Source of the DNA: Ignavibacteriota bacterium
GTDB lineage: Bacteria > Bacteroidota > Ignavibacteria > Palsa-1295
Reading direction: 5' to 3'
Assembly: GCA_963787835.1 (NCBI GenBank)
Contig: CAWBEI010000002.1
Coordinates: 245,486-309,485, forward strand
DNA length: 64,000 nucleotides
This document shows positions 1 through 64,000 of this stretch, in pieces. The position numbers and the translations under genes are program-made. Every line of letters begins with the position of its first letter. Position 1 is the stretch's first letter. The notes under the pieces are model-generated. The model worked only from the letters and a program-made list of their open reading frames with translations, made no database searches and was not told the DNA's origin.

Positions 1-2
1 TC

Positions 3-938
3 GGCGAGTCCGGCTGTGGCAAAACCACGGCAGGCCGCTCAATTCTTCGACTCATCGAGCCGACAGGCGGATCGGTAAAATTCGAAGGCGAGGAAGTAAC
101 GACGATGAACGCTCACCGTTTGCGTGAAATGCGCCGTCAGATGCAGATCATTTTTCAGGATCCGTATAGCTCGCTCAATCCTCGCATCACGGTTGGTGGA
201 ATGCTTACGGAAATTCTAAAAGTTCACAATCTACGAAAGACCGACGCAGAAAGAAAAGATCGCGTCAACGAATTACTTGAAACGGTAGGTCTCAGTCCCC
301 TTCATGCTCGCCGTTATCCTCATGAGTTTTCCGGCGGTCAGCGTCAGCGCATTGGAATTGCGCGTGCGCTTTCCGTCGAGCCAAAATTTATTGTATGCGA
401 CGAACCTGTTTCAGCGCTCGATGTTTCGATCCAATCGCAAGTCCTGAATCTGCTTATGGACTTGCAGCAACGACTGGAGCTAACCTATCTTTTCATCGCT
501 CATGATCTTTCTGTCGTGAAGCACATTTCCGATCGAGTCGCTGTAATGTATTTGGGCGAGATCGTGGAAATGACGGATTACAAAACCCTTTACGCAGATC
601 CGAAAGCGCCATACACCGAAGCATTACTTTCCGCTGTTCCCGTAGCAAATCCGCGCGTGAAACGCTCTCGTATCGTCCTCACAGGCGATGTTCCATCACC
701 TGCAAATGTGCCGAGTGGTTGTTATTTCCATCCGCGATGTCCCAAGGTGATGCCGGAATGTTCATCCGTGCACCCACTGCTCGCTGAAGAGGAACAGGAC
801 CACGCCGTGCGTTGCATTATTTATCCAAGCAGCTGGCCGCAAGGAAGCAATATTCCCGAGCGCATCAAAAGCGGAGCACAGCAACAAATCTCTAAGCAAG
901 CATCCGCAAAATCGACATCACCGGTCGTGGCGGCATGA
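3..938 (+). CDS. ABC transporter ATP-binding protein, oligopeptide/dipeptide type (OppF/DppF-like), 5' end cut by window edge
   Basis: Frame 3 reads from nt 3 as GESGCGKTT (Walker A), upstream of the listed ATG at 105. It also carries the ABC signature [15 protein letters not shown], Walker [13 protein letters not shown] and the C-terminal GCYFHPRCP motif typical of Opp/Dpp ATPases. Confidence 0.9.
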
Positions 939-1540
939 GTGAGATTCCCATCGCAGAAAAAGATCCCATAGCGAAATACCGCGCTAAGGACGACCTCTTC
1001 ACGCCGTCCAACCTCATTAGCCTGATGCGGGTGATGTTCGTGATGCCGGCGATCTTTTGCATCATGGCGCAGCTTTATTTTCTGGTAGCTGCGATCTTCG
1101 TCGCTGCGGTGCTTACCGATCTGCTCGATGGAATTATAGCTCGCCGCACGGATTCCGTTACGGAACTTGGCAAGATCGTCGATCCGCTCGCAGACAAAAT
1201 TTTCATTGGGTTGGTTGTAATCACGATGGCATTCTATGGCCTGATCCCCATCTGGTTTATCCTTATCATTTTAGCGCGCGACGCTGTAATACTTGCTGGT
1301 GGCGTGTGGGCAAAGAAGAAATTAGGAGTTGTGCTACCTTCGAATTATCCGGGAAAGATTGCAGTGATAACGATCGCGCTTACATTGTTTCTCATTATCA
1401 TTCGAGCTGGAATTTCAGGAGATACGAGTGTGCTTCTGCAAGTGATCGTCTATCTCGAATGGTTAAGCGTGGCCCTGATGGCGCTTTCGTTGTGGGTGTA
1501 TGGAAGACGATTAGCAGTGTTGCTGGCTGTTGCGAAATAA
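935..1540 (+). CDS. CDP-alcohol phosphatidyltransferase family protein (PgsA-like)
   Basis: Contains the motif [27 protein letters not shown], which fits D-x2-DG-x2-AR...G-x3-D-x3-D. The protein is multi-pass hydrophobic, and its start overlaps the upstream stop as ATGA. Confidence 0.85.
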
Positions 1541-1558
1541 ATTTTCTCGCTCTCTAGC

Positions 1559-1870
1559 TCATAAATATTGGAATGCTACCAACGCAAGTCCTGAGAGAAG
1601 AATAGACACCACAAGACTCCACAATAGTAGATTCATTAGAGATGAGTTCTGCGCCCGAAGTGCCAAGTTTCCCATCCCGATCATGAATGTCGGCATCATT
1701 ATTGCGACAGTATGATCAATCATCGATGGTTTTGCTGCAGTTCCGTAAATAATTGGTGGTAATAACTTCATGATCAGAATCATCGGAAAATAAAGCATGG
1801 CAAAGCATGCCATCATTTTCATTACAAGACCACTTGGAAGTGTTTTATCTGTCTTTGGGTAGTTACTCAT
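1559..1870 (-). CDS. hypothetical small membrane protein (103 aa)
   Basis: I used the internal ATG at 1870 (MSNYPKTDK...) because the part of ORF 1559..2017 upstream of it overlaps the previous gene and is not membrane-like. Hydrophobic segments are MMACFAMLYFPMILIM and LLLWSLVVSILLSGLALVAF. Confidence 0.45.
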   Translation of the reverse strand: MSNYPKTDKTLPSGLVMKMMACFAMLYFPMILIMKLLPPIIYGTAAKPSMIDHTVAIMMPTFMIGMGNLALRAQNSSLMNLLLWSLVVSILLSGLALVAFQYL

Positions 1871-1872
1871 AG

Positions 1873-2175
1873 TTATTTGAGTGTCGATTGAAAGTATGAA
1901 AACAAAATTATCATACCAAGATTGAGGGCAGGAAAAAGCGTTACACTCGATATCATTATTATCTGTTGCCTTTTCTTCGTTAAGGTGGCATATTGGGAAA
2001 GTGCTGGGTGAAGCCACGCTTGGTTTAGCATGATGACCAGAATAAAAATCATCTTGTCCTTTCCCATAAATTGCGGCCAGAGACCGAGGGATTTTAAAAT
2101 TAATCCCATGAGTATTAAGGTTACAACCGTTGCAGCATTCAAAAGGAGTTCGGTTTTCTCATAGTATTTTAACAT
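1873..2175 (-). CDS. hypothetical small membrane protein (100 aa)
   Basis: The ORF has hydrophobic helices (AATVVTLILMGLIL, LFPALNLGMIILFSYF). Its TAA stop lies 2 nt before the ATG of the next small membrane ORF, and it sits in an AT-rich stretch. Confidence 0.45.
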   Translation of the reverse strand: MLKYYEKTELLLNAATVVTLILMGLILKSLGLWPQFMGKDKMIFILVIMLNQAWLHPALSQYATLTKKRQQIIMISSVTLFPALNLGMIILFSYFQSTLK

Positions 2176-2283
2176 AGCGAGATAAACAAGACAATGACAA
2201 AAAATAGCACATCAAGCTTAAGTCGCTTAGAAAACAAGCTGGTTTGAAGCTTTAATCCCTCGTCGTTTGTTCTTTTCAAACTA

Positions 2284-3258
2284 ATGGGATTTTTCGATAA
2301 CTTTAAGCTTTCGAAGCTCCGCGAGGGGCTGCAAAAATCGCACGACGAGTTCGTGCGAAAGATCAACCGCATCTTCTATCAATCGCGAAAGATCGATGAT
2401 GAATTGATGGCGGAGATCGAGGAAACGCTTCTGCTATCGGATGTTGGCGTTACCACGACCGAGCGCATCATGTCGCATCTTGTCGATGAGATGCAGTTCA
2501 AGAAATGGTCGGAAGCATCACAACTTCGAGATGAACTTCGGAAGCAGCTTTCCGAAGCCATTTATAACCCTCTCTCCGAGAATGGCTCCTCAAATGCCAA
2601 ACTGGAGTCGGCCAAACCTCATGTCATCATGGTGATCGGCGTCAATGGCGTCGGAAAAACAACAACCATCGGTAAACTCGCCTTTAATTATCGCAATGAT
2701 GGCAAGCGTGTTATCATCGGAGCTGCAGATACCTTTCGAGCGGCAGCAAATCAGCAGTTGGAGGTTTGGGCCGAGCGTGCTGGCGTCGATATCGTGCAGC
2801 AACATCCTGGCGCAGATCCATCCGCAGTAGCATACGACACGCTCCAATCGGCGATCGGTAAAGATGCCGATGTCGTCCTTATCGACACCGCAGGCCGCTT
2901 GCATAATAAACAAAATCTGATGGCCGAGCTTGAAAAAATGACGCGCGTCATGCGAAAGCTCATGCCAGAAGTTCCCCACGAAATTCTGCTCGTGCTCGAT
3001 GCAACCACGGGACAGAACGCGCTTCAGCAAGCACGAGAATTTACAAAAGTCGCTCCGATAACCGGTATCGTGCTTACAAAACTTGATGGCACTGCGAAAG
3101 GCGGAATTGTCATCGCGCTCACGAACGAGCTTCGTGTGCCTGTGCGTTATATCGGAGTCGGTGAAAAGATTGGCGATCTCCAGCCATTCGATTCCGAAGA
3201 ATTTGCGAAGGCCATGTTCGGAGATGCGATGTTTCAAACGGAAGAAGAAGTAGCCTAA
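2284..3258 (+). CDS. ftsY: signal recognition particle receptor FtsY
   Basis: SRP-GTPase motifs are present: GVNGVGKTTTIGKLA (G1), DTAGRLH (G3), TKLDGTAKGG (G4). Length and N-terminal helical domain are typical. Confidence 0.95.
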   Translation: MGFFDNFKLSKLREGLQKSHDEFVRKINRIFYQSRKIDDELMAEIEETLLLSDVGVTTTERIMSHLVDEMQFKKWSEASQLRDELRKQLSEAIYNPLSENGSSNAKLESAKPHVIMVIGVNGVGKTTTIGKLAFNYRNDGKRVIIGAADTFRAAANQQLEVWAERAGVDIVQQHPGADPSAVAYDTLQSAIGKDADVVLIDTAGRLHNKQNLMAELEKMTRVMRKLMPEVPHEILLVLDATTGQNALQQAREFTKVAPITGIVLTKLDGTAKGGIVIALTNELRVPVRYIGVGEKIGDLQPFDSEEFAKAMFGDAMFQTEEEVA

Positions 3259-3265
3259 CGGCATC

Positions 3266-5170
3266 ATGTCCATCGTTAAACGATTACCCGATTCCATTTC
3301 GCAGAAGATCGCGGCCGGCGAGGTCGTGACAAGGCCGGAGTCTGTCGTAAAAGAGTTGGTGGAGAACTCGCTCGATGCTGGCGCGAAAAATATCACCATC
3401 ATTCTGAAAGATGCTGGCAGAACGCTCATTCAAATTGTCGATGATGGTGCAGGAATGTCCCGCGAGGATGCGCGCACATCCATTGAACGTCACGCCACAT
3501 CCAAACTTACTACAATAGACGACCTTGAACATCTCACCACCTATGGTTTTCGTGGCGAGGCGCTAGCTGCGATTGCATCTGTCTCAAAATTTGAGATGCT
3601 TACGCGGCCCTCACGCGAAGAATTAGGCACACTTATCCAAGTAGAAGGAAGTATTCTCCGTTCGTGCGAATCAACAGCATGTGATGAGGGAACTTCCATT
3701 TCGGTACGAAATATCTTTTTCAATATTCCTGCACGCCGTAAGTTTATGAAGACCGAGGCGACAGAATTCAAGCACGTCGTCGATACGGTCACAAAATGTG
3801 CTCTTGCACATAGCGATGTGCATTTTATTTTCGTCTCCGATGGCGATCTGATCTTCGATCTGCCCGCGCTTGTGCCATTGCCAGAACGCATCGAGCAAAT
3901 TTTTGGCAACCGCCTGCGCGGTGCCTTGCTTCCAGTCGAACGTGTCTCACCTCAATTGCATGTTCATGGATTTATCAGTGCGCCAAGCTTTGTAAAGCGT
4001 GTTCGGACCGAGCAATTTTTCTTTGTCAATAATCGACCAATCTCTTCACGCAGTCTTTCCTATGCCGTCGCAAGCGCGTATGAGCATTTGGTCGAGAAAG
4101 GGGCATTCCCATCCACGTTCCTTTTCCTTACGATCGATCCATCGCACATCGATGTGAATGTGCATCCCCAAAAACTGGAAGTGAAGTTCGAGGATGAACG
4201 CAGCGTTACCGAAGAAGTCCGTCGTGCCTTGCAGGAAGCGCTGACACGCGCAACGCAAGCCACAGCAAAAGAAGGCGCGCTTGCGCCTGATATGGCCATG
4301 CCGGATGCTATTAACACATCTTCCGATCCTGCAAGAATGCGGTTCCCAGATTATGCCACTGCTCCAAATGGAAATGGCCGATCGACGGCGACCGTTGCAA
4401 GAAGTGTTCCAGATACCGGCGGCTTAGGCACGCTGGAACGTCTCTTTGGTGGGAAACCAGATGATCTATTCCGCGGAAAAGCTATTGATACGCTCCCCGC
4501 AACATCACCCGCAATACTTGCACGACCAGCAGTTGAACATACTGGACTTGCTGCCGAGGTATTGAAAGACAAGCCTGTTCTCTGGCAGCTTCACAATAAA
4601 TATATCTTTTCCCAGATTAAGTCGGGATTGATGATCGTCGATCAGCATGTAGCGCATGAGCGTATTCTCTACGAGCGTGCATTGCGGTCAATGGAGGATA
4701 ACAATCCTGCCTCACAGCAATTATTGTTCCCACGCCATTTGGATCTGTTGCCACGCGAGATGGCGCTCGTTCGCGAATTGCTTCCGGAACTCGAAAAGAT
4801 CGGGTTCCAACTCCGGTTCTTCGGCGGATCGAGCATTATTATCGATGGCATTCCAGCCGATGTTCGAGCCGGACGCGAAGAAGGAATTTTACGCGAAGTC
4901 CTTGAAGGCTATGATGAATATGGCGAAAATCGCACGATACCAAGCCGCGATGCCCTTGCCGCTACTTTCTCCTGCAAAGCTGCTATCAAAGCCGGGGATA
5001 AACTCGGTCAGGAGGAAATGCACATCCTGATCGAGCAGCTATTCGAAACGCAAATGCCTTACGTGTGCCCGCACGGACGTCCAATCGTCATCAAGCTTGC
5101 CATCGATGAGCTTGACCGGCGATTTGGAAGATCGCCGGTCGAAAGTCTTGCAAAAGCTGAAGCTGCATAG
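3266..5170 (+). CDS. mutL: DNA mismatch repair endonuclease MutL
   Basis: The N-terminal GHKL ATPase motifs are IAAGEVVTRPESVVKELVENSLDAGA and DDGAGM. The C-terminal dimerisation/endonuclease region contains DQHVAHERILYE and CPHGRP. Confidence 0.95.
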   Translation: MSIVKRLPDSISQKIAAGEVVTRPESVVKELVENSLDAGAKNITIILKDAGRTLIQIVDDGAGMSREDARTSIERHATSKLTTIDDLEHLTTYGFRGEALAAIASVSKFEMLTRPSREELGTLIQVEGSILRSCESTACDEGTSISVRNIFFNIPARRKFMKTEATEFKHVVDTVTKCALAHSDVHFIFVSDGDLIFDLPALVPLPERIEQIFGNRLRGALLPVERVSPQLHVHGFISAPSFVKRVRTEQFFFVNNRPISSRSLSYAVASAYEHLVEKGAFPSTFLFLTIDPSHIDVNVHPQKLEVKFEDERSVTEEVRRALQEALTRATQATAKEGALAPDMAMPDAINTSSDPARMRFPDYATAPNGNGRSTATVARSVPDTGGLGTLERLFGGKPDDLFRGKAIDTLPATSPAILARPAVEHTGLAAEVLKDKPVLWQLHNKYIFSQIKSGLMIVDQHVAHERILYERALRSMEDNNPASQQLLFPRHLDLLPREMALVRELLPELEKIGFQLRFFGGSSIIIDGIPADVRAGREEGILREVLEGYDEYGENRTIPSRDALAATFSCKAAIKAGDKLGQEEMHILIEQLFETQMPYVCPHGRPIVIKLAIDELDRRFGRSPVESLAKAEAA

Positions 5171-5172
5171 AA

Positions 5173-5934
5173 CTACTGCACCTGAATTAGCTGTACGATC
5201 TGACCGGGAGCAGCTTGACCTGCGACGGACGTTGGGTGGAAAATATTAAGTACTTGCCCATATTGCGCCGATACATACGTATCCACAGGGCCACGGGCTT
5301 GGATAAGGCCTGCGTTGAAGTTCACGATATGCACCGAATGCTTCGCTGAGATGGGTGAATTGGTAGCAGTCTGCTCATTAGGTTTCACTAAAGTGTCGAA
5401 CGTGGTGTCGTTCAATTCTGTAACGGAATCCGTAAGCAGAGGCGTTGCGCTGCCTATCGTTATTGTGGTATCGGCGGCGATCCATTTTTCACTGTCAGTC
5501 GCAGCGAGCTTTGCCTGAAGAACCCATCCCCCGATGATCGGCTTTTGGTGATTGTATGCAAGAACCGCTGCATTTTTGTTCAGCGATTCCAGGCCATAAT
5601 TATAATGCCAGTAATTTCCGGAATCCTGCGCGATGTACGTCGTGTCAACGGAGACTGGATTCGTGTGGGTATTCTGGATAACAGTTACATTCGACTTCCC
5701 TTGATAAACGGTATCCGTCGTAAGTACCCTGGAGGTAATAGTATCTCCTGAGCCAGGGATGGGTTCGCCGGTGGTGGCATTCAGGTTTTGTGCATAATAC
5801 ACATAGGCACTTCCGGCAACATAATTCACCTGCGGAGTTGTGGGTGTGCTCGGAGGAGGGGTTGGGCTGTTGCTGCATCCACCTGCAATTGTTAAAATAA
5901 GAGAGCCAAGAATGGCAAAATACGATCGTTTCAT
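5173..5934 (-). CDS. hypothetical lipoprotein
   Basis: ATG at 5934 gives MKRSYFAILGSLILTIAGGCSNS, a lipobox followed by a Pro/Thr linker. I recognise no family. Confidence 0.6.
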   Translation of the reverse strand: MKRSYFAILGSLILTIAGGCSNSPTPPPSTPTTPQVNYVAGSAYVYYAQNLNATTGEPIPGSGDTITSRVLTTDTVYQGKSNVTVIQNTHTNPVSVDTTYIAQDSGNYWHYNYGLESLNKNAAVLAYNHQKPIIGGWVLQAKLAATDSEKWIAADTTITIGSATPLLTDSVTELNDTTFDTLVKPNEQTATNSPISAKHSVHIVNFNAGLIQARGPVDTYVSAQYGQVLNIFHPTSVAGQAAPGQIVQLIQVQ

Positions 5935-6104
5935 CTGATTTTGATAAATTTTAATAAGGTCTGTTATATTAATAACTCGTTTCGAGGTCAAAAGTTACAC
6001 CATGAACTACTAATCAGACTCTGGCGTCCTGAATCGAAACAGTATTCTATTGCCTCCGTAACTTCTGAATCTGCAAAATCAGACTCATTTTCCCCTTTTC
6101 CATC

Positions 6105-6833
6105 ATGAAAACGTCGCGAATTGCCTGCATACTTCTTATGCTTCCGCTTACCAGTTGCATGAAACTCTCTTCGGCACTCTTGCATAGCTATTCCGGCGAT
6201 GGAAAGATCTCGGTTGATACTCGCCCCGTCGAATCCTTTAGTGCAGTGGATCTGGAAGGAGCCTACGATGTGATACTCGTTCAGGGACCAATATCCGAGG
6301 TCAGTATCGAGACGGATAATAACCTGCTTACTCATATTACCAGCACTGTCGAAAAAGGCAAGCTCACCGTCAGTTCTGAGGGAATACTCAGTCCAACGAA
6401 AAGCATAAAAGTTACCATAACAAGCCCGAATTTTCGAGCGATCGATATTGAAGGTTCCTCCGATATTTCTGCCTCGACGCCAATTACCTCGGACGATCTA
6501 ACGCTCCAGCTTGAAGGCTCCGGCGATTACAATCTGGAGGTTCATGCCAAGCACTTGCACTCCCAGATCGAAGGATCGGGCTCCATGATGCTCGTCGGCG
6601 ATGTGCAGAGTCATTCTATAGAGATCGATGGCTCCGGCGACCTCTCCTGCAAAAAGCTCCTTGCTGATTCCACGAAGATTGAAGTCGCAGGATCCGGTGA
6701 TGCCGACGTGAACGTCGCGAAGCGGCTCGAAGCCTCGATCGCTGGCTCCGGGAGCGTCCGCTACCAGGGCGCGGTGACAGATGTTCACACCAGCATCACC
6801 GGCAGCGGATCGATCGATCGCGAGACGAAATAG
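6105..6833 (+). CDS. lipoprotein with GSGD-repeat beta-helix, DUF2807-like (putative auto-transporter adhesin head GIN domain)
   Basis: The N-terminus has an LPLTSC lipobox. GSG(D/S) motifs repeat about every 22 aa (IEGSGSMML, IDGSGDLSC, VAGSGDADV, IAGSGSVRY), which is typical of that family as I remember it. Confidence 0.65.
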   Translation: MKTSRIACILLMLPLTSCMKLSSALLHSYSGDGKISVDTRPVESFSAVDLEGAYDVILVQGPISEVSIETDNNLLTHITSTVEKGKLTVSSEGILSPTKSIKVTITSPNFRAIDIEGSSDISASTPITSDDLTLQLEGSGDYNLEVHAKHLHSQIEGSGSMMLVGDVQSHSIEIDGSGDLSCKKLLADSTKIEVAGSGDADVNVAKRLEASIAGSGSVRYQGAVTDVHTSITGSGSIDRETK

Positions 6834-6834
6834 T

Positions 6835-6853
6835 CAGCAATTACCCATTGCTG
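6835..6853. terminator. bidirectional hairpin between convergent genes
   Basis: CAGCAAT-taccc-ATTGCTG forms a perfect 7-bp stem in the 26-bp gap between the DUF2807-like stop and the mdh stop. The U-tract is weak. Confidence 0.4.
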
Positions 6854-6859
6854 GACGCG

Positions 6860-7792
<933 letters not shown>

Positions 7793-8254
7793 CTAAATTT
7801 AAATGGTGAGGACCAATTCCTTCACTACAAAAATACGAAGAGAAAGTAGCTACCGCCTGCAGACCAAGCTTTAAATTCATGCTCCCATGTTTCCTCCAAG
7901 AAATAGGTGCCATTTCTTTTTCTTGCTGAGTTCCCGATGGTCCCTGTCTCACCCTCGTTCCTGAGCCAATTTCCCGCATTTGTTCCAACGAGTATTCATA
8001 ATGCCACTTCCTAAAGAACTTGTTCATAATGAAACCCATCGCCGCTCTCTATTTTCAAAGAACTCCCCATCCTTCCCTAATCCTGAAAATCCTGTAAATC
8101 GTGGTCTAATTCTTACCTCTTACTTCTTACTTGAAATAGGTGCCCATCAAAACACATACTAATATACACACTTGGAATGGCATTGTCAAGCGTTTTTAAA
8201 AAGAATCTGGAAAAGAATCGTTTGGGCAATACACCCGCTCACTCTTCCAAGAGC

Positions 8255-9592
8255 TTACAACTCGTACACCGAAATACTCACATTGGAAATAGTCACCGGA
8301 CCAGAACCATCGGTATTTTGCACGGACATATCGATCCAGATCTTCGCGGTCTGCTTCGTCGTGATAATTCCACTCAGCGAAAAAGGAAATTGGTTGACGT
8401 TATTGTGTGATTCCTGTAATTGTGCCGCCCCCAACGTTGTGCCCGTTGCTGTGACGCCATTGCCAGGTGCAGGAAACGTCGTTCCATACCGAAGCTGTAA
8501 GGAGCTTTGGTTTGGTGACGTACCCGATGTATTCAGCACGCTACCGGAGATGATGATAAAAAATAAACCGCTTCCTCCGGGGGTAATCGTGGCTGTACCA
8601 CCCAATCCCATCATCACGGCAGACGTGCTTGTGGTGGAAGCGGGATTCGATGGTGTGAACTGACCCACATTTACTGTGGCATTAGTAAAACTCGTTCCAT
8701 TCGACTGCAGCACCTGACCGGCCGATCCAGACGTAGAAGGAAACGCAGTAGAGGTTGGAACATACGCTGTCCCATTTCCTTCAAGGATGTAGCCTGTCGT
8801 CCCTGTGCCGTTGATCTTAAACCCCGTGGCAACATTAAGCACCCCAGCACCAGGATCTTTAGGGGTGGTAATGCCGAGCGTTGCGCCGCCGCTTGCATAC
8901 AGATCAAAATCGGACGCATAACCGCCATTATCTTGATTGTCCGAAATATCGAGATAGGAGGAATCGGTACTGGATGACGAAGTAAACGGGATGAGCTGCA
9001 TGATCCAGTCCACCGGCTCATTCGTACCGCCCCACCCTTGCCCGTGCATGTGCAAGCGTGGCGACCACTGTTGAAGTGACGATGTCGCGGCGGTGGTATT
9101 GCTCAAAACAAGAGCATCCACCGGTGCTGCGAGTGTTGAGGTCTCAGAAACATCCTGAGCAACCGTCCAGGTGTTCGCATGAGGAAGATCGATCTCAAGT
9201 GGCGTGGGCGAAATACCCTTTCCGGTGAGCGTGGTGCCATCCACATTCAACGTGGTCCACGAAGTGGTGGTACCGTTCGAGGTAATGAATTGATTCGGCG
9301 AACCGGCACCATAACTATAAACGGGATTCGTCACCACCCACGAAAGGTTACCAGAGCCATCGTTGGTGAGAAACCCGTTCGCAACTTCGGTGGCTGGCAA
9401 AATGAAAGAATATGGGGCAGTCAGCGTGGGGGCGGCGAGCGTCACAGTCGCTGTTGTACTCGACCCAGTTCCCGCAAGAACAAGGGATTTAGCATACGTT
9501 TTATCATAGACCTGCGCGGACGCATACGGCATGCCGCACGTCATGAGGATGCAAAAAACCGCCAGTGCAAAAAGAGGGATCGTGTACTTCAT
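8255..9592 (-). CDS. secreted fibre-like protein, paralog A (class-1 head)
   Basis: The signal peptide ends ...MPYASA and is followed by QVYDKTYAKS. The shared N-module is SLVLAGTGSS..VTLAAP..FILPAT..NDGSGNLSW. The central block SPRLHMHGQGWGG..VDWIMQLIP is shared with B and C. The C-terminus ends ..IWIDMSV..VSISVYEL. Confidence 0.9.
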   Translation of the reverse strand: MKYTIPLFALAVFCILMTCGMPYASAQVYDKTYAKSLVLAGTGSSTTATVTLAAPTLTAPYSFILPATEVANGFLTNDGSGNLSWVVTNPVYSYGAGSPNQFITSNGTTTSWTTLNVDGTTLTGKGISPTPLEIDLPHANTWTVAQDVSETSTLAAPVDALVLSNTTAATSSLQQWSPRLHMHGQGWGGTNEPVDWIMQLIPFTSSSSTDSSYLDISDNQDNGGYASDFDLYASGGATLGITTPKDPGAGVLNVATGFKINGTGTTGYILEGNGTAYVPTSTAFPSTSGSAGQVLQSNGTSFTNATVNVGQFTPSNPASTTSTSAVMMGLGGTATITPGGSGLFFIIISGSVLNTSGTSPNQSSLQLRYGTTFPAPGNGVTATGTTLGAAQLQESHNNVNQFPFSLSGIITTKQTAKIWIDMSVQNTDGSGPVTISNVSISVYEL

Positions 9593-9596
9593 GTCG

Positions 9597-10982
9597 CTAT
9601 TCTAATTCTACAATGGAAATAACGACACCGGTAAGCTGTGCATCGATAGGAGTTCCACCGGTGTAGATGGATGTAAGTGCGGGATCGACCCAATACGTGT
9701 TGCCAACGGTTAGTCCCGTAACAATGGCATTCAAGGTAAAGAACCATACGTTGTCGCCATTTGCCATGGTGGCCGTAATAGTGCTCCCGACGGCCGTACC
9801 CGAGTACGTTCCGTTTGCAGCATAGCCGTTGGCTGGTGGATAGTTGGTCCCCGTTGGGCCATAATGGATCTGGGCGCTCTCCCCAAAACCATCGGCAGTA
9901 GGATAGCCTTGTGGGAGGGTCATATTGCCAGTGATAAGGATCAGTACAACACCGCTGCCAGCAGGAGTGAACTGAGCCGTACTTCCTAAACCCATCATGA
10001 CCCCGGTCGTATTGTTCGTTGTTTCCGCTGGATTCGTCGAGATCGTATATTGATGGTTGTATGGGAAGGCCGAGGTAAATCCACCCGTGGTGTTCGAAAA
10101 GATCACATTTCCTGCGCTGCCTGCAGTCGTCGGAAAGGTTGCTGATGAAGCGACGTAATCGGTCCCATTCCCAACGAGTACCTTGCCGGTACCGGCAGCG
10201 CCACCGATCTGCAAGCCCGTTCCAACATTGAGAATCCCCGCTCCCGGATCGGTGGGAGAAGTGATGCCCAACGTTGCGCCTCCACTGGCGAACACATCGA
10301 AACCACTCACATACGCTCCGCCATTCAGAGAATGTTCGAAATCGAGATACGAGGTCGTTGGGCTTGTGGATTCACTGATCGGCACAGCCTGAATGATCCA
10401 GTCTGCGGATTGACTGGCTGCGGCCCACCCCTGGCCGGTAAAATGCACCCGAGGTGCGTATTCCTGCGTGCCGGATGCCGCAGTGGTGGTATTCTCCAAC
10501 AGGAGTGCATCCACCGGACTGGCTGCTGTTGATGTCAATGAAACGGTCTGAGCAGCAGACCACAAATTGCTGTGCGCAAGGTTCAGTGCTAGGTTCGACG
10601 TAATTCCATTGCCCGTGAGCAAGGCATCCGTCGAGAATGCAGTCCACCCGACAACACTGCTGTTGTTGGTAGTTGAAAACGTGTTGGCCGTTCCTGGGGT
10701 TAGGTCCGTGACGGGGGTGGGAATCACCCAGCTACATCCGCCGGTCGTGGTATTCGTAATCTGAAGCACTCCGCTGGCATTCGTGCCAGGGAACATGACA
10801 GGAATGCTTGCGCTCAAGGTCGGGGAAGAGATCGTCAGGGTATTCGTAAGATCCGTTCCGTTCCCAGCAAGCGTGATCGATTTCGCATACATCTTATCGA
10901 ACGCTTGCGCATAACTCCCCTGGCTCGTGCCAAGCAGAATGAGCACAATGGCTGCGACTCCAATAATGATCTTATGCGTCAT
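9597..10982 (-). CDS. secreted fibre-like protein, paralog B (class-1 head)
   Basis: Lies 4 nt downstream of... rather, its stop is 4 nt upstream of the A start. The signal peptide ends ..GSYA and is followed by QAFDKMYAKSITLAGNGTD. It has APRVHFTGQGWAA..ADWIIQAVP and a head ending TYWVDPAL..VVISIVELE. Confidence 0.9.
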   Translation of the reverse strand: MTHKIIIGVAAIVLILLGTSQGSYAQAFDKMYAKSITLAGNGTDLTNTLTISSPTLSASIPVMFPGTNASGVLQITNTTTGGCSWVIPTPVTDLTPGTANTFSTTNNSSVVGWTAFSTDALLTGNGITSNLALNLAHSNLWSAAQTVSLTSTAASPVDALLLENTTTAASGTQEYAPRVHFTGQGWAAASQSADWIIQAVPISESTSPTTSYLDFEHSLNGGAYVSGFDVFASGGATLGITSPTDPGAGILNVGTGLQIGGAAGTGKVLVGNGTDYVASSATFPTTAGSAGNVIFSNTTGGFTSAFPYNHQYTISTNPAETTNNTTGVMMGLGSTAQFTPAGSGVVLILITGNMTLPQGYPTADGFGESAQIHYGPTGTNYPPANGYAANGTYSGTAVGSTITATMANGDNVWFFTLNAIVTGLTVGNTYWVDPALTSIYTGGTPIDAQLTGVVISIVELE

Positions 10983-10988
10983 GGCCGT

Positions 10989-12329
10989 TCAAAATTCTAT
11001 CACCGTGATCGTTACGTTGTTGATGCTCGACGTAAAGGAAGTGGCTTCCGCCGTTAGATCAAGATCGATCCAGTAGGTGTTTGTGGATGACAATCCGGTA
11101 ACAACGCTGGTTGCACTGAAAAAAAAGTAGTTGTCCGCGCTATAACTCTGCTCGGAAACCAAAGAGCCAGTGGTGGTTCCCACAGGGCCTGTGGTTTGGT
11201 AGGTCGGGGCAGCACCGGTCCCGAAGCAGATCTGTGCAGTCGAAATATCCGGGGGATTTCCGCTGCTGTTCCACAAATTCCCGGTGGCGATAATGAGCAC
11301 CGTACCACTGAGCGACGGTTTGAAGGTCGCAGTCCCCCCAAATCCAAGCATAACATTATCTTTACTGTTCGTAGTCACATACGGGCCAGCGGTGAAGGTA
11401 AAGTTCGTGGCATTGGGTGCGCCGGAAATAAAATTCGTACCGTCGGACCGAAGAATATTCCCGCTTGCGCCAGCCGACGCGGGGTAGGTTGCTGTGGAGG
11501 GAACGAAGTCCGTGCCGTTCCCGATCAACAGAGTTCCATTCGCCGCTGCGCCGTTAACTTTAATACCCGTGCCAAAACTTAATACTCCGCTGCCGGGGTC
11601 CGTCGGGGATGCAATCCCGAGCGTGGCGCCACTGCTTGAAAAAAGATCGAAATCCGATGAATACCCGCCCGTACCGTTTTGTTGATCCTCGATGTCGAGA
11701 TAGGAAGAGGTCGGACTGCTGGAAGAATTGACAGGCACCACCTGCGCGATCCAGTCGATCGCTTCGCTCGAACCACCCCATCCCCGACCGTTCCAATGCA
11801 GGCGCGGCGAATATTCCTGCGTACCGGATGCTGCGGGAGTAGTATTGCTAAGCACAATTCCATCGGTCGAAGTGGCGCCGATGCTTTGAGATGAACCTTG
11901 CGCGGCCGTCCAGACATTCGTATGCGTGAGAATCATCGCAAGCGCCGTACTGACCCCGTTTCCGGTCAGCGTTACGCCATCGACGCCGAGCGAAGCCCAT
12001 GCGATAGCGCTGCTGTTGTTGGTGATGAGAAACTGGTTTGCAGAACCGGTTGGAATATCACCCACAGGAAGCCCACTCCACGATAGCCCGCCGGAACCAT
12101 TATTGACGAGCGCACCCGCTGCGTTCGATGCCGGAAGCGTGAGTGTGATCGAACTGGTGGGGGTAGCTGCTGAGATCGTGAGCTTATTCGCCGTGCTCGT
12201 GCCGCCGCCAGCGAGAATGAGCGATTGAGCATATTTTTTATCGTACGCCTGGGCGCCAGCTCGCGTCGATATCCCTGCCGCAAATGCGAGCAGGGCTAAG
12301 CCAACCACGGCAAGGTTATTCACTTTCAT
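10989..12329 (-). CDS. secreted fibre-like protein, paralog C (class-1 head)
   Basis: Its stop is 6 nt upstream of the B start. The signal peptide ends ..RAGA and is followed by QAYDKKYAQSLILAGGGTS. It has SPRLHWNGRGWGG..IDWIAQVVP and a head ending TYWIDLDL..VTITVIEF. Confidence 0.9.
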   Translation of the reverse strand: MKVNNLAVVGLALLAFAAGISTRAGAQAYDKKYAQSLILAGGGTSTANKLTISAATPTSSITLTLPASNAAGALVNNGSGGLSWSGLPVGDIPTGSANQFLITNNSSAIAWASLGVDGVTLTGNGVSTALAMILTHTNVWTAAQGSSQSIGATSTDGIVLSNTTPAASGTQEYSPRLHWNGRGWGGSSEAIDWIAQVVPVNSSSSPTSSYLDIEDQQNGTGGYSSDFDLFSSSGATLGIASPTDPGSGVLSFGTGIKVNGAAANGTLLIGNGTDFVPSTATYPASAGASGNILRSDGTNFISGAPNATNFTFTAGPYVTTNSKDNVMLGFGGTATFKPSLSGTVLIIATGNLWNSSGNPPDISTAQICFGTGAAPTYQTTGPVGTTTGSLVSEQSYSADNYFFFSATSVVTGLSSTNTYWIDLDLTAEATSFTSSINNVTITVIEF

Positions 12330-12379
12330 GTGTTAGTGTACGATCCTGCGAATGATGTGGAACATCCCAGGACTTGGGG

Positions 12380-12389
12380 AAAAATCGTT
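12380..12389 (-). promoter_or_regulatory. shared upstream motif (A/G)(A/C)CGATTTTT, copy upstream of paralog C
   Basis: The minus strand reads AACGATTTTT, with 50 nt between the motif and the ATG at 12329. The same 8-mer occurs 49 nt upstream of the ATGs of E (18177) and F (22047). It resembles an nAnnTTTG-type -7 box of Bacteroidota-like promoters. Confidence 0.35.
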
Positions 12390-12529
12390 CTTTCGATCAA
12401 TTGCCAACGTTCGAGCAGCAATAAGCGAGTTATGCCATCCCCTGATTCAGCAACCTGATATCAAACGCTCTGGGGTGGTAATAGGTTTTCAGCCATTGTA
12501 CAGTTCATAGAATGAAAATATTCCTATTG

Positions 12530-12961
12530 CTATTCAAGTTCAAACTGCTGCCATTGATGATCGAACCCGAACATTAGCAAATGAGTCTGCTGCCCTAACA
12601 TTCCTTTTACCTGGGGATGATCGGATCGGTCAAAGAACAGCCGGAAAAACATTCTATTATGTGCGGAATTATCGCAAATCAGGATAAGGAATGTTCCGGG
12701 AGCCACATTATCCGTAGGAAGATAAACCGATACCACTCGGCTCGGCGTATCGTTTAACACCGGCAATCCGTTCAGCAAGTGCTGAACAGGCGGATAGGAA
12801 TTAAGTTCTTTATCTTCGGTGAGTGTATATTGTGCCGAAGGAAATACAAAAGGCCCGCCGCCCGATGAAACGGAGATCGGAGGCGGAATCGTGCGCGGTG
12901 CGGAGCAACCGCTCCACACACAGGTTGCAACAGTGAAAAGCCCTGCCGCCATTCTAGACAT
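12530..12961 (-). CDS. hypothetical small lipoprotein embedded in the fibre array
   Basis: ATG at 12961 gives MSRMAAGLFTVATCVWSGCSAP (lipobox). The protein is 143 aa and starts 14 nt downstream of paralog D's stop. Its composition is ordinary, not Thr/Gly-rich. Confidence 0.6.
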   Translation of the reverse strand: MSRMAAGLFTVATCVWSGCSAPRTIPPPISVSSGGGPFVFPSAQYTLTEDKELNSYPPVQHLLNGLPVLNDTPSRVVSVYLPTDNVAPGTFLILICDNSAHNRMFFRLFFDRSDHPQVKGMLGQQTHLLMFGFDHQWQQFELE

Positions 12962-12975
12962 GTAGGGCAATCCTC

Positions 12976-14664
12976 TTATGGCAGTTCTATAACCGTGAAC
13001 TGCACATTGTTCAAGGCCGAGCCCTGGCACCCACTCGCCCAGGTAGTCCAACCGTCAATCCAATAGGAGTGACCAACGGTCAAGCCGCTAACATAGGCGC
13101 TGACACAGAACGGCGCCTGCTCATCATGCTGACCAGACTCGACAGAAATAGTGCAAAGAGGTCCTAATGACGTTGCTGTTGAAGTAGCTGGTGTGGTACC
13201 CGCATGAGTTGGTGCTACATTCGTGGCGGCATCCTCATAATACATTTGGACCGCCGCTAAGGCGGTGGCTGTGCTGCTGCTGCTATTGGACATAAACAAA
13301 TTTCCGGTGATGTTTATGAGAAACCTTCCCGTCGATTTTGGCGTGAACGTATAGCTAGCCGAGTGTGAAAGCCCGACCCATTGCCCACTGGTCGTGGTAT
13401 CATTACCTGGAGATGCGATGTTCGTGGACTGGTTATAATACTGCGGCGGTGAAGTGCTGCTGTTCCACTGCATGGTCACGGTATTACCCGTGATGTTTGA
13501 AACCTCCATTAATTGGCCGACTGCAGTAGGACCAGCAGCGGGAAGGATGTACGTGTATCCCGTAGTAGCCGCACCACCCTGAATCGTGGTTACAGTGGTT
13601 CCCGCCGTGGAATTTGCAAGGGCAAGAGATCCAGTCGTCGATGCAGCCTTGCCAAGGGTAAGCGCACCGGCAGAAGAAACCGACCAGTTCGAACTGGTGC
13701 CGAGGATATCCGTATTGGTCGTCCCACCGGTAACATTGAGCGTGAGTCCGGTATTCGTTGCCGTGGTACCACTCCACGATCCGGTGGAACTTAAAGAAAG
13801 ACCGGTCTTCGCAATGCTTGTCGTGCTGCTGGTTGCATCGTTCAGGATGGTCGCTTCAGTGAAGGCGGTCGTCTTAGCAGGAGCGCCAGCCGTAACATCG
13901 AACCCTGCGCTGGTTTGCGCGGTGTATTGATTCGCGATAAAAGCGCCAGTCACGTCAGCAGCGACCAGCGAACGGAACGTTGGTGCCCCTGCTGATCCAT
14001 TTGGCGCAGCAAATACTGTGTTCGCCGCCTCAGAAGCCAGCGTGCCTGTTAATGTGCCCGTCGTAGTGACTGGGGAACCTGATATGGTAAAGATCGAGGG
14101 AAGTGCAAGGGCTACGCTTGTCACGCCGGTATTAGCTATGGAGATGGAGCCGACGCCGTTCGTCACCGATACTCCGGTTCCTGCTGTAAGAGTGGTGAGC
14201 GAGTAATTCGTACCATTCCCGATGAGCAGCTGACCGTTCGTAGGTGTCGTCGTCAGCCCCGTGCCGCCATTAGCGACCGGCAGTGCTGTGCCAGAAAGGG
14301 TTAACGCAAGCGTGCCGTTACTCGTGATCGGAGAACCACTGATCGAAAGGAAACTCGGAACCGTCATAGCAACTGAAGTGACAGTACCAATCGCCGACGT
14401 GGACCACGTTAGCCCACCCGTTGTAGTATTAGAAACAAGGGCCAAACCGGTGGAACCCGGCAACGCCGCTGGCAGGGTAAGCGAGAAAGCTGTAGTCGGC
14501 GTCGGAGCAAGGATGGTGACCGTATGAACAACATCCGCCTGACTCCCTGCGAGCGTGATCGATTTAGCATACTCTTTATCCACTGCTTGTGCATGGGCAC
14601 GCCCAGCCATGCCCACTACCGCAGCGAGCATGATCAAATATACAAAGAAATGTTTGGTCTTCAT
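12976..14664 (-). CDS. secreted fibre-like protein, paralog D (class-1 head)
   Basis: The signal peptide ends ..RAHA and is followed by QAVDKEYAKSITLAGSQAD. It has two VTSVA..(V/L)PS(F/I)..ISGSP cassettes, plus TLSGTALPVANGGTGLTT and APTFRSLVAADV. The head ends SYWIDGW..VQFTVIELP. Confidence 0.9.
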   Translation of the reverse strand: MKTKHFFVYLIMLAAVVGMAGRAHAQAVDKEYAKSITLAGSQADVVHTVTILAPTPTTAFSLTLPAALPGSTGLALVSNTTTGGLTWSTSAIGTVTSVAMTVPSFLSISGSPITSNGTLALTLSGTALPVANGGTGLTTTPTNGQLLIGNGTNYSLTTLTAGTGVSVTNGVGSISIANTGVTSVALALPSIFTISGSPVTTTGTLTGTLASEAANTVFAAPNGSAGAPTFRSLVAADVTGAFIANQYTAQTSAGFDVTAGAPAKTTAFTEATILNDATSSTTSIAKTGLSLSSTGSWSGTTATNTGLTLNVTGGTTNTDILGTSSNWSVSSAGALTLGKAASTTGSLALANSTAGTTVTTIQGGAATTGYTYILPAAGPTAVGQLMEVSNITGNTVTMQWNSSTSPPQYYNQSTNIASPGNDTTTSGQWVGLSHSASYTFTPKSTGRFLINITGNLFMSNSSSSTATALAAVQMYYEDAATNVAPTHAGTTPATSTATSLGPLCTISVESGQHDEQAPFCVSAYVSGLTVGHSYWIDGWTTWASGCQGSALNNVQFTVIELP

Positions 14665-14706
14665 GTATTAATTTTTACCGTTAATTCCGAAGATCTGACA
14701 GGATGC

Positions 14707-17700
14707 TTATTTGGATGAGACCACTCTCCACCCGCCGGTAGTATTATAGGTGGAATCATAGATCAATGTCAATATTCCGTCGGGCGCGAGGATCAGGCTA
14801 TTACCGCTACCACCGACGAGATGAATCACGTCCCCAGCCGTACCTGCATCACTATTGAAAGTGATATTATAACTGCCCGTATTCACTAGGATCATGACGC
14901 GACCGTCCGCGCCACCTGTGATACCGTTTACAGTAGCTCCCGACGGACCTCCTGCGGAAATTTTGAAATAGCTGTTGGTTGTGCTTAACGCCCAGGCATT
15001 AGTGCTGCTACCGCTGGTTAGTTGCGTTGGGCTGTTAGAAGTCAGCGCCGCGCCACCGAATGTTTGGGTACCGGTCCAGGTGTTAGCATTGGTAAGATTG
15101 ATGCCGAGTTCATGCGCTGCAACGGTGCCTACCTGCAAGGTTGCATCGTAATTGAGCACATCCGCATTCAGGGTTTTATTAGCGGTGGAACTATTCACCG
15201 AACTCACAAGCGCTGCAGCCTGCGCCGCCGTCGTTGGGAGGGTTTGTGTACCGGTCCAAGTATTAGCATGAGTGACATCAAGCGTGAGCGTAGTGGTTCC
15301 ACCAAGGGCAACCGAACCGCCGCCGGCCAAACCAGAACCCGCCGTGACCGTAAGGCTCGGATTTGCAAGTGCTGAGTTCGGAACCGCAGAAGCGTTGATC
15401 GTCACCGCGCCTGTTCCTCCGCTTAAGCTGATACCCGTGCCAGCGACTGCGGAAGTTACACCTGTATTAGAAAGTGTTACCGTACCGCCAAGCGAAACCG
15501 GCGAACCCGATACCCCAAGACCCGTACCGCCTGTCACCGTGATGCTCGAATTGGCAAGCGCAGAGTTCGGAACCGACGTCGCGTTGACCGTGATCGACCC
15601 AGCGCCGTTCGTGATTGAAATTCCCGTGCCACTCGTAAGTGTTCCAAGCGAAAGAGTATTACCCGTCGTGTTGCCGATCAGCAACTGGCCGTTCGTGTAA
15701 GAGGTCTGACCCGTGCCGCCATTGGCAACCGGAAGGGCTGTGCCCGAAAGTGTTACTCCAAAGGTGCCACTTGATGTAATCGTTGCAGGAGAAACGGAAA
15801 GAAATGTTGGAACCGTCATGCCGACCGAAGTGACCGACCCGCTATTCGTAGTATTCAGCACTGTACCCGTAAAACTGAGACCCGAGCCAAGCGTGATTTC
15901 CTCCGGAACCTGATTTGTAGAGGCCGTCGGATTACCGAGTAGCGTAGTGTGCGTCTCGCTCTGCATCTTGGCATAAGTAACCTTATTCGCCCCGATCGTA
16001 ATGAGACCGGCATCGGTAATCGTCGCATCACCGCTCATTGCAACAGGGTTCCACGCAGGTGTGGATGAATTATAGATGAGCATGTTTGCATCTGCCACGC
16101 TTGCCATCGAACCGAGTGGGGATCCGTTGATCTTCTTTACAGCCGTTGTGCCCTGCGGTCCCGTTACATCACCGGCGAGATTACCACTGAAATTCGTTGC
16201 CGTAGTTCCTGCGGGAAGCGTCACGGTTCCCGTGAAGTTCACCGTGCCAGCAACCGTAGTGTTGCTCGGGCCGGTGTTATTGCCAATGTTAATGTTCATG
16301 GCACCGGAGGTATCGCCAATATTGATAGGATTCGTACCGGTCACATCGATATCGGTCGCTCCTCCCGTTGTGCGCAGCGTTCCAGTGTTGTTAAAGCTGG
16401 TATTCGAGGTCAGTGTGGTGAAAGCACCCGTGCCTGGAGTGGTTGCACCGACCGTGCCATTGAATGCTCCCGCGATGTTGTTGCTCGCGTTCGTGGCTGT
16501 GACGGCACCGGTGAGCGTTGAAGCATTGGTAACCGTGAGGCCTGTGCCTGCGCCATTGAAGGTAGCATCTCCGCCAACCGTCATGGCATTCGCTACGGCA
16601 AATGTTGTTGCATGAGAACCGTTGACCGTTGCCTGTGCTACGTGTGTCGAGGTGTTCTGAAGCGTCACGTCCTGCGTCATCATCGCGGTATCGGCAGTGG
16701 CCGAAGTAGCATCGCCGATGAAAATATCATTCTTCGCTAAACCGAGAGATGAGGAGGATAACGAACCTGCGGGAAGCGTCACCGTGCCAGTGAAGTTAAC
16801 CGTGCCGGCAAGCGTGGTCACGCTCGGGCCGGTATTATTGCCAATGTTGATGTTCATGGCACCGGAGGTATCGCCAATATTGATGGGATTTGTGCCCGTC
16901 GTACTGATATCTGTCGTTCCCGTAGTGCGCAGCGTTCCGGTCGTTTGGATGCTTCCGGTCGTATTGATCACCGTCGAACCGCCGATATTGCCGGCGCCCG
17001 TGATCTGTGCTGCCGGATAGGTCAGTCCGCTCGGGAGCGTCTGTGACCATTGCGGCGTGCCGATCGGAGATGCCGCATTAGTGATAAGAACCGAATTAGC
17101 CGATGGGGCAAGTGGCGTAGCTACGTTGCTCGTATTGCCGACCAACATATATTGATTGGTAAGCCCGATAGAACCCGCTGTAACTGAACCGGAAGGTAAC
17201 GTAACCGTGCCCGTGAAACTTACGGCACCGGCGAGATATGTGGTGCTGCTGTCGCCGGGACTGCCAGCGCTGCCGTTATTACCGATGGTAACCACACCGC
17301 CTGTGCCCGCAGTCGCATCGATACTCGTGTTCGCAGCCGGCGCTGAAGCCGGGCTGTTAATATTTGTGTTGCCATAGACATTGGTCGTGCTCGTGCTGTT
17401 ACCAATGTTGTTCGTTCCACCCGTCGCGCTGTTATCAATATTGGTGGTCGGATTCGAACCGCTGTTATTGAGGCCACCACCGCTCGGTGTGAGGATTCCA
17501 CCTGTGAAGCTTGCCTGACCGGTATTCGTAACATACCATGAATCACCTGTGATGTCATTCACACCGGAACCCGGCGTGGCAGCATTCGACAGGGTAAGCG
17601 GCGTTCCAGATCCAGCACCACTTGCTGGGGTGTTAATCGTTTGCTTAGCCGTCCATGTGTTAGAATTCGCAAGGTTGATACCAAGTTTATTTGAACTAAC

Positions 17701-18177
17701 CGTCAATGTGGAATTGATGTTGAGGACATTAGCATCTAACGAGCCAACAGCAACTTGACCTGTTCCACTGCCATAGTTATTGAGCGCGCCAACAATATCC
17801 GTTCCAGCAGTATTTTCAATGACTGTCGCCAGGGAGGTTCCCCCAACATCACCGGATAAGTTCACAGTGAGTCCGGAGGCTGGGTTGGTCCAGCTAAGAC
17901 CGCCCGTCGTGGTGTTCATGGTAAGGACATATCCGACAACGCCACCAGGCTCCGTGCCAGGGAACGTCAGCGTGAACGATCCTGCGGCCGGAGTCGCCGC
18001 CGAGATCGAAAGCGTGTGCTTCGTATCCGTCCCATTGCCGGCGAGGACCACCCCTGTGGCATGAACGGAATCGTAGGTTTGAGAAAAGGCGCGAGGGGCA
18101 ATGCCAGCCAGTAAGGCAAGCGTCACCGCAACCGTCAAAAAAGTGATCTTGTTTTTCATTGCACTATTCTGAATCAT
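14707..18177 (-). CDS. secreted fibre-like protein, paralog E (class-2 C-terminus)
   Basis: Start is ambiguous between ATG 18177, ATG 18159 and ORF start 18201. The signal peptide ends ..PRAFS and is followed by QTYDSVHATGVVLAGNGTD. TGTNPINIGDTSGAMNINIGNNTGPS..AGTVNFTGTVTLPAG occurs twice internally. It carries the cassette VTSVGMTVPTFLSV..TLSGTALPVANGGTGQTS. The C-terminus ends ..ILTLIYDSTYNTTGGWRVVSSK. Confidence 0.9.
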   Translation of the reverse strand: MIQNSAMKNKITFLTVAVTLALLAGIAPRAFSQTYDSVHATGVVLAGNGTDTKHTLSISAATPAAGSFTLTFPGTEPGGVVGYVLTMNTTTGGLSWTNPASGLTVNLSGDVGGTSLATVIENTAGTDIVGALNNYGSGTGQVAVGSLDANVLNINSTLTVSSNKLGINLANSNTWTAKQTINTPASGAGSGTPLTLSNAATPGSGVNDITGDSWYVTNTGQASFTGGILTPSGGGLNNSGSNPTTNIDNSATGGTNNIGNSTSTTNVYGNTNINSPASAPAANTSIDATAGTGGVVTIGNNGSAGSPGDSSTTYLAGAVSFTGTVTLPSGSVTAGSIGLTNQYMLVGNTSNVATPLAPSANSVLITNAASPIGTPQWSQTLPSGLTYPAAQITGAGNIGGSTVINTTGSIQTTGTLRTTGTTDISTTGTNPINIGDTSGAMNINIGNNTGPSVTTLAGTVNFTGTVTLPAGSLSSSSLGLAKNDIFIGDATSATADTAMMTQDVTLQNTSTHVAQATVNGSHATTFAVANAMTVGGDATFNGAGTGLTVTNASTLTGAVTATNASNNIAGAFNGTVGATTPGTGAFTTLTSNTSFNNTGTLRTTGGATDIDVTGTNPINIGDTSGAMNINIGNNTGPSNTTVAGTVNFTGTVTLPAGTTATNFSGNLAGDVTGPQGTTAVKKINGSPLGSMASVADANMLIYNSSTPAWNPVAMSGDATITDAGLITIGANKVTYAKMQSETHTTLLGNPTASTNQVPEEITLGSGLSFTGTVLNTTNSGSVTSVGMTVPTFLSVSPATITSSGTFGVTLSGTALPVANGGTGQTSYTNGQLLIGNTTGNTLSLGTLTSGTGISITNGAGSITVNATSVPNSALANSSITVTGGTGLGVSGSPVSLGGTVTLSNTGVTSAVAGTGISLSGGTGAVTINASAVPNSALANPSLTVTAGSGLAGGGSVALGGTTTLTLDVTHANTWTGTQTLPTTAAQAAALVSSVNSSTANKTLNADVLNYDATLQVGTVAAHELGINLTNANTWTGTQTFGGAALTSNSPTQLTSGSSTNAWALSTTNSYFKISAGGPSGATVNGITGGADGRVMILVNTGSYNITFNSDAGTAGDVIHLVGGSGNSLILAPDGILTLIYDSTYNTTGGWRVVSSK

Positions 18178-18225
18178 ATGGTTGGGACCCTGCTCGCGCA
18201 CAACGTCCCCTGAAAATTAAATTCC

Positions 18226-18236
18226 AAAAAATCGTT
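18226..18236 (-). promoter_or_regulatory. shared upstream motif AACGATTTTTT, copy upstream of paralog E
   Basis: The minus strand reads GAACGATTTTTTGG, with 49 nt between CGATTTTT and the ATG at 18177. It sits downstream of the hairpin that follows paralog F. Confidence 0.35.
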
Positions 18237-18268
18237 CAACTACTAATAACCGTGTCGTGATCTATTGG

Positions 18269-18321
18269 AAAAAGATCCCGAGGATCCGGGCCGCAGCAGC
18301 ACATCGTTGATGATGTGCTGC
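18269..18321 (-). terminator. hairpin(s) plus T-run downstream of paralog F
   Basis: GCAGCACATC (18296-18305) pairs with GATGTGCTGC (18312-18321) as a perfect 10-bp stem with a 6-nt loop. On the minus strand this is followed by a small CCCG..CGGG stem and TTTTT (18269-18273). Confidence 0.5.
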
Positions 18322-18387
18322 AATGCGCGACCCGATCTCTTCGATATTCATTTCCATTACTCTTATCCTTCGATGCGTCGATCGCGA

Positions 18388-21300
18388 TTACTCCGCACCG
18401 ATAAGACGCCACTTCGAACCGTCATAGATGAGCGTGACGGATCCACCGGGTGTCATAATCACATCACCGCCGTTAAGGACAAGGCTACCGTTGCTATGCA
18501 GCGTGATGTTGTTCGTTGGGTCGGTATTCACAAGCGTGATGATCTGACCCGCCGTCGTATTCGCACCCGTAATACTGTTAACCGTAACCGGCGCTGCCGT
18601 AGCTGTTAGCAGGTAAGCCGAATTGCTGGTGGTAAGCGTAAGCGTTGCCGCTGCAGCAACCGTTGCAGACGAAAGAGCCGTGCTTCCGAGGGTTGTCTGG
18701 CCAACCGCCGTAAGAGTTCCATTTAGCTGCGTAGCGTTCGTAACGGTAAAGCCACTTGCGCCGCTTGCTGCGGAAACAGTTACCTTCCCAACATCAGGTG
18801 TACCCGCCGTGAAAACGATCCCGGCATCACCCGTCATCCCAACGTCCTCGGCATCACTGCTGGCATTGCCAACAAACAGATGACTGGTCGTCAGGCTAAG
18901 TGAACTCGGCGTTACCGAACCCGCAGGCAACTTGACGGTACCTGTAAAATCGACATTGCCAGTAAGATTTACATCGCCATTGATGGTGGTTAAGCTGCTA
19001 TCGAGTGTTCCGATTGTATGAGCTGTCCCGTTGTTACCAATGTTGATGTTTCCGAGCGTTGTTCCTGTACCCGCGTTAATGTTCGTGGTTCCCGTTGCAC
19101 CGGCTGGGGACGGTACATCGATCGTCGTGTTGCCCGTCGAGGTAACCGTGGAGAACGTCTGCAACGTGCTCCAGGAGTTACTATAAGCATCGTTGATGCT
19201 CAAGGTCGTACCAGAGCCAAGAACTGCAGAACCTCCACCGGAAAGTCCCGAACCGGCAGTGACCGTCGTCGCATCGTTCGCAAGATCGCCGTTCGTAACA
19301 GCCGAAGGTTGGATGGTCGTTTTGCCGGTGTTGTCAATATGCACATCACCACTCATCGCAACGCCTGTCGCTATGCTGGGAGTCGCGCCGTTGCCAACGA
19401 AGATGTCGGCAGAGGCAAGGCCGAGGTTAAGATCGCCGGCCGGGATATTCACGGCACCCGTGAAATTCACTGCGCCGGCGATATTCGTCGTGCTGCTGTC
19501 GCCAGGGTTTCCGACGCTACCGTTGTTACCAATGTTGATCACGCCCTCGCTGCCCACTCCAGCATCGAGGTTTGTCGTGGAATTTACGATGCTGCCGGTA
19601 GTTGAGTTGTTAATGTTCGTATTCGCACCGTTGATCGTCGTCGTGCTACCAGTACCAGATGAGCCGATCGTGTTCGAGATATTGGAGGCATTACCATCCG
19701 ATGTGTTCACGCCACCGTTGAAGGTCGCTACACCCGTGTTTGTAACGTTCCATGTGTTGCCAGTGCCGCTAACATCGAGTGACGTGCCTGAAACATCCGT
19801 GTTATTCAAAGACAGCGCTGCACCCGCGACTCCGTTGGTACTACTCGAAGCCGTAAGCGTTGGGATCGTTAAGTCGCTTGGAAGCGTCGTTGCCCATTCT
19901 GGCGTGGTGTGGTCGCTTCCAGCTGTGATGAACACCGAATTGGAAGATGGCGCAAGTGGCGCAGCCACGTTCGGAGTTCCGTTGTTGCCTACAAAGATGT
20001 TCTCATACGCAAGGCCGAGGTTAAGATCGCCGGCAGGAATATTAACCGCGCCAGTGAAATTAACCGTGCCAGCCATATTCGTCGTGCTGCTGTCGCCAGG
20101 GGTTGTCCCACCGTTGTTACCGATGTTGATCACACCTTCAGTGCCAGTTCCCGCATCGATGTTAGTCGTCGAGTTTACGACCGTATTGGCAGGCGAGTTG
20201 TTGAGGTTGGCATTCCCCGTCTCAGTCAAACCACCATTGAACGTCTGCAAGGTGCTCCAGGTGTTCCCATAAGCATCGTTAATGCTCAAGGTCGTACCAG
20301 AGCCAAGAACTGCAGAACCTCCACCGGAAAGTCCCGAACCGGCAGTGACCGTCGTCGCATCGTTCGCAAGATCGCCGTTCGTAACAGCCGAAGGTTGGAT
20401 GGTCGTTTTGCCGGTGTTGTCAATATGTACGTCACCGCTCATCGCAACGCCTGTTGCTATGCTGGGAGTAGCGCCGTTGCCAACGAAGATGTCGGCAGAG
20501 GCAAGGCCGAGGTTAAGATCGCCCGCTGGGATATTCACCGTTCCAGTGAAATTAACTGCACCAGCAAGATAGGTTGTGCTGCTGTCGCTGTAAGGAGGTG
20601 TAGCACCGGCAGTGCCGTTGTTACCAATCGTGACGACCCCCATCGAGCCCGTCGCGTCGATGTCTGTATTATTATCCGGCCCTGTTGCTGGGCTGTTAAT
20701 ATTCGTGTTGCCCAGCACAGTGGTCGTGCTCGGGCCGGCGCTATTGCCAATGTTAATGTTCATGGCGCCGGAGGTATCACCAATATTGACAGGACTCGTA
20801 CCCGTCGTATTGATATCTGCCGCTCCTCCTCCAGTAGTGCGAAGGATTCCGGTTGTCTGGATGCTACCCGTCGTGTTGATAACCGTCGAACCGCCGATAT
20901 TGCCAGCGCCGGTGATCTGTGCAGCCGGGTAGGTCAATCCGCTCGGAAGCGTCTGAGACCATTGCGGCGTGCCGATCGGAGATGCCGCATTGGTGATAAG
21001 AACCGAATTGGCCGATGGCGCAAGTGGCGTAGCATCGTTGCTTGTATTACCAACCAACATGTATTGATTGGTAAGCCCGATCGAACCTGCCGTGACCGAG
21101 CCGGAAGGCAATTGAACCGTTCCAGTGAAATCAACCGCACCGGCGAGATACGTCGTGCTGCTATCTCCGGAACCAGTGCCATTATTACCAATTGTTACGA
21201 CGCCCTTATCGCCAGTCGCATCAATGTCGGTGTTAGCATCCGGCCCCGTAACTGGGCTGTTAATATTCGTGTTGCCATAGACATTGGTTGTGCTCGTGCT

Positions 21301-22047
21301 GTTACCAATGTTGTTCGTACCACCCGTCGCGCTATTATCAATGTTGGTGGTCGGATTCGAACCACTGTTATTGAGGCCACCGCCGCTTGGCGTGAGGATT
21401 CCACCAGAGAAGCTTGCCTGGCCCTGGTTCGTTACATACCATGAGTCGCCAGAAATGTCATCACTGCCCGCCGCACCAGTATTTGTTACCGTAAGTGGGG
21501 TGGTAGCCGTTGAGGAGCTGAAGTTTTGCGCACCCGTCCATGTGTTAGGATTCGTAAGGTTGATACCGAGAGCATTGGTGCTAACCGTCAACGTGCTATT
21601 GATGTCCAGCACATTAGCATCCAAGGAGCCAACGGCAACTTGGCCGATTCCACTGCCGTAGTTATTGAGTGCTCCAACGATGTCCGTTCCAGCGGTATTT
21701 TCAATGACCGTAGCTGCGGACGTCCCCCCCACATCACCGCTCAAATTCACGGTGAGTCCGGAGGCAGGGTTGGTCCAGCTCAGACCCCCCGTCGTGGTGT
21801 TCATGGTAAGCACATACCCGACAACGCCGCCAGGCTCCGTGCCCGGGAACGTCAGCGTGAACGAGTTTGCCGCAGGAACGGCCGCGTTAAGCGTCACCGT
21901 TTTTCCGGTGTTCGTTCCCCCTCCGGCAAGTATCACTTCCGTGCTGAAGTCGGATTTATAGGTTTGCGCGTTCACAGTAGTGGCCGGCAGCAGCATCGCA
22001 TATGCAGCAAGCATCGCGACTGGAATCGCAAGTTTAAGGTATTTCAT
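18388..22047 (-). CDS. secreted fibre-like protein, paralog F (class-2 C-terminus)
   Basis: The signal peptide ends ..TTVNA and is followed by QTYKSDFSTEVILAGGGTN. The N-terminal ~400 aa are nearly colinear with E. An internal ~95-aa block is duplicated. The C-terminus ends ..SVTLIYDGSKWRLIGAE. Confidence 0.9.
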   Translation of the reverse strand: MKYLKLAIPVAMLAAYAMLLPATTVNAQTYKSDFSTEVILAGGGTNTGKTVTLNAAVPAANSFTLTFPGTEPGGVVGYVLTMNTTTGGLSWTNPASGLTVNLSGDVGGTSAATVIENTAGTDIVGALNNYGSGIGQVAVGSLDANVLDINSTLTVSTNALGINLTNPNTWTGAQNFSSSTATTPLTVTNTGAAGSDDISGDSWYVTNQGQASFSGGILTPSGGGLNNSGSNPTTNIDNSATGGTNNIGNSTSTTNVYGNTNINSPVTGPDANTDIDATGDKGVVTIGNNGTGSGDSSTTYLAGAVDFTGTVQLPSGSVTAGSIGLTNQYMLVGNTSNDATPLAPSANSVLITNAASPIGTPQWSQTLPSGLTYPAAQITGAGNIGGSTVINTTGSIQTTGILRTTGGGAADINTTGTSPVNIGDTSGAMNINIGNSAGPSTTTVLGNTNINSPATGPDNNTDIDATGSMGVVTIGNNGTAGATPPYSDSSTTYLAGAVNFTGTVNIPAGDLNLGLASADIFVGNGATPSIATGVAMSGDVHIDNTGKTTIQPSAVTNGDLANDATTVTAGSGLSGGGSAVLGSGTTLSINDAYGNTWSTLQTFNGGLTETGNANLNNSPANTVVNSTTNIDAGTGTEGVINIGNNGGTTPGDSSTTNMAGTVNFTGAVNIPAGDLNLGLAYENIFVGNNGTPNVAAPLAPSSNSVFITAGSDHTTPEWATTLPSDLTIPTLTASSSTNGVAGAALSLNNTDVSGTSLDVSGTGNTWNVTNTGVATFNGGVNTSDGNASNISNTIGSSGTGSTTTINGANTNINNSTTGSIVNSTTNLDAGVGSEGVINIGNNGSVGNPGDSSTTNIAGAVNFTGAVNIPAGDLNLGLASADIFVGNGATPSIATGVAMSGDVHIDNTGKTTIQPSAVTNGDLANDATTVTAGSGLSGGGSAVLGSGTTLSINDAYSNSWSTLQTFSTVTSTGNTTIDVPSPAGATGTTNINAGTGTTLGNINIGNNGTAHTIGTLDSSLTTINGDVNLTGNVDFTGTVKLPAGSVTPSSLSLTTSHLFVGNASSDAEDVGMTGDAGIVFTAGTPDVGKVTVSAASGASGFTVTNATQLNGTLTAVGQTTLGSTALSSATVAAAATLTLTTSNSAYLLTATAAPVTVNSITGANTTAGQIITLVNTDPTNNITLHSNGSLVLNGGDVIMTPGGSVTLIYDGSKWRLIGAE
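19190..20566 (-). repeat. intragenic direct duplication in paralog F (two ~290-bp near-identical segments, 1086 bp apart)
   Basis: About 19190-19480 and about 20276-20566 both encode ASADIFVGNGATPSIATGVAMSGDVHIDNTGKTTIQPSAVTNGDLANDATTVTAGSGLSGGGSAVLGSGTTLSINDAY. The plus-strand shadow ORFs at 19193 and 20282 have almost identical N-termini. Confidence 0.8.
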
Positions 22048-22091
22048 GTGTTGTTTCGTGAATTAGATTAATGGAGATGAAGTTAGGAATA

Positions 22092-22121
22092 ATCGCAAAA
22101 ATCGCTAAGTTATCGCAAAAA
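22092..22121 (-). promoter_or_regulatory. repeated TTTTTGCGAT motifs upstream of paralog F
   Basis: The minus strand reads TTTTTGCGATAACTTAGCGATTTTTGCGAT, with GCGAT three times and TTTTTGCGAT twice 20 nt apart. The proximal CGATTTTT lies 49 nt from the ATG at 22047. Confidence 0.35.
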
Positions 22122-22131
22122 CACTTTGTAG

Positions 22132-23532
22132 CTAATCGTTTGTCGAGACCAGTACCCACTTACCAAGGTGAGATGGGTCCGCATTGTCGTTCGTGTCGTA
22201 AAGAAATGTTGCCGCCCCTTTTTGGCCAAGTAGAATGGGCTTGCCGCCAGGGAGATCGAACTCGTCCACGGAAGCAGAATTCGCATCCAGGTTCGTGATC
22301 TGGATGATGTCGCCAGGATCGCTGCTCACGTTTGCGATCGTTACCATTCTACCGTCTGGAACGCTCGTGCTTGAAATTCCGCTGACGTTGATCTGCTTCG
22401 CAGGACTATTGGTGTTCGAAAGACGAATATACCCAACGGAATTAGCAACTGTATAAGGACTTTGATCCGTCGAGACGGCGTCAGATGCAATTGTTGGGGT
22501 TACTGTCGCCCCGTTGGTGATGTAGGACACCGCATGGGTGGTAGGATCCACGCCAAGCACCTGTCCGTCTGTACCCTGAGGAAGTCTTGAGAGGGCCGTT
22601 GTAGAACTTGCAACAAGAATGTCTCCGGTGGCGTACGTGCTATTGCCAGTTCCTCCTGCGACAGCGTTGACGGGTGCTGCCGGAGCATTCGCATTCAGCG
22701 AGGCCGCGATGTCGGTGCTGGCCGATTGGTTCGCCGCGATCGTTGGATTTGGATAGGTATTTGCAAGGTCGCCTCCGGCATTTCCGGAGGGAGCCGCTCC
22801 GATGGCGGTAAGTTGTCCGCCTGGGGTGACCGTGATGGTCGTATTATCAACAGAAACCACGCCAACGGAACTGGACGTTGCGATCGGAAGGTCTCCCGTG
22901 GGAATCGTTCCGGTGTTCGTTAAATTATCATTAGCATCGGTAAAGACCGGCATCGAGGCCGTAAGGCCAGCGATGTTCACATTTCCGGAGGTAACCGAAA
23001 GCGCGGTACCGCTCGCAACGGTATTGCTCGCTACGATCGGTGCGTTCGCATTAGATATATTCGAAAAGCTTTTTTGACCACTAATTGCCTGAGCGCCCTG
23101 GGTCATGACGAAACTCGCATTGGCTCCGGATGCTGGGATTGTGTCGATAAATGTGGATGTGCCTGGGTTCGCGGCCTGAATTTTAACATAGCCGTTTCCT
23201 CCAACATTGTAGAATTTGAGCGTTCCCGTAAGCGGGGTGTAGGGAGTGAGCGCATTAGATGGTTCGCCGATATTAGCGTTTTGAAGATGAAGTATTTGCT
23301 CCTCACCCATATTGAGATTGGAGACGGAACGGCCGTTAAACGTGAGCGTGTTCGAGTTTGAACCGCCGAGGACCAGATTCCCGTCGATCGTGGTGTTGCC
23401 AGAAGATGTATTAAGAAATACATCCTGCTGAACGGTCAGGGTTCCATTGATGACTTGATTCTGCGCGAATACCGTATCAACTCCTCCGAGCAGGAAGAGG
23501 CACGCTAAGCCTATTTTAGTTATTTTTTGCAT
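22132..23532 (-). CDS. secreted fibre-like protein, paralog G (class-2 C-terminus)
   Basis: ATG at 23532 gives MQKITKIGLACLFLLGGVDTVFA followed by QNQ. The displaced N-module is GTLKFYNVGGNGYVKIQAANPGTSTFIDTIPAS. It also has GGDLANTYPNPTI, and the C-terminus ends ..AATFLYDTNDNADPSHLGKWVLVSTND. Confidence 0.85.
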   Translation of the reverse strand: MQKITKIGLACLFLLGGVDTVFAQNQVINGTLTVQQDVFLNTSSGNTTIDGNLVLGGSNSNTLTFNGRSVSNLNMGEEQILHLQNANIGEPSNALTPYTPLTGTLKFYNVGGNGYVKIQAANPGTSTFIDTIPASGANASFVMTQGAQAISGQKSFSNISNANAPIVASNTVASGTALSVTSGNVNIAGLTASMPVFTDANDNLTNTGTIPTGDLPIATSSSVGVVSVDNTTITVTPGGQLTAIGAAPSGNAGGDLANTYPNPTIAANQSASTDIAASLNANAPAAPVNAVAGGTGNSTYATGDILVASSTTALSRLPQGTDGQVLGVDPTTHAVSYITNGATVTPTIASDAVSTDQSPYTVANSVGYIRLSNTNSPAKQINVSGISSTSVPDGRMVTIANVSSDPGDIIQITNLDANSASVDEFDLPGGKPILLGQKGAATFLYDTNDNADPSHLGKWVLVSTND

Positions 23533-23627
23533 GTTTCGCAATGTTCACAAAATTCGCACTTGTAACCCTCATCCAGCCCCGCGATGCATCACCATAATGC
23601 GGCGCGAAACCGGAAAAAAGACCGAAC

Positions 23628-26600
23628 CTATCGGCTCGGATTCACAATTATATAACCTACATTCACCGTCTTATTTGCCGTTGAAGTTTTACCGCTCAGT
23701 ACATTCTGAGTAAGCACCAAAGTAAAGTGACCGCTTGTCTGCCCCGTCGCTTGCACCGTGTATGTTGACTTTCCAGCATCGGGATCATTTTGAACCGTCG
23801 CCATAATAATGCTTGTAGATGAGCAGTACTCATTGCCCACCTGAAAATCTGCTTCTTGAATGTAAGGACCAGATTCAGATGCAAATCCCGACGCAAGTTG
23901 AACCAACCCCGAAGGGCCTTCCGATCCGGATACAGCGTTGTTTACCGTCGTGACACCGCTGCCGTTTTCGCCGTTCGGATTCGACGTCATTCCCATCGTC
24001 AGCTCACCGTTCTCGACATCCAGCGCCACATTTGTTTGGCCGTCTCCCGTTTCCCCATTTCCGCCCTGCGCAAGCACGCCGATGCTTTCAGTGTTGGTGG
24101 CAGAATTGCCGCTCGCAAGACCCCAAACGCCAATTACGGTTCTTCCCGAGGAATTACCTGCGGTTCCGACCGCCTCACCACGAACGCCAAAGGAGCCCGT
24201 GAAACCAGAGCCGCCAAAATTATAGTCATTATTCAGTTCACTATACGAGGTGGTCGCGTTGGTTACACCATAGATTCCAGAAATAGAGCCTTGTGCAAGA
24301 ATACCGTTCGGGTAATTAGCACTTGTAATTCCGATAGCAGCACCTGAATGGTTTGTATTGTCGGAGTTCGAACCCGCCATCTTGATCGAGTAAGTAGGAG
24401 TCGATGCCGTGCTGGAAAGCCCACCCGCAGTAAAAATATCACCTGAAACGCCCTCCAATTTGGCTGCGATGTCCGGTGCATGTGTGGTACCTACAAGGAG
24501 GCCAAAAGAACCCGCTGTAGCAGTAGTCGTTCCGTTGACGGTAATTCCAGCCGAGGATGCACCCGGTGTGAAAGTCGCCGCGATTGCAGTGTTGGTCGAT
24601 GTGCTGCCGGTTGCAGAAACATTCAGACCGGTTGCAGTTCCACCGGATGTAGCAATAGACTTAATAGTGGCCCCCAACGCGCTTGCAACACCCGCAGAAG
24701 GGTATTCCACATCAAATAGCTCATCTCCCGTAGTCGCCGTAATCTGTGCATTGGCAGGAGCGACATTATAATTCACGGCTGTACCGGTGTTCACAGTATT
24801 AAGCACTGTACCGTTAAAGGTTAGCCCCGATCCCAGCGTGATCTCGCTCGGAGCGGCCGATGCTCCGGTCGGATTACCGAGAAGAGTGACCGTGCTTTCC
24901 TGCTGAATATCGCCATACGTCACTGCATTCGCGGTGATCGATGTGGCATTACCAACCGACGTCACCGGACCCGTCAGGTTCGCATCCGTCGTTACCGTGG
25001 CCGCATTACCAGAGATGCTGATCCCCGCTGTGCCCGCCGAAATATTCGCCGCCGTCAGGTTCGTGAGTGCCGAGCCATTACCCGCAGCATAGTTCGTACC
25101 TGTTAACGTATTCATCGCCGCAGTCACCGTGATCGGCGCAGCGCCCGTGAACGTCACACCGTTGATCGTTGCACCCGGAGAAAGCGCGGAAGCCGTCGCT
25201 GCATTACCCGATGTGTTCGACGTGATCGTAGCCGGAAGGTCCGTCGCTGCGATCGAACGGAAGGCCGGAACACTGCCCGCCGTCGTATTCGCAAAAAATT
25301 GATTTGCACTCGCTACCGTCGATAATGTAAACGACAGTGCAGGAGTCGATGTCGGCGTGGCAACCGACGTCGTGAACAATGGGCTCAAGTTGCCGCTCGA
25401 GAACGAGGTAACTGTGCCGCCGCTACCGGTGGCTGTCAGGGTCGTTCCACTAAAGGCAAGACCGGAGCCGAGCGTGATCTCGCTCGGAGCGGCCGATGCT
25501 CCGGTCGGATTACCGAGAAGAGTGACCGTGCTTTCCTGCTGAATATCGCCATACGTCACTGCATTCGCGGTGATCGATGTGGCATTACCAACCGACGTCA
25601 CCGGACCCGTCAGGTTCGCATCCGTCGTTACCGTGGCCGCATTACCAGAGATGCTGATCCCCGCTGTGCCCGCCGAAATATTCGCCGCCGTCAGGTTCGT
25701 GAGTGCCGAGCCATTACCCGCAGCATAGTTCGTACCTGTTAACGTATTCATCGCCGCAGTCACCGTGATCGGCGCAGCGCCCGTGAACGTCACACCGTTG
25801 ATCGTTGCACCCGGAGAAAGCGCGGAAGCCGTCGCTGCATTACCCGATGTGTTCGACGTGATCGTAGCCGGAAGATCCGTTGCCGCGATCGAACGGAACG
25901 CCGGAGTGCTGCCACCGGTCGTGTTCGCGAAAAATTGATTCGCTGCAGTCACCGTCGATAATGTGAATGACAGTGCAGGAGTCGATGTCGGCGTGGCAAC
26001 CGACGTCGTGAACAATGGGCTCAAGTTGCCGCTCGAGAACGAGGTAACTGTGCCGCCGCTACCGGTGGCTGTCAGGGTCGTTCCACTAAAGGCAAGACCG
26101 GAGCCGAGCGTGATCTCGCTCGGAGCGGCCGATGCTCCGGTCGGATTACCGAGAAGGGTGACCGTACTTTCCTTCTGAATATCGCCGTACGTCACTGCAT
26201 TCGCCGTGATCGATGTGGCATTACCAACCGACGTGACCGGACCCGTCAGGTTCGCATCCGTCGTTACCGTCGCCGCATTGCCACTGGTGCTGTTCGTGAT
26301 CGCGCCGCTGCATCGATAACCGATGCCGAGATGCTGCCCACTGTCGGGTTCGGATAGGTGCCCGTCAGGCCGCCGCCCGCTGTGCCGCTGGGTGCCGCTG
26401 TCACCGTAATGTTCGAACCGCCTGTGAAGAGTACACCATTGATCTGGGCACCCGGAGAAAGCGCGGAAGCCGTCGCTGCATTACCCGATGTGTTCGATGT
26501 GATCGTAGCCGGAAGGTCCGTTGCTGCGATCGAACGGAAGGCCGGAACACTGCCCGCCGTCGTATTCGCAAAAAATTGATTTGCACTCGCTACCGTCGAT

Positions 26601-29350
26601 AATGTGAATGACAGTGCAGGGGTCGAGGTCGGCGTGGCAACCGACGTTGTGAACAATGGGCTCAAATTCCCGCTTGAGAACGAGGTAACCGTTCCGCCGC
26701 TACCGGTAGCCGTCAGGGTCGTTCCACTAAAGGCGAGACCGGAGCCAAGCGTGATCTCGCTCGGAGCGGCCGATGCTCCGGTCGGATTACCAAGAAGGGT
26801 GACCGTGCTTTCCTTCTGAATATCGCCGTACGTCACCGCATTTGCTGTGATCGATGTGGCATTACCAACCGACGTCACCGGACCCGTCAGGTTCGCATCC
26901 GTCGTTACCGTGGCCGCATTACCAGAGATGCTGATCCCCGCTGTGCCCGCCGAAATATTCGCCGCCGTCAGGTTCGTGAGTGCCGAGCCATTACCCGCAG
27001 CATAGTTCGTACCTGTTAACGTATTCATCGCCGCAGTCACCGTGATCGGCGCAGCGCCCGTGAACGTCACACCGTTGATCGTTGCACCCGGAGAAAGCGC
27101 GGAAGCCGTCGCTGCATTACCCGATGTGTTCGACGTGATCGTAGCCGGAAGGTCCGTTGCTGCGATCGAACGGAACGCAGGAACACTGCCCGCCGTCGTA
27201 TTCGCAAAAAATTGATTTGCACTCGCTACCGTCGATAATGTGAATGACAGTGCAGGAGTCGAGGTCGGCGTGGCAACTGACGTCGTGAACAATGGGCTCA
27301 AGTTGCCGCTCGAGAACGAGGTGAGCGATCCACTGTTTGTAGTGTTCAAAACAGAGCCCGTAAAGCTTAAACCCGAACCCAGCGTGATCTCGCTCGGAGC
27401 CTGGTTCGTCGCAGCCGTCGGATTGCCAAGCAATGTGGTGTGCGTCTCGTTCTGAATATTCGCATACGTCACTGCACCATTCGTGATCGTCGTCGCATTA
27501 CCGACCGATGTGACCGGACCCGTCAGGTTCGCATCCGTCGTTACCGTGGCCGCATTGCCACTGGTGCTGTTCGTGATCGCGCCCGCTGCATCGATAACCG
27601 ATGCCGAGATGCTGCCTACCGTCGGGTTCGGATAGGTGCCCGTCAGGCCGCCGCCCGCTGTGCCGCTGGGTGCCGCTGTCACCGTAATGTTCGAACCGCC
27701 TGTGAAGAGTACACCATTGATCTGGGCACCCGGAGAAAGCGCGGAAGCCGTCGCTGCATTACCCGATGTGTTCGATGTGATCGTAGCCGGAAGGTCCGTT
27801 GCTGCGATCGAACGGAAGGCCGGAACACTGCCCGCCGTCGTATTCGCAAAAAATTGATTTGCACTCGCTACCGTCGATAATGTGAATGACAGTGCAGGGG
27901 TCGAGGTCGGCGTGGCAACCGACGTTGTGAACAATGGGCTCAAATTCCCGCTCGAAAATGAGGTGAGCGATCCACTATTCGTGGTGTTCAAAACAGAGCC
28001 CGTAAAGCTTAAACCCGATCCCAACGTGATCTCGCTCGGAGCCTGGTTCGTCGCAGCCGTCGGATTGCCAAGCAATGTGGTGTGCGTCTCGTTCTGAATA
28101 TTCGCATACGTCACTGCACCATTCGTGATCGTCGTCGCATTACCAACCGAGGTCACCGGACCCGTCAGATTCGCATCCGTGGTTACCGTGGCCGCATTGC
28201 CACTGGTGCTGTTCGTGATCGCGCCCGCTGCATCGATAACCGATGCCGAGATGCTGCCTACTGTGGGGTTCGGATAGGTGCCCGTCAGGCCGCCGCCCGC
28301 TGTGCCGCTGGGTGCCGCTGTCACCGTAATGTTCGAAGCACCCGTGAAGTTTACACCGTTGATCTGGGCACCCGGAGAAAGCGCTGAAGCCGTCGCTGCA
28401 TTACCCGTCGTGTTCGACGTGATCGTAGCCGGAAGGTCCGTTGCTGCGATCGAACGGAACGCCGGAGCGCTACCACCCGCTAAGTTAGCGAAAAATTGAT
28501 TTGCACCCGCCACCGTCGATAACGTGAACGACAGCGCTGGGGTCGTCGTCGGTGTCGCAACCGATGTTGTGAACAATGGACTCAGGTTCCCACTTGAAAA
28601 CGACGTCACGGTACCACTGCTCGCCGTGACATTCAATGTGGTTCCGGAAAAGCTAAGCCCAGAACCCAGCGTGATCTCCTCCGGAGCCTGTCCTGATCCC
28701 GTCGGATTGCCCAACAAAGAGTGAGCACCCTCATTCTGGATCTTACCGTAGGAAATGGTGCTATTTGTGATGTCATTGTTAACTATGGCACTCCAGCTTG
28801 GCGGCGTTGAGCCATGCAACACCGTGTTCGCACCACCGTTCGCGATAGTAACGAAATTCCCGCTGCCATCGGTCGAGACATTCGAATTCGGAGTCAAGGC
28901 ACCGGCTGCCGTTACGATCCCAAGTTGTGCCGTCGTGGCATAGTCCCACGCACCATCGCTTCCGCCGTTATGGCCATCGCCGCTTAAGCTTGGCTGGTTC
29001 GGATACAGCCAGTAGGGAATAGTTACCGTGGTAGGATACGGAGACGCTGTTGGTGTTAATGGGCCAACATAAAGAAATCCGCTCTGGGCATTATTCGTCG
29101 GAGGAATGGGAACTTCCCAGATAAGAGGCGCATACGGCGGCGAGGTATGAGACCAGGCATTTGCTTCCGGACTTCCATAGAGCGGCGCCTGAATTGAAAC
29201 GGTGTGTCCATGATAATCATCCAGCACGAGCGCACCGCCCGCAATACCTCGAACCTGACCGATGGCATCTTGAGTTAACACGGTTCCCGCAAAGGCAACG
29301 AGAAAAAGGCATGCACGAAAGGGAGAAGGGGAAAGATTGGCTTTTTTCAT
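23628..29350 (-). pseudogene. giant fibre-like protein, paralog H (~1950 aa if repaired), interrupted by a 1-nt deletion near 26305
   Basis: ORFs 26264..29497 (ATG 29350: MKKANLSPSPFRACLFLVAFAGTVLTQDAIG followed by QVRG) and 23628..26195 are consecutive parts of one repeat protein. The sequence cgcgccgctg at about 26301-26310 reads gcgcccgctg in the sister units at 27581-27590 and 28221-28230. Restoring that C gives ..SVIDAAGAITNSTSGNAATVTTDANLTGPVTSVGNATSITANAVTYGDIQKE.. without interruption. Confidence 0.85.
24795..28753 (-). repeat. six and a fraction tandem coding repeats of 636-642 bp inside paralog H
   Basis: Unit starts derived from the ORF frames are 28753, 28111, 27469, 26833, 26192, 25556 and 24920 (partial). 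Several hundred bp are identical between units (for example about 24841-25230, 25471-25860 and 26841-27140). Plus-strand shadow ORFs beginning MNDSAGV.VGVATDVVNNGLK recur every 636-642 bp. Confidence 0.9.
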
Positions 29351-30124
29351 CACAAAACTATGAATGCTATTAAGAGTAATGATCCACCCGAAAAAGTACT
29401 TTTTAATTTTTATCGCAGCTCGACTATTCCTCACCGTCACGCAGGAACTATTGTATCCCGGAACTATAACGCGCGACATTCTCTCACGTGCGACCAATGA
29501 GAAACAGATTTACGTAATCCGGTCGTTTCCAACCCGTTCCACGCAAACATCGTTCGATGTCACCATCGAAGCAGGATGAAAGTTTTCGGCCCGCACCCTC
29601 TCGTTCGTTATACTTTATGCAACCAAGAAACATCTCGCAGACGGGATCGCAAAAAACCCGCCCATCGATACATGCTCGCCGCCATAAGCGAGATTCAAGT
29701 CAGAATCCGAGGCTCCAACGATCCTATTCGCAAAAACAAGGATGAAAGAGAATATCGCATTCCCATAGATCGCACTAGCTCCCGGCCTCCCAGCTAACAG
29801 ATAAGCGTTAGTAAACATTATGCCAACCGGGAAAACCGCTTTATTTTGCCAATTTCAAAGGTTGTCTTTATGACATTGTCCGTTTATGAAACAAAAATAT
29901 CAAATTGTTTTTCAAAATCGGACAAGAACAGAAAACGCTTTTAATTAGAAAACTAAGTGCTAAATAAATGCAGGGATCTAAGGTTTGAAATCAATATACT
30001 ATGATTATAGCTCTATTCTGATTTCTTTCGTTAGAAGTGATGTCATGACAGCATCCATCTGAAATAGGTTTCTTAAAAAAATAACGGAGAAAAGTATTTC
30101 TTTCAGAAACCCCATCTTCCTCGT

Positions 30125-33100
30125 CTAAACACTAAGTCCGCTATCCGATGCAAGAAACAATGGAGAATCGAAGTTCGAGTACTCGATATCGGGAAGAGAA
30201 CGGTCGATCACATCCAGGAGCTGCGATCTGGTGAATGGCTTCGAAAGAAAATCCGTACAGCCAGCCCTGATCGCTTCGTCTCGATCTGACTTTTTTGCGT
30301 AAGCGGTCAGCGCGATGATCGGAAGGCTGGCTAATTGTTTATCCTGGCGAAACTCCGTCGTTAATTCTAGGCCAGTTGTAAACTCACCCAGATTAATGTC
30401 CATAAGAATGAGATCGGGGATCGTTTCATTTACGATTTTCTTGGCAGTTCCGATCCTTGGGGCATGGATGATCTCAAATCGGTCTTGCAGATGCGCCTGC
30501 ACTAACTTCACGGTATCGATGGAATCCTCAACCAGCAAGAGCAAGGGCTTTGGTGCATTATCTTGCGTTTGCTGCTGCTCCTCAGAGGGCGGGACTGGAT
30601 GCAATGGAAGACAAACAATGAAAATACTCCCAACACCTCTGCTGCTTCGAACCTCGATCGAGCCACCCATGGCTAACGCCAGACGGCTCGTGATCGTAAG
30701 CCCCAAACCCGACCCCTCATAGTAGCGATGCATTCCAGTCGATTCCTGAGTGAATTCTTCGAAGATCGATGCCAGGTTCTCTGAACCGATCCCCAACCCG
30801 GTATCTTCAACAACAATGCGGAAATAATCCTGCTGCGGAGGCTGCCCTATACTATATGATGCATATCCTTGAGGCATCGGAAGCGACGCATCCAGCTCTT
30901 GTCCGAATTGCACCGTTACAGTCACTTCTCCACGTCGAGTGAATTTTATTGCGTTGCCAAGGAGATTGGTTACAATATGATCAAATCGCTGTGGGTCGAT
31001 CATGGCGTGAGGGTCTTCCATGGATGGATGGAACAGAAGCCGGATCTGCTTGGAAGATGCAAGTGGTTCGACCGAAGCAAAAATCTGTTGGATGGCTTCA
31101 TTGACCTCTACGAGTTCTGGTGAAAGCTTTAGCTTTTTCGATTCGATCTGCGCATGATCGAGAATATTGTTGATGGTGCTAAGGCAGGCGATTCGCGCTC
31201 GACTCGATGGTTGCAGCATGATCCGCCAAAGCCCGATCCGGTATTCTCTCTTTGAGAATTTCAGCGAAGCCAAGAATAGCGGTCATAGGCGTTCGGATCT
31301 CGTGACTCATATTGGCGAGGAAATTCGATTTCAATTGTGTCATTTCCTCGGCCTTTTCTTTGGCACGCATCGCGTGGTTTCGCTGCTCTTCCAACTGGAT
31401 CTCCATTTGCCTTCGAACAGTAATGTCCTGCGTACATCCGACCATTCGATAGGGCTTTCCACGGTCGTTCAAGGAGAGCATCGAACGATCCCACACATAG
31501 ACCCAATGGCCGTCTTTATGGCGCATGCGGTATTCGGATTCATACAATTTCTTGTCTGGACAAAGGTCGGCAATGGCCTCATTTGCCAGAGCAAGGTCAT
31601 CGGGATGGATACGCGATCTCCACCATTCGATGGTGCCAGTTTCTGGCTCCTCAATGGGATCGAAACCAAGAAGCTGCTTCAGGCCAGAGGATCGTTCACA
31701 AAAACCGGTTGATAGGTCGAGATCATAGATCAGGGATGAAACAGCTTCCGATGCAAGCTGGAAACGCTCGTTAGCTTGCATCAACTGCTGCTGCATTTGG
31801 GCACGCTCGGTAATATCGCGAATCGATCCGATGACTCGAATGGCTATTCCATGTTCGTCGCGAAATATCTGACCGGCGTCCCACACATGGATCCAGTGAC
31901 CGTCTTTATGCTGCATCCGGCATTCCAGTTCGTAGCGCATACGTTCAGGATTCGTATTTTCGATGAGATCCTTGACTAAACCAACATCGTCCGGATGAAC
32001 GCGGCTAAGCCACCACTCCACGGAGGCTGTCTCTGGTTCCAACTCCGGATCGAATCCCAGGAGATTTTTCAATTCCGGCGAACGGTGAGAGCGCATGGTA
32101 ACGGGATCGAAATCATAAATAACCGTTGTGATCGCATCCGATGCAAGTTTATACCGCTCGTTCATTTCCCTTAATTTTTGTTCCATCTGGACGCGTTCGG
32201 AAATGTCCCGATGTATTCCAAGCACTCGTGCCGCTTTGCCGCTCTCATCGGTAAAAATTTGGGCACTATCCCACAGATACACCCAGTGCCCATCCTTATG
32301 CTGTACACGATACTCGAGTTCTGAATTTCCCAGACTCTTGACGACGGCAGCAGCGTGAGCTCGAACCATGCCTATATCATCCGGGTGGACACGACTCATT
32401 AACCACTCGAACGTCCCGGTTTCGGGCTCTGTGTCAGGGTCGAACCCCAACATTCTTAAGAATCCTCTGGAACGTTCGACTGCTCCTGTTGCTAAGTTCA
32501 ACTCAAAAATACAGATGTTAACCGATTCAGAGGCAAGGTGGTACCGTTCGTTCACTCGCTCCAATTCAAGGTTCACCTTTAATTGGTCGGTCACATCCTC
32601 AATAAAGGCGAACCGGGCATTCCGACCTTCATACTGTACGGCATGGTGAAAAACCTGTACGCTTATCCGATCCCCATTTTTCTTCACATGCGTTACACTG
32701 ACGGATGGCTCATTGTTTGGGCCGCGTATCACCTTCGCATATTTCTCAAAAAAAGCTTCCTGGCTCTCTACAGGGTGCAAATCATAAACGAAAAGCTTCA
32801 AAAATTCTTCTTCCGAATAACCATAGAGCTGGCAAGCAGCGCGGTTCACTTTCAAATATTGGAACGTTTCAATATCTAAAATCCACATCGGCAAGGGGCT
32901 GTCTTCGAAGAGCAGACGATACTGGGATTCCGATCGGAGGAGTTCCTGTGCAATGCGGTGACGCTCCGTGATCTCGGTCAGCAAGTAGAGCCAACCTGTT
33001 GACGTTCCATCCTGCCGGAGGGAAAAGATGGACATCGAAAAAAAACGAGTCTCGAAGTTCGTAAGCTTTAATTGACAGATCCCTTGCCATACTCCCTGCT

Positions 33101-33798
33101 CTTTGATGATAGCTCCAATATCCTCATTCGGTGTGGAAGGAATCCACTCTTCTCCAAGAACCATTGGCCCATATTTCCCGATGGCGTCTGCGCTCGAAAT
33201 ACCAGTTACCTGTTCGGCCGCTTGATTCCAGTAGGTGATGATGCCGGCGGTGTCACTGGCAATAACGGCATCACCGATCTGGGAAATAACGTTTGCCTGT
33301 AATTGAATTTGCTCTCGTGATTTCCATTCTTTAGTAATATTCCTTCCAAATACTGCGACACTCACGACCGCATCACCCTCGAAAACGGGATCGAACGTGA
33401 ATTCAACAATATGGCCACTTAGTTCAGGGGTGAAATGGCGAACTTCTGTCACCTTTTCACCCTGGAAAGCGCGCGCATAAGCCGCAGCCCAAAATGGTTG
33501 TTCTGTTGGCGGCAAGTAGGAGCTGATCTCCATCCCTTCAATCAACTCCACATGATAGAAGTGATGAAAAATATTTTTTAAGAACGAGATTGAATGTCAG
33601 AAGTCGTGCTTCCCGATCCACCAGGCAGATGGCATCGTTCGAGTTATCGAGCACGAACCGGAGCATTGCATTAACCTGCATTGTCCCGGAGTTGGGGCTA
33701 AGACTACCCATACTTCCGTTCTCTTTATTATGTAGGTTCGCGCCGGTTTTACTCGGTGGGGCTGATTCAACCGTTAATGCGCGATTGACTTTATTCAT
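30125..33798 (-). pseudogene. multi-PAS hybrid sensor histidine kinase/response regulator, reading frame broken twice
   Basis: Three consecutive ORFs (33538..33798, 31179..33551, 30125..31273) make one protein. The first PAS domain is split at the A6/T5 runs (33567-33579). The HisKA helix is split at about 31184: MSHEIRTPMTAILGFAEIL...IESSANRL joins LSTINNILDHAQIESKKL once one C is removed. Downstream lie the HATPase domain (DTGLGI, GSGLGLTI) and the receiver (LLLVEDS..LILMDINL). Three PAS units share W..SR(V/I)HPDD. Confidence 0.8.
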
Positions 33799-33945
33799 AA
33801 GATGTGATCACATCGAACCAATAACTAAAGAACGAGAAGCTGTAACAAATGGGGATAGAGCACAGGTCAGATCCAAGCTTCTCAATCTATGCTTTAGTAC
33901 ATTGAGTACAAGGCTCCATCCCTAAAAAGTTTCCAATACGGAAAA

Positions 33946-35246
33946 TTAGGCTGCCGTGGCCAACAACCGCTCCACGCGTTCTTTATTTCGAACATGTACC
34001 CGTAATCGAAGCCTAACATGGGTCTCAGAGAATACGCGCTCACTGACTTCCCCCAATTCATAGAGCCGTGAAGCAATATCGTAATGCGCTATGGGGATCT
34101 CGACCGTTAGTTCGAACGAAGATTCTGTGATCACTTTCTCGATCTCGCTCTTCAAGCGTTCGATCCCGATCCCTTTCTGGGCAGAAATGAACACCGCATG
34201 AGGATAGCGCCGCATTTCTGCGAGCAGAAACTTTCGATCTTCATCAAGCGCATCGAGCTTGTTGAATACCATAATAGTCGGTTTCAAGTGCGAACCAAGG
34301 TCTTGAAGCGTACCATTGACTACTTCGATCTGTTCCTCGAATTGCGGATTTGCCATATCGACAACATGCAGCAGAATATCCGCTTCCTCAACTTCAGAGA
34401 GCGTTGTCCTGAACGATGCTATAAGCTTCGGTGGCAGTTTCCGTATAAATCCGACGGTGTCCGTCACGAGTGCTCGGCGACCTGTGCGAATTCGACAGCT
34501 CGTGTGGTTGCATCCAGCGTCGCAAACAGCCGGTTCTCGACAAACACATTCGAATCGCCTGCGGTCAGCGCATTAATGAGCGATGATTTTCCAGCATTGG
34601 TATATCCAACGAGCGCAACTCGTGCAAGCTCATCACTGCGGCCCAGCCGCCGAGTAGCATGCTGCTGTTCGATCGCGACCAGCTTCTCTTTTAAGAGGGA
34701 GATGCGTGTTTTGACGAGCCTGCGATCCGTTTCGATCTGCGTTTCGCCGGGTCCTTTGGTTCCGATACCACCATGCTGCTTGGATAAGTGCGTCCACGCA
34801 CGAGTAAGGCGTGGGAGGATATATTCTAATTGGGCAAGCTCGATCTGCGTTTTTGCTTCCCGTGTTCGGGCGCGGCTTGCGAAAATATCGAGAATAAGAC
34901 TGGAACGATCGAGAACTTTAATGTTTAATTCCTTCTCGAGATTCCGGAGTTGGACTGGCGTTAACTCATCATCGAAGATCGCGATCTGAATTTCAAGCGC
35001 CTCCACATGGCGCTTCAACTCTTCTACTTTACCCTTACCAAGATAGAGCGCCCCGTCCGGTGTGGCTCGCTCCTGCGTCATACGATAAAGGACGTCAGCG
35101 CCTGCGGTATCGGCAAGGAGGGCAAGCTCGTTTAGATGTTCCAGAGCTTCTCGTCTGGTTTCTTCATCGTTCGAACGAATGAGTGTTACGATCGCCGCCC
35201 GCTCACGGGCTTTATGGGTTTCGAAAAATTTAAATGATTCTCTCAA
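33946..35246 (-). pseudogene. hflX: GTPase HflX, reading frame broken by a 1-nt indel near 34481
   Basis: ORF 34464..35246 carries the HflX N-domain and G1 motif GYTNAGKSSLINAL, ending ..LFATLDATTRAVEFAQ. ORF 33946..34467 continues in another frame as (GRRAL)VTDTVGFIRKLPPKLIASFRTTL, NKLD. The junction is at CAGG/TC on the minus strand. The start appears to be TTG. Confidence 0.85.
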
Positions 35247-35280
35247 TAGTATGCTTTTCTAATAGAGCGCCATTTCCGTG

Positions 35281-36114
35281 TTAATGTGATGTGACGCTGT
35301 CAATTATTCTCCCTAATGAATCGTACGCCAATCCCGACTCCGTGTTCCGCGACGTAATAATATGATAAACTGTTTCCGCGATCTCTTCCGGTTCGATGAT
35401 GCGGCCTTCGCGGTTCAGCATGGCAAACATGGCTTCGGCTTTCTCTTCCGACCTGCCCCGTGCCATCGTTGCTTGTATGGCTTCGTGCAAAATTTGTGTG
35501 CGAGTAAACCCCGGGCAGATCGTACTGAATTTCACTCCGGATTGCTTGTATTCCGCCGCTAAAGCTCGCATCATCCCTAAAAGGGCGTGCTTCGAAGCCG
35601 TGTATGCAGCAGTAAAACGAAATCCTTCCAAGGCTGCGGTGGAGGCAATGGAGACAACATGCCTGGCGGGGATGGTGGACATTGTGGACGACGTGGACGT
35701 AGATGCAAGCATCCCCGGTAAAAATGCACGGGTCATGTAGAACGCACCATCTACGTTTACAGCAAATGTTTCGCGCCACATTTCGTCGGTTATTTCTTCA
35801 AATTTTGTGGAGGGAGCAACTCCGGCATTATTGATGAGAATCGTCACTGGCCCAAGTTCATCCAAAATGTCATTTGCAAGAGCGTTCACCTCGTCGGCAA
35901 TACCAACATCGCACGGCGTGGCATAGGCTTTCCCGCCGCAGTCTATGATCTCATTGCGAAGCTCGGAAATTCCTTCGCTCGAGCGCGCAACGAGCACCAC
36001 CGGAATACCTGGCGCATCATCACTGCCAAGCGCGAGCCGCCGCGCGATCGCGCGGCCTATGCCGCGGCCTGCACCAGTTACGAGAGCGAGTTCTTTCGTT
36101 TCATTCGAGTTCAA
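35281..36114 (-). CDS. SDR family oxidoreductase
   Basis: Has LALVTGAGRGIGRAIA (TGxxxGIG), NNAG, and the catalytic Y-x3-K in YTASKHAL. The TTG start overlaps the upstream stop as TTGA. Confidence 0.85.
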   Translation of the reverse strand: MNSNETKELALVTGAGRGIGRAIARRLALGSDDAPGIPVVLVARSSEGISELRNEIIDCGGKAYATPCDVGIADEVNALANDILDELGPVTILINNAGVAPSTKFEEITDEMWRETFAVNVDGAFYMTRAFLPGMLASTSTSSTMSTIPARHVVSIASTAALEGFRFTAAYTASKHALLGMMRALAAEYKQSGVKFSTICPGFTRTQILHEAIQATMARGRSEEKAEAMFAMLNREGRIIEPEEIAETVYHIITSRNTESGLAYDSLGRIIDSVTSH

Positions 36115-36698
36115 CGGTTTGCCTTCCTTGTGCGATATAGTCGTTCAGTGAACCCACCCTCTTCAATAAAAGATTTCGCAAGAGCGTTAATCTGTCTGTC
36201 CAAAAGAGTGCAGGCTACATTGATCAGAACAAGCGCACCATTGGCAGCAATTTCAGGGATAGAATTGTGCTCCGTGAAAGTGGACTTAATGGACATAGGG
36301 GACTTTGGGGAAACCGATTGAGTTTTCTTTTGTCCACTATGCCCATCAAGTCCACTTTGTCCATCAAGAGCTAATCGCTGCATATCCACAGCCCATTGCA
36401 CAACGACATCGGCAGTAGCAGGCCGGCGGCGCACCAGTTCGGCGCGGCGAGGGTCGATGGGTTCCCAAAGCAGCATTCCTTGTTGCCGAAGAAAATCCTC
36501 ATAATCCAAACGAAGTTCTTCCAAGCTGGCGCGTGCTACATTGGTCAGTTTCATCTCCATTTTTCGGGAGGTGCTGGAAGCCTGGCTTCCTTCTGCAATA
36601 TTTTGCACACCGGAACGCGCGGCCTGCACCATTTGGTCATGAGTGCGGCTGCGTTTATCGATGTACTTACCACAGAACCGAACCGTCACATCATACAC
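36111..36698 (-). CDS. four-helix-bundle protein (four helix bundle suffix-domain type), 5' end apparently damaged
   Basis: Contains YDVTVRFC..RSRTHDQMVQAARSGVQNIAEGSQASSTSRKMEMKLTNVARASLEELRLDYEDFL. Upstream and in frame are ..KHGG-TAG-RKLKSFQVSQL, with the TAG at 36732-36734, and an out-of-frame ATG at 36769. From memory, family members start M..LIPKHGGYRKLKSFQ. Confidence 0.6.
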   Translation of the reverse strand: MYDVTVRFCGKYIDKRSRTHDQMVQAARSGVQNIAEGSQASSTSRKMEMKLTNVARASLEELRLDYEDFLRQQGMLLWEPIDPRRAELVRRRPATADVVVQWAVDMQRLALDGQSGLDGHSGQKKTQSVSPKSPMSIKSTFTEHNSIPEIAANGALVLINVACTLLDRQINALAKSFIEEGGFTERLYRTRKANR

Positions 36699-36780
36699 AA
36701 GCTGCGAAACCTGAAAGCTTTTTAGCTTGCGCTAGCCACCATGCTTGGGATGAGGGGAGAGGGGGTCATTGCAAGCTAAG

Positions 36781-38064
36781 CTATTGAATATCGAAAACCC
36801 AGACGGCATTTACCGCAGGTGGACTACCTGTCCCACTATATTTTATTGAGATTAGATCACCTGCTGAAACGGGATATGTATCAGTGTTATCTGTTGCAGT
36901 CACGTTTGTGCCAGAAATACTCACGGTTACTCCCGTTGAAGTCTGTCCGTCATAGACGGTAAATTTATATGTCGAAGTACTTCCATCCGCTGTGGCAATG
37001 GTGACAGTAAGATTTTTTAGAGTTCCACTCCGATCCAGAATCATTTGGTTGTTATTCGAAATGGAAGCTGTACTTGGAAAGGGCGACAAGCTCGTCAGCC
37101 CTAATGGATAATTAAACCCAACAGGGTTCCCGCCAAATGTCTGCGTTGAGCTCCCGGTTATCATCAAAGCGGATGAGCCCCCCGGTGCTACCCACGTCGC
37201 ATCCTCTCTCAAATACCTTGTGGTACCGGCAGTCGATCCTGGGTCGGGAACCGCACCAACGGCGTGCGTTGAACCAGATTTGATGAATACGGGAACATCG
37301 GATCCTGCGATAGTAGCCCAAACGGGAGCAGTTGCGGCACCGCTGGCTCCCGTTGAGGTCAGGAATTCCTTGGTTGTAGTGGTATTCCCCGAAAGCACAG
37401 CCGCTGCCGGAGTAGCATTCTCATACTCGATATCTCCGAGCGTTGCCATAGGCGAGAGCGCATTAAAAGCGGCGTTCGCCGTCGTTTTACTTGTACCACC
37501 ATTAGCTATCGGAAGCGCAGTTCCTGAAAGCGTCACCGCAAACGTGCCACTTGTTGTTATCGGCGTTGCAGTAACAGAAAGGAAGCTCGGTACTGTCATC
37601 GCAACCGAAGTTACGGTTCCGCTGCCGCCAGCTGCGTTCTGCCATGTTGGAAGCGCACTGGGGCCATTCGAGGTAAGAACTTGATTGCTCGATCCTAACC
37701 CGGAAATCTGTTGCAAATTACCCGTTGCGGTCGTGCCACCAGCAAGCAACGCATACGGAGTATACGTAGCAAGCCCCGTACCGCCATATTGGGGCACAAC
37801 CACCGTTCCCTGCCATACCCCGCTCGATATGGTGCCAAGTGCTGTGATCGACGTAGAATTTCCAGAAGTATAAAGCATGCCTCCTCCTACGGGAAAGGTG
37901 AAGGATCCCCCACCGGTTGCTCCCGAAAAAATCGATATGTGGCCAGAGCCATCATCAAGATAAAGAGCGGTCTGCCGAACCTGAGCAGTGGAAGTGGAAG
38001 CCAAAAGAGTAAAAGCGATTACTGCGAATAATGCTGTACGAACAACGAGCGATTTATCAGACAT
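36781..38064 (-). CDS. secreted fibre-like protein, paralog I (outlier copy)
   Basis: ATG at 38064 gives MSDKSLVVRTALFAVIAFTLLASTSTA followed by QVRQTALYLDDGSGHISIFSG, which resembles the N-terminus of H. It carries the cassette GTVTSVAMTVPSFLSVTATPITTSGTFAVTLSGTALPIANGGTSKTT and has its own C-terminal domain. Confidence 0.85.
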   Translation of the reverse strand: MSDKSLVVRTALFAVIAFTLLASTSTAQVRQTALYLDDGSGHISIFSGATGGGSFTFPVGGGMLYTSGNSTSITALGTISSGVWQGTVVVPQYGGTGLATYTPYALLAGGTTATGNLQQISGLGSSNQVLTSNGPSALPTWQNAAGGSGTVTSVAMTVPSFLSVTATPITTSGTFAVTLSGTALPIANGGTSKTTANAAFNALSPMATLGDIEYENATPAAAVLSGNTTTTKEFLTSTGASGAATAPVWATIAGSDVPVFIKSGSTHAVGAVPDPGSTAGTTRYLREDATWVAPGGSSALMITGSSTQTFGGNPVGFNYPLGLTSLSPFPSTASISNNNQMILDRSGTLKNLTVTIATADGSTSTYKFTVYDGQTSTGVTVSISGTNVTATDNTDTYPVSAGDLISIKYSGTGSPPAVNAVWVFDIQ

Positions 38065-38310
38065 AGGGGTATTCAGGGAAAAAACAACCAAAAGTGACAC
38101 AACGAAAAATAGATGTTCGCTACGTCTTCAACGAGTGAAATGCGTGTTCAAAGAACTTATTTTTCCAAATTTACGACCATTTTGGAACCACGAGTGAAAA
38201 ATGCGATAAAATATTCACAGAGACCACCAGAAGTCCCAGCGAATCAGGTTCTGTGAACGACTCTTTGCATCTTCCTCGTTATTCCTCATTCTTCTTAAAT
38301 TGCCATTTTC

Positions 38311-39044
38311 ATGCGAAAATTCGAACGTGTACTTATAATCGGAGCTTCTTCCGGCATCGGCCTTGCGCTTGCGGAGCAGTTATTAAAGGCGGGCGCATCG
38401 GTGGCTATGGTTGCGCGCCGCCGAGAACCTATGGCTGAGCTTGCAGCGCAACACTCCGGCAAAGCGTTCGTCTATCCGCATGATGTCACTAATTATGCAG
38501 AGGCTCCCACGCTTTTTCAGCAGATCACAAAAGATCTCGGCGGCTGGATTGCGTGATCTACTCCTCCGGCGTGATGCCCAGCATGGATGAGCACGAGTAT
38601 AATTTCGAAAAAGATCGTGAGATCATAGAGGTGAATGTGTTGGGTGCCTTTGCGTGGTTGAATGAAGCGGCTAATCGTTTCGAGCGTTTGAAGAGCGGCA
38701 CCATCATAGGAATTTCTTCTGTAGCCGGTGAACGCGGCCGCCGTGGGAACCCAGCATATTGCACCTCGAAAGCAGCTCTCACGACGTATCTGGAATCGCT
38801 CCGTAACCGACTTTCACAGTATGGCGTCCGCGTGGTAACGATCAAACCCGGAATGGTGGATACTGCGATGACGCGTGGCAAGCCCGGCCAGCTTTGGGTG
38901 ATCTCTGCCGACGAAGCTGCGAAACGAATCCTTGCTTACGCACACATCGGAAAGAACACTGCCTACATTCCCTCCCGTTGGAGACTGCTCATGTTCGTGT
39001 TGAAGTGTATGCCCTCCTTCATCTTCCGCAGATTGCCGATATGA
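38311..39044 (+). pseudogene. DprE2-like short-chain dehydrogenase, reading frame broken by a 1-nt deletion near 38544
   Basis: ORF 38311..38556 (VLIIGASSGIGLALA ... KDLGG) and ORF 38553..39044 (..VIYSSGVM.., SSVAGERG, Y-x3-K in YCTSKAAL) join if ggcggctgg is read as ggcggcCtgg, giving LGGLDCVIYSSGVM. The C-terminus ..MPSFIFRRLPI resembles the mycobacterial DprE2 end ..IPRSIFRKLPI (from memory). Confidence 0.75.
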
Positions 39045-40459
39045 CCGAATCGCGATCGCTTCCAACAGAACGACTGGAACCCCTTGAAGGCTGGGGTGGC
39101 GCTATCCATGGCGCGGGATATGTTTTTCGACCATCGACAACCCTCCAATTAAAGGAGGCGATTGCATCTGCAAAAACGGCCGGGCGAAACATAACCCTTC
39201 GCGGTGCGGGACGAAGCTACGGCGATGCTGCACTGGGCCGCGAAAATGTGGTGATCGATCTCACGCGCATGAACCGGATCCTTTCCTGGGATCCCACGAG
39301 TGGAATTATTACCTGTGAACCGGGCGTAACCATCAAGCAGCTATGGGAATACACGATCGAGGATGGCTGGTGGCCGCCCGTTGTGCCGGGAACGATGTTT
39401 CCCACGCTCGGCGGAGTGCTCGGAATGAACATTCACGGCAAGAATAATGCAAAAGCAGGGACGATCGGTGAGCATGTGCTGGCCTTCGATTTTCTTGCCC
39501 CCTCCGGCGAGGAACTTCATGTGGACCGTGAGGCCGATCCCGGACTTTTTCATTCCATCATCGGCAGTTTTGGAATGCTCGGGTGCTTCACTTCCATTTC
39601 GCTCAAACTGAAAAAGGTGTATTCGGGCGATCTCGATGTGAAGGTCTATATTGCTGATAACTTGCACGAGTTGTTCCGTATTTACGAGAATAATATCCCT
39701 GAATCCGATTACCTTGTTGGATGGATCGATGCGTTCGCGGGGGGCAAAGCATTAGGGCGGGCGATTGTGCATCAGGCAAATTATCTTGCGCAGGGTGTGG
39801 ACCCAACGCCTACGCAATCGCTCCGGCTGAATCATCAGAATTTACCGGATAGCATAATGGGACTCATTCCGAAATCTATTGTATGGATATTCATGAGACC
39901 GTTCACAAATAATTTCGGCGTCCGTTTTGTGAATTGGGCAAAATTCATCTCTTCGAAATTCAGCCCGAAGAAACAATTCCGGCAGGCGCATGCGGCGTTT
40001 GCATTTTTGCTCGATTATGTTCCCAACTGGAAGAAGTCCTATGGCAAAGGCGGACTTATCCAGTTTCAATCTTTTATTCCAAAGGAATCTGCGGAAGATG
40101 CCTTTCGTAAGCAGATCGAACTATGCCAGCGTGAGAATCTTGCTCCCTTTCTTGCCGTCTTCAAACGGCACCGTCCCGATAATTTCCTGATGACACATGC
40201 CGTCGATGGGTACTCGCTCGCACTCGATTTCAAAGTGACCGCAGCCAACCGTGTACGGCTTTGGGAACTTTCGGAGCAACTAAACGAGATCGTGCTCGCT
40301 GCTGGTGGAAGATTCTACATGGCAAAAGACCTCACACTGACACCCGAGGCATTCCGGCAGTATCTCGGCGAAGAAACGCTCGCCAAATTCAAAGCACTGA
40401 AAGCCCGCTTTGACCCCGAAGGATTATTGGAAACCGAGCTATCAAAACGGCTATTGTAG
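39041..40459 (+). CDS. DprE1-like FAD-dependent oxidoreductase
   Basis: ATG at 39041 overlaps the SDR stop as ATGA. Motifs are LEGWGG, RGAGRSYGDAAL, PGT..TLGG..GMNIHGKN and GGRFYMAKD, with an end ..DPEGLLETELSKRL. By recall these are colinear with decaprenylphosphoryl-ribose oxidase DprE1. Confidence 0.75.
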   Translation: MTESRSLPTERLEPLEGWGGAIHGAGYVFRPSTTLQLKEAIASAKTAGRNITLRGAGRSYGDAALGRENVVIDLTRMNRILSWDPTSGIITCEPGVTIKQLWEYTIEDGWWPPVVPGTMFPTLGGVLGMNIHGKNNAKAGTIGEHVLAFDFLAPSGEELHVDREADPGLFHSIIGSFGMLGCFTSISLKLKKVYSGDLDVKVYIADNLHELFRIYENNIPESDYLVGWIDAFAGGKALGRAIVHQANYLAQGVDPTPTQSLRLNHQNLPDSIMGLIPKSIVWIFMRPFTNNFGVRFVNWAKFISSKFSPKKQFRQAHAAFAFLLDYVPNWKKSYGKGGLIQFQSFIPKESAEDAFRKQIELCQRENLAPFLAVFKRHRPDNFLMTHAVDGYSLALDFKVTAANRVRLWELSEQLNEIVLAAGGRFYMAKDLTLTPEAFRQYLGEETLAKFKALKARFDPEGLLETELSKRLL

Positions 40460-40510
40460 CCAAACCAGGCATGTTTGCCACAAGAAGCCTATTTGGTTGA
40501 AAGTTTTTTT
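40460..40510 (+). terminator. possible intrinsic terminator after the DprE1-like gene
   Basis: An imperfect stem CCAAACCAGGC ... GCCTATTTGG is followed by TTGAAAGTTTTTTT. Confidence 0.3.
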
Positions 40511-40823
40511 GTAACCCAAGCAACCCTGCGCGTTTTAAAAGGATGTGGGCTTTATCTGCAAGAAAGCGTTATTTAGCCTGTGACTCTTTAAATGTTAACG
40601 TGTTAGGGTAATGATGTCGATCGGATCGCTGAGCCTGAAACGGGCACGGACTGCCGGTGAGCGACCAAGCGGGACTCGTCCCGTAATGGCCGTTGGCGGT
40701 CGCGTGGCTCAGAGTGGATCTCCGGCAACCTCTGTATTTCCTGCAACGAATGGCTCGAACATTCCCAGCCTTCGGCCTGCTTCGGATGCGATAGCCCCTC
40801 CTATCGACACACAAAAGATCAAC

Positions 40824-41453
40824 ATGGTCCGTCCGCCCAAAGAGGTGACCGATAATGAACTATTGGAGCGATTTCAGCGCGGCGATGAGGATGGATATGT
40901 AGAACTTTATCTGCGGCGTCAAGCGGAAGTTTATACCTTCGCGCTTCGGCTCGCCGGCGGCGACCGCGATCTTGCGAGCGATCTTTTTCAGGATACCTTT
41001 ATCAAGGTCTATCGAAAGGCACATACGTTCCGGCCCATCGTTTCGGAAGATGGGCAGTCAAGTACCAACGTGCTTGGCTGGTTGTACACCATTGTCCGCA
41101 CGACCTATTTGAATCACAAGCGGCGGCGCACGATGGTCGGCCTGGACGATACTGCGAACGAGATCCCCTCGACCGACCGAACCCTCGATCCGGAATTCCG
41201 CGAGGAGCAATCGACTTTGCGCGAGTGTGTCGAAGGTGCGATCATGAACCTGTCGCCTGAGATACGCGAACCGTTCATACTTCGCGAGTTCGATGGGCTT
41301 TCCTATCAGGAAATATCCGACGAATTGCATCTCACGCTCGGCGCTGTGCGCCAGCGTATCTACCGCGCAAAGCTTGCGATGCGCGAACAACTGTGGGACC
41401 TTGTTCACGATGATACCGGCGGCGATATTCAGCATTCAGCACTCAGCACTTAG
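40824..41453 (+). CDS. ECF-type RNA polymerase sigma-70 factor
   Basis: I chose ATG 40824 (MVRPPKEVTDNELLERFQRGD). Region 2 is DLFQDTFIKVYRKAHTF and the region 4 HTH is LSYQEISDELHLTLGAVRQRIYRAK. The 71-aa upstream extension of the listed ORF is Arg/Gly/Ser-rich and unlike sigma factors. Confidence 0.85.
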   Translation: MVRPPKEVTDNELLERFQRGDEDGYVELYLRRQAEVYTFALRLAGGDRDLASDLFQDTFIKVYRKAHTFRPIVSEDGQSSTNVLGWLYTIVRTTYLNHKRRRTMVGLDDTANEIPSTDRTLDPEFREEQSTLRECVEGAIMNLSPEIREPFILREFDGLSYQEISDELHLTLGAVRQRIYRAKLAMREQLWDLVHDDTGGDIQHSALST

Positions 41454-41462
41454 CATGTTGCT

Positions 41463-43019
41463 ATGGCAAACTTTGAAGAAAAAATATTAGGGTACCTCGA
41501 TGGCTCGCTCTCGGAAGCGGATCGTGAGGACGTGCTTGCCGGAATCTCCGGCGAACGCGCCAACACCCCCGAGCGCGCGCTCTTCGATGCGCACCTGCGT
41601 TTGCAGGAGCTGTACTCGGTCGTCCGAACACCGGTGAGCGCGCCACTTTCCGTCCAGCGCGAACTCGCTTCCCAGGTGCCGCTGCTTGCAATAAAACTTC
41701 CCTATCTTGCGCCTGCCGAACGACGCGACCGTGCTGCGGCTGGATGGCTCAGTTATATTCGTTCGTCGTGGGTCAATGTGTTCCTGATCTTCTCAAGTGT
41801 ATTGCTTTTAGGTGGGGTCTGGTATGCCGTCAATACAAATGCAAGTAATGGAACTCCTTCATCCGTTACAAATCCAATTACAATAGGATCGTTCGGTGGA
41901 GGATTGTCGGGAGCCGCTTCTAATAGCGCTCCGCAGAACATCTCCCCTGCAAATATTGCTACTTCCAGTAGCACAGCATCCGGCTCAAGTACGAGAGGAA
42001 CTGTTGTGACACATCCCATCGGTTCGTCGATCGCAAGCACCGTCTCGAACAGCTCCCCATCATCACGATCTAAATTAGATAGAATGGATGGGTCGTATTC
42101 CAATTGGGTGTCATCCCGATCCACAAGTGCTCACCGGTCTGGAAGCGCCGATCGTCTATCGAACGCTCGCTATATGATGCGAACTCGCCAAAATGCTTCC
42201 GCGAACAAAACCCCTGCATCGACAGAGAGTATCCCGCAAACAGCAACTCCACCCTCGCAAGCAAATGCCCCAGCAGGAGTGAATGCACCCACTACACCTG
42301 AGGAACCACCGGCTCTGCCTCCGCTAACGCTTCATTCGATCGATGTGCAAGAAAAAGCGATAGGATTCGACCCTCAACATGCCATGCCGATCGGCTCAGA
42401 ATTGCAAGATAATTCCTCAAGCTTTGAGCCACTGCATGTGTATGCTTCGGGCGGCTCGCGGTATTTGATCCCTTTATCGAAAATTACTTCGCATGTGATC
42501 GAAGCGAAACAAGGAGTTACTGGCAATACTATGGTTCCTTCCTCTGAAGTAGGTGCTGAATATGAATTTACTCCATGGACTTCCGCAGGTGTACACATCG
42601 GATGGACGAATTTTGCACAATATCAGTCGATCGCATATACAGGTTCCGCTTCAGCCTTACCGAAGGAAGTCCTGGATGTTGATGTGGTAGCAGTTCCGGC
42701 GGTTTGGTCTGCACTGGCGGTGACACAAACATTTAACCCGCAGGACAGGGCACGATATTCTCTTTCACTTGCCGGAGGCCCTGCATTCACGCAGCCGATG
42801 GGATGGCTTGGCATGATCGAAGCAAATCTAACCTACGATCTTAGCTCAACGCTAATGTTTCGTGGAGGTGTATCCTACGATATTGCACAACTGAAGCAAT
42901 CCACTCAAAGCCCGAATGTTTCTTCCAATTCCACCACCGGAATTATTGTGGCATCGAATGGCGGCACGCTTCTCTCGAATGCATTTGGCGTCACACTCGG
43001 CATTACTTTTCGCCCCTAA
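41463..43019 (+). CDS. putative anti-sigma factor with one TM helix, Ser/Thr/Pro-rich linker and OMP-barrel-like C-terminal domain
   Basis: Starts 9 nt after the sigma gene. The N-terminus ILGYLDGSLSEADREDV is anti-sigma-like but has no Cys/His zinc motif. The TM helix is WVNVFLIFSSVLLLGGVWYAV. About 170 aa of low-complexity S/T/P/A follow. The C-terminal ~180 aa show alternating-polarity strands and end ..GVTLGITFRP. Confidence 0.55.
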   Translation: MANFEEKILGYLDGSLSEADREDVLAGISGERANTPERALFDAHLRLQELYSVVRTPVSAPLSVQRELASQVPLLAIKLPYLAPAERRDRAAAGWLSYIRSSWVNVFLIFSSVLLLGGVWYAVNTNASNGTPSSVTNPITIGSFGGGLSGAASNSAPQNISPANIATSSSTASGSSTRGTVVTHPIGSSIASTVSNSSPSSRSKLDRMDGSYSNWVSSRSTSAHRSGSADRLSNARYMMRTRQNASANKTPASTESIPQTATPPSQANAPAGVNAPTTPEEPPALPPLTLHSIDVQEKAIGFDPQHAMPIGSELQDNSSSFEPLHVYASGGSRYLIPLSKITSHVIEAKQGVTGNTMVPSSEVGAEYEFTPWTSAGVHIGWTNFAQYQSIAYTGSASALPKEVLDVDVVAVPAVWSALAVTQTFNPQDRARYSLSLAGGPAFTQPMGWLGMIEANLTYDLSSTLMFRGGVSYDIAQLKQSTQSPNVSSNSTTGIIVASNGGTLLSNAFGVTLGITFRP

Positions 43020-43022
43020 TTT

Positions 43023-44606
43023 ATGCGTGGACTGATCATCATCGGCTGCACAGCCCTCGCGGCTGTGTTCGCGAGTTGTGCACAGCAGGTCTCGCCCATT
43101 ATTTCGCAGCAGCCGGTTGGGAACATTACAAGCTACTTTTGGTGGAACAGTGAAGCGCCCATGCCATTCGAGGATACGTCCACCCATCTTCCTCTCACGC
43201 TTAGCTTCGCAAACAATGCTCAGGGAATGCTTGCTGTCAGTGTGTTTCCCCCGCTGTTCTCTCCGATCGATTGTATCGTGAACGAAGACAGCGTCTATGC
43301 TACCGGGTTCTCTCATGGCTCAACCATCGATCTCGCTCCCGGTTCCTACTTCAGCTCAGATGATACGGAAGTACTCGTTTCCCAGCCGCCTAATGCAGTC
43401 GTAACGACAGATGGTAGTCATCAGGTGATCGTTGCTACCGATTCAGGAGTTTATTTCTCTTCTGGAGGTGCAGCGTTCCAATTGGGAGGTCTCTATGGAG
43501 AAAACATCACTGCCCTTACCTTGAACTCGAAGTCATCACTGAACGTTTTTGCGGGAACTTCTACCGGAAAAATTTATCGCACAACTGCACCGCTCAGTAC
43601 AAGTTCAACGTGGGCTCTTTATCCCTATTCACTACCGGTCAATGGAGCTATCGGGCAATTGTTATATCTTTCCGGCGATAGCATCGCCACAATAGTCTCC
43701 GGACAACCTGGAATTTATATTTCAACGCTCGGCCCCTGGACCCAACCTACCTATTTATCGGGCAGCAAAGTAAGGGCTCTCGGGAAATTCTCAGTATCAG
43801 TTACCAGTTACCTTCTTGCTGCAACAACCGATGGATACATCGGTGCACATTCTCTGAATAGCTTTGGAACCGATGTTACACCCATGAATATGACCGCTGC
43901 GGGAAATATCTATTGCTTTAGCGCGTCTCCATATCAAACTGTTGCCGGAACCGATGGCGGTGTGTATCAATGGTCGGGGCCTTCTTCGAATACGTGGACT
44001 CCTGTGCAGAAACTCGCCAACTATAAACCGGTAACCTCGCTCGCTCTTGATGCCGATACTCTTATCTTCGTTTCAAAAGGAATTATCGATACAGCCGAAC
44101 TTGGCACGAATGGAACATCAGGGGGACCGAGGCTGCCGATCGACAAGGACTCCGCTGTACAAGTTGGATGGACTTCATCCCTTCCCTGGGCGATCACAAC
44201 AAAAGGCTATGAGGCATCCACTACTCCTGGGAGTTCCCTCGCGCTCATTCCCGGGTTACCCATTGGATTTTGCCCTGACGATACCGGCGGACTTCTTTTG
44301 CTTCGCAGCAACCTTTTTGCGAATGATTCTTCCTGGCGCGCCGGTACGCTCGTAACGGTCACCGATTCCTCCTACCCGATCACGGCACATGTGTTAGCGC
44401 ATCTCGATAGCCTTCATATCTCCGGAATTGCAAAGTCCTTTCCAGATGTTATAATGGTGCGCTACTCCTACGAGGTACCGGGCGAAAAACCGGCAAGTTT
44501 TCTTCCGTATTGGATCGTTTATTATGCGAAGAACGAGGGTCCGGTCATGTTCGACAATTTCCTTGCAACGGGCAGCCTCTATGAACGGTGGAGTATCCAG
44601 CCGTAA
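43023..44606 (+). CDS. hypothetical lipoprotein, probable beta-propeller
   Basis: The lipobox is AAVFASC followed by AQQ. Blade-like motifs recur: ATDSGVYFSS, AGTSTGKIYRT, AATTDGYIGAH, AGTDGGVYQWS. Confidence 0.55.
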   Translation: MRGLIIIGCTALAAVFASCAQQVSPIISQQPVGNITSYFWWNSEAPMPFEDTSTHLPLTLSFANNAQGMLAVSVFPPLFSPIDCIVNEDSVYATGFSHGSTIDLAPGSYFSSDDTEVLVSQPPNAVVTTDGSHQVIVATDSGVYFSSGGAAFQLGGLYGENITALTLNSKSSLNVFAGTSTGKIYRTTAPLSTSSTWALYPYSLPVNGAIGQLLYLSGDSIATIVSGQPGIYISTLGPWTQPTYLSGSKVRALGKFSVSVTSYLLAATTDGYIGAHSLNSFGTDVTPMNMTAAGNIYCFSASPYQTVAGTDGGVYQWSGPSSNTWTPVQKLANYKPVTSLALDADTLIFVSKGIIDTAELGTNGTSGGPRLPIDKDSAVQVGWTSSLPWAITTKGYEASTTPGSSLALIPGLPIGFCPDDTGGLLLLRSNLFANDSSWRAGTLVTVTDSSYPITAHVLAHLDSLHISGIAKSFPDVIMVRYSYEVPGEKPASFLPYWIVYYAKNEGPVMFDNFLATGSLYERWSIQP

Positions 44607-44658
44607 GGTCAAATCTGATTTTGTGTGCAAGCTGATTTTTTTTCGTATATTTACATAT

Positions 44659-47274
44659 ATGCGTTCCGTCTCTCTGAGGTCGTTGGTCATATTTCTTCTG
44701 TTTTTTTTCGTTGCGGACACTTCCTGCATCGTTGGTGATGCGTGTGCGCAATGGAATAACGTTACACCAAACTTATTAAAAGGAGCCGACACCGTTAGCG
44801 CCATGCAATTCCGAGATGGGATCGTCTGGGTCGGCAGTTCGAGCCTTTATTCGTCTCCAGATTCTGGAAAAACGTGGTTGCCATGCGTAGCTTTCCCTAC
44901 GTCTCACATTTCGGATATTTCCTTCTACGATAGGCTCCGTGGGCTTGTTGCTACGCTGGATATGGGTTTTTTTATCACGACTGACGGTGGGCTCCATTGG
45001 TCGCAGGAATTCCAAAAGATCAACAGTAGCTTTGTAAAGGTGGGCTATGGCGGATCGGCAACCATCCTGCTCGCGCTCACGATCGATGGGCAATTCTATG
45101 AAAGCTCAGATGGTGGATCGAATTGGAATCCTTCAATCACGGCAGCAAATGGTGTCGTCAACTCCTTTGCCGTTGCATCTGATGGCACCATATACTCCAA
45201 CAACTCGCAAAGTGTTTGGGGATCTGTTTCAGTCTCCAGCGATACGGGCCAAACATGGAATCCAAAAGGTGGAACCTATAATAACGATTGCTGGTCCATT
45301 TCTGCAGATTCCTGCGATCCAAACCGGCTCTATCTTGCAAATGAGGAATGGCAGGAAACCGGTAGCAACTCGAATTTTTATCTGAGTACCGATGGCGGGC
45401 AAAGCTGGCAAAGCACCGATTCCCATCCGGCGCCGTATCTTTCGGGTGCGATGAGCACCACGACCGATGGAATCTTTCTCGGCACTCGCGATGGCAGTGG
45501 AATTCACCGATCGATGGATCGAGGATTGACATGGAAAAATATCGGCGGACCGAATATCAGCCCCGATACACGAGATCTTGCTACGATAACCGATAATATC
45601 CTACTTGCGGCAGATTCCGCCGGGAACATTTGGCTCACCACGAATGGCGGTGGCGATTCCGTTCAAAGCCAGCCTGCCGGTACGCTTACGCTTTCACCCA
45701 ACCAACTTTTCAGCACCGATACACTTGCCTGCGTACCCATTCAGCGAGCCATCTCGATCGTGCGCGTTGGCTGCCCGGCGCCACGCTTTGATACTGCCGT
45801 TATCGTTGGAGTAGATTCAGCCAATTATACAATAGATTATTCGGTCGGTGCTGATTCTATCTATGTTACGTTCCTGCCACAAAAGCCCGGTGCAAATAAT
45901 GCCGTGCTACGTGCCCAACTTAACGATGGCACCATCAAAACCGTACAACTTTTTGGCTTTGTCGATACGAGTGTTGGAACGCTTTCAATGACGCCGAATT
46001 CTCTCTTTACTTCGGACACGCTTCGCTGCGATTCCTTGATCGGTTCGGTGCATCTATCACTGAACGGCTGTCGGCCACCGCAACTTTCTCATATTGGTAT
46101 CGCGGGGCCGGACATGGGCAGCTATCGAATTGTCGATAGCACCAGCGACTCCATCTCTGTGCTCTGGACGTCCCAAAAGCCGGGAGCGCAGCAAGCCTGG
46201 CTTGTCGGAACCTTAAATAACGGCCAGCGGGACAGCGTTAGCCTCAATGGGTTTAGCGCAACAATTCCACTTACCTACTCGATCACGCCATCCAGCCTTT
46301 TTAACTCGGACAGCATTTATTTCGCTTGCCAGTCTGCCACGCCCTCGAAAATAATGTTGTATGACACCGCATGCATCTGGCCCGATGTGACATCTGAACA
46401 GATCGTTGGTGCCGATTCCGAAGATTACATTATTTCTAATCCGATCGCTTCGCCGGTCGCAGGATTCGATTCGGTCACTATTTTATTTCAACCAACGGCT
46501 CCCGGGCTTCGATCGGCCACATATCAGCTTACACTTAACGATGGCACCGTCATCAACGTACCCCTTTCGGGAGTCGGACTTGCCGAACACGCCCTCACAG
46601 TCTCGGCAGGATCCGCAACCATATACGCAGATACCATTGGAGATAGTGTTGCAGTTCCGATCACGATCAATGGCCTTGCACACTCGGAAACGGTAGAGAT
46701 GGTGCTTCATTATCCGCTTCCCGATCTTGTCTATCGTGGTTCATTCGATGCATCGGGAACGAACGTCGATGTGGCAGGCCAACAATGGCCGGGACGCTCT
46801 TTACTCCGAATTCCGAACGCACAACCCGGCGTAGTCGCCGCGTATGCGCGATTCACTGTATTCAGCGATACGAATTATGAGCCACTTATTTCGTTCGACT
46901 CCATGACAGTGCCGACAGCAGCGGTAGCATGTGAGTACTCTCTCCCACCTGCAGTCACAACAACTATCATTCCATTGGAAGGCTGTGGGGTCCCAACTCT
47001 ATCTCGTCTTATCCATTTCGGAGAGCTCCCGGAGTTTAGCATTCAGCCCAACCCAACGTCCAGTGGCATGATAGAATTGTCTTCATCGCTGGACTTAGGC
47101 GATGTCTCGATCGAAGTGTATGACATGCTCGGCTCCAAACGAGAAGGTATTGCTGCAACCTTACTGAAGAATGCTCCAACTACTCTTTCCCTCCCATTTG
47201 AAAGTGGAATCTATCTATTGCATATCACAACAGCAGATAACGTATCGAATCTTCGGGTTCTGATCCAGAAATAG
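44659..47274 (+). CDS. BNR/Sortilin-type propeller protein with Ig-like repeats and T9SS C-terminal sorting domain
   Basis: ATG at 44659 gives MRSVSLRSLVIFLLFFFV..DACA followed by QW. It has six SxDxGxTW-type BNR motifs (SPDSGKTW, TTDGGLHW, SSDGGSNW, SSDTGQTW, STDGGQSW, SMDRGLTW). The C-terminus is FSIQPNPTSSGMIEL..IEVYDMLGS..GIYLLHI..LRVLIQK. Confidence 0.8.
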   Translation: MRSVSLRSLVIFLLFFFVADTSCIVGDACAQWNNVTPNLLKGADTVSAMQFRDGIVWVGSSSLYSSPDSGKTWLPCVAFPTSHISDISFYDRLRGLVATLDMGFFITTDGGLHWSQEFQKINSSFVKVGYGGSATILLALTIDGQFYESSDGGSNWNPSITAANGVVNSFAVASDGTIYSNNSQSVWGSVSVSSDTGQTWNPKGGTYNNDCWSISADSCDPNRLYLANEEWQETGSNSNFYLSTDGGQSWQSTDSHPAPYLSGAMSTTTDGIFLGTRDGSGIHRSMDRGLTWKNIGGPNISPDTRDLATITDNILLAADSAGNIWLTTNGGGDSVQSQPAGTLTLSPNQLFSTDTLACVPIQRAISIVRVGCPAPRFDTAVIVGVDSANYTIDYSVGADSIYVTFLPQKPGANNAVLRAQLNDGTIKTVQLFGFVDTSVGTLSMTPNSLFTSDTLRCDSLIGSVHLSLNGCRPPQLSHIGIAGPDMGSYRIVDSTSDSISVLWTSQKPGAQQAWLVGTLNNGQRDSVSLNGFSATIPLTYSITPSSLFNSDSIYFACQSATPSKIMLYDTACIWPDVTSEQIVGADSEDYIISNPIASPVAGFDSVTILFQPTAPGLRSATYQLTLNDGTVINVPLSGVGLAEHALTVSAGSATIYADTIGDSVAVPITINGLAHSETVEMVLHYPLPDLVYRGSFDASGTNVDVAGQQWPGRSLLRIPNAQPGVVAAYARFTVFSDTNYEPLISFDSMTVPTAAVACEYSLPPAVTTTIIPLEGCGVPTLSRLIHFGELPEFSIQPNPTSSGMIELSSSLDLGDVSIEVYDMLGSKREGIAATLLKNAPTTLSLPFESGIYLLHITTADNVSNLRVLIQK

Positions 47275-47286
47275 GATGCTCGGGTC

Positions 47287-48282
47287 TCACACCAAGCTCA
47301 TAATCTTCCCCAGCACGTCGCTGACACTAATTCCCTCCATACATTCGTGGGTATAAACGGGACACTCCTTGCTTCCGTGTGGCGTGCATGGCCGGCACCA
47401 TAATCTGGGCAACTCGATCACTTCAGCAATTGGCGCAGGAGGCACAAAACCAAATGCGGGACTTGTTGGACCAAAGATAGCGAGAACTCTTGTGCCTATT
47501 GCTACTGCGGCATGAACAGGCGCACTATCGTTTGCTACCAGCAACGTTGCAGCTTGAATGGCGGCCATCGACACAAGAAAGCTCGCTCGACCGGCGAGAT
47601 CGAGCACCGTATTTTCAGCATTCGCATCTCGGATATTCATGGCCAGCGCGCGTTCCTCCTCGCCGCCAATGACGATCACACCTATTCCACGATCTGTCAA
47701 TGCCTTTGCAAGCTCAAAGAATTTTTTATTGCCCCATTTTTTCGTTTCCCATGCACTGCCGGGAGCAAGTGCAACGATTTTCTTCCATCGAGAAAGGAAT
47801 GGCACTAATAGTGGCGCTGCCGGTGGAGCAATGCGTGGGAGGGATTGAATATCTGCGCCTGGAACGATAGCCCGAAGCAGAAGAATAGATCGTTCATAAC
47901 GATCGGACCAGCCTTCATCAGACACGGAGTGTGTCAACCCGGCATGCGCCATCGCTTGGAATCCGATCTTTACGTTGCACCCAATACGAGCAGCTACCGC
48001 TTGCGACCGGCGAGAAGCATGTAAAAGAAAAAGCGTATCGAACCCATATTGATTGAGTTCGTCAGCTTTCGCATTAATGCCGGCGATGCCGCGCTCGGAA
48101 CCATATTTGTCGAAAGTGATAACCTGATCGACATCCGGCGAACTTGCGACCACGTCCTCAATTCCTGGTCGGACCAAATAGGTGACACGCGCAGAAGATT
48201 CTTGCCGCTTTACCTCACGAGCAAGCCCCAGCGATATGATCGCGTCACCGAGGAAAGCGGTTTCTATGATAAGCGCATTCAT
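47287..48282 (-). CDS. glycosyltransferase family 9 (LPS heptosyltransferase-like)
   Basis: The N-terminus is IIETAFLGDAIISLGLA. Motifs ALAPGSAWETKKW and NDSAPVHAAVAIGT are typical of the RfaF/RfaC family. Confidence 0.8.
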   Translation of the reverse strand: MNALIIETAFLGDAIISLGLAREVKRQESSARVTYLVRPGIEDVVASSPDVDQVITFDKYGSERGIAGINAKADELNQYGFDTLFLLHASRRSQAVAARIGCNVKIGFQAMAHAGLTHSVSDEGWSDRYERSILLLRAIVPGADIQSLPRIAPPAAPLLVPFLSRWKKIVALAPGSAWETKKWGNKKFFELAKALTDRGIGVIVIGGEEERALAMNIRDANAENTVLDLAGRASFLVSMAAIQAATLLVANDSAPVHAAVAIGTRVLAIFGPTSPAFGFVPPAPIAEVIELPRLWCRPCTPHGSKECPVYTHECMEGISVSDVLGKIMSLV

Positions 48283-49133
48283 GGATTGCCAGTATCTGAT
48301 GTTTCCTCATTTACATGCTTCCATCGCTTGTGCTGCCACAGCCAAAGTTCCGGGCATTCTCGTATGGCTTTTTCCAGAACGGTAGTATGTCTGGCGGTAA
48401 GTTCGCGGACGTTCTCCGGGCTTGCATCGACAAGGTCATCATATGAGACATGATGAAACCGGCAGCGGTATCCATGCCGCGTGCGTTCATACGGTTGAAG
48501 AAGAAAAATTGGAGCACGCGTTGCAAGCGCAAGCCGAGCGGTGCCTTCGAACGTAGGCACATTCACTCCAAAAAAAGGAACGCGGACATCGTCGGCAGAC
48601 GCAGCCTGATCGCCGAGCACCGCGATCACCTCATTGGTACGAAGCGCCCGAAAGATCGCGCGTACATTACCAGCATCGAGCATCCTGTTCCCAAAACGAG
48701 ACCGCATGCGAACAAGGAATCGCTCGGCGATCCGAGACCGTTGATTTTTGATAATAACATCGAGCGGCATTTCGAGGCGTAATCCACATCCAAGAGCCAG
48801 CCACTCCCAATTCCCTATGTGTCCTGATAATAAGATAGCTCCGGAAGTAATGGTGGAACCGCTCTGGCCGGGAATTAAAGGTCTGAATTCCTCAAAGTTG
48901 GTTATTTCCAAACCTCGCTCGATCGTGGCTTTGCTAGCAAAACGTAGAAATAGGAATTCGAAAAAAACTTTTCCAAGCGAGGAATAGCACCGCGCAGCGA
49001 TCAGCCTGCGTTTCGAGAGCGTCCAATCCGGATAGGCTCTCGAAAGATTATTGAGCGTGACCTGGGATCGAATTCCACACCAAAACGCGATTCGACCGAG
49101 CACGCCTCCTACGCACCTGAGCAACCACAACAT
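48279..49133 (-). CDS. lysophospholipid/lipid A biosynthesis acyltransferase (LpxL/HtrB family)
   Basis: The H-x4-E/D-type motif GHIGNWEWL and the size and layout fit Kdo2-lipid IVA acyltransferases. It overlaps the GT9 gene by 4 nt. Confidence 0.7.
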   Translation of the reverse strand: MLWLLRCVGGVLGRIAFWCGIRSQVTLNNLSRAYPDWTLSKRRLIAARCYSSLGKVFFEFLFLRFASKATIERGLEITNFEEFRPLIPGQSGSTITSGAILLSGHIGNWEWLALGCGLRLEMPLDVIIKNQRSRIAERFLVRMRSRFGNRMLDAGNVRAIFRALRTNEVIAVLGDQAASADDVRVPFFGVNVPTFEGTARLALATRAPIFLLQPYERTRHGYRCRFHHVSYDDLVDASPENVRELTARHTTVLEKAIRECPELWLWQHKRWKHVNEETSDTGNP

Positions 49134-50587
49134 TAGTGCATGAGGCGTTCAGCCTCATTCGCCAGCCAATTAGCGTCATACGTTTCGCCAATCACGTTTG
49201 CGCTGACTAAAGAATAGCTCCCGCCGCCCTGCCGATCGACAAAATCGAACTCCGCGAAAGATCCGGTCGAGAGACGAATATTGGGGTCAGGGTCGTATTG
49301 CCAAATAATGTACGGCTTATAGCCAGGATCAAAGCTGACGGTTTGGACTGCCTTCGGTGGGCCATAGGTGATATAGACTCGGCCCTGACTTGTTTTCCAT
49401 CCCGGCGTCCGCTGATATGAGTACTTCTTATTCGCGTCATCGACGCGCTTTCTAAAAAGATGGTATTGATCCAGCGGTTGTGACGATTGCATGGCCAGAT
49501 CCTCATGACGCCAGAATGTGAACAGAAATGCTTGCTTTTGGCTTGCAGTCGTTAACTTTTTTGCTGCCTTCTGATCCGTTTCTGTTCCCCAGTACATGGA
49601 CTGAGCAAGCACTTCATCGAGTTCCGCGTCGGACATCTTGACGAAGTCGGAACCCGCAAACAGCACGGAGTCGCTGCCCGCAGACGAGGTATTTTGCTCT
49701 GGCGGCTCTTCCGAAAGATGGATCCCCGAGGAATAGAAAAATGCTTTTTCCGCTTCTGCCTGAACGGCATCCTCGACCTTTGCACGAACACGTAATTTAT
49801 AGGAGTCGCTGGCAAGTCCATCGATATCAAGTCCGAGAATGATTGGAACGATCGTGCCGCCGAGCTGAACCTTTTCATCACTCGTGAGAATGGTTTTGCC
49901 GGACGCATCGACAACATCCGTGATAACATCGGCAGTTTGTCCGACCGATGTCTGCGGCACATAGATCTCTGAATAATAATAGAGCTTGGTATAATTCTCT
50001 CCAAAAACGGCGGAGGGGTTCGGGGTCACATTAAATCCGGCCTTTTCAAAAGGGCCGGGAGTTCCAACAGACTTCTCGACGGCAGACGCAAGCTCGATCC
50101 CGCCAAAGGAATATTTTGTGGTATCGCGGTCGGGAAGTATAATGGGGATCACAATAGTATCGAAGCCCGCTTTAGAACTTTCACCGCGCTGCCAAATAAA
50201 GGCTGCTGCAGTGGAACGAGCATACGGCACGATGAACCCCATGGCACCAAGCAGTTTATTCGCGCCGGCAGAATCAAGCTGCGTGCGCGTGCAGGGACAG
50301 CGAACCGTGTCGCGAATTTCTTTTCGTTGGGCAACACCACCATTCTGCCAAATTTCAATTTTGGAAAAGGTGATGGCTGTATAGACACCGGCGTTTAGTT
50401 TAAACAAGAGGGCACGCTCGATCACACCGTATTCCAACTCAACTTCGGCCCTGGAACTATCGTAGCGAAGCGCCATCGCATCGGCTTCGAGCGGGCTTTG
50501 CGAGCGTGAGATGCGAGGCATCGCTAGAACGCCGATCGCTATGGCCATCGCAATGGCAAGATTGGAAAAAAATACTTTAGTGTTCAT
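49133..50587 (-). CDS. GWxTD domain-containing protein
   Basis: The signal peptide ends ..ISRS and is followed by QS. The C-terminal motif YSYQRTPGWKTSQGRVYITYGPP..YIIWQY matches the GWxTD signature. Its stop overlaps the next gene's start by 1 nt (TAATG). Confidence 0.75.
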   Translation of the reverse strand: MNTKVFFSNLAIAMAIAIGVLAMPRISRSQSPLEADAMALRYDSSRAEVELEYGVIERALLFKLNAGVYTAITFSKIEIWQNGGVAQRKEIRDTVRCPCTRTQLDSAGANKLLGAMGFIVPYARSTAAAFIWQRGESSKAGFDTIVIPIILPDRDTTKYSFGGIELASAVEKSVGTPGPFEKAGFNVTPNPSAVFGENYTKLYYYSEIYVPQTSVGQTADVITDVVDASGKTILTSDEKVQLGGTIVPIILGLDIDGLASDSYKLRVRAKVEDAVQAEAEKAFFYSSGIHLSEEPPEQNTSSAGSDSVLFAGSDFVKMSDAELDEVLAQSMYWGTETDQKAAKKLTTASQKQAFLFTFWRHEDLAMQSSQPLDQYHLFRKRVDDANKKYSYQRTPGWKTSQGRVYITYGPPKAVQTVSFDPGYKPYIIWQYDPDPNIRLSTGSFAEFDFVDRQGGGSYSLVSANVIGETYDANWLANEAERLMH

Positions 50588-50731
50588 GATCCAAATTCTA
50601 AGTTCATCCTTGCTCTGATTTCAAGCTCTATTCATACCTTGCCACGAACGTCCGAAAACAGCACGGGCGTCCCTTGTTCCGGGACGCCCGCTTTACCTTA
50701 AAAAGATCGACTCCTGGAAAGCCCCGACAGT

Positions 50732-51859
50732 TTATTGGAAGGTAGCGCTGATCGAAATTTGATGGATTCCGCCAAGATTCTTCGTGGTATTAAAAGAATA
50801 GTCGATGATGCCGGAAAAATCTTCACTCTTATAGTGAAAACCTGCACCGATTCCAAAGCCAAGCTCGTCCTGATTGAATGCATACCCTGCACGGAGCGAA
50901 GCCAGATCATTCCATACATATTCCGCGCCAAGATTATACTGTTCCGGTCCATCGGAATGCGTAGAAAAATCGAAGTCCATATTTAGCTTTTGGTTCTCGA
51001 CCGTTCCTTGCAGGAGATCGGTAGCGGCACCGATGCGAAAAATAAGTGGGAGCTGATAGTTTCCGGTATTCAACGAACCCGAAAGCGAATCGCGTACGGC
51101 ATTGATGTTTCCATTATTCGCGATAAAATCCAAGCTGTTGCCAGAGAAATTTCGATCGGGTCCGAGATTTGCAAGATCCATCGAGATCCGTGTATGGTAG
51201 AAATCGGTTCGGTATTCCGATCCTGCGTCAAAGGCAAATCCACTGGCGCTCATGTCGAGTATGGAGCTTTGCAAATATTTTGCAGTGGCGCCAAAGGAGA
51301 AGCGGTCGGTCAGCGCGCCAGCGATCGTCGCTGCGAACGAAAGATCGTTCGCATTATAATTACCGGCATTTGCAGGCTGCTGGATCGTGGACTGAGCAAT
51401 GTTACCGTAATCGACAAGGGTAAGCGCAAAACCTGCACGGTATTTATCGCTGACGGGAATCGTTACGCCGATAAAATTCTCGGTCACATTACCAAACCAG
51501 AGCATTGTGGATGCTCCGACATTAATGCCTGGAAGGCTTGCAATTCCAGCAGGGTTCCAATAGAGCGAGTAAATATCGTCGGTAAGCGCACTATAAGCGC
51601 CGGCCATACCGGAGGCACGCGCGCCGACCCACAGTTTTGTGAACACAGAACCCGACGAACCCACATTCGTAAAATTCGCACCCGTCGTGCCCTGCGTAAC
51701 ACCGCCTGTTTGCCCGAACGCATTATGGATCGATACCGAGCACAAAAGCGCAACTGCGATCGCAAGCACTCGCGATCCACGCTTGAATGGGACGTGTCCA
51801 TGCTGGCTTAGACTCTTCCGAATCGGGTACTCATTCATCATTTCTATGGTCGATTTCAC
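50732..51859 (-). CDS. PorV/PorQ-like outer-membrane beta-barrel protein
   Basis: The signal peptide ends ..NAFG and is followed by QT. VGARASGMAGAYSALTDDIYSLYWNPAGIA resembles the A(R/A)AAGMG...WNPA motif of T9SS PorV-family barrels (recall). The protein ends with the aromatic ..ISATFQ. Confidence 0.6.
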   Translation of the reverse strand: MKSTIEMMNEYPIRKSLSQHGHVPFKRGSRVLAIAVALLCSVSIHNAFGQTGGVTQGTTGANFTNVGSSGSVFTKLWVGARASGMAGAYSALTDDIYSLYWNPAGIASLPGINVGASTMLWFGNVTENFIGVTIPVSDKYRAGFALTLVDYGNIAQSTIQQPANAGNYNANDLSFAATIAGALTDRFSFGATAKYLQSSILDMSASGFAFDAGSEYRTDFYHTRISMDLANLGPDRNFSGNSLDFIANNGNINAVRDSLSGSLNTGNYQLPLIFRIGAATDLLQGTVENQKLNMDFDFSTHSDGPEQYNLGAEYVWNDLASLRAGYAFNQDELGFGIGAGFHYKSEDFSGIIDYSFNTTKNLGGIHQISISATFQ

Positions 51860-51885
51860 TCTGTTAAAATTGATCTATTATTTCG

Positions 51886-54800
51886 TTACTTAGAAAGCCC
51901 AACAACCACGGCGAATTTGGTCGTAACCTCGCCAATTTCGGCACCGGAGATCGGGTCCTTCGCAACGACACGCGCAAAGAGTACCTGGCTGCCCACGCGC
52001 TGCTGGCCACTCGTCAAAAGATTCCACGTCTCGACGGAGGACTGATTACTGAGCTGACTGTAATTATAGACCGTCTGGGTAACCGTTGGATTTAAAGGGT
52101 TTGGAATTATGGTTGAATCCACGTAGCCAATATGCTCGATCGTATTGATAAGGGTACCATCGAGTGCGTAGATCTGAATGGTGCAGCGCGGTGGTAATCG
52201 CGTAAAGAATAGCTTGGCGTTGTCGGTGGAGGTCTGGCCCAAATGGGTCACGATATATGGGTTCGGAACGACCTGGACTTGAGCCAATATGGAATCCACA
52301 TAGTTATTCGCATTAGCAAAATTTACGCCTGGGCCATTATCGGTCTTGATCGTAAATTTAGCACCAGGGAACGGGAGGTTCTTCATGACGCCTGTGAACG
52401 ATAACGTCACTTTATCCCCATTCATAAAATCGTTCATGTGGGGATTGATATGACCGGGAACTGAACCTGCGATCGAATCACCGGTCTCATTGATTGACTG
52501 ATCGGAAATTTCCGGGGCATTAAAAATGATCTCTGCGCCACCGACGCTGAGTTTATGCACGACAAGATGATATGGAGACAATGCACCGTTATCCGTATTG
52601 CCGGGTAAGCCAATTGGATAATAGTACGGTCCAACGGTTGCACCGGTTGAGGATGGGCCTTGACCGTCGAATGCAGCGCCCGTGTGTGGTTGATCGAACG
52701 CGGCGGCATCGGTATAATGAAATGCCGACATTTCATACCAACCGGGATTCGGAACCCACATTTCGTCGGGGTCATTAAAGAATAGCGTTCCGGTCGTCGG
52801 GTTTATACTTTGGTTGCTATAAAATTGTGCGGAGAGTTCCGTAGTCATATTATCCGTGCTGTCCGTGTGTGAAATAGACACTGGGCGCAAGACGGATTGC
52901 GGACATCCGGCGATCGAGACCGTGATAGGTAATACAGCGGGATGGATCGTGTCTCCACTTAGGAGACCTATCGCTACAGGCCCTGGATTGATCTCCTGTC
53001 CAAAATCTACCTCATACGACGTCTGACCTAACGATCCAAGGAACGAGGGCCGTGTGCTTTGAGCAGTATAGTTATACACTGCTGAGGCTGAGTAGGTCGT
53101 TGAAGTCGTATCGGGGGTAGGCGGGGTAGTCGTACTGTCAAAAGTTACGCTTACTTTTGTAACTTTATTCAGCGTATAGACCGTATCGTTGGATGTTCCC
53201 GGCTGTATTCGGGTGATCGTTTGACCAAGCGTGATCGGAGAGCCAGGAAGCGTGATCGAACTTGTGGTCAAGAAAACCGGTGGGCGGGGCGCCGAGTCTC
53301 CCGGTAAATTGAAAATATTTTGATTTGTATCGTTTGAGCTCCCATAGTTTGTACGCCGTGAAAGTCTCAGGATATTCTGATCGAGGCTGGGGTTGCTCGG
53401 TCCCGGCGTGACGACGACGGAACTGAGCCGGTAAAGCCCACTTAATTGCTCGAGATTGACATCCGCCAGCACGGTAAACGCCTGATCGATCGTTTGGTTA
53501 GGAGCGAACGCAGAATTATCCGTCGTGAACTGCGCCGCGAACACGGAGTCCGGCGCGATCGTACCATCAACATGATACACGATGGTTCCCGGCAGGCTGA
53601 CCGGGAAAGAATAGGCGATCGTATTATTGGCAGGTACCTGAAGATTCTGGTAGGTATTTTGGATACCGTTCTTATTATCCGTCACATCAACATACATGAT
53701 AAGAGGGCTCTGATTGACGGCTATGTACTCCGTCCATCGAGGCTGGAAGCTCACGTTGATCGTATCGTTCGTGAACAGCTTCGCGAAAATACCTGTATCG
53801 GCAATATCAAGCCGTACATCCTGTACGCCGCCAAAACTGGAGCCGATCTTTCCGGTGCCTGCAAGGCAGTTCCCAGAGATACCCGTTGCCGTATCGGCAG
53901 TAAAGGGAGCAAGAAATACAGGCTTGTTTGGTATTCCTGTGACAAAATTTTGCGGCGAAACAATCGCCGTGTACAGCGGGCCTATCTGATTAGTAGAGTC
54001 ATACTCGTCATACGCGAGGAGATAGTAATAGTATGTTACATTATCATACAATCCTTCCGTGCCCGTGAGGATGCCGTCATGGTTGTCGTCACCGACATCG
54101 AGATAGGAATGCGGGATCGGATTTGGCACATTGCTCGTGCGAGTATAATGGAAATGATTGAAATGTCCTTTTGAATCAAAGACCGAATCTGTTGTGAAAT
54201 TATAAAGCTGCCACTGACCGATCATCACATCCGGGTTGACGCCATCCGGACGGATGGTGCTGTCATGGTCCGAACGGGTGGTTCTCCACAATTGGTATCC
54301 GAGGAAGTCAAGCGTGGCTTTCGTCCGGAATGACGAGTCATAGCTTAATAGGTCACTCACGGGATCGGTACTGTGCTCCGCAGCGCTATCCCAGGTTACG
54401 AGCACTGCCTGGTCCAGCGCGGTAGTCGTGACGGTTGGAAGAAATGGAGGTCTTGGCGAAAGAAAATGATTAACATAATAGCTTTGGGTTGAATCCGGAA
54501 GTTTTGTTGAATCAACCTCACCAAACACCTGGTGGGCAAAATCCATCAGAAGCAGCAACGCACCGAAATTTTTCTTATAGTCGCTATTATCGACCTGTGC
54601 AATTCCGATGCCCACCACGGTTTCCACCGATTTACCTGGAGGCAATGTGAACGGGCCGGTTGACATCAGGAGACGCTGATCCTGATAAACCCCATTGAAA
54701 AGATCTTTCTCTCCGGAGGAGACAAAATTGTATCGAAGATCTTCCGTTGATGGATCATTGAGAATGATCCAGTCGCGGAATGTGGCTAAACCAAGCTGAT

Positions 54801-56064
54801 TTTTCTGAAAAAGACTATTGGGTCCATAACCATTGAGATGAACGCTATCGCTGTTCGGAATAATGTTCCCAGCAGAATCAATAACCGGACTTTCGAGGAA
54901 GCTGAAGCCGATCCAACCGAACTGCTGACCATTCGGGGGCTGGTTATAATTTCGCCATTGCACACCCATATTAAGTTTGGTTGCATCCGACCGGTACGGC
55001 TCACGCAATTCGGAAACATCGGTCGGGTCGGCGTCTGTTTTGACCAAACTATCGGTGACATAGCTATTGCCATCGTTAGCAGCCCCACCAACGGCAGCGT
55101 CAAGATCGGGATCGAATGCGGGAGCCATCCAGCAATTGAGCAAGGAGTCTCCGGAGGAGTTGGTCACCTTATGCCGCAGGAAGATCATGTCACGATAGCG
55201 CCCAAAGCTCCAGGAATAGATCTCCTCTTGAATATCGATACCGAACGGATACCCCGTGCCGGGACGATACTCGGGATTATTGGATGGATCCTCATCGCTG
55301 TAAAAGTTGAGGATGTCTTCTTCGGATGTGATAGCAGGCACAGGATTTGGCTTACTGCCTGCAGCAATAAGCTTAGTCGGGTTGCGCATGGTAACATCCG
55401 AAATGTAGTCGCCAAAGTAAAAATTATGATTGAGGGTCTTCGCATTGGCAGTATCCCACAAAGGCCACGAATAGTACGGGCTGGGCACGACGCTTGAAGA
55501 GCCATTGATATAGTTTCCTGTACTTTTGTCGTATCGCGGGCCGACGTATGAAATGTATTTAGCAGCAGGAATCGCACCGTCCGTGCCGGTTGGAAGGCCT
55601 ACCTGACTGGCCTCGCCTTCTAAATACCACCCAGCGCCAGAATTAGGATTATACCCAAGCTCGCAGAGCTTATGCCGTTTTCCCTGAATTTCTTTTTGAG
55701 TAGCGAACCAAAGTCCTTCTCCAAAAATGTAGCTGTCGCCAGAGCCACGAGGCCAAAAGCATCCTTCGTTCTCGCCCTGACCTGCATTAAAAAGTACGCC
55801 TCGATTTGTATAAAAAAATTCAAGATTGCTATAAACATTGATCTGACGCAAGAACGACTCCGTCTGCATGCTTGGCTGCTTGCTCTTCGATACCGGGCGA
55901 GCGCCTGCACCCCGTGTCATCATCATGGTCAAGGTAATGATGGCCATGAAACAGAACATTGAAAATGCTGATGTGCGGAAGCGGGAGATTCCCGTTAGGG
56001 GCGGCTTAGCCATGCGTTGACGGCCGTTTAACCCCGATGAAATTAATGCGATCATACTGTTCAT
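51886..56064 (-). CDS. very large secreted hypothetical protein (1392 aa) with a T9SS-CTD-like segment near the C-terminus
   Basis: A single long ORF packed between the receptor-like gene and the PorV-like gene. VQVVPNPYIV..LFFTRLPPRCTIQIYALDGTLINTIEH resembles a type-A sorting domain. I recognise no enzymatic motif. Confidence 0.75.
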   Translation of the reverse strand: MNSMIALISSGLNGRQRMAKPPLTGISRFRTSAFSMFCFMAIITLTMMMTRGAGARPVSKSKQPSMQTESFLRQINVYSNLEFFYTNRGVLFNAGQGENEGCFWPRGSGDSYIFGEGLWFATQKEIQGKRHKLCELGYNPNSGAGWYLEGEASQVGLPTGTDGAIPAAKYISYVGPRYDKSTGNYINGSSSVVPSPYYSWPLWDTANAKTLNHNFYFGDYISDVTMRNPTKLIAAGSKPNPVPAITSEEDILNFYSDEDPSNNPEYRPGTGYPFGIDIQEEIYSWSFGRYRDMIFLRHKVTNSSGDSLLNCWMAPAFDPDLDAAVGGAANDGNSYVTDSLVKTDADPTDVSELREPYRSDATKLNMGVQWRNYNQPPNGQQFGWIGFSFLESPVIDSAGNIIPNSDSVHLNGYGPNSLFQKNQLGLATFRDWIILNDPSTEDLRYNFVSSGEKDLFNGVYQDQRLLMSTGPFTLPPGKSVETVVGIGIAQVDNSDYKKNFGALLLLMDFAHQVFGEVDSTKLPDSTQSYYVNHFLSPRPPFLPTVTTTALDQAVLVTWDSAAEHSTDPVSDLLSYDSSFRTKATLDFLGYQLWRTTRSDHDSTIRPDGVNPDVMIGQWQLYNFTTDSVFDSKGHFNHFHYTRTSNVPNPIPHSYLDVGDDNHDGILTGTEGLYDNVTYYYYLLAYDEYDSTNQIGPLYTAIVSPQNFVTGIPNKPVFLAPFTADTATGISGNCLAGTGKIGSSFGGVQDVRLDIADTGIFAKLFTNDTINVSFQPRWTEYIAVNQSPLIMYVDVTDNKNGIQNTYQNLQVPANNTIAYSFPVSLPGTIVYHVDGTIAPDSVFAAQFTTDNSAFAPNQTIDQAFTVLADVNLEQLSGLYRLSSVVVTPGPSNPSLDQNILRLSRRTNYGSSNDTNQNIFNLPGDSAPRPPVFLTTSSITLPGSPITLGQTITRIQPGTSNDTVYTLNKVTKVSVTFDSTTTPPTPDTTSTTYSASAVYNYTAQSTRPSFLGSLGQTSYEVDFGQEINPGPVAIGLLSGDTIHPAVLPITVSIAGCPQSVLRPVSISHTDSTDNMTTELSAQFYSNQSINPTTGTLFFNDPDEMWVPNPGWYEMSAFHYTDAAAFDQPHTGAAFDGQGPSSTGATVGPYYYPIGLPGNTDNGALSPYHLVVHKLSVGGAEIIFNAPEISDQSINETGDSIAGSVPGHINPHMNDFMNGDKVTLSFTGVMKNLPFPGAKFTIKTDNGPGVNFANANNYVDSILAQVQVVPNPYIVTHLGQTSTDNAKLFFTRLPPRCTIQIYALDGTLINTIEHIGYVDSTIIPNPLNPTVTQTVYNYSQLSNQSSVETWNLLTSGQQRVGSQVLFARVVAKDPISGAEIGEVTTKFAVVVGLSK

Positions 56065-56102
56065 TCTACTAAAAAATTATTACCGAGAAGAGCGCCGAAG
56101 AA

Positions 56103-59100
56103 TTAGAAACGGAGCGTGAAGTTCAAATAGACGCGCCGAGGAATCTGATAATTCGTTTCGCGTGCGTAGTTATCGTTGATATATTGTGTATAGGCAACCT
56201 GCTGCTCTGCCGCGCTGACACGTCCATCGTGATTCAGATCAAGGCGTGGGTTGTAATACAGATTGCCGAGTGCATCGATCTGGCCACCGCGGCTGTTGGT
56301 CGGATCGTTATAATAATCTTGCGTAGCACCAAGCAGGTTCGTCTGGCCATTGTTATTTCCCTGGCCAGTCGTTGCATAGACGTACAGTGGCGTTACGCGA
56401 TTAAACACGTTTGTCACCTCCAACTGAATATCGAGGAATAACTTACTCACCCCTGTGCCAAAAAGATCCGAGAGCGGGATCGTGCGAGTCAGCGAGGCAT
56501 CGGTCTGGAAATAATCTGGCTCGCGGTCGCCGTTGGTCGGCCCCACTTGAGCACCCTTTAGATTAAGCGCTGTGTAGGGCGTACCGGTTTCATACAGAGT
56601 GGTGGTTTGTAACGAGAACCATTGCAGCAATTTCTGTCCAAAGATTGTGGGACCTTCGTTTCGATTGTAACTAAGATCGAAAAGGAAATTTGCGACATTG
56701 GTCCGGTCATAGCTGAATGGGAACGGAGTTAGCGGAAGAACAGCTTGTGGCGAATTCGGATCCTGATTGATAAGCGCTGCATAATTCTCGGTAGCTGAGG
56801 AGGATGTGCCGCTCGCTGCCCCGTAGGTGTAATTCAGCTTCATCGAATAATTGTCTGACATCCTCTTTTCCGCGACAAGCTCGATCGAGCGGTCGCTGCC
56901 ATATTGATCGCTGGAATAGATCGTGTAACCAATCGGTAGGAGCGGACTGGAAATTTGTTCCAGACCGTCCTGATTGCGAAGGTCCTTAAAAACTCCCGTA
57001 ATGCTAAATCCAAAAATATCAGAAAGCTGCGTGTGGAATCCAACATCGACCTCCTTGGTCTGATCAGCCTGAAGGTTGGCATTACCAAGGATCTGGTTTC
57101 CACGCTGTAATACTTGCGTCAGTTCCGCGAGATTTCCGCCGGCGGTGTTTGTCAGTACATCGTTGAGGTTCGGCTGTTTAAAGTACCAATTGTATCCAAA
57201 GTTGAACGTCGTCTGGTCCGTAACAGCATACGTGATCGCCAATCGTGGAGAAACCTGTGACTGAAGCTTCGTAGGAGAGAGGGCGGAACCGAGGGGATTA
57301 TAAAGATCCGCTATGGCGCTTGCATCCGGTTGGTACAAATCATACCGGATACCGGGTGCGAACGTAATATCGCTAAACTCCATTTTGTCGGTGAAGTACA
57401 CTGCCCCAGTATAGGGATGGACAAGGAACGAGTCTTTGAATGGATTAGCATCCCAGGGAAGGTCGTTCTCGTATTTATAGACGGACATGATATTTCCTTC
57501 GAAGCCAGCATTCAGGAAGTGGGAACCTATCTGAACGGAATAATTACCGCTGAACTGGGCCTGACCGGTATTTTCTGTTACAAACCCCCCTGAATTTCCT
57601 GCAACCGCAAAAAGCCCCACGATACCATAGGCGTTTGCACTCGATTGTGTAATAACAGGCCCTTCGATATGTCCTGTAAACGGGTTCAGCCCGGGAACCT
57701 GCGAGGAATAGGGCTGCGTAGGGTTAGCGGGGTCAGGAATCTGTTTGCTGACAGGTGTATAAATATCAATGATACCATCCGGTCCGGGAGTAATAGTATT
57801 ATCGATCGAATTGTAGGTATATTTGTCAGCCGTTGACAAAAATTGCGGCTCATGCAACGCATCGACGGGCTGCGATTGATCGTAAAGTCCAGATTGAATA
57901 TCGTACTCCGAATACGCACCCGTGAGTTCGAGCACACCATCACCGATCTGTCCTCGAGCAGTAAGAGAATAGACATCGTTCGTATATTCGGTAGCTGGAA
58001 TATAATAAGAGGGTTCATACAATGTGCTCCACCCATTATCAAGATCGCTTTCTGTATTGAGCGCGGCGTTCGCCTGAACGGAAAATCCGAACGCATCGAA
58101 GGAGAGCTTTCCTGTCGCAGTACGTCGATATCGTTCGGTTAGAGGCATTTCCCCGAGATTATTTCCAAGGGGATCGATCACACCCAATCCATCGTCCTGG
58201 AACGAAGGGTTGTCGAACACATTATAGTGATCGAAAGAATTGAGTCTTGCAGTAAGATAGAACTTTACGGATTGATCGAAGAGAGGACCACCGAGAGCGA
58301 ACTCATCAATTTGATCGCCGGAAGGCATTAGCTTGATTCCGTTATCCGCGGAGCCAAACAACGAGGGAACCTCGGTTCGAAAGTGAGCATTGAATGAAAG
58401 ATCTGTTCCTCCTGCTCGTGTTTGCGTATTAATTGCACCACCGGTGAAGCCACCCTTTGAGGCATCAGCAGAACCTGTAACGATATCCACCTCCGAGATC
58501 GCCAAGCGAGACAGGCCATATTGAAGGGAACTCGCTTGACCGGTGAGTGGATCGGTGATCTGAACCCCATTCAGCATGATCGAATTATCCGACCCTCTGC
58601 TGCCATGGAAGCTGACGCCTCCATTGGAATTGTCCTGCACCGCGCCGGGTGTAAGCAAAATCACCTCGTCAACTCGTTGACGTCCCGGCATCTGGGTAAG
58701 TTCGGTCGTTTCGAACTTGGTCGAGATATCGGTTTTGGTCTTTTCCACGATCGGCGCCTGCGCGGTGACGATAACGGTCTGTTCTTTGGTTCCAAGCTTG
58801 TACGTCAGCGATGTGGTAATGTCAGAGTTTACCTTGACATGGTAAAGCGTGTCTGGAAGATAACCCGCATACTTTGCGACCACGGTATAGTTCTCATCCG
58901 GAGGCACACCGATGATCGTCGCCACACCATTGTCTTTCGAAAGGGCACCCATCCTGTTCTGAAGGATCTGCACCACCGCATGCGTCAGTGGTTCACCAGA
59001 TTTTGCATCGAGAATTTTGGCACTGATCTTTCCATACTGCGCGTGAGCGCCGATGGCGCCCACAGTCATCGCGGCAAGCACGAATAGGAAGCTCCGAACA

Positions 59101-59171
59101 AGGAACATACTGCTCCGAAGAAGCCGGAACGCAGGACTCTCACCAAACCAATTTCGTTTCATTTCTCTCAT
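56103..59171 (-). CDS. TonB-dependent receptor-like outer-membrane protein with CarboxypepD_reg-like N-domain
   Basis: Start is ATG 59171 or 59162. The signal peptide ends ..GAHA and is followed by QY. The CarboxypepD_reg-like segment is ISAKILDAKSGEPLTHAVVQIL..YTVVAKYAGY. The plug-like region is GAVQDNSNGGVSFHGSRGSDNSIMLNGVQITDP. A long barrel ends ..RVYLNFTLRF. Confidence 0.8.
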   Translation of the reverse strand: MREMKRNWFGESPAFRLLRSSMFLVRSFLFVLAAMTVGAIGAHAQYGKISAKILDAKSGEPLTHAVVQILQNRMGALSKDNGVATIIGVPPDENYTVVAKYAGYLPDTLYHVKVNSDITTSLTYKLGTKEQTVIVTAQAPIVEKTKTDISTKFETTELTQMPGRQRVDEVILLTPGAVQDNSNGGVSFHGSRGSDNSIMLNGVQITDPLTGQASSLQYGLSRLAISEVDIVTGSADASKGGFTGGAINTQTRAGGTDLSFNAHFRTEVPSLFGSADNGIKLMPSGDQIDEFALGGPLFDQSVKFYLTARLNSFDHYNVFDNPSFQDDGLGVIDPLGNNLGEMPLTERYRRTATGKLSFDAFGFSVQANAALNTESDLDNGWSTLYEPSYYIPATEYTNDVYSLTARGQIGDGVLELTGAYSEYDIQSGLYDQSQPVDALHEPQFLSTADKYTYNSIDNTITPGPDGIIDIYTPVSKQIPDPANPTQPYSSQVPGLNPFTGHIEGPVITQSSANAYGIVGLFAVAGNSGGFVTENTGQAQFSGNYSVQIGSHFLNAGFEGNIMSVYKYENDLPWDANPFKDSFLVHPYTGAVYFTDKMEFSDITFAPGIRYDLYQPDASAIADLYNPLGSALSPTKLQSQVSPRLAITYAVTDQTTFNFGYNWYFKQPNLNDVLTNTAGGNLAELTQVLQRGNQILGNANLQADQTKEVDVGFHTQLSDIFGFSITGVFKDLRNQDGLEQISSPLLPIGYTIYSSDQYGSDRSIELVAEKRMSDNYSMKLNYTYGAASGTSSSATENYAALINQDPNSPQAVLPLTPFPFSYDRTNVANFLFDLSYNRNEGPTIFGQKLLQWFSLQTTTLYETGTPYTALNLKGAQVGPTNGDREPDYFQTDASLTRTIPLSDLFGTGVSKLFLDIQLEVTNVFNRVTPLYVYATTGQGNNNGQTNLLGATQDYYNDPTNSRGGQIDALGNLYYNPRLDLNHDGRVSAAEQQVAYTQYINDNYARETNYQIPRRVYLNFTLRF

Positions 59172-59357
59172 TCGAAAAACGCTCTTGCTCTGAAGCGAAC
59201 CTACCGCGTTCGTTTGATTACGAACGGTTCGCTCTGGTGCAAGAACACATGAAGGGATTTTAAGTAGCGGAAAGCTCAAAAATTAATATGCAGATGGGGA
59301 TGGAACAGCGGGATCGATAGGGCTCTCGCTAGAGAGCAAGAGCCCGTCTATAAATAT

Positions 59358-61322
59358 TTACCGAAGCAGCGACATGCTACCGGAAATACTCACCCCGTCC
59401 GCCTGCAACGTGTAGCGATACACTCCATTGGGAAGATCCCCGGCATTCAACGTCGAAGAATGTTCCCCGGCGCCGAGCCGTCCATCGACAAGCGTTGCCA
59501 CGGTGCGTCCAAGCACGTCGGTCACGGTCAAGAGAACATTCGATTCATTCGGAAGCGTAAATTGGATCGTCGTAGCAGAAGCGAAGGGATTCGGATAGCT
59601 CGAAATAACTTGTAGGGACGCCTGCCCACCATTGTTCGATACGCCCAACGTGCCCGTCACCGTAGCAACAGCGTGTCCATACCCAATAACATCAAAACCA
59701 GGCTGGCCGACACTATCCACTTCTCCAGCAGCCGTATCGATGGAAATCGCGGTGTGATACGTTGCCTCCGATGCGGTAAAAGGATTGAATGAAGATGTTT
59801 GTGGATACCGGAAATCGAATTTCTGTGATGCGGTTGGATCATTGACCATAAATGGTTGTGGATCCGTCCACGTATTTCCACCATCGGTGGTCGCAGAATA
59901 GAAGATGCTGCCATAAGCGAACGTGACCGACCCAGTATCGTCTGTGAACACTTCCGTGTCCCCCTCAATGTGTGTTTGGAAAAACACCGCAAAATGAGTC
60001 GTATCACCAGTCGTGGCTACAGTCGGGTAGCAAATAGGAAGTTCTTGCAAATTAACCACATTGCTGCTAAGATCAAGAATGTTTGGAACTGCGCCAGTCC
60101 CCGTCCCAGCATTTAAAGCGGCATTCGCAACCATGATTGAATCACCCTCATTAGGGTCTGGGACATAATAAATAGATGTGCTATATGGGAAATAAAGCCC
60201 CCCACCGGCATCGTCGAAATCGCCGACATAAATGAAATGCGGTACATCGCCAACATACCAAAAATCGAGAGAACCCGATGGAGTCCATGAATACGTGTTG
60301 CCCGAGTTATCGTTTACGGTCCGGCTGGTGAATGAAGCACCTTCTAGGATATAGGGTATGGTCGAAGACCAGTTGTTGCCACCGTCAGTCGATTCAGAAA
60401 AGTAGATCGACCCATCCGAGGATTGGGTATTTTCCCACATCACGCCGATATGACCGGATTTAGAAACTTCGATGCGGTATGCGCCACCGGATGTAATGCC
60501 AGCAGCACCATTGTTTGCATCGGTGCTTCCGGGTTCAGCAGTCCAACCCTGAAACACTGCGGTGTCGGCGCTCAAATTCCAGACACCGAACTGAAGCTGA
60601 TCTTCAGCACCACCAGAGGTTGCAGGAGAAACCGATGCGATCATATACACAGACTTGCCATCCGGACTGACAGCAATGCAAGGCCAGATGATCAGGGAGA
60701 TGCTGCCTTCCATTGTAGTGCCGCTTCCTTCACACTGAGCAAAATTTCCGTCGCCTGGGTTTCCTTTTTCGACCCATAATGCAGATTCCGTTTGAGAGCC
60801 GGAGCTGTTAAGATAGTGGTGCGCAGCGATGACCGGAATCCACACCCCTGGGCTGCGCTGAACTAACTGCATGTCAGCATAGCCACTACGATACTGGCTT
60901 AAAATGACAGGTGCTTTCCAGTGCTTGCCGGCATCGCTGCTGAACGTATAAAAACAATGGCGAGTGAGCGAACCGACATCTTTCCCAGAATTGTCGGTTA
61001 ATCCGGTTATCACCGCATGAATATTATTCGGATTGGAAGGATCGACTTGAATATTGTGCAACGCCCGTGAGTTGCTTTGCTGCGGCCAGGTACCATTGAC
61101 CGGTATTGAATCAACACCTGATGGCAGCTTGACCGATTGCGGTAATGGCACAAAAAGATGAGAGCCACTTGGCGCGACGTTGCCTAATCCTCCAGATTCA
61201 TTTGGAAACGTATGCTGTGCGGTCTTCCTTATAGCCGTTTGATTTAAAATGGTCTGGCCCTGACAGAGTGACGGAAGTGGAACAAGAAGAATTAATAAAA
61301 TGAGGCGTATCAAAGTCTTCAT
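59358..61322 (-). CDS. BNR-repeat (sialidase-fold-like) protein with T9SS C-terminal sorting domain
   Basis: BNR motifs are SSDAGKHW, STDGGNNW and TTDGGNTW. The C-terminus is SYPNPFASATTIQFTLPNESNVLLTVTDVLGRTVATLVDG..GVYRYTL. Confidence 0.8.
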   Translation of the reverse strand: MKTLIRLILLILLVPLPSLCQGQTILNQTAIRKTAQHTFPNESGGLGNVAPSGSHLFVPLPQSVKLPSGVDSIPVNGTWPQQSNSRALHNIQVDPSNPNNIHAVITGLTDNSGKDVGSLTRHCFYTFSSDAGKHWKAPVILSQYRSGYADMQLVQRSPGVWIPVIAAHHYLNSSGSQTESALWVEKGNPGDGNFAQCEGSGTTMEGSISLIIWPCIAVSPDGKSVYMIASVSPATSGGAEDQLQFGVWNLSADTAVFQGWTAEPGSTDANNGAAGITSGGAYRIEVSKSGHIGVMWENTQSSDGSIYFSESTDGGNNWSSTIPYILEGASFTSRTVNDNSGNTYSWTPSGSLDFWYVGDVPHFIYVGDFDDAGGGLYFPYSTSIYYVPDPNEGDSIMVANAALNAGTGTGAVPNILDLSSNVVNLQELPICYPTVATTGDTTHFAVFFQTHIEGDTEVFTDDTGSVTFAYGSIFYSATTDGGNTWTDPQPFMVNDPTASQKFDFRYPQTSSFNPFTASEATYHTAISIDTAAGEVDSVGQPGFDVIGYGHAVATVTGTLGVSNNGGQASLQVISSYPNPFASATTIQFTLPNESNVLLTVTDVLGRTVATLVDGRLGAGEHSSTLNAGDLPNGVYRYTLQADGVSISGSMSLLR

Positions 61323-61455
61323 AGAAGGTTTTTTCAGATTGGATAATGCTATTTTTGATTATACGTGGCCACGCGACCGTTTCGCTGCCACAACGTATAG
61401 CATGCAAAAATAACTCTTTTTTTCGAGCCGTGCGTGAAATTCATAATTTGAGCCT

Positions 61456-62076
61456 TCAAGCATGTTCAGAATGCAGGAACACACGAGCCGCCTCAGAGTT
61501 GCTCCCGGCCGCACTTTTCGCGATATAATTTCGCAATAAAGAAATTCCTTTTCCCGTCGAACTTGATGTGCTAAAAATTTCCACAACGGAGGAAGTCTCT
61601 TTAATCGAACGAATATGCCGGGCCAGATCCTGCTGTTTTGCCTTATCGCATTTCGTTAGCACGATAAAGAACGGAAGCTGATTGTCACGAAACCAGCGAA
61701 GTACCACCTCGTCGCTCTCAAGTTGCGGATGGCGAGCGTCAATAAGAAGCCCGATCTCAGCAAGCTCCTTGCGTTCAAGAAAATACCGCTCCGTGAGCAA
61801 CGCCCACTGCACCCGTTCCGATTTTGCAAGCTTGGCATATCCAAACCCTGGCATATCGACGAGAAAGAACTCCTTATTGATAAGGTAGTAATTCAGTGTG
61901 CGGGTTTTCCCAGGAGTGGAGCTTGTTTTTGCAAGCTGTTTCCTATCCGCAAGCGCGTTTATTAACGACGATTTGCCAACGTTCGACCTGCCTATCAATG
62001 CAACCTCCGGCTTGCCACCGATGGGCAGAGATTCGAAAGCGGAATAACTGGAAACAAACGCGGCTTCGAACTTCAT
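61456..62076 (-). CDS. engB: ribosome biogenesis GTP-binding protein YihA/YsxC (EngB)
   Basis: Has GRSNVGKSSLINAL (G1), DMPGFGYA (G3) and TKCDK (G4), in about 200 aa. Confidence 0.9.
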   Translation of the reverse strand: MKFEAAFVSSYSAFESLPIGGKPEVALIGRSNVGKSSLINALADRKQLAKTSSTPGKTRTLNYYLINKEFFLVDMPGFGYAKLAKSERVQWALLTERYFLERKELAEIGLLIDARHPQLESDEVVLRWFRDNQLPFFIVLTKCDKAKQQDLARHIRSIKETSSVVEIFSTSSSTGKGISLLRNYIAKSAAGSNSEAARVFLHSEHA

Positions 62077-62114
62077 AATGAAAGGCGGAACAATGAGGGG
62101 CTCTTCGAACGCCG

Positions 62115-63410
62115 TTATTCTTTATTATTGCTTTTAGGATCGGTGGTATCGGTATCCTCAGGATGAGCTTTCTTTTCGGCTTCGGCTTTTTCCACCTCTG
62201 ACTTGAGTTTCTTATAATACCCTAACTGCTGATTAAAATACGTATTGTCATCCTTCGGAGCGTGGCTAACGGCTGTTTCTTCATCATGGATCGCATCGTC
62301 CCAGTGGTGCAAACGCCCATTTACCAGCGCCCGGGTATCGAAATAATTGGGATCGGTATCGTTTTTCGAAATTGCCTCATTGATAAGTGCGAAGGCATGC
62401 TGAAAATCCGTGGAGAAGCTCGCAAGATTCCATGCGTAATCATTCAGAAGATCGGGATCTCTGTAGTTCGTAAATGCGAAGATTCGCTCGTACATTGCCG
62501 AGGCACTATCGTGCTTTTTGGTCTTTTCAAAATGGTCGAGCAGTCGATTAAGAAGATCTAAATGCAAAAGGCTATCCTGTTCCCCTTTGCCGAGTGAAGC
62601 AATAAAATTTTCGATCGGCACTGTATTTCCTTCAACCTTAAGCCGAAGATAGGCATAACGTAATTCGGCTGTTCGAGCGATAGCCGGAAAATCCTTCGAG
62701 TGTGCCAGACCCTCGAGATGGTAGAGCACGCTATCATATTTCGAACGCTGCTCGAACATATCAATAAGTTGTTCTCGCATTACAATGGAAGTTGTGTCCT
62801 TCCAAAACGCAGCGATCATGCTTTTCAGCGTGTTCCGGCCTGCGAGAATGTCTGTAAGGCGTTGTTCCAACTGAGAAGCAGTAAATTGCTGTGGAAAAAC
62901 GATTCGATCCATTTCTGCCTTGTCTGGACCGATAACGATCATCGCGGGACGAACGGCAATGCCATAATCCTTCTCAAGGCCACTCAAGCGCCAGCCAAGA
63001 TTTCGGAGACTATCCAACCCCACCGCTGGCGGCGGATCGACCGCGAAATCAACCATGGAGGGTTCGAAGTGGGTCTTAATAAATTTTTGAAGAGAATCGC
63101 TTGTGATCACTTCCCGTGCAAGACGAATGCTGTTCGAATCAATGAGGTCAAGATCAAATGCAAGCGTGGGTTTGCCCGAATGCGCGGATGTTAGCACCGC
63201 ATCATCCCACATCGTTTGAAATGGGAATTCATAGTGGATCGCCGGCGTGGTACTGAGCCGAGGGTTAATTGGCTGCTGCTGCGACCGAATCGGGGCAGCG
63301 CCTGCAACCATTATGCAGGCAGCAATAATAGCAGGGAAAAATAGTGCGCGGATAGGAATATTTTGCTTTTCGATGCCCCAAGAACACGCGAAATGCCGCT
63401 CGGTTTCCAA
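62115..63410 (-). CDS. hypothetical secreted protein, helical-repeat (TPR-like) C-terminal half
   Basis: A 431-aa ORF whose signal peptide ends ..APIRS and is followed by QQQ. The C-terminal half has helical repeats and ends in a lysine/glutamate-rich tail. I recognise no family. Confidence 0.55.
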   Translation of the reverse strand: METERHFACSWGIEKQNIPIRALFFPAIIAACIMVAGAAPIRSQQQPINPRLSTTPAIHYEFPFQTMWDDAVLTSAHSGKPTLAFDLDLIDSNSIRLAREVITSDSLQKFIKTHFEPSMVDFAVDPPPAVGLDSLRNLGWRLSGLEKDYGIAVRPAMIVIGPDKAEMDRIVFPQQFTASQLEQRLTDILAGRNTLKSMIAAFWKDTTSIVMREQLIDMFEQRSKYDSVLYHLEGLAHSKDFPAIARTAELRYAYLRLKVEGNTVPIENFIASLGKGEQDSLLHLDLLNRLLDHFEKTKKHDSASAMYERIFAFTNYRDPDLLNDYAWNLASFSTDFQHAFALINEAISKNDTDPNYFDTRALVNGRLHHWDDAIHDEETAVSHAPKDDNTYFNQQLGYYKKLKSEVEKAEAEKKAHPEDTDTTDPKSNNKE

Positions 63411-63497
63411 TGATCTATGTTTTAATCAGAAAAGCAAGGATATAGAACGAAAAACAGCTTGCGTTGCGTTAGTTCTTCAGATCGAATGAGGTGAACC

Positions 63498-64000
63498 ATG
63501 CTCGCAGAAATTCAAGACCGAAAAACACTCTATCGGAAGACGTATGAGGATTATACAAAGCTCCCCGATTATCCCCGCTATGAGCTTATCGACGGAGAGT
63601 TCATTTTGACACCAAGCCCGACGTTCGATCATCAGGGAGTCAGCTTCGAACTCTCCTATTTGCTTGCTGAATATTTACGCCGGAACAAAATCGGACGCGC
63701 CGTGGCCGCACCGATGGATGTGATATTCGATCAATGGAATGTCTGCCAGCCAGACCTTCTTTTTGTCTCGAACGAGCAGGCGTCCATTATAAAATCCGGC
63801 AGAGTGTTTGGAGCGCCTGATCTGGTTATGGAATTACTCTCCCCCTCCAACAGCTACCTCGATCTCACCAAAAAGAAAGAGCTGTACGAACGGTTTGGAG
63901 TCAATGAATATTGGATCGTCGATCCGATGGAGCATTCCATTGACATATTCTCGAACCGAAATGGCACATTCGAACTCTCATTTTCCGGACGTGGCAATGG
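63498..64000 (+). CDS. Uma2 family endonuclease (DUF820), 3' end cut by window edge
   Basis: The frame from ATG 63498 stays open to the window end. The sequence is YEDYTKLPDYPRYELIDGEFILTPSPTFDHQ .. CQPDLLFV .. APDLVMELLSPSN .. YERFGVNEYWIVDP, matching the conserved Uma2 PD-(D/E)xK pattern. The ORF track omits it because there is no stop in the window. Confidence 0.8.
   Translation, partial: MLAEIQDRKTLYRKTYEDYTKLPDYPRYELIDGEFILTPSPTFDHQGVSFELSYLLAEYLRRNKIGRAVAAPMDVIFDQWNVCQPDLLFVSNEQASIIKSGRVFGAPDLVMELLSPSNSYLDLTKKKELYERFGVNEYWIVDPMEHSIDIFSNRNGTFELSFSGRGN

Follow-up and report, generated by a model that had tools for sequence, protein, structure and literature searches.

The mosaic adhesive trimer (MAT) fibre superfamily was described in Bdellovibrio bacteriovorus, where surface display and glycan binding have been demonstrated, and its authors also list MATs in bacteria of the FCB group (Caulton et al., Nat Microbiol 2024, PMC10769870). 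A β-rich N-domain of approximately 130 amino acids, conserved family-wide, stands straight after the signal peptide. Of the 21 MATs of Bdellovibrio, 13 have an S74 chaperone-protease domain. The Bd2734 tip, which is TNF-like, has its best matches in PDB entries 2wq4 and 4qpy, and the proteins are 95–100% conserved between strains HD100 and 109J (PMC10769870).

The locus described here lies in a 64-kb stretch of Ignavibacteriota DNA, referred to as the window, and its fibre proteins (A to I) resemble MATs in their general plan of a Sec signal peptide, a conserved N-domain (in A to F), a phage-like shaft and variable, swappable tips (TNF-like or a novel β-sandwich). Many paralogues per genome, some of them adjacent, are common to both, and the head of protein C matches the same two PDB entries as the Bd2734 tip. 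In contrast to MATs, the S74 domain and the capping-loop motif are absent from these proteins, sequence searches related them neither to the solved MAT shafts nor to any chain in the PDB, the genes are lined up in a single 21-kb tandem array that encloses a lipoprotein gene, and they are hypervariable between genomes instead of nearly invariant. To our knowledge, the host phylum is not known as predatory. Judged by architecture, and with the N-domains compared by plan only, the MAT superfamily appears to be the closest known system. The earlier note regarded assignment to an already characterised system, such as a known adhesin family, as speaking against its view; MATs, as a known adhesin type of the same architecture, weaken that view in part.

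Phage tail fibres (cyanophage A-1(L), 8ke9; PHROG families 31660 and 1833; DUF5907; Phage_depo_C) have homologous or fold-similar shaft repeats, junction motifs and tips in common with the window proteins, as well as mosaic evolution through module exchange. The window proteins, however, carry a Sec signal peptide and a cell-specific N-module instead of a virion-attachment domain, and their genes are located in a housekeeping neighbourhood that is free of virion genes. Chlamydia Pgp3 and the Bacillus exosporium proteins BclA/ExsFA, recurrent among the Foldseek matches, are likewise secreted or surface proteins in which a long stalk bears a TNF/C1q-like trimeric head at the C-terminus, but show no sequence homology to the fibre proteins and are encoded by single genes rather than a hypervariable array. 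Their stalks differ as well, being coiled-coil or triple-helical in Pgp3 and collagen-like in BclA. T9SS adhesins of the FCB group (SprB/RemA-type, with a Por_Secre_tail C-terminal domain, CTD) share the phylum background and are large surface proteins under the Q-rule. Unlike these, none of the nine fibre proteins contains a type A (Por_Secre_tail/TIGR04183) or type B (TIGR04131) CTD (Pfam and NCBIfam, E ≤ 0.1), and their identity as T9SS cargo was rejected.

Array layout and export signals

All genes of the locus are encoded on the minus strand. Fibre genes A (8255–9592; 445 aa), B (9597–10982; 461 aa) and C (10989–12329; 446 aa) are followed by D (12976–14664; 562 aa), E (14707–18177; 1156 aa), F (18388–22047; 1219 aa), G (22132–23532; 466 aa) and H (23628–29350; approximately 1907 aa if repaired), with an outlying gene I at 36781–38064 (427 aa). 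The ORF listing confirms the minus-strand genes A to G and I as first delineated, and the coordinates give the proposed gaps of 4 nt (A/B), 6 nt (B/C), 42 nt (E/D) and 14 nt (D/lipoprotein gene). The description as eight consecutive paralogues was too wide: A, B and C are full-length paralogues (43–46% identity), whereas the others are mosaics with individual modules in common, and the row is interrupted by a non-fibre gene between D and C. Terminator-like hairpins were found 3' of the F stop codon (18290–18277) and at the end of H (23639–23622). F is overlapped by long antisense ORFs. An independent assembly (L001) matches positions 8084–16321 gap-free at 99.96% identity and contains gene A exactly.

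The composition is as biased as the earlier note had claimed. T, G, S, N and A together account for 52–65% of the residues in the fibre proteins compared to 36% in other window proteins, and K, R, E and C for 2–4% compared to 14.7%. Signal peptides were called with a crude hydropathy test, not with SignalP; all nine proteins possess a hydrophobic core (Kyte-Doolittle 2.0–3.5) preceded by K or R and followed by an AxA|Q cleavage site, in line with the proposed signal peptide followed by Gln. The Gln is not a family trait, as had been assumed, but reflects the phylum-wide "Q-rule"; for Ignavibacterium album, a Q-value of 77% is given (PMC5837995). Neither an autotransporter barrel nor a lipobox was detected in any of the nine, nor was an outer-membrane export signal found on them. 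The T9SS is in use in this genome: two other window proteins match Por_Secre_tail (Pfam/NCBIfam), and besides such CTD cargo the window encodes a PorV/PorQ-family protein.

The interrupting gene (12530–12961), 14 nt downstream of D, encodes a 143-aa lipoprotein with the lipobox VWSG|C. Only two homologues were found in 5.8 billion proteins, and no match was obtained in Pfam, NCBIfam or PDB. In the related assembly L004 the lipoprotein is 92% identical, compared to 49–75% for the neighbouring fibres. It is a candidate for a lineage-specific partner, anchor or chaperone.

Modules of the fibre proteins

An N-terminal module common to all fibre proteins had been proposed. Formal tests establish it for A to F, six of the nine proteins, while its counterpart in H and I is a divergent variant and the N-terminus of G is a different one. 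A to F are connected by BLAST E-values of 1e-8 to 1e-55, and a 58-state HMM of the module scores 63–90 bits on them (83 for A, 90 for B), whereas none of the remaining ORFs in the window set of 440, that of G included, matches at E ≤ 1. The module is located at approximately 9338–9514 in A, 10728–10907 in B and 12078–12251 in C, and at 14404–14589 in D, 17890–18081 in E and 21775–21966 in F. The conserved stretch behind the signal peptide reaches approximately 110 aa in A to C and their relatives, and in about 20 other representative proteins the module is strictly N-terminal, right behind the signal peptide. The variant of H and I has the signature LDDxxGH (LDDYHGH in H, LDDGSGH in I) and is tied to the A–F module only via intermediate sequences of other genomes; aligned directly, the two give a weak hhalign match (P 6e-4, probability 29%), and the N-terminus of I likewise resembles that of H weakly (3e-3). 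AlphaFold2 models of the module are of low confidence (pLDDT 50–74). In 80 phage loci with the shaft repeat, comprising 3173 ORFs, no match to the module turned up, and a phage copy of the shaft has no signal peptide. By these searches, the module appears to be cell-specific and absent from phage fibres. Given the distinct shafts and tips behind a conserved N-terminus, a shared docking end is the best explanation for it.

The shafts and tips are similar in sequence and fold to the trimeric tail fibres of phages, as the earlier note had suspected. PHROG tail-fibre families match D (phrog_31660, 3.8e-8), E (phrog_31660, 3.8e-18) and H (phrog_1833, 2.6e-11), whereas Pfam assigns Phage_depo_C (PF25692, 1.6e-7) to F and DUF5907 (1.3e-17) to H, the only protein in which DUF5907 exceeds the gathering score (64.2 and 39.8 bits, cut-off 27). 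The shaft repeats of D (residues ~93–240) recur in at least 105 IMG/VR stretches with up to 82% identity. E has a long shaft with repeats of the D/H/I type, which is 61% identical to the shaft of F over 660 aa, and F is internally repeated (DNA repeats D6 and D10). The single D/E-type repeat of I is 61–74% identical to D and E over 47–72 aa. A to C have a middle module (residues ~140–250 in C) between N-module and head. The model of C yielded 180 matches in BFVD at E ≤ 1e-3, with phage tail fibres on top. Alignments of the BFVD fold matches extend to approximately 540 columns. Thousands of homologues of the fibre proteins exist, and searches of the window members with Pfam, NCBIfam and PHROG revealed neither toxin nor enzymatic domains. 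At the sequence level, the modules of these proteins are formally separable.

The C-terminal parts fall into several types. The heads of A (~8258–8680), B (~9600–10031), C (residues ~305–446; 10992–11417) and D (~12979–13407) are predicted to be TNF/C1q-like jelly rolls. The AlphaFold2 monomer of C, built from a 72-sequence alignment, has a mean pLDDT of 76, with 83–97 in the head of approximately 140 aa. Foldseek relates this head with probability 1.0 and TM(target) 0.5–0.67 to PLTL, BC2L-C-Nt, C1QL, EDA, Pgp3-C and ExsFA; PDB matches include the cyanophage A-1(L) short tail-fibre CBD (8ke9), the PLTL lectin, Pgp3, BC2L-C-Nt (2wq4) and C1QL. The D head is 31–34% identical to those of B and C, and the A2 profile also matches it. 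Among distant proteins with an A–D-type head, about half are without a predicted signal peptide in the crude test and are phage-borne in appearance. The tips of E (14710–15018), F (18394–18669) and G (22141–22479) are phage-depolymerase-C-like β-sandwiches united by one HMM (104 bits for E; E = 1.3e-6 for G), and the overlap of G with E and F is confined to this tip, behind a signal peptide with Gln and an N-terminal region of its own. H (~330 aa) and I (~100 aa) end in tips distinct from both types; the I tip shares 40% identity with the C-terminal end of a protein of 1472 aa encoded in the L007 array. As in MATs, the tips are diverse and exchangeable and include predicted TNF-like folds.

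H, previously taken as one intact ORF, is in fact split into two (26264–29350 and 23628–26195) because one G is missing at approximately 26305–26306, where two sister repeats read GCGGGCGCG and this copy reads GCGGCGCG (GG instead of GGG), so that the repeat spacing is 641 nt instead of 642. The site lies within six tandem DUF5907-type repeats (~24808–28613) of 636–642 nt (212–214 aa) with 82–97% nucleotide identity. Further window genes are split too, namely those of a histidine kinase (HK) and HflX. This suggests either assembly indels or pseudogenes, and H may be a pseudogene; its exact repeat number and its frameshift are uncertain.

Chromosomal setting and variation among relatives

Besides the array, the window encodes FtsY, MutL, MDH, HflX, and LPS and T9SS proteins. 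In accordance with the earlier note, no capsid, tube, sheath, baseplate or integrase gene was found in the 64 kb, and no tRNA gene either. Orthologous arrays are present in at least four other assemblies. The array is syntenic amid housekeeping genes in other Ignavibacteriota MAGs, a comparison proposed with the first description, and adjoins MDH-DUF2807-MutL-FtsY in three of them (L002, L004 and L007). The housekeeping neighbours, the synteny and the lack of phage structural genes argue that the locus is not a prophage.

Compared to L004, the flanking genes are 93–98% identical, whereas A to C reach only 49–53%. The N-terminal ~480 aa of E are 84–100% identical, while the C-terminal 650 aa have been replaced (16–38%); in D, one cassette is replaced. 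The L003 and L007 arrays contain homologues of G, and the L007 copy combines an N-terminus of the H type with a tip of the G type. These alignments indicate a hypervariable array in which the proximal end of the proteins is conserved and the distal parts vary.

Proposed function and competing explanations

With a probability of roughly 60%, this hypervariable island of the chromosome encodes a Sec-exported protein family derived from phage tail fibres, whose members serve as surface recognition or adhesion fibres like the MATs of Bdellovibrio. This retains the core of the earlier hypothesis, a chromosomal multigene family whose exported products, fibres or receptor-binding proteins, combine a common N-module with swappable shafts and heads, but not its full extent, as the N-module is confined to A to F, H is frameshifted and MATs provide a precedent. 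The proteins would be exported by Sec and cleaved ahead of Gln, which would probably be converted to pyroglutamate by cyclisation, as happens in other organisms under the Q-rule, and would cross the outer membrane to be displayed at the surface as trimers. The N-module would anchor the fibre at the cell envelope or close to it, and the shaft of phage tail-fibre repeats would project the variable C-terminal tip, a TNF/C1q-like jelly roll (A to D), a depolymerase-C-like β-sandwich (E to G) or another fold (H and I). As lectins or adhesins, the tips might bind glycans or surface epitopes of other cells or particles. Diversity would arise through duplication, tandem-repeat expansion as in H, and cassette swapping at conserved junctions.

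The proteins could instead be released as soluble or OMV-borne lectin fibres, acting as agglutinins, matrix or biofilm parts, bacteriocin-like targeting proteins, or phage-receptor or phage-binding decoys. This is a possible but clearly less probable explanation. It agrees with the lack of a recognisable anchor, T9SS CTD or lipobox and with head matches to secreted soluble TNF-like lectins (PLTL, BC2L-C) and secreted Pgp3, and strong diversification suits any arms-race function. A conserved, strictly N-terminal module across different shafts and tips, however, favours a docking end, proximal conservation with distal variation resembles anchored phage fibres and MATs, and the domain searches revealed neither a toxin nor an enzyme.

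A role as structural envelope proteins, forming an S-layer-like coat, sheath or periplasmic scaffold without specific ligand recognition, is unlikely. TNF/C1q-like and depolymerase-type tips are ligand-binding folds, nine different architectures fit poorly with a single lattice, and extreme divergence beside nearly identical flanks speaks for diversifying selection on recognition and not for lattice constraints, even though the low-charge, T/S/G/N-rich composition and high copy number recall some surface-layer or sheath proteins and no dedicated exporter is encoded in the window.

Still more doubtful, and already largely refuted, is the reading that the proteins serve as tail fibres for a prophage, tailocin or extracellular contractile injection system encoded outside the window, or are what is left of a decayed prophage. 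Shaft repeats and tips are indeed common to phage tail fibres, and the A–D-type head recurs in the phage-like proteins without signal peptide mentioned above. Sec signal peptides on all nine proteins are nevertheless at odds with cytoplasmic assembly onto a particle, the window is devoid of virion, integrase and tRNA genes, the same housekeeping neighbours recur in several genomes, and the N-module was not found in phage loci. That low-complexity DNA or misassembled repeats gave rise to spurious ORFs, as the frameshift inside near-identical repeats of H, the other split genes and the antisense ORFs of F might suggest, is highly improbable and was rejected for A to G and I in view of the gap-free independent assembly of A to E, the orthologous arrays, the thousands of homologues and the confident head model.

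Read as an island of surface recognition fibres, the locus would equip a soil or sediment bacterium of the Ignavibacteriota with a fast-evolving row of exported fibre genes made from phage tail-fibre parts.

Integrity, composition and export signals of the fibre genes

The fibre genes A to G are located on the minus strand (A 8255-9592, B 9597-10982, C 10989-12329, D 12976-14664, E 14707-18177, F 18388-22047, G 22132-23532) with the coordinates reported in the earlier note, and the distances described there were recovered as well: A and B are 4 nt apart, B and C 6 nt, E and D 42 nt, and the small gene adjacent to D lies at 14 nt from it. The A to E part of the array is solid, since an independent assembly of another run (L001) reproduces window positions 8084-16321 with 99.96% identity and free of gaps. 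Gene H (23628-29350), which had been taken for a single intact ORF, is present as two ORFs (26264-29350 and 23628-26195). The break falls in a tandem repeat, one copy of which has GCGGCGCG at about 26301-26308 in place of the GCGGGCGCG found in two sister copies. H contains six such repeats of 636-642 nt with mutual DNA identities of 82-97%; because the broken copy differs from its sisters and has a spacing of 641 nt, H is regarded as a gene of ~1907 codons with a 1-nt deletion. Three conserved genes nearby are split or truncated, namely a PAS hybrid histidine kinase (30125-33551, two overlapping ORFs), HflX (33946-35246, two ORFs overlapping by 4 nt) and an SDR (38553-39044, first ~80 residues missing). 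Together with the frameshift in H this suggests either long-read indel errors or real pseudogenisation, and for H an indel from long-read assembly is no less likely than true pseudogenisation. Phase variation at the frameshift was rejected, since the G3 run is too short and other window genes are split too.

All nine fibre proteins, including the outlying ninth copy I (36781-38064), carry a signal-peptide-like N-terminus with Gln following an AxA-type site, as had been claimed. This is the Q-rule of Bacteroidota-like organisms, for which a Q-value of 77% was given for Ignavibacterium album (Bochtler et al., PMC5837995); the Gln is also present in other secreted proteins of the window. The unusual composition ascribed to the nine proteins was confirmed: T, G, S, N and A account for 52-65% of their residues compared to 36% in the other window proteins, and K, R, E and C for 2-4% compared to 14.7%. 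A T9SS sorting domain was absent from every array protein in Pfam and NCBIfam searches, so that an identity as T9SS cargo was rejected. A promoter and terminator scan returned no more sites than expected from shuffled sequence, with only a few well-placed ones worth noting. Long, R-rich plus-strand ORFs of up to 511 aa overlap the fibre genes E, F and H in antisense (e.g. 19909-21444); these most likely reflect the biased codon composition rather than real genes.

Modules of the fibre proteins and their relation to phage tail fibres

The description of the array as eight paralogues did not hold at full length, where only A, B and C are paralogous (43-46% identity); the other members share single modules. 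D has the N-terminus and C-terminal domain of A to C, and its middle repeats match the PHROG tail-fibre family 31660. E and F are 61% identical across about 660 aa, with E additionally containing a D-type and an H-type repeat, and the tip common to both is assigned to Phage_depo_C by Pfam in F. G matches no other array member by BLAST, and the HMM built on the tip of E and F picks up its last ~110 residues (E=1.3e-6 in a set of 440 ORFs). H is built of DUF5907 repeats, and I has one shaft repeat in common with D and E.

An N-terminal module following the signal peptide, previously thought to be common to all members, was found in A to F (BLAST 1e-8 to 1e-55) and was not significant in G, H and I. 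With a 58-state HMM, A to F score 63-90 bits, and nothing else in the window matches at E<=1. The approximate pattern is Q-x-[YF]-D-K-x-x-A-x-S-h-x-L-A-G-x-G-T-x-x-T-x-T-h-T-h-x-A-P-T and, after a gap, h-T-h-P-x-x-N-A-x-G-x-L-x-N-x-G-x-G-x-L-S-W. H and I start with a different motif (Q-V-R-...-A-L-x-L-D-D-x-x-G-H). Since an H/I-type first half is joined to an A-F-type second half in L003_1453 and P0044, two proteins encoded in other genomes, H and I probably carry a divergent form of the module; direct profile-profile comparison of both forms gave a weak match (probability 29%). A homologue search with a 65-aa profile of the module returned a single weak match, and no Pfam domain, S74 included, was detected in 14 other proteins with the module or its variant. 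A further motif, L-x-[HN]-x-N-x-W-[TS]-x-x-Q, occurs in nine copies across A, B, C, E and F, for example at module boundaries at residue 138 of C, 173, 972 and 1032 of E and 168, 595 and 957 of F, with two copies in the other 51,000 residues encoded by window ORFs. Recombination joints may be marked by this motif, which was also seen in distant homologues of phage-borne appearance.

The likeness to phage tail fibres pointed out earlier was borne out by the PHROG and Phage_depo_C assignments and by the shaft repeat of D, which matches 105 or more stretches in viral contigs of IMG/VR with up to 82% identity. In the one phage contig inspected, a D-type shaft repeat is part of a tail-fibre gene lacking a signal peptide and located beside other tail-fibre genes. 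The N-module HMM had no match among 3173 ORFs of 80 viral loci with the shaft repeat. E and C had no tblastn match in 50,697 GenBank phage records, probably due to the low-complexity filter, since more than 100 viral stretches came up in the IMG/VR scan with D. When the A/B/C family was used for an exhaustive profile search, 5,993 representative proteins were obtained (E<=1e-3), each sharing at least one module. These matches separate into three parts, of which the N-terminal one is always N-terminal, the C-terminal domain always C-terminal and the middle module often repeated; a crude hydropathy test divides the best head-bearing matches about equally into those with and those without a signal peptide. 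PDB sequence searches with E, the C-terminal half of H, G, the lipoprotein of the array and the A/B/C profile gave nothing useful.

Protein C was modelled with AF2 on a 72-sequence alignment at a mean pLDDT of 76 (69-91 for residues 140-250, 83-97 for the C-terminal domain, 50-74 for the N-module); an earlier run on 9 sequences reached 46.6 and was poor except for the head. In this model the C-terminal domain is a TNF/C1q-like jelly roll. Foldseek matches of this head include the receptor-binding domain of the cyanophage A-1(L) short tail fibre, the TNF-like lectins PLTL and BC2L-C-Nt, Chlamydia Pgp3, ExsFA, C1q-like proteins and EDA. Compared to predicted viral structures, C gave 180 matches at E<=1e-3, with phage tail fibres on top and long alignments.

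Chromosomal position and diversification of the locus

The window is ordinary chromosome. The array is flanked on one side by genes for an ABC ATPase, a CDP-alcohol phosphatidyltransferase, FtsY, MutL, a DUF2807 protein and malate dehydrogenase (MDH), and on the other by the PAS hybrid kinase, HflX, dehydrogenases, an ECF sigma factor, LPS genes, a PorV/PorQ-family protein, a GWxTD protein and two T9SS cargo proteins. No tRNA and no phage structural or integration genes were found within the 64-kb window, in line with the absence of phage machinery claimed before. The closest genome is an Ignavibacteriota-labelled MAG (L002/L006; MutL 95%, MDH 96% identical). Synteny in related genomes, proposed earlier as a check, was found: the array adjoins MDH-DUF2807-MutL-FtsY in this MAG and in a JGI metagenome contig (L004), and MDH and DUF2807 in a further MAG (L007). 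A more distant array (L003) adjoins HflX, and a scan of a genome collection with a narrower alignment found only two loci. A prophage is excluded by this shared position beside housekeeping genes, and a tailocin was rejected as well.

On the MDH side, a DUF2807 lipoprotein (putative adhesin head GIN domain, 6105-6833) and an unannotated lipoprotein-like ORF (5173-5991) are syntenic with the array in L002, L004 and L007; DUF2807 identities across these copies are 93%, 64% and 52%. Directly downstream of I, the product of an ORF at 36111-36698 weakly matches the 23S rRNA intervening-sequence protein, below the Pfam cut-off. Just past the distant array, L003 encodes a secreted 153-aa protein (11407-11868) with 32% identity over 69 aa to the C-terminal tip of I, which by sequence looks as if it were a free-standing tip domain. 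The ECF sigma factor (40611-41453) is followed, in a group spanning 40611-47274, by two ~520-aa proteins without family matches and a 916-aa BNR/sortilin-like T9SS cargo protein; the ORF of the latter overlaps the one before it. A minus-strand envelope cluster at 47287-63410, including a heptosyltransferase and a lipid A acyltransferase, encodes the GWxTD-domain protein (49133-50587), the PorV/PorQ-family protein (50732-51859; NF033709, 2.5e-42), a 1392-aa protein without family match (51886-56064), a TonB-dependent-receptor-like protein with a CarboxypepD_reg domain (56103-59279) and a T9SS CTD cargo protein (59358-61322), and may be a T9SS-related module.

Compared to L004, MDH (98% identity), MutL (97%), FtsY (96%) and DUF2807 (93%) are nearly unchanged, while A, B and C are 53%, 49% and 49% identical. 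D is 74.5% identical overall with one block at 18-30%, and E is 84-100% identical for about the first 480 residues and 16-38% for the remaining 650. In L007, an H-type N-terminus is fused to a G-type tip. These patterns indicate that the locus diversifies by cassette exchange, in which proximal ends are retained and distal parts swapped. DGR-type diversification was rejected, as no RT is present and the divergence is cassette-wise, not adenine-specific. A 143-aa lipoprotein encoded inside the array (12530-12961) is 92% conserved in L004, where the adjacent fibres are 49-75% identical. It has two homologues among 5.8 billion proteins, being conserved yet restricted to the closest relatives, shows no similarity to the fibres or to anything known, and is at most a candidate local partner.

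Comparison with the MAT superfamily and meaning for Ignavibacteriota

The closest described system is the mosaic adhesive trimer (MAT) fibre superfamily of Bdellovibrio bacteriovorus, comprising 21 proteins, each with a signal peptide, a conserved ~130-aa β-rich N-domain, a trimeric shaft resembling those of phages and one of various tips, including S74, novel β-sandwiches, TNF-like folds and a C-type lectin (Caulton et al. 2024, PMC10769870). MAT proteins were shown on the cell surface, one binds glycans, and they were reported in several FCB-group bacteria (PMC10769870). The PDB entries 2WQ4 and 4QPY, which match the tip of Bd2734 best (PMC10769870), are also matched by the model of C. The array proteins have neither S74 domains nor the MAT capping-loop motif. 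Unlike in MAT proteins, the genes are in tandem and hypervariable and the host phylum is not known to be predatory; the N-module may also be distinct from the MAT N-domain. The most fitting description of the array is a family of exported, MAT-like fibres with an origin in phage tail fibres. The earlier observation was confirmed in part, the intactness of H and the N-module in all nine proteins having failed; its hypothesis of an exported modular fibre family was essentially right in kind and not unprecedented, given the MAT proteins.

That the modules were domesticated independently, with new means of docking and export in the service of cell-cell recognition, is considered improbable. Phage tail-fibre modules would then have become joined to a novel N-terminal docking module specific to Ignavibacteriota and assisted by the lineage-specific lipoprotein, export would follow a novel T9SS-independent route, and the fast-diversifying fibre arsenal would let the bacterium recognise other cells on contact, be it for predation, epibiosis or the capture of partners. 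If true, this would point to a lifestyle of cell-cell interaction that has gone unrecognised in this phylum, whose members are regarded as free-living heterotrophs.

If the array is a MAT-like family, concrete questions are the docking target of the N-module and the passage of the predicted folded trimeric fibres across the outer membrane without a T9SS signal, both of which apply likewise to the MAT proteins (PMC10769870). The locus represents a natural tip-swapping experiment, with fibres ~50% identical or cassettes replaced between near-identical genomes, a pattern that could help to set rules for the engineering of modular receptor-binding proteins. The variation points to a strong selective pressure on the cell surface of Ignavibacteriota. 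Phage-tail-fibre-derived, cell-borne fibres of the MAT-like kind would extend beyond Bdellovibrio-like predators and form a widespread, largely unannotated class of bacterial surface recognition devices, the scale of which is illustrated by the 5,993 representative proteins sharing A-C modules and by 14 carriers of the N-module or its variant that are devoid of Pfam domains.

Follow-up and report, generated by a model that had tools for sequence, protein, structure and literature searches.

Gene H and its surroundings

We analysed a 64,000-nucleotide window from the metagenome-assembled genome of a soil bacterium of the phylum Ignavibacteriota, in which gene H lies in a chromosomal cluster of fibre-like paralogues. 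Taken as a single gene on the minus strand (23628..29350; ATG at 29350, stop at 23628), gene H encodes ~1,907 aa once a 1-nt indel is corrected. As assembled, it is split into two open reading frames (ORFs), 26264-29497 and 23628-26195, which are the two halves of one gene: the same repeat runs on across the frameshift. From its start codon the gene runs through a putative signal peptide and an N-terminal domain into the six-unit shaft, then a seventh X module and finally the head. The start codon stands directly before MKKANLSPSPFRACLFLVAFAGTVL, and the translation of 28754..29350 (minus strand) gives ~199 aa made up of the signal peptide and a unique N-terminal domain. By eye, the N-terminus is signal-peptide-like, with KK followed by a hydrophobic run, while profile searches against Pfam and NCBIfam returned no family for this N-terminal region. 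At the other end, a terminator-like hairpin followed by a T-run (23622..23639, minus strand) overlaps the stop codon.

Around gene H lie further fibre paralogues, which carry signal peptides, together with a histidine kinase gene and housekeeping genes; the vicinity also encodes FtsY, MutL, Mdh and a sigma factor and contains LPS genes, and no phage genes were found among the scanned ORFs of the 64-kb window. As these neighbours are not phage or tailocin structural genes and the product has a putative signal peptide, the setting speaks against a phage or tailocin tail fibre. A peat metatranscriptome contained contigs 93-99% identical to gene H, one of them in the unique N-terminal part, in line with transcription of the gene. 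In Pfam, DUF5907 (PF19264) matched the 5' ORF with 64.0 bits over four stretches and the 3' ORF with 41.2 bits over three, both above the gathering cut-off of 27 by which membership of this family is judged.

The product is probably a Sec-secreted, fibre-like protein predicted to lie at the cell surface, and its composition and remote similarity to tail fibres suggest a fibre or trimer architecture. Neither LPXTG nor another recognised anchor domain was found with Pfam and NCBIfam. The same searches matched no YadA or anchor family, and the modelled C-terminus is a soluble beta-sandwich, which led us to discard a trimeric autotransporter adhesin. Type IX secretion cargo was likewise dismissed, as the C-terminal ORF has no Por_Secre_tail or TIGR04183 match in Pfam and NCBIfam. 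Such a sorting domain is present in another gene of the window, at 59358-61322.

A tandem array of six modular units

The first-pass annotation had described six tandem units and a partial seventh, and alignment recovered them in register at those positions, with spacings of 642/642/636/641/636. All lie on the minus strand. Unit 1 (U1; 28112..28753, 642 bp) reads X0-core-Y1-linker t1 and U2 (27470..28111, 642 bp) X1-core-Y1-linker t1, followed by U3 (26834..27469, 636 bp) with X1-core-Y2-linker t2. U4 (26193..26833, 641 bp), which carries the 1-nt deletion, is built as X2-core-Y1-linker t2, and both U5 (25557..26192, 636 bp) and U6 (24921..25556, 636 bp) as X2-core-Y2-linker t2. The X module of the partial seventh copy (U7p; 24795..24920) leads into the head. 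Each unit of ~213 aa thus comprises an X module, which is the DUF5907-type part, a 74-aa core, a Y module and a linker (GNAATVTTDANLTGPVTSVGNAT); X and Y are variable, while core and linker are conserved. Tandem Repeats Finder did not report the array because the unit period exceeds the 500-bp limit of the tool.

Some details of the earlier description needed adjustment. The units had been called near-identical, which is true of U5 and U6 as whole units (96%); otherwise whole units are 70-96% identical. U4, moreover, measures 641 bp, and its deletion splits the gene.

Signs of recombination between units

The X module (alignment columns 1-150) occurs in three versions: X0 in U1, X1 in U2 and U3 (92% identical), and X2 in U4-U6 (93-97%), with ~60% identity between versions. 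The core (columns 151-385) is 84-99% identical among units, that of U5 being the most divergent of U2-U6 (89-91% to the rest); with a dN/dS of 0.05-0.10 it appears to be under purifying selection. The Y module (columns 386-560) has two versions that are ~50% identical to each other, Y1 in U1, U2 and U4 (95-98%) and Y2 in U3, U5 and U6 (100%). The last 85 columns of a unit co-vary with the X module of the following unit.

Superimposed on these versions are long identical runs: 332 nt between U2 and U4 (columns 163-494), 311 nt between U3 and U5 (columns 322-632), 317 nt between U3 and U6 (columns 316-632), and 324 and 191 nt between U5 and U6. The split U2,U4 versus U3,U5,U6 is supported by 87 sites in columns 168-603 and is incompatible with the split U2,U3 versus U4,U5,U6, supported by 39 sites in columns 8-150. 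Permutation of the sites (a PHI-type test on the units) reached the observed value in 0 of 1000 shuffles. Gene H combines in-frame tandem units, long identical nucleotide tracts and a discordant phylogenetic signal along the unit, the sequence features by which a tandem-repeat surface protein shaped by intragenic recombination is recognised.

The proposal of intragenic recombination or gene conversion was supported by completely identical tracts of 311-332 nt flanked by differing versions and by the incompatible site patterns. That these events were very recent applies to the 311-332-nt tracts only; other unit pairs differ at synonymous sites. Despite identical protein, the proportion of synonymous differences (pS) was 0.13 for X1 of U2/U3 and 0.20 for X2 of U4/U5, and core dS between units reached 0.73. 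The occurrence of all four X/Y combinations, also claimed, depends on the unit phase in which the array had been read: phased as [core-Y-linker-X], the array contains three, with Y1X1 twice, Y2X2 three times and Y1X2 once. Fewer events are then needed than had been implied, two unit types and a single recombinant being sufficient.

The same modules in other genes and populations

A 4,171-aa paralogue on contig C4 also contains versions X1, X2 and Y1, with 90-97% protein identity and pS of 0.45-0.59, and an independent JGI contig (L013) has Y2 and X1. Between gene H and the C4 gene the core dS is 1.3, yet the units are ~91% identical in protein; 12-codon windows along the unit all fall between 25% and 69% in third-position identity. 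Judged by these values, the different versions of X and Y represent old types of module that selection has maintained. Across genes and populations there are at least three X and four Y versions: C4 and L013 add Y3 and Y4, and L013 holds a chimera of an X1 N-part and an X2 C-part. In genome G006, 14 repeats of 120 aa have the order [Y-end + linker + X], next to units of the form [X + core + linker]. Parts of the unit were matched by 1,449 representative clusters.

Shaft composition differs between close relatives. In strain L012 the head region is 92.5% identical to that of gene H at the nucleotide level, whereas its shaft is composed differently and homology breaks at ~24884; shaft composition differs in congeners too. 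Within gene H, U7p equals U6 over the first 89 columns (89 nt) and departs at column 90, after the invariant motif APSEITLGSGL. As far as the alignments tell, junctions lie at conserved motifs, both at the L012 switch near 24884 and where U7p leaves U6.

The head region

The C-terminal head (23631..24794, minus strand, ~390 aa) is conserved in orthologues, with protein identities of 96% (L012), 56% (L013) and 52-56% (G002 and G006), and evolves faster than the shaft units. In L013 the unit adjoining the head scored 366 bits against the six-unit profile, as strong as gene H's own units, and shared 98-100% protein identity with gene H in the X1 N-part and Y2. The only part modelled confidently was a terminal beta-sandwich (23640..23963, minus strand, ~108 aa): for the 400-aa C-terminal piece, AlphaFold2 gave block-mean pLDDT values of 74-87 at residues 310-390, and a monomer model of one unit was poor (pLDDT 55, pTM 0.21). 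This beta-sandwich is common to ~700-aa paralogues genus-wide (matches to residues 666-855). Foldseek matched it to the C-termini of uncharacterised tailed-phage proteins (E 5e-4 to 1e-3, rmsd ~3 Å) and weakly to the H-type lectin 2ccv (E 0.19); fold matches in the PDB were weak, with E of 0.03 or worse.

The frameshift and the assembly

The deletion in U4 changes GGG to GG on the coding strand at 26304..26305 (GCGGGC to GCGGC, plus strand ~26304). In short-read contigs from runs X4 and X2 an additional C follows position 26304, so that the missing base is present, and the run X4 contig spans 26292-26477 with no other differences. The neighbouring kinase gene has a comparable 1-nt indel, at 31183, which the short reads likewise lack. 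Because the short reads carry the missing base and a similar indel exists at 31183, the frameshift is probably a long-read consensus error and gene H intact. Were gene H instead a genuine pseudogene, or subject to phase variation and turned off through slippage in the G-run, the array would be decaying or regulated. The assembled sequence itself, with GG for GGG and two ORFs, speaks for this; the in-frame contigs come from two samples other than the assembled one. We nevertheless consider it very unlikely, given the in-frame version in the short reads, the absence from them of the kinase-gene indel 5 kb away, the lack of further stops in either half and a dN/dS of ~0.08; a G-run of three also falls below what classical slipped-strand variation needs.

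Consensus errors of this kind, repeats that fill 3.9 kb, a search for spanning long reads that found none and the fact that every short-read contig ends inside the array leave room for a wider artefact, in which the number, order or mosaic of units arose by collapse, expansion or chimeric joining, or the identical tracts by polishing with mis-mapped long reads. The first-pass annotation had itself raised the possibility of mis-assembly, and the read-depth check lent it no support. In independent short reads, k-mer depth was 2-3.9 in the unique flanks (a low coverage, ~3x), 9.2-9.7 over the Y2 tract of U3/U5/U6 (~3x flank) and 5.1-5.3 over the U2/U4 tract (~2x flank); therefore the assembled copy numbers of both tracts agree with the depths. 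Over the Y2 tract, unitigs of 261-365 nt at this depth, together with the U2/U4 depth, argue that the identity of the tracts is real in the population. Moreover, runs X1-X4 show no alternative joints, an array of 3.9 kb is normally spanned in assemblies like this 7-contig, presumably long-read genome, and mosaics of the same kind occur in the C4 gene and the independent JGI contig. We thus regard an artefact as quite improbable, and on the assembly and the low-coverage k-mer depths unit number and order are probably as assembled.

Proposed history of the array

Overall, we find it likely that the tandem array is real, that it forms the shaft of a single fibre-like surface protein secreted by the Sec route, and that it was built from old modules by duplication and recombination in an intact gene. 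Two unit types, A (core-Y1-linker-X1) and B (core-Y2-linker-X2), were probably duplicated in tandem as the array grew. U4, the sole recombinant unit, would then stem from at least one event of homologous recombination or gene conversion across conserved segments, and such exchange would have left the identical tracts of 311-332 bp. The other giant fibre gene of this genome, like related populations, draws on the same module set. The shaft may set the length and reach of a putative ligand-binding C-terminal beta-sandwich head, and through recombination at conserved linkers shafts may come to differ in length and composition from strain to strain. Another possible source of the three Y/X combinations is the replacement of blocks by outside donors instead of unit-to-unit recombination.

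A more elaborate proposal would treat the X/Y cassettes as binding or antigenic loops exposed on the protein and reshuffled actively at a high rate, with gene conversion from paralogous donors as one conceivable route; the fibre would thereby present a varying surface to phages, predators or changing substrates. The invariant motifs on both sides of the variable cassettes would fit such programmed diversification, as would the number of X and Y versions, the sub-module chimeras (in L013 and U7p) and the shaft swap in the near-identical strain L012. We hold it to be most unlikely: gene H and the C4 paralogue show no recent exchange in core dS or third-position identity, alternative joints are absent from the short reads, and none of the 30 ORFs scanned (the two halves of gene H and the window's 28 other ORFs of at least 250 aa) matched a recombinase, reverse transcriptase or invertase family. 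One or a few ordinary recombination events explain the pattern. In a broader form, the X/Y cassettes would be exposed functional surfaces and the invariant linkers built-in recombination sites, with DUF5907 fibres of Ignavibacteriota and other soil bacteria diversifying combinatorially. This, too, seems unlikely to us; if true, shaft modules and heads would be reassorted both inside single genes and from gene to gene, the cellular equivalent of the mosaicism of phage tail fibres, here acting inside a repeat array.

Relation to known systems

Surface proteins are well known to undergo repeat expansion and gene conversion, and the gene H array is ordinary repeat shuffling, by tandem duplication and recombination across conserved linkers, with no new mechanism. 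It adds an example, from an uncultured phylum, of giant fibre-like surface proteins built from a few old conserved sub-modules that are joined at invariant motifs and tandemly amplified. It is also a worked case of how genuine repeats can be told from errors of long-read assembly: misled by the frameshift, a probable artefact, annotators would arrive at two genes or a pseudogene, and a count of 'all four combinations' in tandem arrays can hinge on the unit phase chosen.

Tandem-repeat surface proteins with concerted evolution include streptococcal alpha C/Rib, staphylococcal SasG/Aap, and Bap/Esp. Gene H resembles these in encoding a predicted secreted protein with a central in-frame array of long units and identical nucleotide tracts, in evolving by unequal recombination and gene conversion, and in its stalk, which would project a terminal binding domain. 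It differs in coming from the Ignavibacteriota, a diderm lineage of another phylum, in its repeat fold and family (DUF5907 with a tail-fibre-like motif), in lacking LPXTG or another recognised anchor, and in its inhomogeneous units, in which two internal cassettes each come in two or three forms.

In mosaic phage tail fibres, conserved motifs flank swappable segments, as in the 'His-box' recombination of T-even gp37/gp38 and the lambda Stf / Phage_fiber_2 repeats. Gene H likewise encodes a Thr/Ser/Gly-rich, probably fibre-forming protein with module junctions in invariant motifs and a head exchanged independently of the shaft, and its terminal beta-sandwich resembles the C-termini of tailed-phage proteins. 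The start of Y1 (GNAATA...INGV.F.G..NITVTA) resembles a tail-fibre repeat, with a local match of 48 residues to tail-fibre PHROG 1833 (E 2.4e-12). In contrast to phage fibres, gene H is chromosomal, has a putative signal peptide and lies among paralogues away from phage genes. No Pfam tail-fibre or chaperone domain scored above threshold in gene H, and tblastn of the unit against 50,697 phage genomes gave no match; the phage relationship is therefore remote.

We know of no function for the DUF5907 family, and found no mention of it in the literature searched. The X modules of gene H score above its cut-off and many homologues bear the same Pfam mark; the domain spans the X part alone, ~50 of the 213 residues of a unit.

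Alternative modules in a tandem array

On the minus strand between 29497 and 23628, two successive long ORFs, 26264-29497 (1077 aa) and 23628-26195 (855 aa), were found to encode one common Thr/Ser/Gly-rich repeat. Cutting the DNA at the unit starts that a first-pass annotation had proposed for this gene (gene H) yielded six pieces of 642, 642, 636, 641, 636 and 636 bp (U1 to U6) that aligned in register, and an independent repeat search returned spacings of 642, 642, 636, 641 and 636. Both results bear out the six units of that annotation. The partial seventh copy (U7p) equals U6 over 89 nt, departs from it directly after the invariant motif APSEITLGSGL and then continues into the head. Tandem Repeats Finder, whose longest period is 500 bp, did not detect the array, for the sole reason that the unit is longer than this.

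Segment-wise identities confirmed that two sub-modules occur in alternative versions. Sub-module X, the first ~150 nt of the unit, has three versions with ~60% identity between them: X0 in U1, X1 in U2 and U3 (92% mutual identity), and X2 in U4 to U6 (93-97%). It is followed by a core (columns 151-385) that is 84-99% identical among units, and by sub-module Y (columns 386-560), of which the two versions share ~50% identity. Y1 is present in U1, U2 and U4 (95-98%) and Y2 in U3, U5 and U6 (100%). The final 85 columns of each unit co-vary with the X of the next unit. The longest identical runs are 332 nt between U2 and U4 and 311-324 nt among U3, U5 and U6. The earlier description of the units as near-identical holds for such tracts and for U5 and U6, but not for whole units, since these are 70-96% identical.

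Unit 4 and the copy number of the array

The two ORFs are separated within U4, which reads GCGGC where U1 and U2 have GCGGGC. Following this deletion the 5' ORF stops 36 nt further on, and the repeat continues in a different frame. In Logan contigs of Illumina soil metagenomes with ≥99% identity to this genome, an additional C follows 26304. One of them (run X4, covering 26292-26477) otherwise matches U4 throughout and has two mismatching positions to U2; a contig of run X2 also has the additional C, but its fit to U2 is roughly as good. A hybrid histidine kinase/response-regulator gene five kilobases away (30125-33551, minus strand) is split likewise, with HisKA in one and HATPase_c plus receiver in the other of two overlapping ORFs. 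At its indel site, ~31183, we found a further consensus indel, since a short-read contig lacks one assembly base there. The genome of the window is a 3.57-Mb MAG in 7 contigs. [quoted passage not shown] Probably the window's genome, too, was assembled from long reads and retains homopolymer errors. We infer that gene H is intact and that the deletion in unit 4 is an assembly error. The corrected gene runs from an ATG at 29350 (MKKANLSPSPFRACLFLVAFAG...) to a stop at 23628 (~1,907 aa), with a terminator-like hairpin at 23639-23622 on the minus strand.

The first-pass annotation had also cautioned that the repeats themselves could be mis-assembled. In short-read unitigs of sequencing runs X1 and X2 (run names, distinct from the module versions), the unique flanks had a k-mer depth of 2-3.9, the tract common to U3, U5 and U6 formed 261-365-nt unitigs at a depth of 9.2-9.7, and the tract common to U2 and U4 had a depth of 5.1-5.3. 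These depths approximate three and two copies and therefore fit the assembled number, which argues against the earlier caution; they also show that the identical tracts did not arise through polishing. No alternative joints were seen in these low-coverage unitigs. No long-read (Nanopore) run with the locus was found, and the depth check is indirect. Because coverage is low, we leave a slight probability that the number or order of the units is an assembly error.

Probable recombination between two unit types

Re-phasing the array gave X0-[core Y1 X1]-[core Y1 X1]-[core Y2 X2]-[core Y1 X2]-[core Y2 X2]-[core Y2 X2']-head. The statement that all four X/Y combinations occur is correct in the phase in which it was made, but in the [core Y X] phase there are only three: Y1X1 twice, Y2X2 three times and Y1X2 once. 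What had been read as an X1-Y2 unit is the boundary between a block of A-type units (core-Y1-linker-X1) and one of B-type units (core-Y2-linker-X2). Because only three combinations are present, the minimal history consists of two unit types, tandem duplications and a single recombinant, unit 4. The core and Y1 of unit 4 equal those of U2 over 332 nt, its linker and the next X are B-type, and the change-over is within the conserved GNAATV...GNAT linker. The discordance along the unit is not due to chance, as two splits were strongly supported (87 and 39 sites) and a permutation test gave 0/1000. Together with the 332-nt identity, these discordant splits uphold the earlier proposal of intragenic recombination or gene conversion. 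The gene H array has thus undergone duplications and at least one recombination; the direction and rate of these events, and a functional role of the cassettes, are putative.

Other junctions likewise fall in invariant motifs. U7p and a chimeric unit on L013, an independent JGI contig from a related population, both switch at APSEITLGSGL, and L012, another JGI contig, switches at window position ~24884. The mechanism we favour is ordinary homologous recombination, by unequal crossing-over or gene conversion, with the conserved core and linker providing the homology; it would work on a repertoire of old module versions. A programmed shuffling system seems improbable to us, nothing at the locus specifically supporting one. 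A diversity-generating retroelement or invertible element was rejected, as a scan of 30 ORFs (the two halves of gene H and the 28 others of ≥250 aa in the window) detected neither a reverse transcriptase nor a recombinase family; moreover, the differences between Y1 and Y2 affect about half of the positions and are not confined to particular bases.

An old repertoire of modules

A search with a six-unit profile through six-frame translations of the window's genome and of related loci showed the 213-aa unit to be a chain of smaller modules, which were also found separately; the sub-modules are independent building blocks. In G006, a 3,722-aa frame (contig CAVZOL010000010.1, MAG MFD05512.bin.2.5) contains fourteen 120-aa repeats in which the end of Y is joined to linker and X, with no core, besides two X+core+linker units. 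Such units without Y are found both in G006 and in a second giant fibre gene of the window's genome, a 4,171-aa open frame on the minus strand of contig C4 (370973-383486), and a gene on contig C1 has a repeated X plus half core. The C4 gene has nine full units, their X being X2-like or X1-like and their Y either Y1 or a third type, Y3, which is 7 aa longer, as well as other module combinations; its last ~70 residues appear out of frame, perhaps through a further indel. On L013, the chimeric unit joins the N-half of X1 to the C-half of X2 and carries Y2, and another unit has a fourth Y version. Among 1.84 billion representative proteins, 1,449 clusters matched, mostly to parts of the unit.

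Gene H and its paralogue on C4 have a core dS of 1.3 at a unit protein identity of ~91%, and their X1, X2 and Y1 retain 90-97% protein identity at pS 0.45-0.59. Core dN/dS is 0.05-0.10. Because protein identity is high despite such synonymous divergence, the alternative versions are old module types, each under purifying selection, and not products of recent divergence. Recent exchange between the two genes is ruled out by the core dS and by a third-position identity of 25-69% in every 12-codon window of the unit. Within gene H the ages are mixed, judging from synonymous sites. The three Y2 copies are nucleotide-identical (pS 0 for U3 versus U5) and pS is 0.04 for Y1 in U2 and U4, but X copies with identical protein differ at pS 0.13-0.20 and core dS reaches 0.73 for U1. 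The recombination previously called very recent is so only for the long identical tracts.

The L013 head has 56% protein identity to that of gene H, but the full unit next to it matches the six-unit profile no less strongly than gene H's own units do (366 bits), and the X1 N-part and Y2 of L013 share 98-100% protein identity with those of gene H. The head thus evolves faster than the shaft. The strain of L012 (Ga0454607_0021431) is 92.5% identical in nucleotides over the head and downstream gene, but upstream of the last X module its shaft is unrelated. Head and shaft are exchanged independently of each other.

A putative tail-fibre-like product

Gene H belongs to the DUF5907 family: in Pfam, only DUF5907 repeats exceeded the threshold, and these lie on the X modules. 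A literature search for DUF5907 returned no papers. In PHROGs, Y1 gave a local match to the tail-fibre family phrog_1833 (E 2.4e-12), and we take the start of Y (SNTSGNAATA...INGV.F.G..NITVTA) to be akin to a phage tail-fibre repeat. A tblastn search of 50,697 phage genomes with one unit returned nothing. A sequence search of PDB chains with the unit or the 3' ORF gave nothing meaningful, and no Rfam family reached the gathering threshold in the window. Pfam and NCBIfam revealed no T9SS sorting domain, autotransporter anchor or chaperone domain in gene H, NCBIfam giving spurious sub-threshold matches only.

An AlphaFold2 monomer of one unit (22-row alignment; pLDDT 55, pTM 0.21) was unusable. 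Poor monomer models are common for intertwined fibres and do not prove one. In the model of the C-terminal 400 aa, confidence was confined to the last ~110 residues, which form a beta-sandwich. In a fold search this sandwich resembled C-termini of uncharacterised tailed-phage proteins (E ~5e-4 to 1e-3, rmsd ~3 Å) and, weakly, the H-type lectin 2ccv (E 0.19); all PDB matches had E ≥0.03. This terminal domain is common to ~700-aa paralogues across the genus.

Gene H is one of at least eight genes in a row whose Thr/Ser/Gly-rich products bear a signal peptide and differ in their C-terminal heads; seven further ones occupy 8255-23541 on the minus strand. Several of these seven have the N-terminal motif YDK.YAKS..LAG in common, and at least three kinds of head occur among them, one matching Phage_depo_C (PF25692). 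The genes around are chromosomal housekeeping genes (FtsY, MutL, malate dehydrogenase, a sigma factor, LPS genes), with no phage genes among them. A weak PorV-like gene (50732-51859, minus) and a Por_Secre_tail protein (59358-61322, minus) show that the organism has type IX secretion, but gene H lacks the sorting domain of the latter. We infer that its product is a secreted, tail-fibre-like surface fibre with an N-terminal domain, a six-unit shaft and a binding head; its export, oligomeric state and ligand are putative. By the tests applied, gene H is not a T9SS cargo, a trimeric autotransporter or a phage-borne tail fibre. Among known kinds, the closest to it are surface proteins whose tandem repeats evolve in concert and mosaic tail fibres of phages, with exchangeable segments between conserved motifs. 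The mosaic array is real and now well described, and its kind is already known.

Transcription signals

Contigs of a peat metatranscriptome (run X6) and a peat metagenome (run X5) were 93-99% identical to the repeats (25793-27536) and the unique 5' part (29033-29232), with one run X6 contig in the latter. Because metatranscriptome contigs match both parts, the gene H copy of a close relative is probably transcribed, DNA carry-over being a possible alternative source. On the plus strand, a promoter-like TTGATT-16-GATAAT match recurs once per unit (25299, 25935, 26576, 27212 and 27854), as do antisense ORFs (e.g. 27440-27880). Both are most likely by-products of the repeat.
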